Assembly: GCF_004010195.1 (NCBI RefSeq)
Contig: NC_057718.1
Coordinates: 4,086,958-4,148,957 of the forward strand
Direction: 5' to 3'
DNA from: Chiloscyllium plagiosum
Taxonomy: Eukaryota
Length of the DNA: 62,000 nucleotides
Shown here: piece after piece, positions 1-62,000 of the stretch
Layout of the letters: each line of letters starts with the position of its first letter
How positions within the stretch are numbered: the stretch's first letter is position 1
The notes under the pieces: model-generated
Database searches by the model: none
What the model was told of the DNA's origin: nothing
Seen by the model: the letters and a program-made list of their open reading frames with translations, nothing else
Program-made: the position numbers and the translations under genes

Positions 1-32
1 GCTTATCTCTTCACACTTCAGGCTCTCTGCCT

Positions 33-266
33 TCATTCCTGATGAAGGGCTTTTTGCCCAAAACGTCGATTTCGCTGCACATTGGATGCTGCCTGAACTG
101 CTGTACTCTTTCAGCACCACTAATCCAGAATCTGGTTTCCAGCATCTGCTCATTCCTGATGAAGGGCTTTTTGCCCAAAACGTCGATTTCGCTGCACATT
201 GGATGCTGCCTGAACTGCTGTACTCTTTCAGCACCACTAATCCAGAATCTGGTTTCCAGCATCTGC
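33..266 (+). repeat. Perfect 117-bp tandem dimer of Penelope-like terminal (pLTR) sequence, each unit with a hammerhead-like core
   Basis: 33-149 repeated at 150-266; the 39-aa repeats in the overlapping ORFs confirm the period; CTGATGA-agggc/gccc-AAAACGTC at 39-67 and 156-184. Confidence 0.9.
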
Positions 267-289
267 AGGCATTGTTTTTACCTTTTTTC

Positions 290-1090
290 TCCTCAGGATC
301 TTACATTTCAATTAAGTCACTTCTTACTCTTTCAAAGTCCAGTTTCCTGAAGTCTAACCATTCTTCATAAGTCAATCTGTCTTTTCCAGGTGTTTTAGTC
401 TAGTAAAAGTCTTTGAATTACTTCCAACACATTTCTTTAAATAAGGAAATACCACAGTACTCTAGATGTTACTGCATCAGTTCCCTATATAACTGAAGCA
501 TCACCTTCCTAAATTAGTATTCAACTCCTCTCAGGATAAATGATAACATTCTATTAGCCTTCCTAATTGCTTGCTATATCTGAAAACTAAACTTGTGCAA
601 TTCTGTATGAAGGCATCCAACAGCTCACCTTTTGATAACATACTTTTGTTATTCTTCCTGCCAAAAAGGACATTTTCAAATTTTACACACCATTTGACAG
701 ATCTTTGTCAACTCATTTAACCAATTTAACCTCCTTTGGTCCTTTTCCCAACTTACTTGTCTACTCTTCACCAGTAATTACATCTACAGTAACTTCTGTC
801 CCTTAATTTATATGCATTTTAAAAAGTTCAGGCCCCAGTGCTGATTCCTGAGACTCCCCATGCATTACTCCTTGCCAAACCAAAACCAATTCTCCATGTA
901 CACCTGTTTTCTGTTCCCTGTTAGCTAGCCAAGCTTCTATTCAACTAATCACGTCACCTCCTTTCTCAGGAGCTTTCTATTTTCCACAATAACCTCAAGT
1001 TGCACCTGACCAAGTGCTTACTGGAAATCTGAGTACAGTACCTCCACTGGTTCCCTTTATCCATAGCATGTCTTATATCTTCACAGCTCT
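290..1090 (-). mobile_element. Old degenerate CR1 LINE fragment (RT/3' region)
   Basis: Recognisable but diverged CR1 ORF2 nucleotide motifs, antisense; no intact ORF. Confidence 0.65.
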
Positions 1091-1099
1091 TCAGTAGCT

Positions 1100-1900
1100 T
1101 GAGAATTGCTGATATAAGATGCATTCTGGTGAAACTTTTTGTGTTGAGCTCACCAGGACAATTCACAAGAATTACCAAAATAAAGGGGAAATCTTTTTTC
1201 ATTCCGTGTGAAAGGAGAATACTGATTGGTTGATAATTTGACTCTGATTTACATGTTGCCATCAATAATGTACCAGTTAGATGATGATTGACAATTAATC
1301 ACCAAACTTTGTTTCAATTTAAATCAGGCAAGGCGATTCTGTTTGGTAACTGCAACAGCCTGAGCAATTAACCAGAAAATGAATGTCAATTTTTTTTCAA
1401 GTTGCAAAGGGCATAATGTATGTTCCTATTCTTTCTGCATGTGAAGTAAAGGGCACGGCATACTGATGTATGTAGTTTTCATAACAAGGCCGACTGACAA
1501 TCCTAGATTGATTGGCAGAGTAAGCCTTGGTACACTCATGTTTATTTAACAAATGCTGTTCAATGGTCAATTACATCAAATGTTTGAAATGTGTTTTTCA
1601 AGCAGAGGCTGGTTGGGAAAGGACAGGCTCTTTACTTTGTTGCAAACAGCTGAAGTGACAGGTGAAGCTAGCTGTTTCTCACTGCTGCTGTACAGGAGCA
1701 ACACGAGTGGTGTTCACAAATAACAGGACATTGACATTGAGGCAGAAAGGCACTCTGTCTACCACACAAATTAACAATGTGGTATATGAGTTTCAGTGCC
1801 AGTGTTCTGACACACATGGAGGCCAAATATCCAAAAGACTGGCCAATCAAATCTATCCATCCACTGTCTACTTACCAAGCTATCAACACTGTCTTGGCAT
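1100..1900 (+). mobile_element. Degenerate Penelope-like element, GIY-YIG endonuclease remnant
   Basis: ORF 1662-1913 NNVVYEFQCQCSDTHGGQISKRLANQI resembles the PLE VVY-x-C-x-C-xx-YVG-xT-xxL motif; upstream boundary uncertain. Confidence 0.7.
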
Positions 1901-1931
1901 ACAATATATGTAATTCTTCCCTACGTGTTTC

Positions 1932-2158
1932 TCCACTGTCTGTGTGGAGTTTGCACGTTCTCCCCGTGTCTGCGTGGGTTTCCTCCGGGTGCTCCGGTTT
2001 CCTCCCACAGCCCAAAGATGTGCAGGTCAGGTGAATTGGCCATGCTAAATTGCCCGTAGTGTTAGGTTAGGGGTATGGGTGGGTTGCGCTTCGGCGGGTC
2101 GGTGTGGACTTGTTGGGCCGAAGGGCCTGTTTCCACACTGTAAAGTAATCTAATCTAA
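1932..2158 (+). mobile_element. HE1-type SINE, 5'-truncated
   Basis: Body matches the other copies in the window; CR1-like tail gggccgaagggcctgtttcc followed by (aatct)n. Confidence 0.9.
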
Positions 2159-3249
2159 TGTATCCTGATCTGTGAATAGAAAATAACTAAGATCAGAACA
2201 GATGAGAAACCTCAAAAATAATCTTCTGGAAACAATGCCATGATAACAATCATCATTTCTTAACTCGACACAAACCTATGTGAGATGTAGAACTTTGTTC
2301 AGGGTTCTGCATTCTAATAATACCAGCACTGGCTAACAGAGCGACCACATCATTGCTTACCAGCTTCCGGTCTTTCTTTTTTACTTTGAATGCAAAGTGT
2401 ATTGAGGTAAGATTGTATTGTAATTTTGCAGCTTATCGACTTATTTGCCCATATACATTTAGATTTGCTTCGTCCATCCCTTCCTGCTATGGTCTGTTTT
2501 TCACTTCCTCTATAAACATCTTTCTCTCTTACCTTGTTTCAACTTTGGTCAATTATCACCTCTTACTAAATTTTAATTCAGTAAAAATATCTATAATTAA
2601 GAGTCTAATGTTGGTCATGGACATAAGAACAGAAGAACAAGGAGCAGGAGTAGGCCATCTGGCCCCTTGAGCCTGCTTCACCATTCAATACAATCATGGC
2701 TGACCTTTTCATGGCCTCAGATCCACTTACCCGTCCTCTCACCGTAATCCTTAATTCCTTTATTTTTCAAAAAAAATCTACTTTAGCTTTAAAAATATTT
2801 ACTAAAGTCGTGTCAACTACTTCACTGGGCAAGGAATTTCATAGATTAACAACCCTCTGGGTGAAGAAGTTCCTTTTCAATTCAGTCCTAAATCTGCTCC
2901 CCCTAATTTTAAGGCTATGCCCTCTTGTCCTAGTTTCACCCGCCAGTGGAAACATCCTCTCTACTTCTATTTTATCAATTCCCTTCATAATGTTATATGT
3001 TTCTATAAGACTCCCCCTCTAATTCTTCTAACTTCCAATGAATATAATCCCAGCCTTCTCAGTCTCTCCCCAAAAGCCAACCCCCTCAACTTCAGAATCA
3101 GCCCAGTGAACCTCCTCTGCACCCCCTCCAGTGCCAGTACATCCTTTCTCAAGTAAGGAGACCAAATCTGCACACAGTACTCCAGGCATGGTCTCACCAG
3201 TACCTTGTACAGCAACAACACTACTTCTCTGCTTTGAAACCCTGCTTTT

Positions 3250-4586
3250 TAAGGCTGTTGATGTGGTGTATATGGACTTCAGTAAGGTTTTTGATAAGTT
3301 TCCACATGGTATGTTATTGCACAAATTACAGAATTTCAGGATTGAAGGTGACTAAGTGGTTTGGATCAGACATTGGCTAGCTGAAAGAAGATAGAGGGTG
3401 CTTGTTGATGGGAAATATTCATCCTGGAGCTCAGTTACCAGTGGTGTGCCATAAGGATTTGTCTTGGGGCCATTGCTGTTTGTCATTTTTATAAATGATC
3501 TGGAGGATGGCGTAGAAGGATGGGTTAGTAAATTTGCAGATGACACTAAAGTAGGCAGAGTTATGGATAGTGCCGAAGGATGTTGTGGGTTATATAGAGA
3601 GACATAGATAAAATGCAGAGCTGGTCTAAGAAGTGGCAAGAAGTTTAATGCAGAAAAATGTGAGGTAGTTCACTTTGGGATAAGTAACAGGAATGCAAAG
3701 TACTGGGCTAATGGTAAAATTCTTGGCAGTGCAGATGAACAGAGAGATCTCGGTGTCCAGGTGCATAAATCCCTGAAAGTTGCCACCCAAGTTGATAGGG
3801 TTGTTAAGAAGGCATATGGTGTGTTGCCGTTTATTGGTAGGGAGATTGAATTTCTGAGCCACAAGGTCATGCTTCAGCTGTCCGAGACATTGGTAAGGCT
3901 GCAACTGGACTATTGTTTGCAGTTCTGATCATGGCACTATAGGAAGGATGTGGAAGCTTTGGAAAGGGTTCAGAGGAGATTTACGAGGATGTTGCCTGAT
4001 ATGGAAGGAAGGTCTTACAAGGAAAAGCTGAGGGAACTGAGGCTGTTTCGTTGAATAGAAGAAAGTTGAGACGTTACTTAATCGAGACATATAAGATAAT
4101 CAGAAGGTTAGATTGAGTGGACAGTGAGAGCCTTTTTCCTCAGATGGTGAAGGCTAACACAAGGGGATGTAGTTTTAAATTGAGCAGTGATAGATTTAGG
4201 ACAGATATCAGGGATAGTTTCTTTATTCAGAGAGTAGTAGGGGCATGGAACAGTCTGCCTGCAACAGTAGTAGACTTGCCGATGTTAAGGTAATTTAAAT
4301 GGGCATTAGTCATACATATTCTGGATTAGTGGTGCTGGAAGAGCACAGCAGTTCAGGCAGCATGACTGCTCCTCGGATGCTGCCTGAACTACTGTGCTCT
4401 TCCAGCACCACTAATCCAGAATCTGGTTTCCAGCATCTGCAGTCATTCTTTTTACCTAATTGGTCATACATATGGATAATAATGGAACGGTGTAGGTTAG
4501 AAGGGCATCAGATGACTTTCACAGGTCGGCGCAATATTGGGGGTCGAAGGGCCTGTACTGCACTGTAACGGTCTATGTTCTATGTT
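3250..4586 (+). mobile_element. 5'-truncated CR1 LINE nested in the minus-strand CR1
   Basis: AVDVVYMDFSKVFDK, KFADDTK, 3' tail ending (tctatgt)n. Confidence 0.9.
4318..4458. mobile_element. Fold-back Penelope-derived mini-insert with target-site duplication
   Basis: Inverted arms 4318-4363 and 4377-4422; flanking att(a/g)gtcatacatat at 4305-4319 and 4459-4473. Confidence 0.8.
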
Positions 4587-5575
4587 CTAAACTTTAACGA
4601 TGAAGGACAAAATTCCATTTGCCTTCCGAATCACTTGTTGCACCTGCAGACCAACCTTCTGTGATTCATGCACAAGGACACCCAGGTCCCCCTGCACAGC
4701 AGTGTGCTGCAACTTTTTACCATTCAAGTAATAATCTTTTTTACTGTTCCTCCTAACAAAATGGATGACTTCACATTTATTAACATTGTAGGCCATCTGC
4801 CAGACCTTTGCCCACTCATTCAATGTATCCATGTTCCTCAGCAAAGTTTCACAGTCCCCTGCACACTTTGCTCTGCCACTCATCTTAGTGTCATGTGCAA
4901 ACTTTGACACCATACATGTGGTCCCCAACTCCAAACCATTTATATAAATTGTAAATAATTGTGGTCCTAACACCGATCCCTGAGGCACACCACTATTCAC
5001 TGATTGCCGGCCTGAAGATTATCCCCACTCTTTGCTTCCTGTTAGTCAACTAATCCTCTATCCATGCTGATACTCTACCCCTAATGTCATGCATCCTTAT
5101 CTTATGCAGCAGCCTCTTATGTGGCACCTTTTTGAAGGCTTTTTGGAAATCTAGGTACACCACAACAACTGTGTCCCCGTTGTCCACCGTGTTTGCAAAG
5201 TCTTTATAGAATTCCAGAAGATTAGTCAAGCATGACCTGCCTTCATGAATCCATGCTGCATTTGCCCAAGAGGACAATGCCTCGCTATTTCTTTCTTGAT
5301 AACAGACTCAAGCATCTTCCCCACTACAGAGATTAAGTTAACCACTCTATAATTCCTTGTCTTTTATCGACATCCCTTTTCAAACAGTGGCATCACATTT
5401 GCTGTTTCAATCTGCTGGGACTGCCCAAGAGTCCAGCGAATTTTGGAAAATTACTGTCAGTGCACTTGGTATTTCCCCCGCCATCTCTTTTAGTACCCTG
5501 GGATGCATTCCATCAGGGCCAGGAGACTTATCAATCCTTAGCTCATTAACTTGCTGAACACTACCTTTTCCATAA

Positions 5576-6278
5576 TGTTATGAAGACGTGGGCTTTTAAG
5601 AGAGTAAAAGCTAGCAGTGATAGCACCAAGTGGTTCTCGATAAGGAACAATGTAACATGTACTCCAGCTATTGGGGTAGCTGGTTGCCTGGAAACAACAA
5701 AAGCAGATTCAAATTAGGCCAATCAGTTTAAATTATACCCTGAAAAATATCAAATTCCAATCAAGTTTGAATTGAGTATATTGACAGTCTTAAAAGCCAA
5801 TGGCACAATCCAATGCTTTGGGGTATAAGACCGGGGAAAATTGAACTGTTGGGAGAAGAACTGCCACCAGACCAACAGATGTAGACTGCTAATGTGAACT
5901 CTCTCAAGGTACCTGTCTCGAGAAGGAGTTTGCACAGAGAAAAACCTTAACACTGACCTGGAGAGCCAATCTACCGACGAAGACAAAGAGAAGATTCCGC
6001 TGCTGGCTGGTTTTAAAATTTGAATTTTTCTGTAAAACTTAATTGGGAATTTTATCAAACTAGTATCATAGAAGGGAATGTCAAGGATAGGTTAGCTGAA
6101 GGAATCGTAAATAGTCATTAGTTAATTATTCTCTGTTATACTTCAAGAAATAAAGTTGCTAATTTTTACTTTAAGTAGTTCTTGGCCACTCAAATTACTA
6201 CAGATTACTGCACGGAACGAAACTTTTCTGTGTTGCTGGTTTTAAATTAAGCAGGACGGTTTACCCCGTGTCATAACA
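5576..6278 (+). mobile_element. Solo LTR
   Basis: TG...CA ends with 8-bp inverted termini tgttatga/tcataaca; TATAA near 5824; AATAAA near 6149; interrupts CR1 sequence; near-TSD ataa/gtaa. Confidence 0.8.
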
Positions 6279-6322
6279 GTAATAATGATTGTTTCCAGGT
6301 CCTCATCTACCTTCATCTCTTT

Positions 6323-6570
6323 CTAGATTAGAGTGGTGTTGGAAAATCACAACCGGTCAGGCAGCCTCCGAGGAGCAGGAAAATTGACGTTTTGGGTAAA
6401 AGCCCTTCATCAGGAGTCCTGATGAAGGTATAAAGGTGACATCTCAGGTCATACAATGCAGAGGGACCTGTGTGATATTCCTGCCCCTCGGATGCTGCCC
6501 GACCGGCTGTGCTTTTCCAGCACCACTCTAATCTAGAGTCTGATTTCCAGCATCTGCAGTCCTCACTTTT
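6323..6570. mobile_element. Fold-back Penelope-derived insert with hammerhead-like core and TSD
   Basis: Inverted arms; core on minus strand 6386-6413; accttcat(c/t)tcttt duplicated at 6309-6322 and 6571-6584. Confidence 0.8.
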
Positions 6571-9249
6571 ACCTTCATTTCTTTGTCAATTACTGATGTG
6601 TTGTTAGTGTTCTTCACTGTGAAGACCGATACAAAATACCTATCCAATGCCTCGGCCATTTCATCATATCCCATAACAAAATTCCCCTTCTCATCCTTTA
6701 AAGGGCCAACATTTACTTTAGCCAGTCTTTTTCATTTTATATATTTATATAAACTTTCACCAACTGTCTTTATATTCTGAGCTAGTTTATTCTCATAATC
6801 TATCTTACTTTTCTTTACAGCTTTTTTTGTGGCTTACTGTTGACCTTTAAATCTTTAACAATCTTTTCATTTCCCCCTGATCATTTTGTATACCTTCTCT
6901 TTAAATTTGATACCATCTCTTGTTTCCTTAGACACCCAGGTCAGATTGACCCTTTTTTTACAGTCCTTCCTTTTCACTGGAATATACTTTTGCTGAGCAT
7001 TTTGAAAAACTGCTTTGCAAGTCCTCCACTGCTCGTCAACTGTCCTACCATAAAATCTTTGTTTCAAGTCGACTTTAGCCAAGTCCTCCCTCATTCTACT
7101 GTAGTTTCCCTTGGTTAAGCACAGGACCCTGGTATTGGACTTTATCTTCGAACTCTCCATGTGTATACAAACCTCAACCATATTGTGATTGCTGTTCCAA
7201 GAGGATCCCTAACTATGAGGTCATTAATTATTCCTGTCTCATTACACAGGACCCGATCTAGGACATCTTGCTCCCTTGTCAGTTCCATTACCTACTGTTC
7301 AAGAAAACTATCACGGATACTCTCCTCAAGGCTACCCTGGCCCTGTTGGTTCGACCAAACTACATGCAGATTAAAATCCCTCATGCTGGTAGTGGTACCA
7401 TTTTTACAGGCATTAGCTACTCTTTGTTTATTGCCCACCCCAATGTGATGTTATTATATTGTGGCCTATAGATTACACCTATCAGTGACTCTTTCTTCTT
7501 AGAATTTCTAATTTCCACCCAAATGGATTCAAACTCATTCTCCATAGAAGCTATATCATCGCACAGCAACGCCCTGATATCGTCCTTAAATAAGAGAGCT
7601 ACACCATCACCCTTACCTTCCTGTCTGTCCTTCTGAATACTCTGGTACCCTTGAATATTTAATTCCTAGTTGTGACCATCTGTAACCATTTTCTGTAATA
7701 GTTACCAAATCACACTCATTCGCGATGATTTGTGTCATTAAGTCATCGACCTTGTTACAAATGCTATGAGCATTCAGGTAAAGTGCCTTTTATGCTAGCT
7801 TGCTTACCCTCACAATTTGCAACATCTCATATAATATTTCCTGAGTTATCCTTCCTTTCTACTTCTTTCATAGTCTGCCTTGGACTTTAATCCTCCTGCA
7901 CACATGTTAACTTGCTGCTTACTTTTTTTATTTAACATCATACCTCCTGTCGTCTTTCCCTCTCCCTTCCCCCAGCTCACTAGTTTAAAATCCTACTGAC
8001 CACCTTATTTATCCTTTTCGCTAGAACACTGGTTCCAGATCGGTTCAGATGGAGACCATCCCAATGTTACAGATCCACCCCCCACACCCCCCGGTTCCAA
8101 AACTGATGTCAATGCCCCATGAAATGGAACCCCTCTTTCCCACACCAGCCCCTTAGCCACATGTTTACTGCCTTAATTTTCTTATCCCTAAGCCAATTTG
8201 CAATGGCTCAGGCAGTAATCCAGAGATTATGACCCTCGAGGACCTGTTTCTTAATTTCGTTCCTAGTGCTTGATAATCGCCAAACAGGTCCTCCATCCTA
8301 GCCTTGCCGATGTTGTTTGTCCCAATGTGCAACAACTGGATCCTCACCCTCCTGCTCCAATATCCTTTCAAGCCAGTTGGATATGTCCTGCACCCTGGCA
8401 CCGGGTAGGCAACACACCATGTGGGACTCCCGATCCGGCTCGCAAAGAATACTATCTGTCCCCCTAATTATAGAATCCCCTATGACTACCATTCGCCTTT
8501 TTGCTTCCCACTCTTGAATGGTCTTTTGTACCATGGTGCCGCAGTCAGCTAGCTCATCCTCCCCGCAGCCCTATTCCTCATCTCCACAGGAAGCAAGTAT
8601 CTCATACCTGATGGATAAGGTCTAAAGTCGAGGCTCCTCTATTCCTGAACTCAGGATCCCCCTACCTGCCTCACTTGCAATTACTCCCTGTTGTCCCTGA
8701 TCACTAACTGAATTTGAATTACATAATCTACCAGGTGTGACTGCCTCCTGAAACAAAGTGTCCAGGTAACTCTCCCCTCCGGGATGTGCCGCAGTATTTG
8801 AAGCTCAGATTCCAGATCATCAACTCTGAGCTGGAGTTCCTCCAACACTTGTTGCAGATAGTCACTGCCATTCATAATGGGATCAGCCAACTCTCACATC
8901 ATACACCTACAGCACTTCACCTACCCAGACATCTCCACTAAGTTAATTACTGTATTACTTTATACAAATGTATGAGTTAAATAATTTCTCGTAATTCTCT
9001 GAATTTTTCAATTGCAGATAATAGATAAATAAAAAAGAATGTATATTTGTAACCAATTACTCAATACAAAAGAAATGGAAATAGAAAAGCCTGACCTTAT
9101 CATCACACCAGAGTCCTTTCTTTTTGTTAGAGGAGGAGGATGGGTGGGAGATACATGTGTAGTGTCTCGGGTACAGCCACTGCCCAAATATATTCCTGGC
9201 AGCTCCCTGGTCCTCGCTGTCACCTCTCCCTCTGTTGTTGTAAAATGAA

Positions 9250-9760
9250 GCTGTTGCTGATTGTTGGAAATATCCATGTGGTTCACAAATGTCCTTTAAG
9301 GAAGGAAATCTGCCATCCTTACCTAGCCTGGCCTGGTCTAGACCCACAGAAATTTGGTTGATTTTCAACTGCCCTGTGGGCAATTATGGATGGGAAATGG
9401 CCTAGCCAGTGACACCCACATCCACTACATGAATAAAAAAAAAGCAGTCCTAGATTAGCGACAACCTCTCTGACTCATGATGGCTTTCACAGTTTAAATT
9501 TGGCCGATTGACCTAACACATGACCTAATACATGATAAGAAGCTTCACCCACAGACTTCTTCTTGACTCTAAAAAAAAGCCATGATAACCATGAAACTAT
9601 TGTTGGAAAAACCTATCTGGTTCACTAATGTCCTTACCTGGTCAGGCCAAATGTGACTCCAGACCCACAGCAATGCAATGGACTCTTAATTGCCCTCAGA
9701 TCCATTAGGGACGGTAATAAATGCTGGCCTAGCCACCTCCCACGAGTGATGATCAAAAGA
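9250..9760 (+). mobile_element. Two partial copies of the second (non-HE1) SINE family
   Basis: Match the 3' half of the fuller copy at 22833-23172 (ggttcactaatgtcc...gacccacagcaatg...atgaataaaaaaa). Confidence 0.75.
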
Positions 9761-10599
9761 AATCTGATCAGCCATTGTCCTATTGTCAGAAGTCACACGA
9801 CTTATAGTCCAACAGGTTTATTTGAAATTACAAGCTTTTGGAGTGACTCACAAACTGTCAGTTGGTGAGAACACAGGGAACATATTTTATCAAGTAGATG
9901 GAAGTTTGAAGTGGAAGAAAGAACTTCAAAAGACCAGCAACACTGAAATAGGAGCAAAAAAGGAACTTTGATAAGAAAGCAAAATTTTCTGAATTTTACA
10001 TAAGTTGAGAAATCTCAACTGAAGACATTGAATAAAAAACCTGAAAAAAGAAGAAGTGGGTAAAACATAGCAGACTTGTGGTTTCAACACAAAACAATGA
10101 GCAGTTGGTTCCTGCAAAAGGGGGAAAAGGAAGTCTTCAATCATGGCTTTGAATGAGAGAGGGTAGTTACTGAAGTGCCTCATCCTGGTCAGGGCTGATG
10201 CAGGTCTGTAGCTGCCCTCAGCATTCAGAGTTAGGAGAGCAAGACTCCAAACTCCTTATCCGGACCAGGTAAAAACTTATCAGAAAGACCAGCATTAATT
10301 CCCTGCAGTGTTTCAATCAGAGAGCTCGCTAAATGTCTTCCCAGTGTCACCCCATTCTCTGTCGTGCTGTGACTCCAAAGTGAAAAGACTCTAATTCTTC
10401 CAGACTCTTCATCAAGGGTCTCATTTCTGTCATTTGGGTGAAAACCAACAGGAATGTGACATTTATCAATGTTTAATCCATCAGAAAAGAGGAGAAAAGG
10501 GTCAAGGGGAATATTAAGAGAAAAGGAATGAGATAAATAAATTAAAGGGCCTAAAATAGTCGATCCTATGATGTTTACAGCAGTTTTGAAGTCATATTT

Positions 10600-10795
10600 A
10601 GTCACAGGAATTGCTGTTCCTTCAGTGTCACTCAGTCAAAATCCTGGAATTCTCTCCCTAAGAGTTGTGGGTCTATCTACAGCACATGGACTGCAGCGGT
10701 TCAAGAAGGCAGCGCACCCCCAACTTCTCAAGGGACATCTAAGGACAGGCAATAAAGGCTGGCCCAGCCAGGCATGTCCAAGTCTTGGAAAAAAT
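10600..10795 (+). mobile_element. 3' end of L2/CR1-group LINE (same family as 38370-39150 and 44430-44748)
   Basis: Shared tail ...ggactgcagcggttcaagaaggcagc...ggcaataaa... Confidence 0.7.
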
Positions 10796-10970
10796 TAAAA
10801 GTTATTACCCAGAGCACAGCTTGAAAAGAGCCTGCCTGACCATTATCTCTGCACTAACCAAACTAACTGCCTTATCTGACTTCTCAGTTCTTGGCCCAAA
10901 AACACTTTTGGTTAATTCCAAGTACTCAGGTGTGCTTGTTCCTGATTTTTTAAATGGGGGAGAGGCTCAC

Positions 10971-11039
10971 CCTCGACTGGCTTTGCCGGTAATGAGTCTC
11001 AGATTGTTCCAAACGTGTGCATTCACTGGCTGTTACCTC
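10971..11039 (-). CDS. Gene A candidate exon 5 (69 nt, phase 0-0): EVTASECTRLEQSETHYRQSQSR
   Basis: Acceptor cctccctaactctgacag, donor AGG|gtgagc; open only in phase 0, matching the upstream exon; in non-repeat sequence. Confidence 0.55.
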
Positions 11040-11109
11040 CTGTCAGAGTTAGGGAGGTAGGACTGAGCACTTTGAAGCAGCATTGGGTCATTTCACCCTT
11101 TATATCCGC

Positions 11110-12806
11110 TCTTGGATAACTGAGAGGTTTTACAGGGCAGTGTTGGAGAACAGAAAGATCTAGGGTTCAGGTTCGTAATTCTTTAAAGGTTGTATCAAAA
11201 GGTTGGGTAAGACACTTTTTAGCATGCTTGCCTTCATTGCTCAGACCACTGAGTATGGGAGTTGGGACATCATGTTGAGTTTGTACAAGACATTGGTGAG
11301 GCCTCTTCTCAAGTACTGTGACGAGTTCTGGTCATCTGATTACAGGAAGGATATTATTAAATGGTCGAGGGTTCAGAAAATATTGACCAGGATGTTGCTG
11401 GCAATGGAGAGTTTGACTTATAAAAACAGGCTAAATAGGCTGGAAATTTTTTCATCTTTTCAAGATTTATAAAATTGAGTGTCAAAAATAAGGTGAATAG
11501 CAAGGGTCTTTTCCCCAGGATGATTGAGTTCAAAACTACTTTGGAGATGAGAGGAGAAAGCTTCAGAAAGGACATGACGGGCAACTGTTTTTAAGGAGAG
11601 TGATTTGTGTGTGGAATGAACTGCCAGAAGACGTCATGGGTGCACATACAGTCACAACGTTTAAAGACATTTGGATAGGTTTGTGAATAGGGAAGGTTTG
11701 GAGGGGTATGGGTCAAACACAGGCAGGTGGGACTAGCTTAGTTATGGAACATGGTCGGCATTGACTTGTTGGACCAAAGAGTTTGTTTTCATGCTCCATG
11801 ATTATGATTCCATCTTTCAATTAGATCATGGTTGATTGGGTTGTGGTCTCAGTTGAACATTCCTGCCTGTTCCTGATAATCTTTAGATGGTTTACATGAG
11901 GGATGTAGATGGAATATCTGTAAGTTTGCAGATGACACAAAGCTGGGTGGGAAGGTGAGCTGGGAGGAGACCATCGAGATGCTTCAGTGTGAATTGGACA
12001 AACTCAGTCAATAGGCAAAACATGTCAGATGCAGTATAATGTGGATAAATGTGGGAAGGCAGATGATGACCTGAACAAGCCATGAAATGAAAGAGGAGAG
12101 CGTGCAACAAGACCTGGGTGCGCTCATACATTAGACGGTAAGCATGAAGATGCAGCAGGTGATAAAGAAGGCAAATGGTTATTGTTGTACATTGGCCTTC
12201 ATCTCTATACAGGAGCAGGGATGTGTGGCTGCAATTGTACAGAGCCTTGGTGAGACCACACCTGCGATACTGTGAGCAGTTTTGCTCCCTAATCTGAGGA
12301 AGGATGTTCTTGCTGCAGAGGGAGTGCAGCAATGGTTTACCAGTCTGATTACTGGGATGGTAGGACAGATGGATGAGGGTAAGTTGAATCAATTAGCATC
12401 ACATTTGTCCAGATAAATGAGGGACGATCTAATGGACACCTATAAAATTCTAACAGGATGGGAGGAGGTAGATGCAGGAAGGTTGTTCCTGATGGTGGGA
12501 GAGTCCAGAATGAGAGGTCATTGACTAAGAATTTGGATAAACCATTTACGATTGAGATGAGGCGGAATTTTTTTTTAACCTAGAGAGTGGTGAGCCTGCA
12601 GAATTCACTACCACAGAAAGTGGTCAAGGCCAAAACATTGCATGATTTCAGGAAGGAGCTAGATATAGCACTTGGGCTAAAGGGATCAAATGATATGGGG
12701 AGAAAGCAGGAACAGGCTATTGAATTGGACAATCAGCTGGAGAATGCTCAAAAGGCTGAATGGCTGAAAGGCTGAAATGCTCCTCATTTCATAGTTTCTA
12801 TGTTCC
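11110..12806 (+). mobile_element. Two consecutive 5'-truncated CR1 3' fragments
   Basis: LYKTLVRPLLKYC-type C-terminal motifs, KFADDTK, CR1 tails near 11810 and 12806. Confidence 0.85.
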
Positions 12807-13404
12807 TAACCCTGCAGTCCCTTGAATACCAAAATCCTACTGTATACAATCATCAATAATCTCAACCACACAGCCTCCTCTTGCTCTGGTGAAGAGAATG
12901 CCACACCTCCTCCACCCCCACAACCCAAGAAAAATAATCTCTTCACACATTTGCCTTAAAAGGATGAATTGTTCTTGTGAAACTGTGGTCACATGTTTCT
13001 GTCTCCCAGGCAAGTGGAAATATCCTCAGGGTATCAACCTCCTCTTGATTGCCCCCAGAGTGGGAGTTCAGTAGAGAATCTCCTGTGTTGCACTCCCATA
13101 CCCAAACCCTCTCAGATATAACTGCTGACCAATTGAGTTAAAAAAAAATAAAGAGGGTTTTGTTTCCCAAAACATTTATATAAAGTGGTCTATTACTGCA
13201 ATAGCCAGGAGATTTGCTTCTGTTTCACAATGTCCTCTTGCCAAAGTCTTCCATTTCGCTGTTAATTACCAACTAAAAACCGATTATTTCAAAAGAGTTA
13301 TGGGAAATAGAGTTTGTGAAAAATAAATTTCCAAACACCAACAGCAAATGCAGAGGAGATGTTTGAACAGCTTGAAGTTGTTTTCAACAGAACACAGAAC
13401 AGTC

Positions 13405-13912
13405 CAAAGATTGTGTGTTAGGTGAACTGGCCATGCTAAAAATTGCCCGCAGAATCTAGTGGTGTGCAGGTTAGGTGAGTTAGCCATGTTAAAAACCCCA
13501 TGAAGGGATTGGGTGTGATGCTCTTCACAGAATCGGTATAAACTCAATGGGCTGAATAGTCTCTTTCTGCATTGTAATCATAGAATCCCTATGATGAAAA
13601 ACACCATTCATCCCATTGCGTCTGCACCAACTCTATGAAAAGCAGCTAGCCCCCTATGCCATCCTTGTAACCCCCGCGTTTGCCATGACTAATCCACCTA
13701 GCGTGCACATCCCCGGACGCCATGGGAAATATAGCATGGCCAAACAACTTAACCTGCACACCTTTGGATTATAGAAGGAAACCGGAACACCCAAAGGAAA
13801 CACTTGCAGACATGGGGAGATGTGCAAACTCCACACAGGCAGTCACCCAAGGTTGGAATCAAACCTGGTGCTGTGAGGCTGCAGTGCTAACCATTGGGCC
13901 ACCGTGCTGCCC
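13405..13912. mobile_element. HE1-type SINE copies (partial plus copy, then fuller minus copy about 13580-13912)
   Basis: Minus copy begins gggcagcacggtggcccaatggttagcactg (tRNA-like A box) with B box-like ggtttgattcc. Confidence 0.85.
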
Positions 13913-14238
13913 ATAAGGATTCTATTTGTTGACATGTCCCTAATCCACTTATTCAGAGATTTTATGACAAACTTCTGGAGCAGGTGGGATTTAAACTGAG
14001 ACCCCTGGTTCAGAGATAGGGACACTACCACTGCACCGGAGTGATTTATGTCAGGCTCAGGCATGAATACTATATGCACATTGTTCATCCTTTGGGTGAA
14101 CAGTGTCAGAGGACAGGGATCCACACACATAGAACTACTTTAATCACCATCATGTTGATCCATAATCTCTAATTTTGTTTTTCCATTATACCTCCCTGTA
14201 TCCTTGTTACCAGTGGTAAACTTATCACAGACACTCAC

Positions 14239-14379
14239 CCTTATGGAAAGGGGCCACTGAGTTCTTTGTGTCAAATCCACACAACAAATATTTGATGAAA
14301 ATAATCCCATTTTCCAGCTTTTGGCCCACTGACAATACAAGTGAATATCTAAGTGTTGCTTCAATCCAGATCTCACTGT
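14239..14379 (-). CDS. Gene A exon 4 (141 nt, symmetric): TVRSGLKQHLDIHLYCQWAKSWKMGLFSSNICCVDLTQRTQWPLSIR in phase 0
   Basis: Acceptor ctctcccaaccttacag, strong donor AGG|gtgagt; unique sequence; a second frame (phase 1) is also open, phase 0 chosen because flanking exons require it. Confidence 0.7.
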
Positions 14380-14430
14380 CTGTAAGGTTGGGAGAGTCAG
14401 AAGCCCTCATTATTTAGATACGCACTTGAG

Positions 14431-15100
14431 ATTGAGAGGAAGTGTGGACTGCAGATGTTGGAGAGTCAGAGTCAAAAGGTGAGGTGCTGGAAAAGTGCTG
14501 CAGGTCAGGCAGCATCCAAGGAGCAGGAGAGATGATGTATTGGGCATAAGCACCATTATCAGAAATGTGGAGCTGGAAAGGGGGTGCTGAGAGATAAATA
14601 GGAGGGTGGGGGTAGGGCTGTGGTAGATTAGATTCCCTACAGTGTGGAAACAGGTCCTTCGGTCCAACAAGTCCACATCGACCCTCCAAAGAGTAACCCA
14701 CCCAGACCCATTTCCCTTTGACTAAGGTACCTAACACTATGGGCAATTTAGTATGGCCAATTCACCTGACCTGCACATCTTTGGACTGTGGGAGCACCCA
14801 GAGGAAACCCACGCAGATAAGGAGAGAATGTGCAAGTTCCACACAGACAGTTAGCCAAGGTTGAATCGAACTCAGGTCCCTCACGCTGTGAGGCAGCAGT
14901 GCTAACCACTGAGCTACCATGTTAGAGGTAGTTGGGAAGGTGATAGGTAGATGAAGGTGGGGGTGTGACTATGAGAGATCATTGGAAAGGGTGGAGCGGA
15001 TGGGTGGGAAGGAAAATGGACAGGTAGGACAGATTAAGAGAGGTATGATGAGTTGAAGGGTCGGATCTGGGATCGGTTGGGGGAGGAGAGATTTGGAAAA
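14431..15100 (-). mobile_element. Penelope-like pLTR fragment with an HE1 SINE inserted (14625-14921, minus)
   Basis: gtgctggaaaag...caggtcaggcagcatccaaggagcagg motif shared with 35575-35660; SINE matches other HE1 copies. Confidence 0.8.
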
Positions 15101-15109
15101 AGAAACAAA

Positions 15110-18100
15110 ACAAACATAGAAAATTACAGCACAAGGAAAGGCCTTTCGGGCCTTACAAGCCTGGGCCGATCTAGATTCTCTATTGAAACCTAATGCCTAT
15201 TTTCTAAGGATCTGTATCCCTTTGCTCCCTGCCTATTCATGTATCTATCGAGATATATCTTAAATGATGCTATCGTGCCCACCTCGGCCACGTCCGCTGG
15301 TAACACGTTACAGGCCCCCACCACCCTCTGCGTAAATAACTTTCCAAGTATATCTCCCTAAACATTTCCCCCTCACTTTGACCTCGTGACCCCTAGTTAT
15401 TGAGTCCCCCACTTTGGGAAAAAGCTTCTTACTATCCATCCTGTCTATACCTCTCATGATTTTTAGACCTCAATCAAGTCCCCACTCAACCACCGTCTTT
15501 CTAATGAAAATGATCCTAATCTACTCAACCTCTCTTCGCAGCTAGCACCCTCCATACAAGGTAACATCCTGGTGAACCTCCTCTACACCCTTTCCAAAGC
15601 ATCCACTTCCATTTAGTAATGTGGTGACCAGAACTGTACACAGTATTCCAAATGTGGCAAACTGTAACATGACCTGCCAACTCTTGTATGCAATATTTCG
15701 TCCAATGAAGAAAAGCATGCCATATGCCTTCTTGACCACTCTATTGACTTGCGTTGTTACCTTCAGACCTGAACGCCCAGATCTCTTTGTACATCAACTT
15801 TCTGCAGGACATTTCAATTTACGATATAGTTCGCTCTTGATCTGGATCTTCCAAAATGCATCACCTCTGCATTTGCCTGGATTGAACGGCACCTGCCTTT
15901 TCTCTGCCCAACTCTCCAATCTATCTATATTCTGCTGTATTCTTTGACAGTCCCCTTCACTATCTGCTACTCCACCAATCCTTGTGTCATCTGCAAACGT
16001 GCTATTTAGGCCACCTATACCTACCTTCAAATTAATTTATGTATATCACAAACAACAGTGGTCTCAGCATGGATCTCTCTGGAACAACACTGGTCACAGA
16101 TCTCCATTTTTTGAAACTCCCTTCCACTATTTCTTTCTGTTTCCTGTTGTCCAGCCTGTTCTCTATCCACTTCGCTCGTATATCCTGGACCCCATGAGAC
16201 TTTACCTTCCATGGGGAACCGAATCAAACGCCTTACTAAAGTCCATGTATGTGACATCTACAGCCCTTTCCCAATCAATCAACTTTATCACTTCCTCAAA
16301 TAATTCTATTTGGTTTGTAAGACATGACTTTCCCTGCACAAAACCATGCTGCCTATCACTGATAAGCCCATTTTCTTCCAAATGGGAATAGATCCTATCC
16401 CTCAGTTTCTTCTCCAGCAACTTTCCTATCACTGACAGCAAGCTCACCAGTCTATAATTACATGGATTATCCTTGCTACCCTTTTTAAACAAGAGGACAA
16501 GATTAACAATTCCCCAGTCCTCTGGGACTTCACACATGTTCAAAGATGCTGCAAAGATATCTGTTAAAGCCCCAGCTATTTCCTCTCTCACTTCCCTCAG
16601 AAATCTGGGATAGATCCCATCCAGATCTACGGACTTGTCCACCTTAATGTCTTTTAGAATACCCAACACTTCTGCCCTCCTTATGCTAATTTGACCTAGA
16701 GTACTCAAAGATCTATCCCTAACCTCAACATTCGTCATATCCCTCTCCTCGGTGAATATCGATGCAAAGTACTCATTAAGACCCTCACCTATTTTCTCTG
16801 ACTCCAAGCATAACTTCCCTCCTTTGTCCTTGAGTAGGCCGACCCTTTCCCTAGTTATCCTCTGACTCCTTACATATAAATAAAAGGCTTTGAGATTTTC
16901 CTTAAACCTGTTTGATAAAGACATCTCATGGCCCCTTTTAACCTTCTTAATTCCTCATTTCAGATTGGTGTTTTCTTCCCGATATTCTTCCAAAGCTTTG
17001 TCTGTCTTCAGTCGGCTAGACCTTATGTACACTTCCTTTTTCCTTTTGGCTAGTCTCACAATTTCACATGTCATCCATGTTCCCTAACCTTGTCATTTTT
17101 CTCCCTCATTTCCACAGGAACAGACCTCTCCTGAACTCTAATCAAACTCTCTTTCAAAGCCTCCCACATATTGAACGTGGATTTACCTTCAAACAGCTGT
17201 TCCCAATTCACATTCTCCAGCTCCTGCTGAATTTTGCTCTAGTTGACCTTCACTCAGTTTATCACTCTTCCTTTTGGACCACTCTCGTCTTTGTCCCTGA
17301 GTATTCTAAAATTTACGGAATTGTGATCACTATTCCCAAAGCAATCTCCTACTGAAACTTCAAATACCTGGCCGGACTCATTTCCCAACACCAGGTCCAG
17401 TATGGCCCCTTCTCGAATTGGACTATTTACACACTGCTTCAGAAAACCCTCCTGGATGCTCCTTACAACTTCTGTTCCATATAGACCTCCAATACTAAGT
17501 GAATCCCAGATTAATGTTGGGAAAATTAAAATCTCCTATCACCACCACCCTGTTGCTCCTATATCTTTGCATGATCTGATTACATATTTGGACCTATAGC
17601 TCATGCTCGCTGGAGGGAGCTCTGCAGTACAGCCCCAACATTGTTACTGCACTCTTCCTATTTCTGAGCTCTACCCATAATGCCTCACTGCTCGAATCTT
17701 CCATAGTGCCCTCCTTCAGCACAGCTTTGATATTTTCTTTGACCTGTAATGCAACTCTTCCATCCCTTTTATCTCCCTCTCCATCCCACCTGACATCCTG
17801 GGATATTTTGTTCCCATTAATGCCCTTCCCTCAACCAAGTCTCGGTAATAAGAATAACATCATATTCCCAGGTACTAATCCAAGCCATAAATGGGCGGCA
17901 CGGTGGCACAGTGGTTAGCACTGCTGCCTCACAGCGCTAGAGACCCAGGTTCAATTCCTGCCTCAGACGACTGACTGTGTGGAGTCAGCACGTTCTCCCT
18001 GTGTCTGTATGGATTTCCTCCCACAGGTCAGGTGAATTGGCCATGCTAAATTGCTTGTGGTGTTAGGTAAAGGGGTAATGGGTCTGGGTGGGTTGTGGTT

Positions 18101-19560
18101 CGGTGTGGACTTGTTGGGCCGAAGGGCCTGTTTCCACACTGTAAGTATTCTAATTCAAAAAAAATCTAATTCCAATTCATCTGCCTTACTCACTACACTT
18201 CTTACATTAAAACAAATGCACTTCTGAGTTCATCATCTGCTCCCTGCTGCCTCTTTCCCTTAGTCACACTGACTTCATTATCTAATTCCTTACAGGCTTT
18301 AGTTATCACCTCTTTACTGCCCACTAACCTCCTCATTTGGATCCCACCTCCTTGCCACATTAGTTTAAACCCTCCCTAACAGCATTAGCAAAAGCACACC
18401 CTAGGACTTTGGGTCCAGTTTGGCCCAGGCGTAGACCGTCCAATTTGTAATAGCCCCACTCTCCCAGAACTGGTCCCAATGTCTGAAAAATCTGAACCCC
18501 TCCCTCCTGCACCACCTCTCAAGCCATGCATTCAGCCTGCATTCTATCATTCCTACTCTGACTAGTGTGTGGCACTAGTAGCAATTTTGAGATTACTACA
18601 TCTGAGGTCCTATGTTTTAACATGACTCCTAACTCCCTAAACTCTGCTTGTCGGACCTCATCCTGTTTTCTGCCTATATCGTTTGTGCCTATATGCACCA
18701 TGAAAACTGGCTGTTCACCCTTCCTCTTGAGAATTTTCTGCAGCCGATCCAACACATCCCTGACCCGTGTACCTGGGAGGCAATATGCCATGCAGGAGTC
18801 TTGTTTTTGACCACAGAACTCACCTATCTACTCCCCTCACAAGTGAATCCCCTGTGACTATTGCCCTTCCATTCTTTTTCTGCTTGTCTCTGCAGCAGAG
18901 CCAGCCACAGTGCCATGAACCTGGCTACTGCTGCCTTCCCTTGGTGAGCCATCTCCCCCACCAGTATCCAAAACAGTGTACCTGTTTTGGAAGAGGATGA
19001 CTGCAGGGATACCTGCACTGCCTTCCTGCTCTTTCTCTGCCTTTTGGTCACCCATTCCCTTTCCCCCTTTGCAATCCTAATCTGTAGTGTGACCAATTTG
19101 CTAAACATGCTATCCATGACCCCCTCAGTATCATGTATGCTCCAGAGTGAGTTCATCTGCAGCTCCAGAGCCATCATGTGGTCTAAGAAGAGCTGCAGCT
19201 GGACATACTTCCTGCACATGAAGGAGCTAGGGACATCAGCTGCATCCCTGAGCTCCCACATTGAGCAAGAGGAGCATAATACCGGTCTGAGCTTTCCTGC
19301 CATTTTTAATCTTAAACCTAACTTAATCTTAATTTAGATAAACAAAAAAGGAAAAAAAAATGTTTTTACCAATCACACAATAAAATTTTAAAAATGAAAT
19401 GCAAAATCCTTACCATATCAACTCACCACAGAGTCATTTTTTTGGTTAGAGGAGGAGGACAGGTAGGAGACACTACGCCTAGAGTATCTCAGGTTCAGCC
19501 ACTGCCCAAATATATCAGTTTACTCACCTTCCCAGTGCACAATTCAACCGCTCCTATTCA
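15110..19560 (-). mobile_element. Near full-length decayed CR1 LINE
   Basis: ORF1 Cys motif CSSCSMWE...CRK and coiled coil (18824-19303), esterase CLPG/HIGTNDIG (18519-18791), RT 16202-16924 (HGFVQGKSCLTN, YMDFSKAFD), FADDT, 3' tail. Confidence 0.92.
17893..18170 (+). mobile_element. HE1-type SINE nested in CR1
   Basis: gggcggcacggtggcacagtggttagc (A box), ggttcaattcc (B box), CR1-like tail. Confidence 0.9.
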
Positions 19561-19679
19561 GCTCCTCACTGCTGCAAATGGAGGCCTGTTCCTCAGGGTA
19601 AGTCCCTTTGAAGTGGGAAATTTACCTTCCCAGCAACTCCTGGTACTCTCTCTCTCTCTCTCGCCTCGCTGCTCCCAAA

Positions 19680-20150
19680 AATGGAAACTAATAAAGTTGA
19701 TGTTGAAGGGTCCCCCAAGGCAGAAAATGAGGTGTTCTTCCTTCAGGTGTCAGGCGGTTTGAATTTGGCAATGGAGAAAGCCCAGGACTTGCATGTCCTC
19801 GGTGGAGTGGGAGGGGGAGTTGAAGCAGTTGGCCACAGGGCAGTGGGGTTGTTGGGTGCATCTGTACCAGAGATGTTCCCAAACAGTTCCACGAGTTGGC
19901 GTTCTGTCTCCTCAATGTAGAGGAGACCACTTTGAAAGCAACGAGCACAGTAGATGATGTGGGTGGATGTGCAGGAGAATCTCTGCTGGATGTGAAAAGA
20001 TGTTGTGGGACCTTGGGCAGAGATGAGGGGGGAGTGTGTGCACAGGTTTTACACCTCTTGTGGTGGCAAGGGAAGGTGCTAGGAGGGGACAGTGCATTGG
20101 TGGGATATGTGGACCTAACGAGGGAGCCATGGAGGGAAACGTCTCTGCGA
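19680..20150 (-). mobile_element. Penelope-like GIY-YIG remnant
   Basis: Reverse complement is homologous to 36334-36760 (ggcaccttcccttgccacc...ctcctctacattgaggagac...). Confidence 0.8.
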
Positions 20151-20312
20151 TTAATTTACAAACAATACCTCTTATATTCACATCCAATTCATAATTCATC
20201 AGTTAAGATCTCATTGAAAGGTAGAGAGACTTGATAGGCTGAATGTCTTCCTCCTCCTGCTTCTATTAGCTATCATCCTATATTCTGGTATGTTGCCTCA
20301 AAACAACACCAG

Positions 20313-20313
<1 letters not shown>

Positions 20314-20343
<30 letters not shown>

Positions 20344-20523
20344 TATACACGTACACAGACACACACACACACCACAACACACACACTCGAACCCACACAC
20401 ACACACAGATGCACACTCACACAGACACACCCACACACCCACACACACTCACACACACTCACTCACACACACTCACACACACACACACACAGGCACACAG
20501 ACACACACACACACACACACACA
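20314..20523. repeat. Imperfect (CA)n microsatellite, about 210 bp
   Basis: Directly visible. Confidence 0.97.
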
Positions 20524-20543
20524 TGTAAATACATGTTGACTAC

Positions 20544-20672
20544 CTCATTCCTTTCTTCAAACATAAAGTGACATTTGTGGCTTTTGATTTCAATAACATA
20601 ATCCCCTGTTCTGCAAACTTTCAAATATGATGTGACCATCATCATCATTTCTTCTTCTGTCTTATTAATATC
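20544..20672 (-). CDS. Gene A exon 3 (129 nt, phase 0-0): DINKTEEEMMMMVTSYLKVCRTGDYVIEIKSHKCHFMFEERNE
   Basis: Acceptor gatttctatgtcag, donor GAG|gtagtc (weak); only phase 0 is open; unique sequence. Confidence 0.65.
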
Positions 20673-21149
20673 CTGACATAGAAATCACCAGAAATCCCTG
20701 CAGATTTATTTATCTCCAATCCCAAAGCTTACTTCATTTCTTAAAATTTAATAAGTCCAATTTTTTTGTCTTGATTGGCCTGTAAGGTTTTCAATGAGCT
20801 ACCTGTCTATTTCCTCTTTATTCACCATCGTCTAAATCTGTCCTTCTTGGGTCCATTCATCCAACTAAGTCACTTATTTTCTCTTAAAATAATTAAAAGA
20901 AAGTTTTTATATTGTACACAAGCCTTTTATTTGGCATTCATCTTCATACTTACTGTGAATCCATAAGAGCAAAAGATACAGAAGCAGAATTCATTCCTTT
21001 GGCCCATCAAGTCTTATCTGCCATTTGATCATGGCTGATCTGTCTTTTAACCCTATTTTCCCCTCGATGGCAATGAGATTCACTATCATCTGGCACCATC
21101 TCATCTCTTTCTTACTTTTTTATCTTTTCTTTACGCTGTCTCTGTTTCT

Positions 21150-21945
21150 TGTGAAATCCGGGCAAATACGAGGTGATGCATTTTGGAAGATCCAGTTCAA
21201 GAGCGAACTATATGGTAAATTGAAAATGCCCTGGGGAAAATTGATGTACAGTGAGATCTGGGTGTTCAGGTCCATTGTTCCCTGAAGGTGGCAACGCAGG
21301 TCAGTAGAGTTGTCAAGAAGACATATGGCATGCTTTCTTTCATTGGACAGGGTATTGAGTACAAGAGGTACAGTTGTATAAGACTTTGGTTCAGCCACAT
21401 TTGGAATACTATGTACAGTTTTGGTTGCCACATTACAAAAGGATGTGGATGCTTTGGAGAAGGTACAGAGCAGTTTAACTAGGATGTTGCCTGGTATGGA
21501 GTGTGGTAGCTATGAAGAGAGGTTGAGTAAATTCGGATCATTTTCATTAGAAAGACAGAGGTTGGGGGGGGGACTTGATTGAGGTCTACAAAATCATGAA
21601 AGTTATAGACAGCGTGGATAGCAAGAAGCCTTTTCCCAAACTGGGGGATTCGATTACTAAGGATCACAAGTTCAAAATGAGAGGGAAAAAGTTTAGGGGA
21701 GATATTGGTGGGAAGTTCTTCAAGCAGATGGTGGTGGGTGTCTGGAACGTGTTGCCAGCAGAGGTGGTAGAGGCGGGCACGATAGCGTCATATAAGATGT
21801 ATCTAGACAGGTACATGATTGGGCAGGGTGCAGACCCTTAGAAAATAGGCGACAAGTTTCCTTAGAGGATCTGGATCAGCGCAGGCTTGAAGGGCTGAAG
21901 GGCCTGTTCCTGTGCTGTAATGTTCTTCGTTCTTTCTTTGTTCTA
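21150..21945 (+). mobile_element. 5'-truncated CR1, same subfamily as 15110-15890 and inverted relative to it
   Basis: IEVYKIMK...VWNVLPAEVVEAGTI; shared distinctive tail ccttagaaaataggc. Confidence 0.9.
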
Positions 21946-21994
21946 CCGTATTAATATTACCTTGACCTCAGAGATAGTGCCTATTGTCTGTTAC

Positions 21995-22026
21995 CTCATG
22001 GCGTGATTGTTCATCAAAAGTCTGCA
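21995..22026 (-). CDS. Gene A exon 2 (32 nt, phase 1-0): (V)QTFDEQSRHE
   Basis: Acceptor ccagctgttttag, donor GAG|gtaaca; bridges phase-1 leader to phase-0 exon 3; begins TGCA like the paralog's exon 2. Confidence 0.6.
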
Positions 22027-22299
22027 CTAAAACAGCTGGATGACTTCTCAACCTGCAATTGAGATTATTTCTCTCCAAATGTACTCGTCTCCCACATGCT
22101 AATGACTGACCTGTGCTGCTCAGTGTCAAATCTCACACTGTACTTACCCATTGAATCATAGAAACTCTAAGTGAGATTTCAGTTTGAGAACAAAAGAAAA
22201 GTGATGACAAAATACCCAACTCATACACTTCTGTCTGACCCGTGAATCAATCTCCAAAACACAATGAAAACGAAAAGCCAGTCCTGGACATTTACTTAC

Positions 22300-22351
22300 C
22301 CACTACGAGACAAAGGGTCAGAGTCAGGGTTGAGAATGTCCAGCCAAACAT
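22300..22351 (-). CDS. Gene A leader exon CDS (52 nt, phase 1): signal peptide MFGWTFSTLTLTLCLVV
   Basis: ttgaaATG start, hydrophobic 17 codons, consensus donor G|gtaagt; clear paralog at 54385-54436. Confidence 0.8.
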
Positions 22352-22444
22352 TTCAAGTGAAGCTATGTTTCAAATTCTAAAGTCTAACTGTTTCACACGC
22401 AGAATGCTGTGACACTGCTGATATTGCAGAGGTGGCTGAATTTG

Positions 22445-22545
22445 ACTCTACTTCCCTACTCAGTTGTCACGGCTTGAACACAAACCGCAAAAAGAGGAAT
22501 GCATGCGTAATTGGGACTGTCCTCAGAAAACAAGTCACCAATCAG
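22445..22545 (-). promoter_or_regulatory. Candidate proximal promoter of gene A with RUNX, PU.1/ETS and CCAAT motifs
   Basis: aaaccgca directly next to aaagaggaa (22482-22499), acttccct (22450-22457), ccaatca (22538-22544); motif match only. Confidence 0.4.
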
Positions 22546-22832
22546 TGTCAAAGCAATGAAATGAATTTGTACTGATCATACCCAAATGCCTTTCATTTGA
22601 ATTCAGGGACCCACGCTATTGTCAAAATTCATAGGCTCTGTGTTAGCTTTAGTCTGGGCTCTGACAGATTACACAAAGAGGGATCCAGGTTATAAGTGAT
22701 TAGAAAGTTGTTTATTAGTCTGTGAGAAAGTAACAGCTCAAGCATATATCAAAGGTAAATGAGCAGGAGAGGTTGTTCCACCTGGGTCAGGTGAGTATGG
22801 GTTAACTGGGTGGGCACACACACTGCTGTATG

Positions 22833-23172
22833 GGCAGGGGTGGTGATGGCCTCATGGTATTATCGCTGGACTGTTAATCCAGATAGCCAGGTCATGTTCT
22901 GGGGACCCAGGTTCGAATCCTGCTTTGGCAGGTGTTTGAATTTGAATTCAACAAAAATCTGGAATTAAGAGTCTAATAATGACAATGAATTCAATTGTTG
23001 GGAAAAACCCATCCGGTTCACTAATGTCCTTCAGGAGAGGAAACTACCATCCTTACCTGTTCTGGTCTATATGTGACTCCAGACCCACAGTAATGTGGTT
23101 AACTCTTAGGGATAGACAATAAATACGGGCCTTGCCAGTGATGTCCTCATCCCATGAATGAATCAAAAAAAA
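22833..23172 (+). mobile_element. tRNA-derived SINE (second family) whose tail matches the L2/CR1-group LINE
   Basis: A box-like tggcctcatggt, B box ggttcgaatcc, tail caataaatac...catcccatgaatgaatcaaaaaaa. Confidence 0.8.
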
Positions 23173-23354
23173 GTCTGGAGATCCCTGGCAGTGCAGCAGT
23201 CTGCTCTCTCACAGTGAATGTTACAAAGCCTTCTCTCCCAACCCAATCCTCCATCTTCCAACAACTGTTTTTGGGCAGATTCAGCCCAATGACAAGGATT
23301 CAGCCCTCCAATCCCCAAGCACCTGCTAATGTACAAATATCCAAAGGACAGTAC

Positions 23355-25985
23355 GGATTAAGATCAGGAGTAGGCCATTCAGCCCATTGAGCCTGTTCTG
23401 TCATTCCACACAGATCGTGGATGATCTGATTCTCCACATTCCCACCCATCCGTGATAACTGTTTAAGAAACATCTATTCATCTCTGTTTTAAAAATATCC
23501 AAGAACTTTGCTTCCATCACCTTTTGCAGGAAGAGTTCTAAAAATGTTTGACTCTCTGTGAGACTGGTTTTTTTTCCTCACCTCTGTCATAAACACGCAC
23601 TCTCTTATTTTTAAACTCTGTCCCCTAGTTCTAGATTCTCCTACAACAAGAGGAAACATCCTTTCCACATCCACCCGATAAATTCCCCTCAGGATTGTCA
23701 TGCTTCAATTAACTCACCCCGCACTCTTCCAAACTCCCAGCAGATACAAAAATTGGATGAAGAACTATGGATGCTGGAAATAGAGTCATAAAATCATAGA
23801 GACATACAGCATAGAAACAGGCCCTTCAGCCCATCATGTCTATGCTGACCAACAAACTACACTAATCCCATTTACCTTCAACTGGTACATTGCCAACTGT
23901 GCCCTGGCATTTAAAGTCCATCCAGCAGCTTCTTCAATGTTATGAGAGTACTTTCCTCCACCTCATCTCAGGCAGTACCTTCCATTTTTCTACTACCCTC
24001 TGAGGGAGAAAGGTTTTTCCTCTAAACCACTTACTCCTCACCTTAAACCTATGCCCTGTGGTGTTAAACACATCTGCCATGGAGAAAAGACTCTCACAAT
24101 CCACTCAGTCTATACATCTCATAATACTGTAGACCTCAATCAGATCCCCCTCACCCCCTCTGTTCCAGGGAAAGTGAACCCAGCCTATCTCGTGTCTCCT
24201 CATAACTGAGACTTTGCATCCAAGGCAACGTCCTGGTGAATCTCCTCTGCACCCTCTTCAGTGCAATCATAACCTTCTGTTAGCGTGGTGACCAGAACTG
24301 TGCACAATGTTCTATCTGTGGGTGAACCAATATTTTATAAAGTTCCACAAGTATTCCCTGTTCCTATATTCTACACCCTGGCTAATGAAGGTAAACATCC
24401 CATATGCCTTCTTCCCCTTCCTGTCTACCTGTGCTGACACCTTCAGGGATGTGTGGACTTGTCCCTCAGTGCTCCCTAGGGACAAACCATTCCTTGTGCA
24501 TATACCTCCCTTATACCTTCCAAAGTGCATCACATCACACTTATCAGGGTTAAATTTCTTCTGTTATTGCTCTGCCCAATTTACCAGCTGATCAATATCA
24601 GACTGTAGACTGAAACCATCCTCACTATCAACAGCTCCACCGATTTTCATCTCATCTGCAAAATAATGAATTATACTTCCTCTATTCACATTCAAGTCAT
24701 TAATGTACAGAGCGAACAGCAATTATCCAACACTAACCCCTCAGGTACACCACTAATCACAAAAACAACCTCCACCATTCCCATTGCCTCTTACATGTAA
24801 GCCGGTTTTGGATCCAGTTTGCCAACTTGCCTTGTATTTCATTGGATCTTACATTTTGGGCCAGCCTTGCATGTGGGACCTTGTCACAGGCCTTGCTGAA
24901 GTCCATGTAAACCACATCAATTTTTTTTTATTCATCTATGGGATGTGGATGTTGCTGGCTGGACCAGCATTGACAGCCCAACCCTAGTTGCCCTTGAGAA
25001 GATGGTGGTGAGCTGCCTTCTTGAACTGCTGCAGTCCACTTGCTCTGGGTTCACCCACAATGCCATTCCTGGGGAAATTCCAGGATTTTGACCCAGCAAT
25101 AGTGAAGGAACCGTGATATGTTTCCAAGTCAGGATGGTGAGTGGCTTGGAGGGGAACTTGCAGCGAGTGGTGTTCCCATGTATCTGTTGCTCTTCGTCCT
25201 TCAGGATGGCAGTGGTCGTGGGCTTGGAAGGTGCTGTCTGAGGATTTTTGGTTAATTTCTGCAGTGCATCTTGTAAATAGTACATACTACTGCTACTGAG
25301 CACTGGCGGTGGAGGGAGTGGGTGTTTGTCAGTACAGTATTAATCAAGCGGCTGCTTTGTTCTGCATCATGTCAAGCTTTTTCAGTGTTGTTAGAGTGGA
25401 GCCCATTCAGGCAAGTGGGAATATTCCACCACACTCCTTGTAAGGGTGAACAGGCTTTGGAAATTCTGCAGATGAGTTACTCTCCACAGTATTCCCAGTC
25501 TCTGACTTGCTTTTCTTGCTAAAACCTGCACAACCCTCATCAATATATTTAGTCATCCTTTCAAAATTCTCAATTAAATTAGTCAGACAGGATCTCCCTC
25601 TAACAAATCAGAGCTGACTATCCCTAACCTACCCCTGCCTTTCCATATAATAATTAATCCTTAAAAATCACACAACACCAGGTTATAGTCCAGCAGGTTT
25701 AATTGGAAGCACACTAGCTTTTGGAGCGTCGCTCCTTCATCAGGTAATAGTCCACCTACCACCCGATGAAGGAGCAACGCTCTGAAAGCTAGTGTGCTTC
25801 CAATTAAACCTGTTGGACTATAACCTGGTGTTGTGTGATTTTTAACTTTGTACACCCCAGTCCAACATCGGCATCTCCAAATCTTAATTAATCCTGTCCT
25901 TCAGAACTTTTTCTGATAATTTCCCGACCATTGACACCAGACTGACAGATTTATAATTACCTGTCCTATCCCTGCTGCCCTTCTT
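23355..25985 (-). mobile_element. Stack of CR1 fragments with a nested L2/CR1-group LINE 3' part (about 24920-25500)
   Basis: MHFGR...KKAYGMFTFISQG; GNYKSVSLVSMVGKLSEK; LINE tail at 24920-25060 antisense. Confidence 0.8.
25661..25884. mobile_element. 185-bp palindromic Penelope-type insert with a hammerhead-like core in each arm
   Basis: 25661-25845 near-perfect inverted repeat; taattaatcct duplicated at 25651-25661 and 25885-25895. Confidence 0.85.
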
Positions 25986-26404
25986 GATTTTGATTTTTGA
26001 TTTTGATTTTATTGTCACGTATATTTTACAGTAAAAATACAAATACAGTGAAAAGGTTCCATTTGCTACCACAAAATGGCACCGCTGGAATAATTTAAGA
26101 ATATGGAAAAACAAAGATAAAACTGGAAGAGAGTCCATCAACCCTGAGCCAGATCATCACTCACAATGAGCTCTGCACTGTCACTCCTCCACCACCACTT
26201 CAGTGCCAACTATCCTGGACTCAACAAACAACAAAGTCGCCGATCCTCAAGCACCATCTTTTACCGTTGGGCATACCTTGCCGAAATCACTTCTGATGAT
26301 GTAGCAGCCATTGATTCCAAGTCCCAGAAAAGCAAAAACAGCTAATTCTCCCCGCACTATGCCCGAATCGAGATCTGTGCTGAGCCTGCTCAAGGTCTGT
26401 GGTA

Positions 26405-27390
26405 AGTCTGCCCGAGATCCACACCCTGGGCCTGCCTGAGATCCACACCCTGGGCCTGCCCGAGGTTCACACCCTGAGCCTGCACGATGGTTCACACCCT
26501 GGGTCTGCCTGAGATCCACACCCTGGGCCTGCCCGAGGTTTACACCCTGAGCCTGCCTGAGGTTCACATCCTGGGCCTGCCCGAGATCCACACCCTGGGT
26601 CTGCCCGAGATCCACACCCTGAGCCTGCCTGAGGTTCACACCCTGAGCCTGCCTGAGGTCCACACCCTGGGCCTGCCCGAGGTCCACACCCTGAGCCTGC
26701 CTAAGGCCCCCACCCTGAGCCTGCCTGAGATCCACACCCTGAGCCTGCCTGAGATCCATGCCCTGGGCCTGCCCGAGATCCACACCCTGGACCTGCCCGA
26801 GGTCCACAACCTGAGCCTGCCTGAGGTTCCCACCCTGGGCCTGCCTGAGATCTACACCCTGGGCCTGCCCGAGATCCACACCCTGAGTCTGCCTGAGATC
26901 CACACCCTGGACCTGCCCGAGATCCACACCCTGGGCTTGCCCGAGGTCCACACCCTAAGCCTGCCTGAGGGACACACCCTGGGCCTGCCTGAAGTCCACA
27001 CCCTGGGCCTGCCAGAGATCCACACCCTGGGCTTGCCCAAGGTCCGTGTTTTGCCTGCTTGAGGGACTCACCCTGGGCCTGGCGGAGATCCACACCTTAG
27101 GCCAGCCTGAGGTCCACACACCCTAGGCCTGCCTGAGGCTCACACCCTGAGCTTGCCCAAGGTCCGTGTTTTGCCTGCCTGAGGGACACACCCTGGGCCT
27201 GCTCGAGATCCACACCCTAGGCCTGCCCGAGGCTCACATTCTGGGCCTGCCCAATGTCCGTGTTTTGTCTGCCTGAAGTCCACACCCTGAGCCTCCCCGA
27301 CGTCCATGCCAAGCCTCCCCAGTGTCCACACCCTGGCTTGCCCATGATCTCCCCCTTGACCTGTCCAAAGTCCACACCCTGGGCCTGGTT
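26405..27390. repeat. 24-bp GC-rich minisatellite (cctgcccgagatccacaccctggg), degenerating rightward
   Basis: Directly visible; produces the 8-aa repeats in ORFs 26247-26951 and 26487-27062. Confidence 0.95.
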
Positions 27391-27431
27391 CAAGACCTCT
27401 CGAGGTCAGCACGTTGGGCTCTCGCCATCAA

Positions 27432-28050
27432 CAAAATGAATACAGTTCAGGGAAAGTTCACTAGGATGGTCCCTGGTTTAGAGGGACTGTCTTATGAGCA
27501 AAGGCTAAAAGGGGTGGGATTCTATTCATGGGGACTGAGAAGGATGAGAGATTATCTCATTGAAACATATGGGATTCTTAAAGGGTTGACCGGGTAAATA
27601 CTGTGAGGATGTTTCGCCTCAGGGGATAGTCTAGTACCAGACAGCATCACCTCAGAATAAAGATGTAGCATTTTAAGACTGAGATGAGAAGGAATTTCTT
27701 CTCTCAGAGGATGGTGAGTCTTTGGAACTTCTTGCCATAGAGAGCTGTGGGGGCAGAGTCTTTGTGCATATTTAAAGCTGAGATAGAACAATGGTAGATC
27801 ATTAGGCAAATCAAGGATGATGGGAAAGGGCAAGGAAGTGGACATTAGGAATGTCAGATTCTGGATCAGTGGTGCTGGAAGAGCACAGCAATTCAGGCAG
27901 CATCCGAGGACAGGCAAAATCGACGTTTCGGGCAAAAGCCCTTCATCAGGAATCGGAATTTTTACCCCATTAGGAATGTCAGATCAGCCACGATCCTGTT
28001 GAATTGCAGAGGAGAATTGAGGGACAAATTGCGGTTGTCTTATGTTATTC
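27432..28050 (+). mobile_element. CR1 3' fragment with a Penelope/hammerhead insert (27860-27967)
   Basis: FTRMVPGLEGLSYEQRL; insert flanked by 17-bp duplication cattaggaatgtcagat (27843-27859, 27968-27984). Confidence 0.85.
27922..27949 (-). ncRNA. Minimal hammerhead ribozyme-like core, canonical boxes
   Basis: CUGAUGA-a-gggc(uuuu)gccc-GAAAC-GUC; helix III reduced to palindromic ACGU; helix I pairing weak. Confidence 0.6.
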
Positions 28051-28357
28051 TAGAGAAAGTCACAGTCAAGACAGGAAATGTTTATGTGAAAGAGGAGAGT
28101 TTGTGGAAGAAATAATTGGCCAGCTTTACATATCACATAGAATATATTTCTGTTCCTGCTGGAAATGTTTTTAGGAAGCTGAAAAAGAGGAAATCAGTTT
28201 TAAATAAGACTATGATGGTTTATTTTTAGTTTGAATATTTTAATAGAATCTTTTTTTGAGTTCATTGACATACACACTTTTAACTTTCCAATCACAGTGT
28301 TGTCTGTGGTGCAGAATGCTGCTGGTTGTCTGTTCTCAGTCGGGCTGTGCATTGAAA

Positions 28358-31300
28358 ACATAAGGACCATCACACATAGAAGCAGTGGTCGGCCATATAA
28401 CCCACCAAGTCTGCTCCACCATTCAGTGAGATCGTGGCTGATCTGATAATCCTCAGCTCCACTTTCCTGCCTTTTCCCCATAACCCTTGATTCCTTTATT
28501 GATTAAAAATCTGTCCGTCTCAGCCTTGAATATACTGAATGACCCACCATTGACAGCCCTCTGTGGTAAAGAATTCCATAGACTCAACTCCTTTCTGAAG
28601 GAAGAAATTCCTCCTCATTGCTATCTTAAATATCTGCCCCTACAGACTGAAGTAATATCCTTTGGTCCTAGACTCTCCCACAGGGGGAACCAACCTCACC
28701 GCATTGACCCTGTCAAGTCCCTAAAGACTTGTATGTTTTAATAAGGTCACCTCTCATTCTTCTAAATTCCAACAAGTACAAGCCCAATATGTTCAACCTC
28801 TCCTCATCAGTCAATCCCTCCATAGCTAACATCAGCCTGGTGCATGTTCACTGCACTGCCTCCAATGCCAATATATCATTCCTTAGTTAAGAGTCGAAAT
28901 TGGTCACAGTATTCCAGCAGTGATCTGATCAGTGCCTTGTACAGTTTTCGCAGCACCTCCCCCTCTTCATGCTCCATTCCTTTTGAAAAAAAAGCCAACT
29001 TAACATTCCATTTCCCTTCCCTGTTACCCACAAAACCTGCTCGCATTTTGTGATTTCAGGAGAATAATTAAGGAAGACACTTAAAAAATGAGATCAATCT
29101 AGTTCCAGATAGCCCAAAGGAAAGGGAAGTACAAGAACAATGAGTTTTTGTCAAGTTCCTCCTTTCACATATTTATTTACTGAATTCAGTTGCAAAAGAA
29201 AAATGTGATGTTGTGAAGTGAACACACAATGGTTGCCTTCTCCCTGACTCCTGACAACACCAGTCTCTACCTCAATCCCTGTGCAGCTGAAACCTTCATC
29301 AGAACTTTTGTTACTTTCTGATACAACTTTGGAATCATACAGTACAGACGAGGCCCTTCAGCCAATCAGGTCTGCACTGTCAAAACTCAGCTAACTCTAC
29401 TCTAGTCCCATTTCCCAGCACTAGACCCTCAATGTTATGATACTTCAAATGCTCATCCGAATACTTTTTAAACATTGACAGGTTTTGCCCTTCAACCACA
29501 CTCCCAGACAGTGCATTCTAGACCCCACACCACTCTCTAGTTAAAGGAAAAATATTTCTTCAACGATGTCCGATGCTCCCCTGGCCACTCCCTGAAAAAG
29601 CAGGAGGAATGTTAACATTGTAGCTACAGCAAGCAATAAGGAAAGGAAATGGCTTTTACTGTACGTGGTTTAGAGTACAAGTGAACAGAACTCAACCTCC
29701 AGTTGTACAGCGATATGGCGAGCATACTTTCAGAGTGCTGTGCAGAGTTTTAGCCTCCCTATTATCGAGTCGTAGAGTCAGAAATCCTACAGCACAGAGA
29801 CAGGTCCTTTGGTCCAAACTGGTCCATGCCGACCAAAATGTCTGTCCACTGTAATCTCATTTTCCTGCACTTGGCCCATATCCTTCTAAACATTTCCTAT
29901 CCAGGTATTTGTCCAAATGCCTTTTAAATGTTGTTAATGTACCCACCTCAATCACTTCTGCTGGCAGCTCATTCCATATGCGCACCACCCTCTGTGTAAA
30001 ATGGTTGCCACTCAGGTTCCCTTTTATTCTTTCCCCTCTAACATAAACTGATGCCCTCCAGTCCTCAATCCCCCAACCCTGGGAAAAAGACTGAGTGCAT
30101 TCACTCTATCCATGCCTCTCATGATCTGATGCACTTCTATAAGGTCCTCCCTCAGTCTCCAATGCTCGAAAGAAAAAGTCCTAGCTGGTCCACACTCTTC
30201 CTATGACTCAGATCATTGAGCCCTGGCAACATTCTTGTAAATTTCTTCTGCGCTCTTTCTAGTTTAGTAACGTCCTTCCTATAACAAGGTGACTAAAACT
30301 GAACACAACACTCCAAGTGCGGCCTCACCAATGTCCTATATAACTGCAACAGGACTTTCCAACTTCTAATCTCACTGCCCTGACTGATGAAGGTCAGTGT
30401 GCCAACAGCCTCCTTCACTGCCCTATCTACCTGTGACTCCACTTTCAGAGAGCCGTGCACCTGAACTCCAAGGTCCCTGTGTTCCACTAACCTCCTTAAG
30501 GCTCTTCCATTCAGTATGAATCTCCAACCTTGATTTGACTCTCCAAAATGCAAGACCTCACACTTATCTATATTAAACCCTATTTGCCATTTCTCAGCCC
30601 ACTTCCCCAACTGATCAAGGTTTTGCTGCAATTTCTGATAACCTTCCTCACTATCCATGATACTGCCTATTTGTGTCATCAGCAAACTTACTAATAATGC
30701 CTCCTACATTCTCATCCAGATCATTGATACAGATAACAAATAATAACGAGCCCAGCACCGATGCCTGAGGCACTCCACTAGTCACAGGCCTCCAGTCTGA
30801 CAAGCATCCTTCCATTATTTCCCTCTGGTTCCTACCCTCAGGCTAATTTTGTATCCAATTTGCCAGCTCACCCTGGATTCCATGCAATCTAACCTTCCAG
30901 AGCAGCCTATCATGTGGAACTTTATCAAAGGACTTACTGAAATCCACATAGACTATGTCTACCACCCTGTCCTCATCAACCTTCCTAATCACTTCATCAA
31001 AGAACTCCAACAAATTTGTGAGGTATGATCTCCCACTCACAAAGCCACGCTAACTACTCCTAATCAAATCCTGTCTCTCTAAATGCATATATATCTTTTC
31101 TCTCAGAATCTTACCCACCACAGATGTTAGGCTTACTGGTGTATAGTTCCCAGGCTTTTCTTTGTAGCCCTTTGTGAGTAATGGCACAACATTCATAACC
31201 CTCTAGTCTTCCAAAACCTCGCCTTGGTTAACGATGTTACAAAAATATCAGCCAGGGACCTGCAATTCTTCTCTAGCTTCTTGAAGTGTTCTTGGATATA

Positions 31301-33745
31301 TCTGGTCAGGACCAGGAGATTTACCCACCTTCATACATTCTACTACATCCAATACCTCTTCTACTTTGATATGGACTGTCCCCAAGATATTGCCACTGGC
31401 TTCCCCAAGTTCCCAAGTCTTCATGTCTTTCTCCACCATAAATACAGATGAGATATATTCATTGAGAACCTTGACCATCTCCTGCGGTTCTATGCACACA
31501 TGTCCACTCCAGGATATCCTTGGATTGAAGCAAGAACAGTGAAGGGTTCAGTGAAAGTTGCCTTGCTGAGGGAATGAGGATATGCAGCTGAGAAAATTGA
31601 ATGGATATTTTGGAGTTTAGAAGTACAACAGACAGTGTTTTGAAACACATGGGATTCTGAAGGCATCTGATATGGTAAAAATTGATAGTTTCTACTTGTC
31701 ATAGAATCTAAAATATGGAGGCATGCTCTCAGGTTTAGGGACCAATCATTCTGGACTGAAATGGAGCAAAGTGCCTTCACTTAAAGGATTATAGACTCAG
31801 AGAGTTTTACAGCGCAGAAACAGACTCTTTGGACCAACTCGTTGATGCTGACCAGAAATCCTAAATTAATCCAGTCCCGTTGACCAGCATTTAGCTCATA
31901 TCCCTCTAAACCTTTCCTATTCATATACCCATCCACCATTTCCTCTGGCAGCTCATTCCTCACACGCACCACTCTCTGCATGATCACTTTTGATCACTTT
32001 TAAATCTTTCCTTTCTCACCTCAAGCCTGTGCCTGCTAGTTTTGGACCCCTGTTCCCTGGGGAAAAGATCTTGACTATTCGCCCTATCCATGCCTCTCAA
32101 GATTTTATAAACCTCTATAAGGTCACCCCCTCAGTTTCCGATGCTCCAGGGAAAATAGCTATAGCCTGTTCAGCCTCTCCTTGCAGCTCAAACCCTCCAA
32201 CCCTGGCAATATCCTTGTAAATCTTTTCTGAATGCTTTTTTTCCTATAGCAGGGAGACCAGAATTGCATGCAGTGATCCAAGCGTGGCCTAACCAATGTC
32301 CTGTACAGACTGAACATAACATCCCAACTCCTATGCCCAAGGTACTGACCAATAAAGTTGTGTATTGCTTCACTATCCCTATCAACGTGTCACTGCACTT
32401 TTAAGGAATTATGACCTTTCACCCCAAAGCCTCCTTGTTTGGCCACACCCCCATTAAGTGTATAAGTCCTGACCTGATTTGCCTTACCAAAATGCAACAC
32501 CTCACATTTATCTAAATTAAACTCTTTTGCACGAGGTCCCATTGTACTGTGAGATAGCTTTCTTCGCTGTCCACTGCACCACCAATTTTGGTATCATCTA
32601 CAAGCTTACTAACCATACCTCCTATATTCACATCTAAGTCAATTATATAAATGATGAAAGGCAGTGGACCCAGCAACGATCCTTGCAGAGCACCCCTGGT
32701 CACAAACTTTTGCTCTGACAAACAATCTTCCACCACCACCCTCTGTCTCCTACCTTCAAGCCAATTTTATATCCAAATGACTGGCTCGCGCTGGATTCCA
32801 TGTGATCTACTCTTGCTAATCAGTCTACAATGCGGAACCTTGCCGAATGTTGTGATGCTTTGCAATCCTTTATCCTTGAGGTGAAGTATTTGAACATTTT
32901 AAGTTTGGAATGGACAGATTTTTGACCTCTTAGGAAATCAAGGGATTTGAGATCCAAGATCAGCTGTGATCAATGTGAATGTAGCTCAATGGGCTGAATG
33001 GTCTACTACTATCCTGTTTCTTACGCTATCACAGACTCGATGGGCCAAGCAACTTTTTCTCTGCTGCATGTCTGTATGACTATTTCTTTAATTTGACTCA
33101 GTGAAAGGAAACAGAAAGTGCTGGTGGACAGATATTTATAAGTCTGTAGGAGGATTTATAATGGTATTCCCCAGGGGTCAACTTGAAGGAACAGAAGAAC
33201 ATAAGAACTAGGAGCAGGAGTAGGCCATCTGGTCCATTGGGCCTGCTCCTCCATTCAATAAGATCATGGCTGAACATTTTATGGACTCAGCTCCACTTAC
33301 CCACTCACTCACCATAACCTTAATTCCGTACTGTTCAAAAATCTACCTATCTTTGCCTTAAAAGCATTCAACAAGGAAGCCTCAACTGTTTCACTGGGCA
33401 GGGAATTCCCCAGATTCATAACCCTTTTGGTGAAGAAGTTTCTCCTCAACTCAGTCCTAAATCTGCTGCCCTTTACTTTGAAGCTACCTTATCTATTCTC
33501 TTTGTAATTTCATATCTTTTTATAAGCTGCCCCTTCATTCTTCTAAATTCCAATGAGTATAGTCCAATTTATTCAATCTCTCATCATAACCCAACACTCT
33601 CAACTGTGCAATCAATTTGCTGAACCTCATCTGCACTGCCTCCGATGCCAGTACATCCTTTCTCAAGTTAGCAGACCAAAAACTGTACACAGTACTCCGG
33701 ATGTGTCCTGACCAGCACCCTATACAGCTGCAGTACAATCTCCCT
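28358..33745 (-). mobile_element. Cluster of CR1 fragments (about 28358-29050, 29770-31505, 31790-32850, 33190-33745)
   Basis: RT ORFs 30293-30685, 30843-31040 (YVDFSKSFDKVPH), 32512-32739, 33535-33756. Confidence 0.85.
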
Positions 33746-35571
33746 AGGTATTCCACCGTCTTCCTTCATCAAATTTAAAGATATAGACTCAGGTGCACAG
33801 GGCATAGTTTGCAAATGACACTAAACCTGGAATTCTTGTGAATTGTGAGGAAGGTGGTGATAAACTTCACGAAGGACAGAGGCAGGCCGAGAGTAGTGGG
33901 CAGAAGAGGGCAGATTATATCCTGCGCAGTGAAATATGAAATGATTCCATTTGACAGGAAGAGCAGGAAGAGACAGCAGAAAGGACACAGTTTTAAAGGG
34001 GAGCAGTGGCTGGACAGGTGGAGAGAGTCACTGACAAGGCAAATGGCATTGCTGGTTTTATATTCAGGCAGAAAGAGTCAAAAGGCAAGAAGTTCTGGCT
34101 ATTGTTCATGACACTGGCACAGATTGTGCCTGCTCCTAAGCACTGCCCTGTCAGAAGGACGTGAGGATGTTTTTGTCGAAGACGCAGAAAAGATTCACGG
34201 GAAATGGTTCCAAAGGCGAGAGTCCGGTGACTCGATCGGGAAAACCAGGACTGTTGTCCTTACAGAAGAGAATTTCGAGGGGGTAGTTTTGGTCTTGGTG
34301 TTTAAATCGGGAGGGGTCTGGACAGACTGGACTGGGTGAAACCGGGCTAGATTTAATATTGGACCACACCCAGACCATATCCTGGAGAAAGTTTCAAGGT
34401 GGGCCTGTCCCCATTTTAATAATGTGCCCCCCCCCACCCCAACCCTGCATCACCCGTTCCCCCACACAGCCGTTTAATGAATGTTTGACCAGTAATTGGC
34501 TTTAGGTCAGAGCTTGACCCCCACCTGTGGAGGAAGTGTTGCCTCTAAGAAGTGCCAACTGGTCACATATTTAGAGACAAAAAAACTGTAGATGTTGGAA
34601 TCCAAAATAGACAGGCCGGAGGCTAAAAGAACAAAGCAATCCTGAAGAAGGGTTACACCCAAAATGTCAACTTCTTCACCTCCTGATGCTGCCTGTCTAA
34701 CTTGTCACATGGTCCAAAGGCTCTCTGGTCTCTGCTGAAATATCATCTGGTTCCCAATGACAAGGTGCCATGGAGTCAGATTCAGAGGTAATTGTGTAAT
34801 GGGGAAGGGCAGGGGGCTTTGCGAGACCAAGGCAAAAGGCTGTGCCAACGGAGGGATGTGCGTTTGGCTAAGACAGGATCAGGGAGGAGGTAACAGGAAT
34901 GGTGACCTGGTGGAGACGCTGGTGAGATTAAATAAACCCAGAGGATCCATTCAGGAAGTCCATGCAATGGAAACTGCTCAATGGCTATTTGAAGTAGGCC
35001 TCTCCAGATACGAATTAAATCTCAGTAGGAGCTAGATCATTAGCATTTAAAGCTCTCCAATGGCCATTTTATCCTCCCAACACCTCCTACAACTGGTAAA
35101 ATCACAAGGGGTCCAAACATGGAAGGTAGGTAGTGGGCTCAGCACCACAGAACAGGATTTTGGATTCTTCTCCTGCCAGGTCACCGGCAATGGATGAGAG
35201 GGGTAGTGTAAAGTCAAAAGGTTAACTTTGATTTCTCTTCACAGATGCTGCCAGACCTGCTGCGCTTTTCCAGCAACTCCTGTTTTTGTTTCTGATTTAC
35301 AGCATCCGCAGTTCTTTCTGTGTTGATTTGGCAACCTTTTAGTATTCACTGTCAAACTGAATGGAGCCAGACAGCTATGCAGGTCATTCACTTGATTGAC
35401 TGTTGAATGGGTTATTAATAAGACAATGCTGAAAGGTTTTGGATGGAACAATCGATCCAAATTTCAGTCGAACTGTTTTTGAGACAGCTCAGCTCCGAGG
35501 GTTGGCTCAATCAATAGGGAGATTTACAACATCCAAAACTATCTTTTGTAACATTCCTTTCTGAGGTAGAA

Positions 35572-37070
35572 GCTTAAAAATGTGTTGCTGGAAAAGCGCG
35601 GCAGGTCAGGCAGCATCCAAGGAGCAGGAGAATCGACGTTTCGGGCATGAGCCCTTCTTCAGGAATGAGGAGTGTGTGACAAGCAGGCTAAGATAAAAGG
35701 TAGGGAGGAGGGACTTGGGGGAGGGGCGTTGGGAATGCGATAGGTGGAAGGAGGTTAAGGTGAGGGTGATAGGCCGGNNNNNNNNNNNNNNNNNNNNNNN
35801 NNNNNNNNNNNNNNNNNNNNNNNNNNNNNNNNNNNNNNNNNNNNNNNNNNNNNNNNNNNNNNNNNNNNNNNNNNNNNNNNNNNNNNNNNNNNNNNNNNNN
35901 NNNNNNNNNNNNNNNNNNNNNNNNNNNNNNNNNNNNNNNNNNNNNNNNNNNNNNNNNNNNNNNNNNNNNNNNNNNNNNNNNNNNNNNNNNNNNNNNNNNN
36001 NNNNNNNNNNNNNNNNNNNNNNNNNNNNNNNNNNNNNNNNNNNNNNNNNNNNNNNNNNNNNNNNNNNNNNNNNNNNNNNNNNNNNNNNNNNNNNNNNNNN
36101 NNNNNNNNNNNNNNNNNNNNNNNNNNNNNNNNNNNNNNNNNNNNNNNNNNNNNNNNNNNNNNNNNNNNNNNNNNNNNNNNNNNNNNNNNNNNNNNNNNNN
36201 NNNNNNNNNNNNNNNNNNNNNNNNNNNNNNNNNNNNNNNNNNNNNNNNNNNNNNNNNNNNNNNNNNNNNNNNNNNNNNNNNNNNNNNNNNNNNNNNNNNN
36301 NNNNNNNNNNNNNNNNNNNNNNNNNNNNNNNNNCACCAACCCAACCTCCACTCCCGGCACCTTCCCCTGCAACCGCAAAAAATGCAAAACTTGCGCCCAT
36401 ACCTCCCCCCTCACTTCCCTCCAAGGCCCCAAGTGATCCTTCAATATCCATCAGAAATTCACTTGCACCTCCACACACATCATTTACTGCATCCTCTGCA
36501 CCCGATGTGGCCTCCTATACATTGGGGAGACAAGCCGCCTACTTGCGGAACGTTTCAGAGAAATACCTCTGGGACACCAGCACCAACCAACCCAACCGCC
36601 CCGTGGCTGAACACTTTAACTCCCCCTCCCACTCCCCCAAGGACATGCAGGTCCTTGGACTTTTCCATCACTAGACCATGGCATCACGACGCCTGGAGGA
36701 AGAGCGACTCATCTTCCGCCTAGGAACCCTCCAACCACAAGGGATGAATGCAGATTTCTCCAGCTTCCTCAGTTCCCCTCCCCACACCTTTTCTCAGTCC
36801 CAACCCTGAGACTCAGCACTGCCTTCTTGACCTGCAATCTTCTTCCCGACCTCTCCGGCCTATCACCCTCACCTTAACCTCCTTCCACCTATCTCATTCC
36901 CAACGCCCCTCCCCCAAGTCCCTCCTCCCTACCTTTTATCTTAGCCTGCTTGGCACACCCTCCACATTCCTGAAGAAGGGCTTATGCCCGAAACGTCGAT
37001 TCTCCTTCTCCTTGGATGCTACCTGACCTGCTGCGCTTTTCCAGCAACACATTTTTAAGCTCTGATCTCC
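35572..37070 (+). mobile_element. Penelope-like element: inverted 5' pLTR, gap, GIY-YIG endonuclease, 3' pLTR
   Basis: 36334-36760 encodes PGTFPCNRKKCKTC...IIYCILCTRCGLLYIGETSR...VAEHFN; 35572-35777 is the reverse complement of about 36855-37060; hammerhead-like cores at 35635-35662 (-) and 36970-36997 (+). Confidence 0.9.
35778..36333. other. Assembly gap (556 N)
   Basis: Run of N. Confidence 1.
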
Positions 37071-37249
37071 GTTCTCTGGGGATATGGGATGTGTCACCTC
37101 ATTGATGCGGCTGTGGGTAGTGAACTGGGGGCTGTGAGACCGGGTGTACGTTCCAGTTTCTAGAAACTTAGGGTCATTGTCACTTTCTCAGCCACTGTCA
37201 CTACCATCTTGCCCTGCCCTGAGATTGAGAGCTTCCCACAGCAATCACG

Positions 37250-37608
37250 GGATGACACTGTGGCTCAGTGGTTAGCACTGCAGCCTCACAGCATCAGGGA
37301 CCCAGGTTCGATTCCAGCCTTGGGTGACTATCCTGGTGGAGTTTGCACGTTCTCCCTGTGTCTGCGTGGGTTTCCTCCAGGTGGTTTGGTTTCCTCCCAT
37401 AGTCCAAAGGTGTGCGAGTTATGTTGATTAGCCATGCTAAATTGTCCATAGTGGCCAGGAATATGCAGACTAGGTGGATTAGCCATGGGAAATGTAGGAT
37501 TTCAGGGTAGGTTAGGGAGTTGGATCTGGGTAGGTTTCTCTTCAGAGGGTCAGTGTACACTTGATGGGCTGAATGGCCTGCTTCCACACTGTAGAGATTC
37601 TATGATTC
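37250..37608 (+). mobile_element. HE1-type SINE, full length
   Basis: tggctcagtgg A box, ggttcgattcc B box, CR1-like tail. Confidence 0.9.
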
Positions 37609-37699
37609 AATGGATGTACAAGCCATGGTTATAGCGGAAAAGGAAATGTGCTTCCTGAATGGCCTGGGTGGATGTAGAGGCTCCTACTGGGTCCCATTT

Positions 37700-37815
37700 C
37701 TCCCATCCCTCCCTTCGTTTTTCTCTCTCTCTCTCTCTCTCTGTCTCTCTTTCTCTCCCTTTCTCACTAAGTTCTGAGCAACCTCTCTATCTCCTCCCTC
37801 CCCCTTTCCCTCTTC
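37700..37815. repeat. (CT)n / polypyrimidine tract
   Basis: Directly visible. Confidence 0.9.
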
Positions 37816-38369
37816 TGAGGGAGGAGAATGCCTACTGTCAGTGAGGATGTGGTAAGTCAGTACAGACGGCCTGCTCTCAAAACCAACACATGTTCCCCTT
37901 CCTGTATAACGGTGTCAGGCTTGTGAAACCACACAGCACTTCCACAAACTCAGAGCCAGCAGCAAACAATCAGCAAAACTTGAAAAAGCTGATTCTGATC
38001 CAATTAAATATTGCTGGAATTTTATAGAGGTGGGGAGGGTAATGAGGTGTATCTGTTCTTGAGTCATGTCTGACTGTGTCTTCTGCTTAATGCAGAAAAA
38101 TGGCCATGTTGACATCAATTAACAATGGGGGAGGTGTGAGTGTTGTGACAATGTCACTAAACTCATGATATAACTGAAATGCTGTCGTGACTAGGTTTAA
38201 ACTCCACCACAGCAGATGGTGGAATTTAGATTCAATTAATCCTCTGAAATTAAAACACAAAAGACCTACCTTGACACTGGGAGCAATGAGTTGGATTTTC
38301 CAACTAAGTTCTAGGGGTCGAGATGAGATTCTCACCATGGAGCAGCAAGATGCCTATTAATGGTTTCAC

Positions 38370-39150
38370 TTTATTTACTTTCCCTGACAGAGCAGGGAAT
38401 GTCATTGAGTTCTTGCAGCATTGTTAGGCATCCATCCAGATGGTTCACATCAATTCCACATTCGACCAAGAGTGGCATCAAGGAGCCCGAGTAAAACTTA
38501 ACCTCAACAAGTATCAGGAGGCAAACTCTCCATTGCCTGGAGTCATACCTGGCACATAGGGAGATGACTGTATTGTTGGAGGTCAGACATCTCAACCCTA
38601 GGACATCTCTGCAGGAGTTCCTCATGGTAGTATCCTAGGCCCAACCATCTTGAGCTGCTTCATCAGTGACCTTCTCTCCGTCATAAGATCAGAAGTGGGG
38701 GATGTTCGTTGATGATTGCACAATGTTCAGCACTATTTGCAACTCCTCAGATATTAAATCAGTCCATGTTCAAATGCAACAAGATCTGGACAAATCCAGG
38801 CTTGGGCTAACAAGTGGCAAGTAACATTCACGCCACACAAATGCCAACCTATGATCATCACCAATAAGAGACATTCTAACCACCGCATTTGACATTCAAT
38901 GGTGTCACCATCACTAAATTCCCCACTATCAACATTGTTGGGATCACTATTGACCAGAAACTCAACTGGGCTCACCACATAAACATGATGACTACTAGCG
39001 CAGATCAGAGGCTAGGACTATTGGGGCAAATAACTCATCACCTGTCTCCCCAGAGCCTATCCACCATCTACAAGGCATAAGTCAGGAATGTGACAGAATA
39101 TTCCCCACTTGCCTGGATGGGTGTAGTTCCAATAACATTCACGATGCTAA
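38370..39150 (+). mobile_element. L2/CR1-group LINE RT fragment; resumes after the nested CR1s (about 42065-42150, 44430-44748)
   Basis: GVPHGSILGPTILSCFISDL, MFVDDCT, GITIDQKLNW motifs. Confidence 0.75.
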
Positions 39151-39154
39151 ACAT

Positions 39155-42055
39155 TTGTGGGTCAGAAGGGATGGGAGAGAATAGGAGAGCAATAGGGATA
39201 GGTGATTCAATGGTTAGAGGAACAGACAAGAAATACTATGGTCATCAACAAGACTCCCAGATGGTATGTTCCCTCCCAGGTGCCAGGGTCAAGGATGTCT
39301 CAGATCAAATCGTAAGGGGGAGGGGGAGCAGGCAGAAGTCTTAATACACATCAGAAAAGGGATGAGGGCCTGAAAAGTGAATATAAGGAGTTAGGTTGGA
39401 AGGTAAAAGGCAGGAAAAGCAGAATAGTAATCTCAGGAATGCTACCGGTGGCACAGGTTAGTGAGGCTAGGAACAGAGAGTGAGTGCAGTTGTACATGTG
39501 GCTGCAGGCCTAGTGTAGGGGGGAGGGCTTCAGATATATGGATCATTGGAATACCTTCTGGGGAAGGTGGGACTTGTACAAGGAGGAAGAGTTGCACCTG
39601 AACTGGAGGGGCACCAATATCCTGGGTGGGAGGTTTGCTCAACCTCTTCAGGAGCATTTAAACTAGTTTGATTGGGTGGGTGGGAACTGGAGCTATGGAT
39701 CGAAGGATAGGGTAGCTGGATGAACAGACAGATACAGTGTGCAGAGAGTCTGTGAGGAAGGATAGACAGTTGACAGGGCAAAGTTGCAGTCAGTATGATG
39801 GGTTCAGGTGTGTTTATTTTAGCGCTTTAACTACTAGAGCAGGTCAGAGGCTAGGAATACTATGGCATTTTAATGCAAGAAGTGTCAGGAATAAGAATGA
39901 TGAACTTAAAGCATGGATCAGTACTTGGAGTTACAATGTTATGGCCATTATGGAGATTTGGATATCACAAGGACATGAATTGTTGTTGGATGTTCTGGGG
40001 TGAGATGTTTCAAAATAAATAGGGATGGAGGTAAAAGAGGTGATGGAGTGGCATAGCTAACCAGGGATAGTATCACAGCTGCAGAAAGGTGGGAGGGTTT
40101 GTCTCCAGGGTCAGTATAAGTGGAAATCAGAAACAAGAAAGTAGCAGTCATTTTATTGAGAGTTTTCAATAGATGCCCCAATAGCGACAGAGACACAATG
40201 GAGCAGATTGGGAGGCAGATTTTGGAAAGGTGCAGAAATAACAGGGTTGTTGTCATGGGTGACTTTAACTTCCCTAATATTGATTGGAACCTCCTTCGTG
40301 CAAATAGTTTGAATGGAGTGGTTTTGTCAGGTGTGTCCAGGAAGGTTTCTTGACTTAATATGTAGATAGGTCGACTAGAGGGGTGGCCACATTGGATTTG
40401 GTGCTTGGTAACAAACCTGGTCAGGTGTCAGGTCTCGGTGGGAGAGTATTTCAGTGATTGTGATCACATCCCCCGATCTTTACTATACTCATGGAGTGGG
40501 ATAGGAGTTGAATTATGGGAAATAATTTAATTGCGGGAGGAGGAATTGCAATGCTATTAGGCAGGAACTGTGTTGCATAAACTGGGAACAGATATTCTTA
40601 TGGAAATGCACAAAACAGAAATGTGGAGACTGTTTAGGGTGCATTTGCTGCAAGTGTTGGATAGGTTTGTCCCACTGAGGCAAGGAAGGGATGGTAGGAT
40701 GAAGGAACCTTGGATGACGAGAGATGTGGAATATCTAGTGAAGAGGAAGTAGGAAGATTAATTATAGTTGAGGAAGCAAGGATCAGCCAGGGCTGTCAAG
40801 GATTACAAGGAAGGAACTGAAGAATGGACTTAGGAGAGCTAGAACGGGATACAAAAAAGCTTTAGTGGATAGAATTAAGAAAAACCCCAAGGCATTCTAT
40901 ACTTATGTGAGGAGCAAGAGGATGGCCAGAGTGAAGGTAGGGCCGAACAGGGATAGTGGATAGTTGGAGGAGGAAGGAGAGGTCCTTAATGAATACTTTT
41001 CTTCAGTATTCACTAGTGAGAGGGACCTTCTCGTTTGTGAGGACAGCGTGAAATAAGCTGATATGCTTGAACAGGTTGATGTCAAGAAGGAGGATGTGCT
41101 GAAAATTTTAAAAAACGTAAGGATGGATGAGTCTCCTGGCCGAGACTGGAGAACCCCAAGGTTGCTACAGGAATTAAGGGAAGACATTGCTGCACCTTTG
41201 GGTGATGACTTTTGCATCCTCACTATCCACTGGAGTAGTACCAGAAGATTGGAGGGCGGAAAATGTTATTCCCTTGTTCAAGAAAGGGAATAGGATAACC
41301 TTGGGGCTTACAGACCAGTCAGTCTTACATCAGTGATAGGCAAACATTAGAGACGACTCTGAGAGACAGGATTTATGATTATTTGGAAAAGCATAATTTG
41401 ATGAGAGATAGTCTGCATGGCTTTGTGATGTGCAGGTCATGCCTCACAAACCTTATTGAATTCTTTGAGGATGTGACAAAACACATTGATGAAGGTAGAG
41501 CAGTGGATGTGGTGTACATGGATTTCAGCAAGGCATTTGATAAGCTTCCCAATTGTAGGCTCATTCAGAAAGTAAGGAGGCATGGGATACATGGACATTT
41601 GACTGTGTTAATACAGAACTGGTAAGTCCACAGAAGACAGAGTGTGGTAGTAGATGGAAAGTATTCAGTCTGGAACTCAGTAACCAGTGGTGTTCCACAG
41701 GGATCTGCAATGGGACCTCAGCTCATTGTGATTTTTATAAATGACTTGGATGAGAAAGTGGAAGAGTAGATTAGTAAAAATGGCTATCACAAGGGGGCAT
41801 AATTTTAAGGTGACTGGAGGAAGGTTTAGGAGAGATGTCAGAAGTAGGTTGTTTTGGCAGAAAGTGGTGAGTGCGTGAAATGCACTGCCAGCAGTGGTAG
41901 TAGAGTCAGAAACATGACGGACATTTAAGAGATTCTTGGCTAGACACATGGAAGATAGCACAATGAAGGGTGTGTAGGTAAGTTTGGTCTTAGAGTAAGA
42001 TAAAGGTTGGCACAACATCAAGGGCCGAAGGGCCTGTACTGTTCTATGTTCTACG
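39155..42055 (+). mobile_element. Decayed CR1 LINE (ORF1 esterase, endonuclease, RT, internal deletion, tail)
   Basis: IGDSMVRG/LPGARV; VVMGDFNFPNIDW; HGFVMCRSCLTNLIEFF, YMDFSKAFD. Confidence 0.9.
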
Positions 42056-42463
42056 TTGTATCATCTAGGAAAAGGCAGCCTGCTTGAATGGCATCACACC
42101 CACAAGCATCTGCTTCTTCCATCACCAACACTCAGTAGCAGTCGTGTCTACAAGCTAGAGTCAGAGAGTCAGGAAGTCCTACAGTACAGAGTGTCTTCTG
42201 CACTCTTTCCAGTTTAATAACAGCCTTCCTGGAGCAAGATGATTAAACTAAACATAATACTCCAAGTGTGGCCTCATCAACTGTACAACTGCAATATAAG
42301 TTTCCACCTTCTATACTCAATACCCTGACTGATGAAGCCTTCCTTCACTATCCTATCTGCTTGACCTCACTTTCAGAGAACGGTGCACCTGAACTCCAAG
42401 GTCACTCTGTTCCACTATACTTCTTAAGCCCCTACCATTCACCATGCACAACATCAAGGGCTG

Positions 42464-42607
42464 CTGGAGCAACTTTCCTCATTCCTGAAGAAGGGCTAAT
42501 GCCCGAAACGTCGATTCTCCTGTTCCCTAGATGCTGCCTGACCTGCTGCGCTTTTCCAGCAACACATTTCCATCTCTGATCTCCAGCATCTGCAGACCTC
42601 ACTTTCT
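42464..42607 (+). mobile_element. Penelope pLTR mini-insert with hammerhead-like core
   Basis: CTGAAGA-agggc/gccc-GAAACGTC at 42485-42512; catcaagggctg duplicated at 42452 and 42608. Confidence 0.8.
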
Positions 42608-42669
42608 CATCAAGGGCTGAAGGGCCTGTACTGTGCTGTACTGTTTAATGTTCTATGAAATTCCTACTT

Positions 42670-44378
42670 TTAGCAAGGCAGCCTATGTGTAGAGCTGCAG
42701 GAAATGGAAGAGATATTAAACGAACACTTTGCATCAGTGTTTACCGTGGAGAAGAACATGGAAGATATAGAATGTGTGGAAATAAATAGTGACATCTTGA
42801 AAAATGCCCATATTACAGAGGAGCAGATGCTGGATGACTTGAAACACATAAAAGTGGATAAATCCTCAGGACCTGATCAGCTGTACCCCAGAACTCTGGG
42901 AAGCTAGGGAAGTGATTGCTTGAAACCTTGTTGAGATATTTGGATCAATAATAGCCACAGGTGAGATGCCGGAAGACTGGAGGGTGGCTTACTATTTAAG
43001 AAAGGTGTTAAGGACAAGCCAGGTAATTATAGACTGGTGAACCTGATCTCAGTGGTGGGCAAGTTGTTGGAAAGAATCCTGAGGGAGAGGGTGTTCATGT
43101 ATTTGAAAAGGCAAGGACTGATTAGGGGTAGTCAGCATGGCTTTTGCATGGGAAATCATGCCTCACAAACTTGATCAGTTTTTTGAAGAAGTAACAAAGG
43201 GGATTGATGGGGGCAGAGAGATGGATGTGATCTATATGGACTTCAGTAAGACGTTTGACAAGGTTCTCCATGGGCGACTGTTTAGCAAGGTTAGATTTTA
43301 CAGAATACAGGGAGAATTAGCCATTTGGACACAGAACTGGCTCGATGGTAGAAGACAGAGGGTGGTGGTGGAGGGTTGCTTTGCAGACTGGAGGCCTGTG
43401 ACCAGTGGTGAGCCACTAGGATTGGTGCTGGGTCCACTACTATTGGTCATTTATATAAATGATTGGTGTGAATATAAGAGGTATAGTTAATACGTTTGCG
43501 GATGACACTAAAATTGGAGGTGTAGTGGACAGCGAAGAAGGTTACCTCAGAGTATAACAGAATCTAGATAAGATGCAAATCAGAGTAGGACTTATGCACT
43601 TAATGATAATTTCCTGGGAAGTATTGCTAAACAAAGAGATTTTGGAGTGCAGGTTCAGAGTTCCTTGAAAGTAGAGTTGCAGGTAGATAGGAAAGTGAAG
43701 AAGGCGTTTGGTATGCTTCCCTTTATTGGTCAGTGCATTGAGTATAGAAGTTGGGAGGTCATGTTGCGGCTGTACAGGATATAGGTGAGGTCACATTTGG
43801 CATATTGCATGCAGTTCTGTTGGTGAGGTCACATTTGGCATATTGCATGCAGTTCTGTTCCCGTTCCTATCAGGAGGGTGTTGTGAAACTTGAAAGGGTT
43901 CAGAAAAGATTTATAAGGATGTTGCCAGGGTTGGAGGATTTCAGCTACAGGGAGAGGCTGTGTGGTCTGGGGGTGTTTTACCTGGAGCATTGGAGGCTGA
44001 GGGGTGACCTAATCGAGGTTTATAAAATTATAAGGGGCATAGATAAGGTAAATGGACAAGGTCTTTCTCCTGGGGTAGAGGGAGTCAGAACTAGAGGACA
44101 TAGATTTAGGGTGAGAGTAGAGAGATATAAAAGGGACCTAAGAGGCCACTTTATCACGCAGACGGTGGTACATTTATGGAATGAGTTGCCAGCGGAAGTG
44201 GTAGAGGCTGGTACAATTACAGCATTTAAAAGGCATCTGGATGGGTATATGAATAGGGAGGGTTTAGAGGGATATGGCTAAATGCTGGCAAATGGGACTA
44301 GATTATGTTAGGATATCTGGTCGGCACGGACAAATTGGACTGAAGGGTCTGTTTCTGTGCTGCACATCTCTGTGACTT
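42670..44378 (+). mobile_element. CR1 LINE RT/3' portion with internal 38-bp tandem duplication (43784-43859)
   Basis: ORFs 42704-42907, 43137-43490, 43751-44281. Confidence 0.9.
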
Positions 44379-45409
44379 TCCAAATGCAACACTTCACACT
44401 GAATTGTTGCAAAAATTCAACAAAGTTCCTCACATAGTGCCTTCCAAATTCACGACCACTTCCGTCTCGAAAGGTAAGGGCAGCAGATACATGTGAAACC
44501 ATCCCCTGCACTTTCCCCTCCAAGTCATTCACCATCCTGACATGGAATATTATCACAGTCCCTTCAATGTTGCTGGCTCAAAATCCTGGAATTCCCTCCC
44601 TAAGGGCATTGTGGATCAACCCACACCACATGGACTACAATGGTTTAAGAAGGCAGCTTACCCCCACCTTCTCAATGGTCAGCTAGGGCTGGGCAAAATA
44701 AATGCTAGCCTAGCCAGTAACGTCCATGTCCAACCATTGAATAAAAAACGTAAGGGTTTATGGAGACAATGAATGTAAAAAACATTGAAGTGCTTGATCA
44801 GCCATGATTGAATTACATGGTGGGACAGGCTCAATGGGCTGAATGGCCCTACTCCTGTTCCTATGGAGCAAGAATTTAACTTACAATTATTTCGGTAGAG
44901 GTGAAGTTTTCAGTTGTTTAATTTAAAGATGTTCATATAACTGGCAAAGAAAGTAATCTTTATTGACAGTACATATGAAGGACAGTGAGTGCTGTGTTCC
45001 CCATGGGTTTGTGTCGAATGTGGTTATTGTTTGTTTAAGGGCAACATGCTGGGGATTTAGTCACTTGGATGGCTAGTTTGCAATGTCGAGTGATGCCAAC
45101 AGTGTGGATTCAATTCCTGAGCTAGCTTGAGGTCACCATGGAGGCCCTGTCTTTGCTCATGGGGAACCCTCAAACAGAAATACAACCAATTAACCCTCTA
45201 TAATGAGACAGAAGGGTTCTAGCAACTTTACCTTAAATTCAATATGTTACTACTGTCAATGTGAAATCAGGTCTACATTAGTGTAGATGGGATAATGCAA
45301 CTACCTCTTTCATTGTTCTTTGGGAGGTGTGCTTTGCGTTTGTGATTTATACATATTTGAATATTATTTATTTTCACTTCTCCACATAGGCAGTACAGTG
45401 CAAGGAACT

Positions 45410-45708
45410 CAGGCTTAATTCCAGCCTCAGGGGCTGTCTGTGTGGTACTTGCACATTCTCCTCATGTCTGCGTGGTTTTCCTCCAGGTGTTGTGGTTTCC
45501 TCCTACATTCCAAAGATGTGCAGGGTAGGTAGATTGGCCAAGCTAAATTGCCCAAGGTGTTCAGGGATGTGCAGACTAGGTGGATTAGCCATGGGAAATG
45601 AAGGGTTACAGGGATAGGGGTGTTGGTCTGGGTGGGATGCTCTTTGGAGGATTGGTGTGGACTTGATGAGCCAAATGGCATGCTTCCACGCTGTAGGGAT
45701 TATATGAT
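45410..45708 (+). mobile_element. HE1-type SINE, 5'-truncated
   Basis: Matches 37250-37608. Confidence 0.85.
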
Positions 45709-48029
45709 AACATGAATTGGATTCATAGCACTGTACAAAGCTACATTTTATGATGCAATTAATGTGATCATTGATTTAAAATGACATTCTCACTGAGATA
45801 AAATGGGTAAAAGCCAGTCTTCAGTATTTGAATAATTGCCAAGAAATGAGTCACTCATTGCAGAATAGACACAAGAGGAACCAGAACAGTGTGCCTACTG
45901 GGTGAGAGCCAACTACCTGAGTTAATTACAGATGCTTATACACAGGTAAGCTTCATCAATTTAACACTCAGAGCTACTGGAATAAGAGGAAAGATTCACA
46001 AGGACCTTATCCTGGTTTTGTAACTTGACAAGGATCTTTACTGAATAAAAAGAACAGCTTGTTTGGCTTTGTTACAAAAATAAAGACATATTTCTGAAAG
46101 TTAAAATGAAATGAGAATGGGATAGACACAGATTACAGCCATTCATAGAATGATATAGTACTGGAAGGGCCCTTCAACCTATCAAATCTGTATCACCAAA
46201 GACTATGTCTCCACTAGTCCCACTTTCCTGTACTAGGCTCATAGCTTCAAATGTTATGACATTTCAAGTGCTCATCCAAGTTATTTTTAAAGGTTATGAG
46301 GATTCCCACCTTAACTACACTCCCAGGCAGAATATTCCAGAAACAACTCCCCCCCCGCCCCCCAAGAAAAAAGCTTCTGGGAGCAAAATACTCCCTCACA
46401 TCCCCTCTAAACCTCCTGCCTTTCACTTTGAAATGCCCCTCCCTGACTGCATGTAGATTGAGGAACTTCAGGACTTCCTCTTAAAAGAAAGGATTTCATG
46501 ATATTTATTTAAATACCTCCTTCATTTGTTGTTGGATTCAAAAATGTGTTAAGTTTAATGTCAAATTATCATGTTACGACTATTTTCAGGTGGATCTATA
46601 GACAACGTTCTTTATTAAGTGAAGATTTTACTGATTATTTACTTCAATATCGATTTGTTATTATAAAAAGGAATTGGCTAAGTTTCATTACCCAATTCTC
46701 GACATATTGTAATCACTAAATGAGTGTAATATTGGATTTATTCTTAGAATAAAGATTTTTAAGCAATTATTAGAAAGTTGTAGTCTCATATTTAGCTCTT
46801 CAAAGACCCAACAATCAAATCAAAATGAGTAGGGGAAGATTTCTACCAGAGTCCATTTGATACCCAATCAGCAGTGTCCTTTCGTCCAGCCTTAATGTTG
46901 GTTTCCCCATGGATTGGTATTCTTATGAAGTGTCCTGAAAGAGAAAGATAGATATCTGTGACAAATTTTATCTTTTGCAACATAATCTAATATTCTAAAA
47001 TGATGGAAGTCATTTCAAATCTGTTTCTCTCTCCACAGATGCTGCCAGATCTGCTGAGCTTCTTTAGCATTCTCTGCATTTGTTTCAGATTTCTGGCATT
47101 TGCTGTATTTTGCCTTTAATCTATCCTCAGATAATATTGTTACTTTGAAAACTCCTACAAGTACGGTTCTTTTATTATAGTAGCAGTGACTGAGTTTCTT
47201 TAATGATCTGAAATCTCTCCTTCTTAAGGTTTCAGTCAAACAATAAAGATGGGTTTTCCCATGCAGGTGTGGGGTTATAGCTCCCAGAAGTAATATGGTT
47301 AATGTGAGGAATATGGTTCCTAGAGGAGATACAGATACAGGGATAGAATAAATAGCAATCTATTGTCACTTATATTAATGAAAATACAGTGAGATTTGTA
47401 GGAGTACCATTTTAATTATAGAAATTATAAAAATAAATAATTGAGACAAAGTTAGGACACATTTCATCTTTTGTTCCCTCCTGGGATGATGGAGTGGCTC
47501 CTGATGCTGCCAAAGCAACGATTTCTGGACCAGACCCTCCACACTGTCACGCTGAAACCAAACTGAAGCCACTGCATCAATATCATAGCCAGGAGGAAGA
47601 AACTGGTCCCACCCAGACACTGATGCTGAAGCCATTACTCAAACTGTACCATTTTGCTTCCTACCCAGAGCCACAACAGCCGTGAGGAACCAAACAGAAG
47701 CATCATGTTGCCACCGCTGAGACTTCTGCACCACCAGAAGGAGGAACGGACCAGACCCAGTCTGACAATGGAGTCTTCGATAAAGCCACGGCCATATGGA
47801 AATGGGGAACAGGCCACTGGATCCACCACATTGCTGCAGCAGGACCTCGCAACAACTTTCCTTCACCGCCACCACAGAAAAGAAGAAAAGATGAACTCTG
47901 ATATAACAGAAAAACGAAGAAACAAAGAAACAAAAAAAAAAGCAGTGAAAATGGCAGCCACCAGGTGAGCGGGAGCTTAAAGGCTCAGAGCCTGAATGCT
48001 GCTGCCGCTATCTTGATATGTTTCCTACA

Positions 48030-48700
48030 GGAGGGAATTTATACACAAAACACAGAAAGCTAGCACACAGGGACAGGAAGGCAAATGGAATGTTGGCACT
48101 TGTTTCAAAGGGGTTGGAGCAGGAGGGAAGTCTTACTGCAACTGTGCAAGGTGCTGGGAGACCATATCTGGTGTACTGGAAGCATTTTGGGTCCCCTCAT
48201 TTAAGAAACAGTATCATTTCATTGGAGGCAATTCAGATCCTAGGGTGAACCCGGGTATGGAAGGATTGTCTTATGAGCAAAGGCTAAACAGATTGGAATT
48301 CTACTCATTGGGGTTTCGAAGAATGGGAGGTGATCTCAAACATACAGAGTTCTTAAGGGGCTTCACTGGATAAACATTGAGAGAATGTTACCCCTCATGG
48401 GAGAGTCTAGGAGCAGAGGGCATAGTTTCAGTAAAAAGGGGCACTAATTTAAAAGTGAAATGAGCAGGAATTTCTTCTCTCAGAGGATTGTGAGTCTCTG
48501 AAACTCCTTATCACAGAGTGGAGACAGAGTGTATGTGTGTCTTTAAAGCTGAGATAGACAGAGGGACTCGATCAGTCGGGGAAATCAAGGATAAGGGGGA
48601 AAGAGTAGAAAAAGTGGACTTGAGAATGTTGGATCAGTCATGATTCTATTGGATGTTGGTTTGAGAGGCTGAATGGCCTACTCCTATTTCTAGAGTCTTA
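48030..48700 (+). mobile_element. CR1 3' fragment
   Basis: RKANGMLALVSKG; tail ggctgaatggcctactcct. Confidence 0.85.
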
Positions 48701-49516
48701 TGGTGGTATAGTTGATGTGGAGGATATGGTCCCTGCAGGAGTTAGGGTTAATGTTTATGGTGGGGGGTTATTTCCTATATGAGAAAGGATTAAAGTGGGG
48801 TACATGGGTTCCTGTAGAAATAGGGTTAATGTGGACAATATGGTTTCTTTAGCAGATAGGATTAATCTTGGGGACATGGTTCCTATATGAGATAGGGTTC
48901 ATATGGGGAATGTGGTTCCTTTACTAGATAGGGTTAATGTGAGTGATGTGGTTCCTGTAGAAAAGGGTTAATGTGGGTATTATGGTTTCTACAGGAATAC
49001 GATTAACCTGGGGGATATCGTTCCTATCAGAATAGGATTAATGTGAGAATATGGTTCCGACACAAGACAGGGTTGATGTGAGGAATATGGTTTCTATACA
49101 AGATAGGGTTCATGTGGGGGATGTGACTCCTTAAGGAATAGGATTAATGTGGGAGAGGTATTATGGTTTCTACAGGAATACGATTAACCTGGGGGATATC
49201 GTTCCTATCGGAATAGGATTAATGTGAGAATATGGTTCCGACACAAGACAGGGTTGATCTGAGGAATATGGTTTCTATACAAGATAGGGTTCATGTGGGG
49301 GATGTGACTCCTTAAGGAATAGGATTAATGTGGGAGATATGTTCTTATCGGAATAGGGTTAATGTGGGTGTTATGGTTCCTATAGGAATAAGGCTAATGT
49401 GGGTGTTATGGTTCCTATAGGAATAAGGTTAATGTGGGGAATATAGTTCCTAAAGAAATAGGGTCAATGTGGAAGAAATGGTTCTTATAGTAGATAAAGC
49501 TATTGTGGGGTATATG
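48700..49516. repeat. About 30-bp degenerate minisatellite (gatagggttaatgtggggaatatggttcct...) with a 181-bp higher-order duplication
   Basis: 48976-49156 repeated at 49157-49337 with two mismatches seen; related units at about 47250-47340. Confidence 0.9.
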
Positions 49517-49654
49517 AATGGACAGAGTGTGGAGACCATCTTGCTTCTAGTACTGTGCCTGTAATGCTGAAACTACTCACTGTGGAGCTGAACCTCACCC
49601 CTCAGCAACTCAGTCCCTTCCAGAGAGATGGAGAGAAACAGGAAACATGGTGTT

Positions 49655-52600
49655 TGTGATTGGAATGATGTTGGCCAGGTGAATCTCATCAAATCTGAAT
49701 TCCCTGATTGGGGCTGTTAACCTGGGACAATCAAGGAGTCCTGTCTGACAGATACAAAAGGAGTGTTAGGTGTTCTGGCCACTCGAGGGGAGCTGGCTCT
49801 GAGCTAACAGTATCTGTCTCATGTATTATACATGTGTAAGTAAAGAGTGACTTGGTGAAGGATACCAGCCTTCACGGAATTATTTCAGTGGCAGTGAGAG
49901 AAAAGCATATTCCTGAAGAAATTCACTCACAACAGTTGTTTTTGAGTTGGGGTATGCATTTCTTGCATCATCCAACTCTTTGGGAAGCATGACTCAATCC
50001 TGCTGTCAAAGACTGAGCCCAGCATGTCGAAAGAATATTTTCCGGGCAAATTATATTTGGGCAGATGAAAAGCAATAAGTAATTCTCCTGATAGTGTGTG
50101 GACCTACAGCTTTTTCAGTTATTAGGAGCATACCTTTCCCTGAGGCACCAGATACAAAAATCTTCCAAGAGTTGATGGATTTAGCTAAGGAATATTATGA
50201 CCTGAAGCCTCCTCTCATTCTGAGATGCTAGCAGCTTTACCCAACAGTTCAAAAACCAGGGAAATCCGTACGGGGATTTTTGACAAGGTTAAGATGACTG
50301 GGAGAGGTATGCTACTTTGGTTTGACCCTAAGTGAGACACTGAGAGACTATTTGGTATCTGGGATTAATGACGTAACCATGCAAAAGCACTAACGAGCTG
50401 AATCCCAACTGGATTTTGAAAGGGGAAGAAAACAGTCTTCATGATTAGAAAATGCAGCAAGTGGAGTATGAGTTGTCGGATACGCCAGTGGAAGTTGACA
50501 CCTTTTCCAGTCCGACTGAACTTGGAGAACACCAACTCAGTGAGGGTAATTGCACAGCCTTACTCAGAAGATATCCTGAACAAAACGATTCTAGGTCAGT
50601 CACAGCAAAACCCCAAACCAAAGTCAAGTCTCAGTGAAACGGTTAAAATTTTCTCAATGATCTGGGCTGGCAATCCATTGTAGTTGCTGTTGGTATGCAG
50701 ACTCGAGGCAGCAAACATGTCCCAGCAAATTGAGTAAGAGAATACATCGCCCAGTATCCGGGAGAGTGCACATTCTGGAAAGTACACCCACATCTGTTTG
50801 GAACAGTTGTATTGTTTAGCAACATTCAAATTAGAACCAATCAAAATAAACATCTCGTTAAATGGTCACCCAGTACCAAAATTCCCCCCAACACTAAAGT
50901 TTGCAATAAAACCTCAGCCAGGCTGAGAAACTATCCCGGGCGACCATTACAGATTAAGGCTACAACTTTGGTTCCGGTCTCTTATGAGAAGCAGCTGGTT
51001 CAGTTCTCACATTGTACTGAAAGGCTCGGGCCCAAGCTTGATGGGGTGAAATTGGTTGAGAAAGACTCAACCAGATTGGCTCAATATTTTTTTATTAGAA
51101 AATGGTAGCCTGAGGGAAGTCATACATTTCTCAGGGAGGTTTAGGGACTCTCAAAGAAGCTAATGTCACCTCACATGTTCCATGATCCTACAAGGCCCAC
51201 CCAATGCCATTTGCTGAATGTACAGAAGTGGAGGCTGGAAAATGAAGGAATCATCAAACCAGTTTATGGAATAGATGGAATCGCTCATATTGATCGTGAA
51301 GCCTGACGAGTCAGTTTACCTTTGTGAGGATTTCAGCCAAACAGTGAATTGTTTTCACAGCTGGATAAATAACTGATTCCTTTCTCAGAGGACTTATACA
51401 CGAACCTGGTGGGGGAGCTGTCCTTCACAAAGCTACACATGAGCTATGTGTACATGCAATTGCAATGAGATGAGGATTCCCAGAGATATGCTACAATTAA
51501 CACCCATAAGGGTTTGTACCAACAAACAAGACTGCTTTCTGAGGTATCATCAGCTTGTGTCATTTGACAGCAACCGATGGAGAACATTCCACAAGGTCTA
51601 CCTCAGAATGCCATTTATCTGGACGGCATGCCAATAACAGGCAAGACCAGTAAAGAGCAGTTGGAGAACTTGGAGATAATGCTTAAACATTTCTCAAAAA
51701 CCATGAAAAATGAGTGTTCCAGACAGCCAAAGTGACCTATTGGCCGTGCAGCCCATAGCTTCAGGTCGAATTCAGGGGTAGGCCCTTATTCTCTGCCCAT
51801 ACATTTACAAGTTGTAACATCATCAAGGAGGCCATGTAGCAAATGCAGCTGCCTTGAATCACCTCCCACTGGCAGATAGAACACCAGTGATGCCAGCACT
51901 ACAAGACTCCAGTCTAGTTTTAAACTTACTGGACATGAATCATGTCACCCCTGACAATATCAGACTGTGAGCATGATTGGATCTTGTCCTGACCAAAGTA
52001 AAACATCTGGGGAAACAGAGGGGCCATCATAACCAGAATTGAAACCTTTCTGGACCCAGTAAGACCAAATACTTGAAGATACCTGGGGAGTGACAGTGAG
52101 TATCCCAAGCAAAAGTCATTGTCAGATACTGGGTCTAAGGATTTTGGAAATGAAGATGTTGGCAAGATGTTATATCTCGTGGCCAGAATTGGATGCCAAC
52201 ATATCCATGTTGATAAGACAGTGTCCAAAATACCATCAAGGACAAAACGTACTGCCAGCAGCTCCCTCACATTCATGGGACTGGTTGGGTAAACCCTGAA
52301 CACGGTTACACGTTGACCGTGCCAGTCTTTTCACAGGCTCTGTGTTTTGAGTCATTGTGAATGCCCATTCAAAGTGATTGGATGTGCACAGAATTCATTT
52401 GTCAAAACGGGAACAACAATTGAAAAGTTGCCGGTTTCTTGTATAATGCAGACAATGGGCCATCATTTCACAACAGGGAATTTGAGTATTTCCTCATGGC
52501 ATTTGGCATACAAGGACAGTTCCATACCATCCATCGTCCAATGGTCTGGCAGAGAGAGCAGCCCAAACATTGAAGGCAGCCTCAAAGAAACAGCTTACAA

Positions 52601-54180
52601 CTTCACTCAATACCAAACTGTCCCAGTTCCTGCTTGAGTATTGGACCAATGCTCACATAACTAGAGGGACAGCTCCAGCAGAGTTTCCAGTGGGGAGAAG
52701 ACTCCTGAGAAGGAAGGAGATGCTGCATTAGGAGCGTCAATGCTGGACACAAGATTCCTTCAAGTGAGAGAGACAGTTTACTTCAGGGGACAACATTTGG
52801 TGCTGAAATCACAGAAGTGGCCCTGCATGGGTAAGCCACCAGGTTAACACGAGGTCAGAAGAAGCCATGACATACAAAGTCCGGATAAGTGAGGCGGTCT
52901 TGAACAAGCATGTGGACCACATGAAAGCTGCAACCTCACAAACAGAGCAGCAGCAAAACATACCCGGCCTCTCAGAAGATCCGGTACAGCTGTCGGAACC
53001 AGTGGCTTTTCACTCTGCACCTCACGTCAAAGAAATTTCTGACGGTGAGTGGATGGGGCAGACATCACAGCCTCAACATTGTTACCACCTGAAGAAGATG
53101 AGTTTTGGTTGAGATGTTGCGAACGCGAGCATGGGCTATGGTCCAGTACACACCACCACTGTCTGAAGCAGAGAGAGAGAGAGAGAGGAACCAGACCCCT
53201 GGTGTGAAAATGCTACAGGAACGAGAAAGCACCTACATCCCAGGACTTGGAGGGACAGGGATGCAAGGATTGGAATGAGATCAGCCAGGTGGACCTCATA
53301 GGATATGAGTTTCCTGATTGTGTTACAACACAGAGTAAACACTTCTTTGAAAACCCACAGAAAAGCTCACCTCTCCTTGTTATCTCTTAAAGTATGAGTT
53401 AGAAAGAATTGTCCCAAATATCACTAATTTAAAAAAGCTTAACAATTGTATTTTTTAAAGAGAACATTAAACAACAACTGTTTACAACTCACTTCCTCTT
53501 AAACCTATTTTTATCTCACACTCTACAATACTGCTCCGATAAAAATCCCGATTAATATTTCAAAACCAGTCAGCTGTGTCGGTTCTCCTTTGCAGATTTT
53601 CCTCTGTAGACTTTCCTGGGTCATCTTTTATTCAGTCTTCTGCTGCACAAATTTCTTTTGGACAGGTACCTTTCAGAGAGCTATTCTGCTGGCAATCGTT
53701 GGTGCTTAGCTGCTCTGTTGTTCTCCACAGCTGTTCAAAACCCTCAATTTATATACCTCAAAACATCGGACCGGCTCATTGGTTTAATGTCATCCACAAC
53801 AGTCAAATTCAAATTCGATTGGATTTTGGCATCTGGGGAATAATTTAAACGGATCCGTCAGATTTGAATTTGTTGTGTACCACGGCAACGCAGCTATTTG
53901 TTTCACAACCAAAAGTTACAGTGTTGAATTTTTCAGCATATTCTATGCCAGCAAGAAGTTTCAGCTCCCTTAATCTTACAGTACACATCTACAACTTCAC
54001 AAGAGCTGTGGCTGTTAACTTGTCCCAATCAGGAAGCCCTGGCTGACAGATAGTGACAGGAGTGTCAGGGATTCTGCTCACTCTAGGAGCTGGCTCTGAG
54101 CTAGCTGGGTCAGTGTCATGTACTTTGCATGTGTAAGTAAAGAGGGGCTTGGTGATTTATTGAGTTAAGTTGAGTTATTT
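49655..54180 (+). mobile_element. Decayed Gypsy/Ty3 LTR retrotransposon (5' LTR about 49655-49887; 3' LTR about 53262-54180, interrupted)
   Basis: Homologous LTRs; PBS-like tggcagtgag after 5' LTR; gag-like LRDYLVSGIND; RT TINTHKGLYQ and YLD; integrase MKMLARCYISWPELDANI...WDW; purine tract before 3' LTR; many stops and frameshifts. Confidence 0.85.
53321..54004 (-). mobile_element. Solo LTR related to 5576-6278, inserted in the Gypsy 3' LTR
   Basis: Termini tgttacaacacagagtaaac and acttcacaaga resemble the reverse complement of the 5576-6278 termini; Gypsy LTR resumes after it. Confidence 0.7.
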
Positions 54181-54384
54181 TGCACAGCCTCAATGCTTAT
54201 CTGCAATGTGTCAGTACATTTCAAACAAATCTTTTCATTGCTGGTCAGCCCACTTTCTCCTTCCTCTTTCTGTGCTGTACCTTTAGTAAAAAGCTTGAAG
54301 TTCCATGGTACTGAGATCCTGAAACACCAATATTACATCACAGTCTGAGAAAGGATAGCAATTAAAAAAATACATTTATTTGAA

Positions 54385-54436
54385 ATGTTTTTCCTGAATT
54401 TCTCCATCTTATCTCTGATCCTCTCTGTCGCACTGG
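54385..54436 (+). CDS. Gene B leader exon CDS (52 nt, phase 1): signal peptide MFFLNFSILSLILSVAL
   Basis: ttgaaATGTTT start and G|gtaagtaaatg donor identical in context and spacing to gene A leader. Confidence 0.8.
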
Positions 54437-55261
54437 GTAAGTAAATGCTTGGATTTGACTTTGTTTCCATAGACATCTATTTCTGAGTTTGATTTTCTGA
54501 TGGTGAGCTGGTGTTTGAGTCGGTATTTCGTAGTTCAGGATTTCCTCCTGAGAGCTGAAATTGGGCTTTCTCATAGTGCAACCCCAACAGAGTGTCAGAT
54601 GTGACACTGAATGATACTTTCCAGTTTTCCCACTCCCAGACTTCAGCAGCTGTCATTTAAAAATCCCATGCTAAGTCTGCACAAAGTTTCTGACTGAAAC
54701 ACTGCACCTTTAAAGAACCCCAACTTGTAGCAAAGTAAACGAACCTTCAGTATTAGTCCATCAAATAGACTCCTCAATACATGATGTGACTCTGTGATAC
54801 TTTTGTGTGCCTCCTACTTTCACTTAGACAACGGGGGGGGGGGTAAAACTTTTGGGGAATGGGTAGGAACAGTGATGCATTATGGGGAATTGTCAATCAT
54901 CCAAGAGAAATTTTATTTTTGTTGTGGTGGAGGCTATCGAGACCGTACTCGGATGTTTACCCAGTCAGTGTGACCTTGCCCGAGACTCTGAGTCAACAAA
55001 CCAAAAACATCACAAACATGAATAATTCTGACCATTACTGCCTGGGAAACCTGACATCTTCCAGCCAGGCTCATGATCCAATGAGTTTACTGTGAGTTTC
55101 TGGATGGATGGGAATCCAGGATAGCTACGCCACAATCCCTGGTCACTGGCCAACATAATTGAATTCCCACATCCCACTTTGACTGCTGGATCGATCTGGT
55201 GGAGACTAGAATATAAACAAGTATGAACACGCACAAGATTCAGGCTTCATTCCAGTTTCGA

Positions 55262-55460
55262 ACAAAAACAGAAATTGCTGGAGTAACTCAGCATGCCTGG
55301 CAATATCTGAGGAAACGGAAGTTAACATTTTGAGTCCAATCTGATTTTTCACCACACTGAATTCAAAATATCAACTCTTTTCACTATCGGCAAATACTGA
55401 GCCAGACCTGCTGAGATTCTCTGAAACTTGTATTTCAAATTTCCAGCATCTGTCTTCCTT
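55262..55460. mobile_element. Old fold-back Penelope-type pLTR remnant
   Basis: aacagaaattgctggagtaactcagc... and ...gacctgctgagattctct...ccagcatctg; related fragments at 35238-35320 and 47020-47115. Confidence 0.6.
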
Positions 55461-55506
55461 TCCTCTCAAATGATGCTAGTTTGCTGTGTTCTGTGTAATA
55501 TTACAG

Positions 55507-55547
55507 TGCAACATGTTTGTTGCTTCAGGAAGCTGAATGAAGAAATG
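55507..55547 (+). CDS. Gene B candidate exon 2 (41 nt, phase 1-0): (V)QHVCCFRKLNEEM
   Basis: Acceptor tgtaatattacag, donor ATG|gtgata; same phases and VQ start as gene A exon 2; completes a plausible signal-peptide cleavage region. Confidence 0.55.
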
Positions 55548-55664
55548 GTGATACCTGATTGTGGATTGTCAGGCAATCTTATCTTGGGACCAAAGCAAAC
55601 AATATTCAAGGCATTGGAGTGCTGTGGGCAATTCCTGAGCGCACACAGAGACACAATGTGGACA

Positions 55665-58600
55665 CCATTTAGAATGAGAGGCCACAGTTTAAAGCTAAAG
55701 ATTAGCAGATTGGAAACAGAAATGAGGAATTACTTCTCTCATAGGGTCATGAATCTATGGAATTCACTAACCAGAGAGTGGTGAATATAGGGACATTGCA
55801 TAAATTTAAGGAAGAAACAGATTTTTAATTCAAAACATTTCAAAGGCCTATATGGAGTGGGCAGTAAAGTGGAGTTGAGGTCAAGATGAGATCAGCCATG
55901 TTCATGTTCACTGGCAGAGCAGGCTAGAGGGGCTGAATTGCTGACTTCAGTTCCATGTTCTTCGGAGAGAGGATAGCGCACTATCCCATTAATTGAATTG
56001 TTCATAAAGACTGGCAGTGGATCTTGCAAGAGGAAGAGTGACTTTGAGGCATTACTGATGAGAATGCCTTGTGTAGAACTGATGTCCTGTGATACCAGTC
56101 ACTGACAGGAGAAGGGGATAAGCCACTGTGGATTCACAGTATCAGTAGTATCAGTAGTTACCACTGGGTTGCTCATTCCCCAGTGGAAGGAGAATGCAGT
56201 TTTTAGTTTCCCTGTTGTATGTGCTGTTTCTCTGTTGTTATCCTCCTGAGTTACACTCTGCTGTAAGGTAGAGGATAGAACCTTGTGATATTCTTGGGAC
56301 TGGGAAGAAGGTAGGAGGGAGGACTTCACCAAATGACAATCAACTTCCAGATAGAGGGACAATAATGGAATTAAGTTCTCTGCAATTTAAAGGCAGGCTG
56401 AATTTCTCAATACTAAGTTTCGGGAAGCTCAAATTAAGTTCCCCTTTACAAAGAAGTCGGCTGTGATTGTACAAAATCTAATTTAAGATACCTGGCTGAA
56501 TGCTACCAACGTGTAACAGACAAGGGTGTGTTCCTGATAGATTGTTAGAGAGCAGCCATGACTTTATACTTTTTGCTCACACAGGGGCTGGTTGAGATGG
56601 GATAATGATGTCCAAGCAAGCAGAAAGCAGACAGGTAGCCTGACAGAGTCTGTAAAGGAGAGTGCCCAGTCCAAAAGAAAGGAGAATAATTGTGTCTAGC
56701 ATATGGTGGTCCCAATAAGACCATAACCCAGGGACAGAATTAGACTATTCAGCCCATTGAGTTTGCTCCACCATTTGATCATGGCTGATATGTTTCCATC
56801 TCCTGCCTTCTCCCGATAACCCTTGATCCCCTCATTAATAAAGAACCTACCGATCTCAACCTTAATACACTTAATAACTTGGTCTCCACAGCCCTCTGTA
56901 GCAATGAGTTCCATTGATCAACCGGTCACTGGCTGAAGAAATTCCTCATCTCAATTCTGTAGGATCACTCCTCCACCTGAGGCTATGCTCGGGTCCTCGT
57001 CTCTCCTACTTGTGGAAACATCTTCAGGTTCACTCTGTCCAGGTCTCTCAGTATTCTGCAAGTTTCAGTCAAATCCCTTCTCTTCTTTCTAAACTATCTT
57101 ACATCCAGACTCAGAGTCCTCAATCACTCCTTATTTGACAGGCCTGGGATAATTCTCATTAAGCTCCTCTGGACCCCATCTAATGGCAGCAGATCTTTCC
57201 TTAAATACGGGGTCATAAACTGCTCACAATATTTCAAATGCAGTCTATCTCTCAGCTTGTTTTCTAGCCCTCTTGAAATGATTGCCAACATTATGTTTGC
57301 CTTCCTAACCAATAATTGACCCTGCATGGTACAATTGCAACATTTAAGAGGCATTTGGATGGGTATATGAATAGGAAGGGTTTGGAGGGATATGGGCTGG
57401 GTGCTGGCAGGTGGGACTAGATTGGGTTGGGATATCTGGTCGGCATGGATGGGTTGGACCGAAGGGTCTGTTTCCATGCTGTACATCTCTATGACTCTAT
57501 GACTGTATGTTAACCTTAAGATAATTCTGAATGAGGTCCTGAGATTTTGAGGCTGTCCTACATTTAGGAAATAGTCGTTGTCTCTATTCTTCATACCAAA
57601 GTGCATAGCCTTACACTTTCCAACGCTGTATTCCTTCTGCTACTTCTTTGCCAACTCTCCTGGCCTGTCCAAGCCCTCCTGTAGCCTTCCCACTTCCTCA
57701 ATATTACCTGTCCCTATGTTTGTGTCAGCTGCAAACTTAGTAACAATGCTCTCAGTTCTTGTGTCCAGATTGTTAATGTATAACATGAATAGTTATGATC
57801 CCAACACTGACCCTTGTGAAACTCCACTAGTCACCAGCTGCCATACTGTAAAAGACTCTTTTCCCATTATTCCCTCTATTCTGCCAGTCAGCCAATCTCT
57901 CTCCATGACAGTATATTGCCTTTAACATCATGGGCTCTTCCTTTATTTCACAGCCTCCTCTGCGACACCTTATCAAAGACCTTTGTAGAAATCCAAATAG
58001 ATCACATACAGGAGGTATGGAAGGTGTGAGAATTTCCAAGCTAGTGTGATGGGAGAGGGAAAAGGCCTCAAGGGTGGATCTGAACTTTCCACTGTGGGAT
58101 CATGGGGTTAGACTGAGGGCACTGAATAGCGGATATCTGTGATCGGAGGGAGTGAGATGTGGGTGCATTGAATTTCAGGGCTGTGGTAGAAATTCAGAGG
58201 GTGGGGACTCACTGTTCCAGAAACAGGAGCTTGGACAATGGGTGGAGGGAGCTATGTGGATCAGGGCCAGGATGGTATGGAGATGGGAACAAGTGTAGAC
58301 TCAAGGGGAAAGAGCAGAATCAGAGAATTGTTACAGCACAGAAGGAGGCCATCCTGCCCGATGTGTCAGTACCAGCTCTTCAAACGATCATCATTACCTT
58401 GTGCCAATCTCCTCTGTTTTGTCTGTATCCCTGCAGACCATTTCCTTCTTTCGTAGATCAGTTTATATCTATGCCCATCTCATTCTTGTTCCTTTCACAG
58501 GCAGAAACACCTTCTCCCTATCTACTCTGTCCAGCCTGCTCATAATTTTGCAAACTCTATCCGATTTCCTCTCAACGGTTCCCTTCAGAGAGAATAGCCC

Positions 58601-61600
58601 CAACGCCTGCAATCTGCCCTCATCGCTGAAGTGCCTCATCCCTCAAACCGTTTTTATAAATCACATCAGCACTGCAGTCTCATCCTTCCTATAGTGTGGT
58701 GCCCACAACTGTACACAATACTTCAACTGAGGATGACCAAATTCCTTGTACAAGTTACACAACACCTCCCTGCTCTTCTACACTCTGTCCCTATTAATAA
58801 AGCTAAGGACATTGCCTGCTTTATAAACTGCCCACTCCACCTGCCTTGTCAATGGTCTGTGCACATATGTACCCTGGTCCCCTAATCCTGCACCCCCTTT
58901 AGAATTGTACCCTCTATTTTAGATTGTCTTTGAATGTCCTTCCAACTTTATTTCTTACACTGTCTGCATTGAACAAGTCTGCCACCTGCCTGCCCATTCC
59001 ACCAACTTGTCAATGTCCTATTGGAGCATTACACTGTCTTTCTCAACTCTTCCAAGTTCTGTGTCATCTGCAAACTTTGTAACTGTGACTTACACACCAA
59101 AATCCACATCATTAATATAGACCAGAAAAGGAAAAATCCCAGTAACAACCCCTGGGGAACTCTATTGTGAACCTCACCCAGCCCAAAAAATATCCTTAGA
59201 CTATTAATCTCTGTTTCTATCACTCAGCCAGTTTTGTATCCACATTGTGACTGTCCCTTTCATATTTATCAATAACAATCCTCAAGTTTATTGTGTAGCA
59301 CTGTATCTGCTGCCTTCTGGAACTCCTTTTGCACCACATTAGCAGCATTAGCATGAGCATTTCTCCTACCTCTTTGAAAAACTCCAGCAATCTAGTGAGA
59401 CATCACTTCCCTTTCAGAAATCCATGCTGAGCTTCCAAATCAATCTACATTTTTCCATTATTAATTCTATGCCATGTAATTGTCACAAATATTATCTCAC
59501 CACTTAGGTTAATGTTGGGCTTATCATTATAATCTTTCTCAAACAAGGCTGCAATTATCCAGCCTTTGGCACATGCCTATGCCAAGGGAGGACTGTGATT
59601 GTGGCCTACACTCTCAACCTTCAAAACATCCTCAAACCATCCTGGTTCCTTGTCAACATTAAATCTGAACAGATTTGAAGGAAACATTGATTATAATATT
59701 TTCCAAGGGAATTAGGGTGTCTGTTGTACATTCTATGCAGTTGTAACTCGATGCAGAGTTAATAAGGAGGAACTGATAGATACAGAGTATTTGGACTTCC
59801 ATAAGGCAGGAGGTAATGTGCCACACAAAGGTTATTGCACAAGATAGGAGCTCATAGTATTTGGGCAAATCTATTAGCATGGATTGGGGGATTAGTGAAA
59901 ACACAGAGAGTTGGGATGAATAGGTTATTTTGAGGTTGGAATGATGCAGTTAGTGGAGTGCCATAGGGATTAGTCCCAAAGCCTCAATTCTTTACCATCT
60001 TGGTGTTCGACAAGGTTCCTCACGGTAGACTGCTTAGCAAGTTTAGATCTCATGGAATACAGTGAGAACTAACCATTTGGATACAGAAGTGGTTCAAAGG
60101 CAGAGGGTGGTGGTGGGGGGTTGCTTTTTAGGCTGAAGGCCTTTGACCACATGGATCAGTGCTGGGCCCACTGTTTTTCATCATTTATACAAATGAGTTG
60201 GGTGTGAACATTGGAGATATGGTTAGTAAGCTTGCAGATGGCACCAAAATTGGAGGTGTAGTGGACAGCGAAGAAGATTACCTTGGAGTACAACGGGGTT
60301 TTGTCCAGATGGGCCAATGGGCTGAAGAGTGTTAGATGGAGTTTAATTTAGATAAATATGAAGTGCTACATTTTGGAAAGGCAAATCAGGGCAGGACTTA
60401 TACACTTAACAGTAAGGTCCTGGGGAAGGTTGCTGAACAAAGAGACCTTGGAGTGCAGGTTCATAGCTCCTTGAAAGTGGAATCGCAGGTAGATAGGATA
60501 ATGAAAAAGGCATTTGGTATGCTTTCCTTTATTGGTCAGTGCATAGAGCATTGGAGTTGGGAGGTCATGTTGCAGCTGTACGGGACATTGGTTAAGCCAC
60601 TATTGAAATACCATGTGTAATTCTGGTCTCCCTGTTTTGGAAGGATCTTGTGAAATGTGAAAATATTAGAAAAGATTTACAAGGATGCTGCCAGGGTTGG
60701 AGGACTTGGGGTATAGGGACAGGCCGAATAGTCTGGGGTTATTTTCCCTGCAGCATCAGAGGTTGAGGGGTGACCTTGTAGAGGTTTATAAAATCATGGA
60801 TAGAGTAAATAGCCAAGACCTTTTCTCCGGGATGGGGAGTCCAAAACTAGAGGGCATAGGTTTAGGGTGAGAGGGGAAAGATTTAAAAGTGACCTAAGGA
60901 GCAACTTTCTTTTATGCAGAGGTTGATGTGTGTACAGAATGAGCTGCCACAGATGGAGGCTGGTACAATTACAACATTTAAAAAACATCTGGATGGGTAC
61001 ATGAATAGGAGGCTTTAGAGTGATATGGGACAAAGGCTGACAAATGGGATGAGATTTATTTAGGATATCTGGTTGGCATGTTCACATTGGTCTGAAAGGT
61101 ATGTTTCTGTGTTGTATATCTCTCTGACTATATACATTCATGAATTAGAGGGGGGAGCAGAGTGCAACATATCCAGATTTCCTGGTGATACTTCAATGGA
61201 TAAGAGAGCATGGTGTAATGAGCACATAAGGAATCTGCAAGGGGAGTAAGTGGGTGAAAATTTGACACAGTATTAGGTAAATGGAGAGAGACTCGAAACA
61301 ATTTTTCAGCACAGAAGGATCTGTGTGTTCTTAACTTGAAACACAAAATGGTAACAAACAGGCGCAGTTCATAATTAAGAAGACAAGTGAAATTTTGAGC
61401 TTTATAGCTAGCAGGGGTTGCAGTTTAAAAACAGGGAAAACTTGCTACAACTGCACAGGGTGTTGCTGAGGCTGCACCTGGAGTACTGTGCACAGTGTTG
61501 GCCCTTGTATGTTACAAAGGATGGACTGATGTGGGATGCTGTTCAAAGAGATTCACTCGACTTGTTCCTGGGATGAGGGGATGACGAATCATTCATGGCT

Positions 61601-61810
61601 GCACAGGTCAGGGTTTTCTTCATGAGTATATAGAAGAATGCAGTCTGATCCTATTGAGACATGAGGGAGTTTGACAGGATGGATACTGGGAAGATATTCC
61701 CACTATAGGAATCTTGAACATGGGGGCACAGTTTCAGAATAAGGGTCACTCATTTAAAACTGAGATAGAAAGCAATTTCTTCTCCCAGAATGTCTGGAAT
61801 TTCTAACCCA
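55665..61810. mobile_element. Series of CR1 fragments on both strands (55665-55960 +, 56715-58005 -, 57327-57505 +, 58325-59660 -, 59720-61130 +, 61140-61810 +) with small unique gaps
   Basis: MEFNLDKYEVLHFG, LRGDLVEVYKIM, MHFGMKN and CR1 tails. Confidence 0.8.
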
Positions 61811-61825
61811 AAAGTTTTTTTTTTA

Positions 61826-62000
61826 GATTACTTACAGTGTGGAAACAGGTCCTTCGGCCCAACAAGTCCACACCGCCCCGCCGAAGCGCAACCCACCCAT
61901 ACCCCTACATTTACCCCTTACCTAACACTACGGGCAGTTTAGCATGGCCAATTCACCTGACCTGCACATCTTTGGACTGTGGGAGGAAACCAGAGCACCC
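61826..62000 (-). mobile_element. HE1-type SINE running off the window end
   Basis: Reverse complement closely matches 1985-2150. Confidence 0.9.

What the first reader, a model, noticed from the sequence alone, without database searches (positions are those of the whole stretch)
22110..55547. Hidden head-to-head pair of paralogous secreted/membrane protein genes
Seen: two 52-nt leader exons 32 kb apart on opposite strands, both ttgaaATGTTT...TG G|gtaagtaaatg, encoding MFGWTFSTLTLTLCLVV and MFFLNFSILSLILSVAL. Each is followed by a short phase 1-0 exon starting TGCA (Val-Gln), and intron-1 sequence is still alignable. Neither leader is in the ORF track. Inference: an inverted duplication created a small gene family whose mature N-termini have diverged strongly (FDEQSRHE vs FRKLNEEM), a pattern common in immune gene clusters.
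Basis: partly seen in the sequence, partly recalled or inferred. Interest (0 to 1): 0.8.

Follow-up and report, generated by a model that had tools for sequence, protein, structure and literature searches.

The report
Leader exons of shark immune receptors
The two short look-alike segments are real signal-peptide first exons of two neighbouring, oppositely oriented shark immune-receptor genes whose antibody-like domains lie beyond both ends of the window; one gene is already in public gene models and the other looks decayed, so the finding is correct in outline but ordinary.

Summary
Both 52-nt ATG...G|GTAAGTAAATG segments exist as described: A at 22351-22300 (-), B at 54385-54436 (+). They are homologous. 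A profile of six B-type copies finds A at E 2.5e-21, running about 195 nt into intron 1.

A's 18 codons are exactly the N-terminus of RefSeq models XP_043551179 and XP_043551181. In these the leader joins directly to a V-set exon about 26.5 kb downstream, left of the window. These models have four or three V(J)-type Ig domains, a transmembrane segment and an ITIM/ITSM tail.

B belongs to a tandem set of six + strand copies on the same contig. Its 92% paralogue's leader heads XP_043551187, again joined directly to V.

B's own later exons lie 7-22 kb beyond the window's right end and carry three lesions: a SINE inside V1a, two stops in the third V exon, and one stop in the tail. B is probably a pseudogene.

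Both are single-copy, absent from all paralogues and all models, and would break the V frame.

The family is large: 149 V-exon matches, about 112 of them on this contig between 2.0 and 4.3 Mb. Six full-text searches found no paper describing it.

The parts
22300..22351 (-). Gene A exon 1 coding part: ATG plus 17 codons plus 1 nt (phase 1), signal peptide MFGWTFSTLTLTLCLVV-G
   Evidence: Sequence read and translated. Identical to residues 1-18 of RefSeq models P0045 and P0009. tblastn gives 18 of 19 residues at 22351-22295.
22352..22429 (-). Gene A 5' UTR / proximal promoter stretch that is still alignable to the B-type copies
   Evidence: The nhmmer alignment starts at 22429.
22106..22299 (-). 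First ~195 nt of gene A intron 1. GTAAGTAAATG donor, plus a conserved island near 22150-22115.
   Evidence: nhmmer alignment to the B-type profile, E 2.5e-21; MAFFT alignment A1.
1..22105 (-). Rest of the in-window part of gene A intron 1. It holds LINE/SINE debris and a (CA)106 microsatellite and no Ig exon. The next exon (V1) lies about 4.2 kb left of the window.
   Evidence: Pfam on all ORFs of 60 aa or more found only RT-type hits here. V1 is at C9:4082371-4082757(-). TRF.
21995..22026 (-).
   Evidence: Absent from P0045, P0009 and P0043. Single copy, about 50 nt from a high-copy repeat. Its 32 nt would frameshift the V exon.
54184..54384 (+). Gene B proximal promoter / 5' UTR, conserved among the six B-type copies. 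Homology between copies begins at 54184.
   Evidence: blastn of loci, alignment A1, nhmmer. An RNA-run contig piece starts at 54357.
54385..54436 (+). Gene B exon 1 coding part: signal peptide MFFLNFSILSLILSVAL-G, phase 1
   Evidence: The same exon in the 92% paralogue at C9:3.496 Mb gives residues 1-18 of RefSeq model P0037.
54437..55092 (+). Start of gene B intron 1, conserved with the other B-type copies
55093..62000 (+). Further in-window part of gene B intron 1 (TE-rich). The V exons start about 7.3 kb beyond the window's end.
   Evidence: Pfam found no Ig hit here. V-set ORFs are at L009:7544-7936 and L010:2-388.
55507..55547 (+).
   Evidence: Single copy and absent from all 5 paralogues. 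No 54436>55507 joint is among the 15 joints listed, though 408 more were not shown. Its 41 nt would frameshift.
22430..54183 (.). About 32 kb spacer between the two divergent genes. It holds LINE fragments, a 24-nt satellite (26408-27387), a 35-nt tandem array (48778-49488) and an N run (35778-36333). No Ig exon.

Best explanation
The two segments are the first coding exons (signal-peptide leaders, phase 1) of two divergently oriented members of an elasmobranch family of type I membrane receptors. The ectodomains of this family are stacks of three or four single-exon V(J)-type immunoglobulin domains. In each gene the leader is spliced across a very long, transposon-filled intron 1 directly onto the first V exon. 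That intron is about 26.5 kb in A and about 14.8 kb in B.

Gene A is intact and already modelled in RefSeq. It encodes leader, four V-set domains (three in one isoform), an uncharged transmembrane helix and a tail with ITIM/ITSM-type tyrosine motifs. I infer that it acts as an inhibitory receptor that recruits SH2 phosphatases.

Gene B belongs to a tandemly duplicated subgroup. This subgroup has the same leader and V domains but an unrelated transmembrane and tail module (YENV and SVYSDL-type motifs). B keeps an intact promoter-proximal region, leader, V1b and TM exon. It has a SINE inside V1a, two stop codons and a lost cysteine in the third V exon, and a stop in the penultimate tail exon. 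It is most likely a decaying paralogue.

Shown: exon identity, homology, family size and the lesions. Inferred: signalling mode, ligand-recognition role and B's pseudogene status.
For: 1. A's leader equals residues 1-18 of XP_043551179 and XP_043551181, followed at once by QDTW...VLIQS.
2. A's V exons are on the - strand at C9:4082371-4082757, 4069406-4069774, 4065484-4065837 and 4060937-4061296, at 93-99% identity to P0045.
3. B's segment has five + strand copies on C9 at 76-92% identity.
4. The 92% copy's leader, MFFLKFFILSLILSVALG, heads XP_043551187 and runs straight into V.
5. Five of the seven leaders are intact. Two have lost the ATG and/or the GT donor.
6. Downstream of B there are V-set ORFs at E 1e-14, plus TM and tail exons.
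7. Pfam gives four V-set stretches in P0045 and three in P0037.
8. Each V exon ends in a J-like FG.GT.L.V motif, which aligns with antibody J regions.
9. By my count, 26 of the 45 family proteins held begin with MF plus a leader of about 18 aa running into the V domain, and 6 more have a same-length leader. They come from sharks, a sawshark, skates and rays.
10. The tail motifs TVYATV, LYYADI and TEYATI recur across species.
11. P0045 and P0037 align through the ectodomain (52-78%) and stop aligning at the membrane.
12. An RNA-run contig (X7, record 9) covers 54357-54438 and then continues for 25 nt unlike the intron, and X7 has zero depth over the next intron bin. The contig is therefore spliced at this donor. 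Its 3 mismatches equal the B-versus-92%-paralogue difference count.
Against: - No read or contig shown can be assigned to B itself. The one spliced contig most likely comes from the 92% paralogue, and its letters could not be seen.
- The single-cell RNA runs X5 and X6 gave nothing at B's leader. They are polyA single-cell libraries and I guess them to be 3'-biased, so this is no test.
- A's leader-to-V junction rests on predicted RefSeq models and cross-species conservation, not on reads I laid.
- I could not fetch the DNA of A's downstream exons, so their splice sites were not inspected.
- B could still make a product through the AG at the SINE's 3' end, which is in frame, with exon skipping.
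- Signalling function is inferred from motifs only.
Confidence: 0.85

Rival explanations
1. One reading: two small genes for secreted or membrane proteins. In each, the leader splices to a nearby short exon (22026-21995 or 55507-55547), giving diverged mature N-termini.
For: AG acceptors, GT donors and open frames exist at those places. Both segments start with TGCA.
Against: - Neither segment occurs in any paralogue or elsewhere in the genome.
- Neither occurs in any isoform seen.
- Lengths of 32 and 41 nt would put the V exons out of frame.
- B's segment lies outside every block conserved with the paralogues.
- No 54436>55507 joint is among the listed joints. That table was truncated.
Confidence: 0.03
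2. Gene B is still a working gene. It would make a shorter receptor by using the AG at the 3' end of the SINE in V1a (or by skipping V1a), skipping the stop-bearing third V exon, and ending at the premature stop. The product would lack the distal tyrosine motifs.
For: - The leader, its donor, V1b, the TM exon and the first tail exon are intact.
- All V exons are phase 1-1, so skipping keeps the frame.
- The SINE's ...CCCCAG followed by ATACATGG is in frame with the leader.
- The promoter-proximal 200 nt are as conserved as in the intact copies.
Against: - Three independent lesions are specific to B.
- No protein model 100% identical to B's V1a appeared among the 35 hits. The best was 86%.
- No B-specific RNA was seen.
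Confidence: 0.25
3. The likeness of the two leaders is chance or comes from a dispersed repeat, and the segments are not exons.
For: Pairwise blastn alone is weak, at E 0.02. The window is mostly transposon debris.
Against: - The profile E-value is 2.5e-21.
- Only 6 + 1 copies exist, all in one gene cluster.
- The leaders match RefSeq N-termini exactly.
- The leader is conserved across elasmobranch orders.
Confidence: 0.01

Closest known systems
RefSeq gene models of Chiloscyllium plagiosum: XP_043551179/80/81 ('tyrosine-protein phosphatase non-receptor type substrate 1-like' / 'VSIG1-like') and XP_043551186/87 ('polymeric immunoglobulin receptor-like')
   Same: Gene A's leader is residues 1-18 of XP_043551179 and XP_043551181. 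The leader of B's 92% paralogue is residues 1-18 of XP_043551187. In both, the leader runs directly into the V domain.
   Different: No model identical to B's own V exons was among the 35 hits. The names are automatic labels, not tested assignments.
SIRP family (signal-regulatory proteins; SIRP-alpha = SHPS-1)
   Same: Type I membrane protein, N-terminal V-type domain with a J-like strand, cytoplasmic ITIM-type tyrosines, and paired members with different tails. The features of SIRP are from my general knowledge. The motifs here were seen.
   Different: SIRPs have one V domain plus two C1-set domains. Here every ectodomain is V-set (4 or 3 stretches), and no C1-set family appears in the Pfam table at E <= 0.001. 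Orthology was not tested.
NITRs (novel immune-type receptors) of bony fish
   Same: Clustered, diversified multigene family; V domains with a germline-joined J-like motif; mostly ITIM tails. This follows the abstract of PMC2442602 as shown in the listing.
   Different: NITRs have one or two Ig domains and are described from bony fish. A 2019 review lists none for cartilaginous fish (passages of PMC6795676). Here there are 3-4 tandem VJ domains in elasmobranchs. No phylogeny against NITRs was run.
UrIg / UrIg2, the nonrearranging VJ-bearing genes of elasmobranchs
   Same: Single-exon VJ domains retained in sharks (abstract and passages of PMC12227049).
   Different: As I read those passages, UrIg and UrIg2 are antibody-like (V plus C domains, IgG-Fc-like dimers), and 'multigene', 'ITIM' and 'tandem V' do not occur in the text. 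Here the family is multigene, all domains are V, and the products are membrane-bound with tyrosine motifs.

Membership tests
Immunoglobulin V-set domain proteins (Pfam PF07686) | Match above Pfam's gathering score | tested here: met
   P0045 scores 212 bits in 4 stretches and P0037 157 bits in 3 stretches, against a cutoff of 26. B's V1a and V1b ORFs score 55.1 and 54.5 bits. None of these exons lies inside the window.
VJ-type (germline-joined) V domains | V and a J-like FG.GT.L.V strand encoded in one exon, with no recombination-signal gap | tested here: met
   Single open exons end in ...IWGKVFGKGTPLNVTS followed by a GT donor. The motif aligns to antibody FGQGTKL J regions.
Secretory signal peptide (leader exon) | N-terminal hydrophobic core with small residues at -3 and -1 before the mature domain | tested here: inconclusive
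   By eye, the 18-aa hydrophobic leaders end in V-V-G (A) and A-L-G (B) before QDT.... No signal-peptide predictor was available. The leader is conserved in 32 of 45 family proteins by my count.
ITIM/ITSM inhibitory receptors | [ILVST].Y..[ILV] motifs in the cytoplasmic tail and an uncharged transmembrane helix | tested here: met
   A-type tails carry TVYATV, LYYADI and TEYATI, and these recur in other species. The TM stretch WLLMIIIGTTLAFVLLLCIFLIVLLY has no charged residue. Phosphatase binding cannot be tested here.
SIRP family | One V domain followed by two C1-set domains | tested here: not met
   Pfam lists V-set, Ig_3, ig, I-set and Ig_2 only. No C1-set family appears at E <= 0.001.
Polymeric immunoglobulin receptor | Orthology and an Ig-binding first domain | not tested
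   The name comes only from an automatic RefSeq label. All-V architecture is shared. No pIgR-specific feature was examined.
NITR family | Orthology with bony-fish NITR V domains; 1-2 Ig domains | not tested
   The domain number differs, at 3-4. No tree or comparison with NITR sequences was made.

The most novel reading that the evidence does not exclude
The two leaders are the in-window tip of an elasmobranch-wide family that has not been described in print. It is a cluster of more than 2 Mb with over 100 germline-joined VJ exons, assembled three or four per polypeptide into receptors. These share one conserved 18-codon leader but carry alternative tail modules: an ITIM/ITSM tail or a YENV/ITIM-like tail. 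That would make it a cartilaginous-fish counterpart of NITR/KIR/LILR-type diversified innate recognition. It would also be a large new reservoir of nonrearranging VJ domains bearing on how antigen-receptor V genes arose.
Probability: 0.35. Interest if true: 0.6.

Novelty: new member of a known kind. Interest (0 to 1): 0.3.

Why it matters
For the scan, this shows that a raw-sequence reader can pick out 52-nt leader exons correctly. Biologically the pair itself is ordinary: one gene is already modelled and the other is probably decaying. The family behind it has some interest. It consists of receptors built only from tandem nonrearranging VJ domains, expanded to about a hundred exons on one chromosome arm, and conserved from sharks to rays with inhibitory-type tails. 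My six searches found no paper on it. Single-exon VJ genes are actively sought as clues to the origin of antigen receptors (introduction of PMC12227049).

Tried and rejected
- Pfam scan of all 333 stop-to-stop ORFs of 60 aa or more in the window (112 + 112 + 109). It found only reverse transcriptase (7 ORFs), an endonuclease, an integrase fragment and sub-threshold noise. There is no Ig domain in the window.
- Earlier scan notes: nothing near the finding. The one genome-wide hit concerns an unrelated PLAGL1 gene 1.09 Mb away.
- The look-up of sequencing runs: no RNA holder was listed for 21000-23000.
- Read laying on 49600-62000: X6 laid nothing. X5 laid reads only on transposon stretches and nothing in the bins 54154-54981. 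No B-specific RNA was seen. No 54436>55507 joint is among the 15 joints shown, with 408 not shown. I could lay only one stretch, so A's leader and the 22300>22026 junction were not tested with reads.
- A search for the alternative start MDSG of isoform X2 as ATGGAYWSNGGTRAG found 0 matches in the window.
- A search for the alternative leader MICGTLFAV... of XP_043551186 in the 262 kb held found nothing convincing. The best E was 0.54.
These covered A's downstream exons and the 3.51-3.58 Mb paralogues. A's exon positions therefore come only.
- The recurrent '1 TAG' in many V-exon matches disappears when the same loci are aligned over a slightly shorter range. I read it as read-through of the intron's acceptor, not as pseudogenes.
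- Six literature searches and passages of PMC6795676, PMC12227049 and PMC8455134 gave no description of this family. The library is open-access only, and no supplements were read.
Full report
**What is in the sequence.**
- On the - strand, an ATG at 22351 opens 52 nt of coding sequence (22351-22300). It ends ...GTAGTGG and is followed by GTAAGTAAATG.
- On the + strand, an ATG at 54385 opens 52 nt (54385-54436). It ends ...GCACTGG and is followed by the same GTAAGTAAATG.

**Is the likeness more than chance?**
- Pairwise blastn is weak: 75% over 68 nt, E 0.02 in an 11 kb by 12 kb comparison, plus a collinear 20-nt hit 230 nt further on.
- A whole-genome DNA search with B's segment found five further copies. 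All are on the + strand of the same contig, at C9 3.496, 3.532, 4.181, 4.232 and 4.274 Mb, with 76-92% identity. A's segment matched only itself.
- I aligned all seven and built an nhmmer profile from the six B-type rows only. In the window it hits B at E 6.6e-170 and A (22429-22106, - strand) at E 2.5e-21. That match covers about 78 nt upstream of the ATG, the leader, and about 195 nt of intron 1.
- The claim that intron 1 is still alignable therefore holds, and the segment is low-copy, not a dispersed repeat.

**What the genes are.**
- The window holds no recognisable coding exon of 60 aa or more apart from transposon remains. All 333 stop-to-stop ORFs of 60 aa or more were scanned against Pfam, with no Ig domain among them.
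- I fetched 180 kb to the right of the window. Downstream of B there are V-set exons: L009:7544-7936 (55.1 bits), L010:2-388 (54.5 bits) and a partial one at L010:3785-4015.
- A protein search with the first of these returned 35 elasmobranch proteins of 292-594 aa. Four are RefSeq models of Chiloscyllium plagiosum, on a contig of exactly the length of C9.
- P0009 (XP_043551181) and P0045 (XP_043551179) begin MFGWTFSTLTLTLCLVVG and continue directly with QDTWTVLIQS.... tblastn places their residues 1-19 at 22351-22295.
- The same protein maps exon by exon to the - strand at C9:4082371-4082757, 4069406-4069774, 4065484-4065837 and 4060937-4061296, at 93-99% identity.
- The window starts at C9:4086958. 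Gene A's intron 1 is therefore about 26.5 kb long, and its V1 exon lies about 4.2 kb left of the window.
- P0037 (XP_043551187) begins MFFLKFFILSLILSVALG, which is the leader of the 3.496 Mb copy. It also runs straight into QDTRSVLIQS.
- Related species carry both leader types, each followed directly by the V domain. By my count, 26 of the 45 proteins held start with MF plus a leader of about 18 aa. Six more have a same-length leader. They include whale shark, zebra shark, epaulette shark, catshark, smooth-hound, sawshark, skate, sawfish and devil rays.

**Architecture and likely mode of action.**
- Pfam finds four V-set stretches in P0045 and three in P0037, and no C1-set family.
- Each V exon is phase 1-1 and ends in a J-like FG.GT.L.V strand before its GT donor.
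- The closest solved chains by sequence are antibody variable regions (single-chain Fv and diabody constructs and Fab light chains), and the J-like motif aligns with FGQGTKL.
- A-type proteins have an uncharged transmembrane stretch and a tail with TVYATV, LYYADI and TEYATI. These motifs recur in other species.
- B-type proteins align with A-type through the ectodomain at 52-78% but not beyond the membrane. Their tail carries YENV and SVYSDL/SVYSNI.
- My inference from established knowledge of ITIM/ITSM receptors is as follows. The leader directs the nascent chain into the ER. The tandem VJ domains bind ligands. A-type members signal inhibition through SH2 phosphatases, and B-type members signal differently. 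None of the signalling was tested.

**State of gene B.** Positions are in window-extended coordinates.
- The original V1a acceptor is at 69256. Twelve nt into the exon sits a SINE of about 297 nt (69269-69565), flanked by a GATACAT duplication. It is absent from the neighbouring paralogue and repeated many times nearby.
- V1b (72011-72367), the TM exon (81048-81179) and the first tail exon (82576-82656) are open.
- The third V exon (about 75650-75991) has two TAA stops and has serine in place of the conserved cysteine.
- The tail exon at 84327-84365 has an in-frame TAA.
- No model identical to B's V1a was among the 35 hits. The best was 86% identity over 89% of the query.
- I read B as a decaying paralogue with an intact 5' end. 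A shortened product remains possible, because the SINE's terminal AG is in frame with the leader.
- Two of the other five B-type leaders are dead. The 3.532 Mb copy has lost both the ATG and the GT donor. The 4.274 Mb copy has a 1-nt insertion and GT changed to AT.

- The segments 22026-21995 (32 nt) and 55507-55547 (41 nt) are not in any isoform seen.
- Each is single-copy and absent from every paralogue.
- B's segment lies outside all blocks conserved with the paralogues. A's segment sits about 50 nt from a repeat with at least 1962 first-look candidates.
- Both lengths are 2 mod 3, so inserting either between a phase-1 leader and a phase-1 V exon would destroy the frame.
- The 'diverged mature N-termini' are therefore artefacts.

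**RNA evidence.**
- Only one stretch could be laid, and I chose 49600-62000.
- The single-cell runs gave nothing at the leader: X6 laid nothing, and X5 laid reads only on transposons.
- In X7, one 107-nt contig covers 54357-54438 with 3 other letters and has 25 further letters that do not fit the intron. X7's depth over the next intron bin is 0, while the DNA run X1 covers that bin.
- B and the 3.496 Mb copy differ at exactly 3 of these 82 positions. Their next 25 intron letters agree at 24 of 25.
- The contig is thus a spliced transcript ending at this donor, most probably from the paralogue. It supports the exon boundary for this leader type, not B's own expression.
- No 54436>55507 joint is among the 15 shown, and 408 were not shown.

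**Size and novelty of the family.**
- A six-frame search with B's V1a gave 149 matches at E <= 0.001, out of 150 scored from 362 candidates.
- By my hand count 112 are on C9 between 2.02 and 4.26 Mb, on both strands. The rest lie mainly on C25, C44 and C39.
- Six full-text searches and passages read in three papers gave no description of such a family.
- NITRs are described from bony fish (listing abstract of PMC2442602; passages of PMC6795676).
- UrIg and UrIg2 are antibody-like nonrearranging VJ genes of sharks (abstract and passages of PMC12227049).
- The library is open-access only, so this absence is weak evidence.

**Verdict.**
- It is wrong in detail. The genes are not hidden and the family is not small. 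The mature N-termini were misread, and B is probably defunct.
- The pair is an ordinary piece of an annotated receptor cluster. The family as a whole deserves a modest flag.

Noticed in passing
window 26408-27387: A 24-nt satellite of about 41 copies (consensus CTGCCCGAGGTCCACACCCTGGGC) lies in the spacer between the two genes. It produces long fake ORFs on both strands.
   Followed up: partly
window 9060-9383 (-): A transposon-derived ORF inside gene A's intron 1, on the gene's strand, matches 27 of 33 residues of the N-terminus of an epaulette-shark isoform of the same family (P0012, MFGQWLYPRHYT...). This suggests that this repeat has been modelled as, or is used as, an alternative first exon in a relative.
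   Followed up: partly
window 22150-22115 (-) and 54580-54612 (+): An island about 170-200 nt into intron 1 (…AGTGTGAGAT.TGACACTGA…) is better conserved between A and the B-type copies than its surroundings. It may be an intronic regulatory element. It remains unexplained.
   Followed up: no
window 54261-54268 (+) and 22499-22492 (-): TTCCTCTT is invariant in all seven aligned upstream regions, 117-148 nt before the ATGs. Its complement holds GAGGAA, which from memory is a PU.1/ETS-type core. The A part of this alignment lies outside the statistically supported nhmmer match, so this is only a lead.
   Followed up: no
L009:7269-7565 (window-extended 69269-69565): A SINE with a tRNA-like GGAATTGAACCCGGG... 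segment is inserted 12 nt into B's V1a exon, with a GATACAT target duplication. Its 3' end creates an in-frame AG. The same SINE family recurs at window 61823-62120 and many other places.
   Followed up: partly
window 35778-36333: A run of 556 N lies in the spacer. It is either an assembly gap or a withheld stretch, and nothing could be read there.
   Followed up: no
window 20314-20523 and 48778-49488: A (CA)106 microsatellite lies in A's intron 1, and a 35-nt tandem array of about 20 copies lies upstream of B.
   Followed up: no
L012-L016 (C9:4.181-4.229 Mb): The next B-type unit is modelled in RefSeq as XP_043552678 (P0002), with an odd, non-leader N-terminus (MKAPCLNEHF...). Yet an intact leader, MFLQKLFVLFLMLSVAVG, sits at its 5' end. 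The public model probably misses its true first exon.
   Followed up: partly
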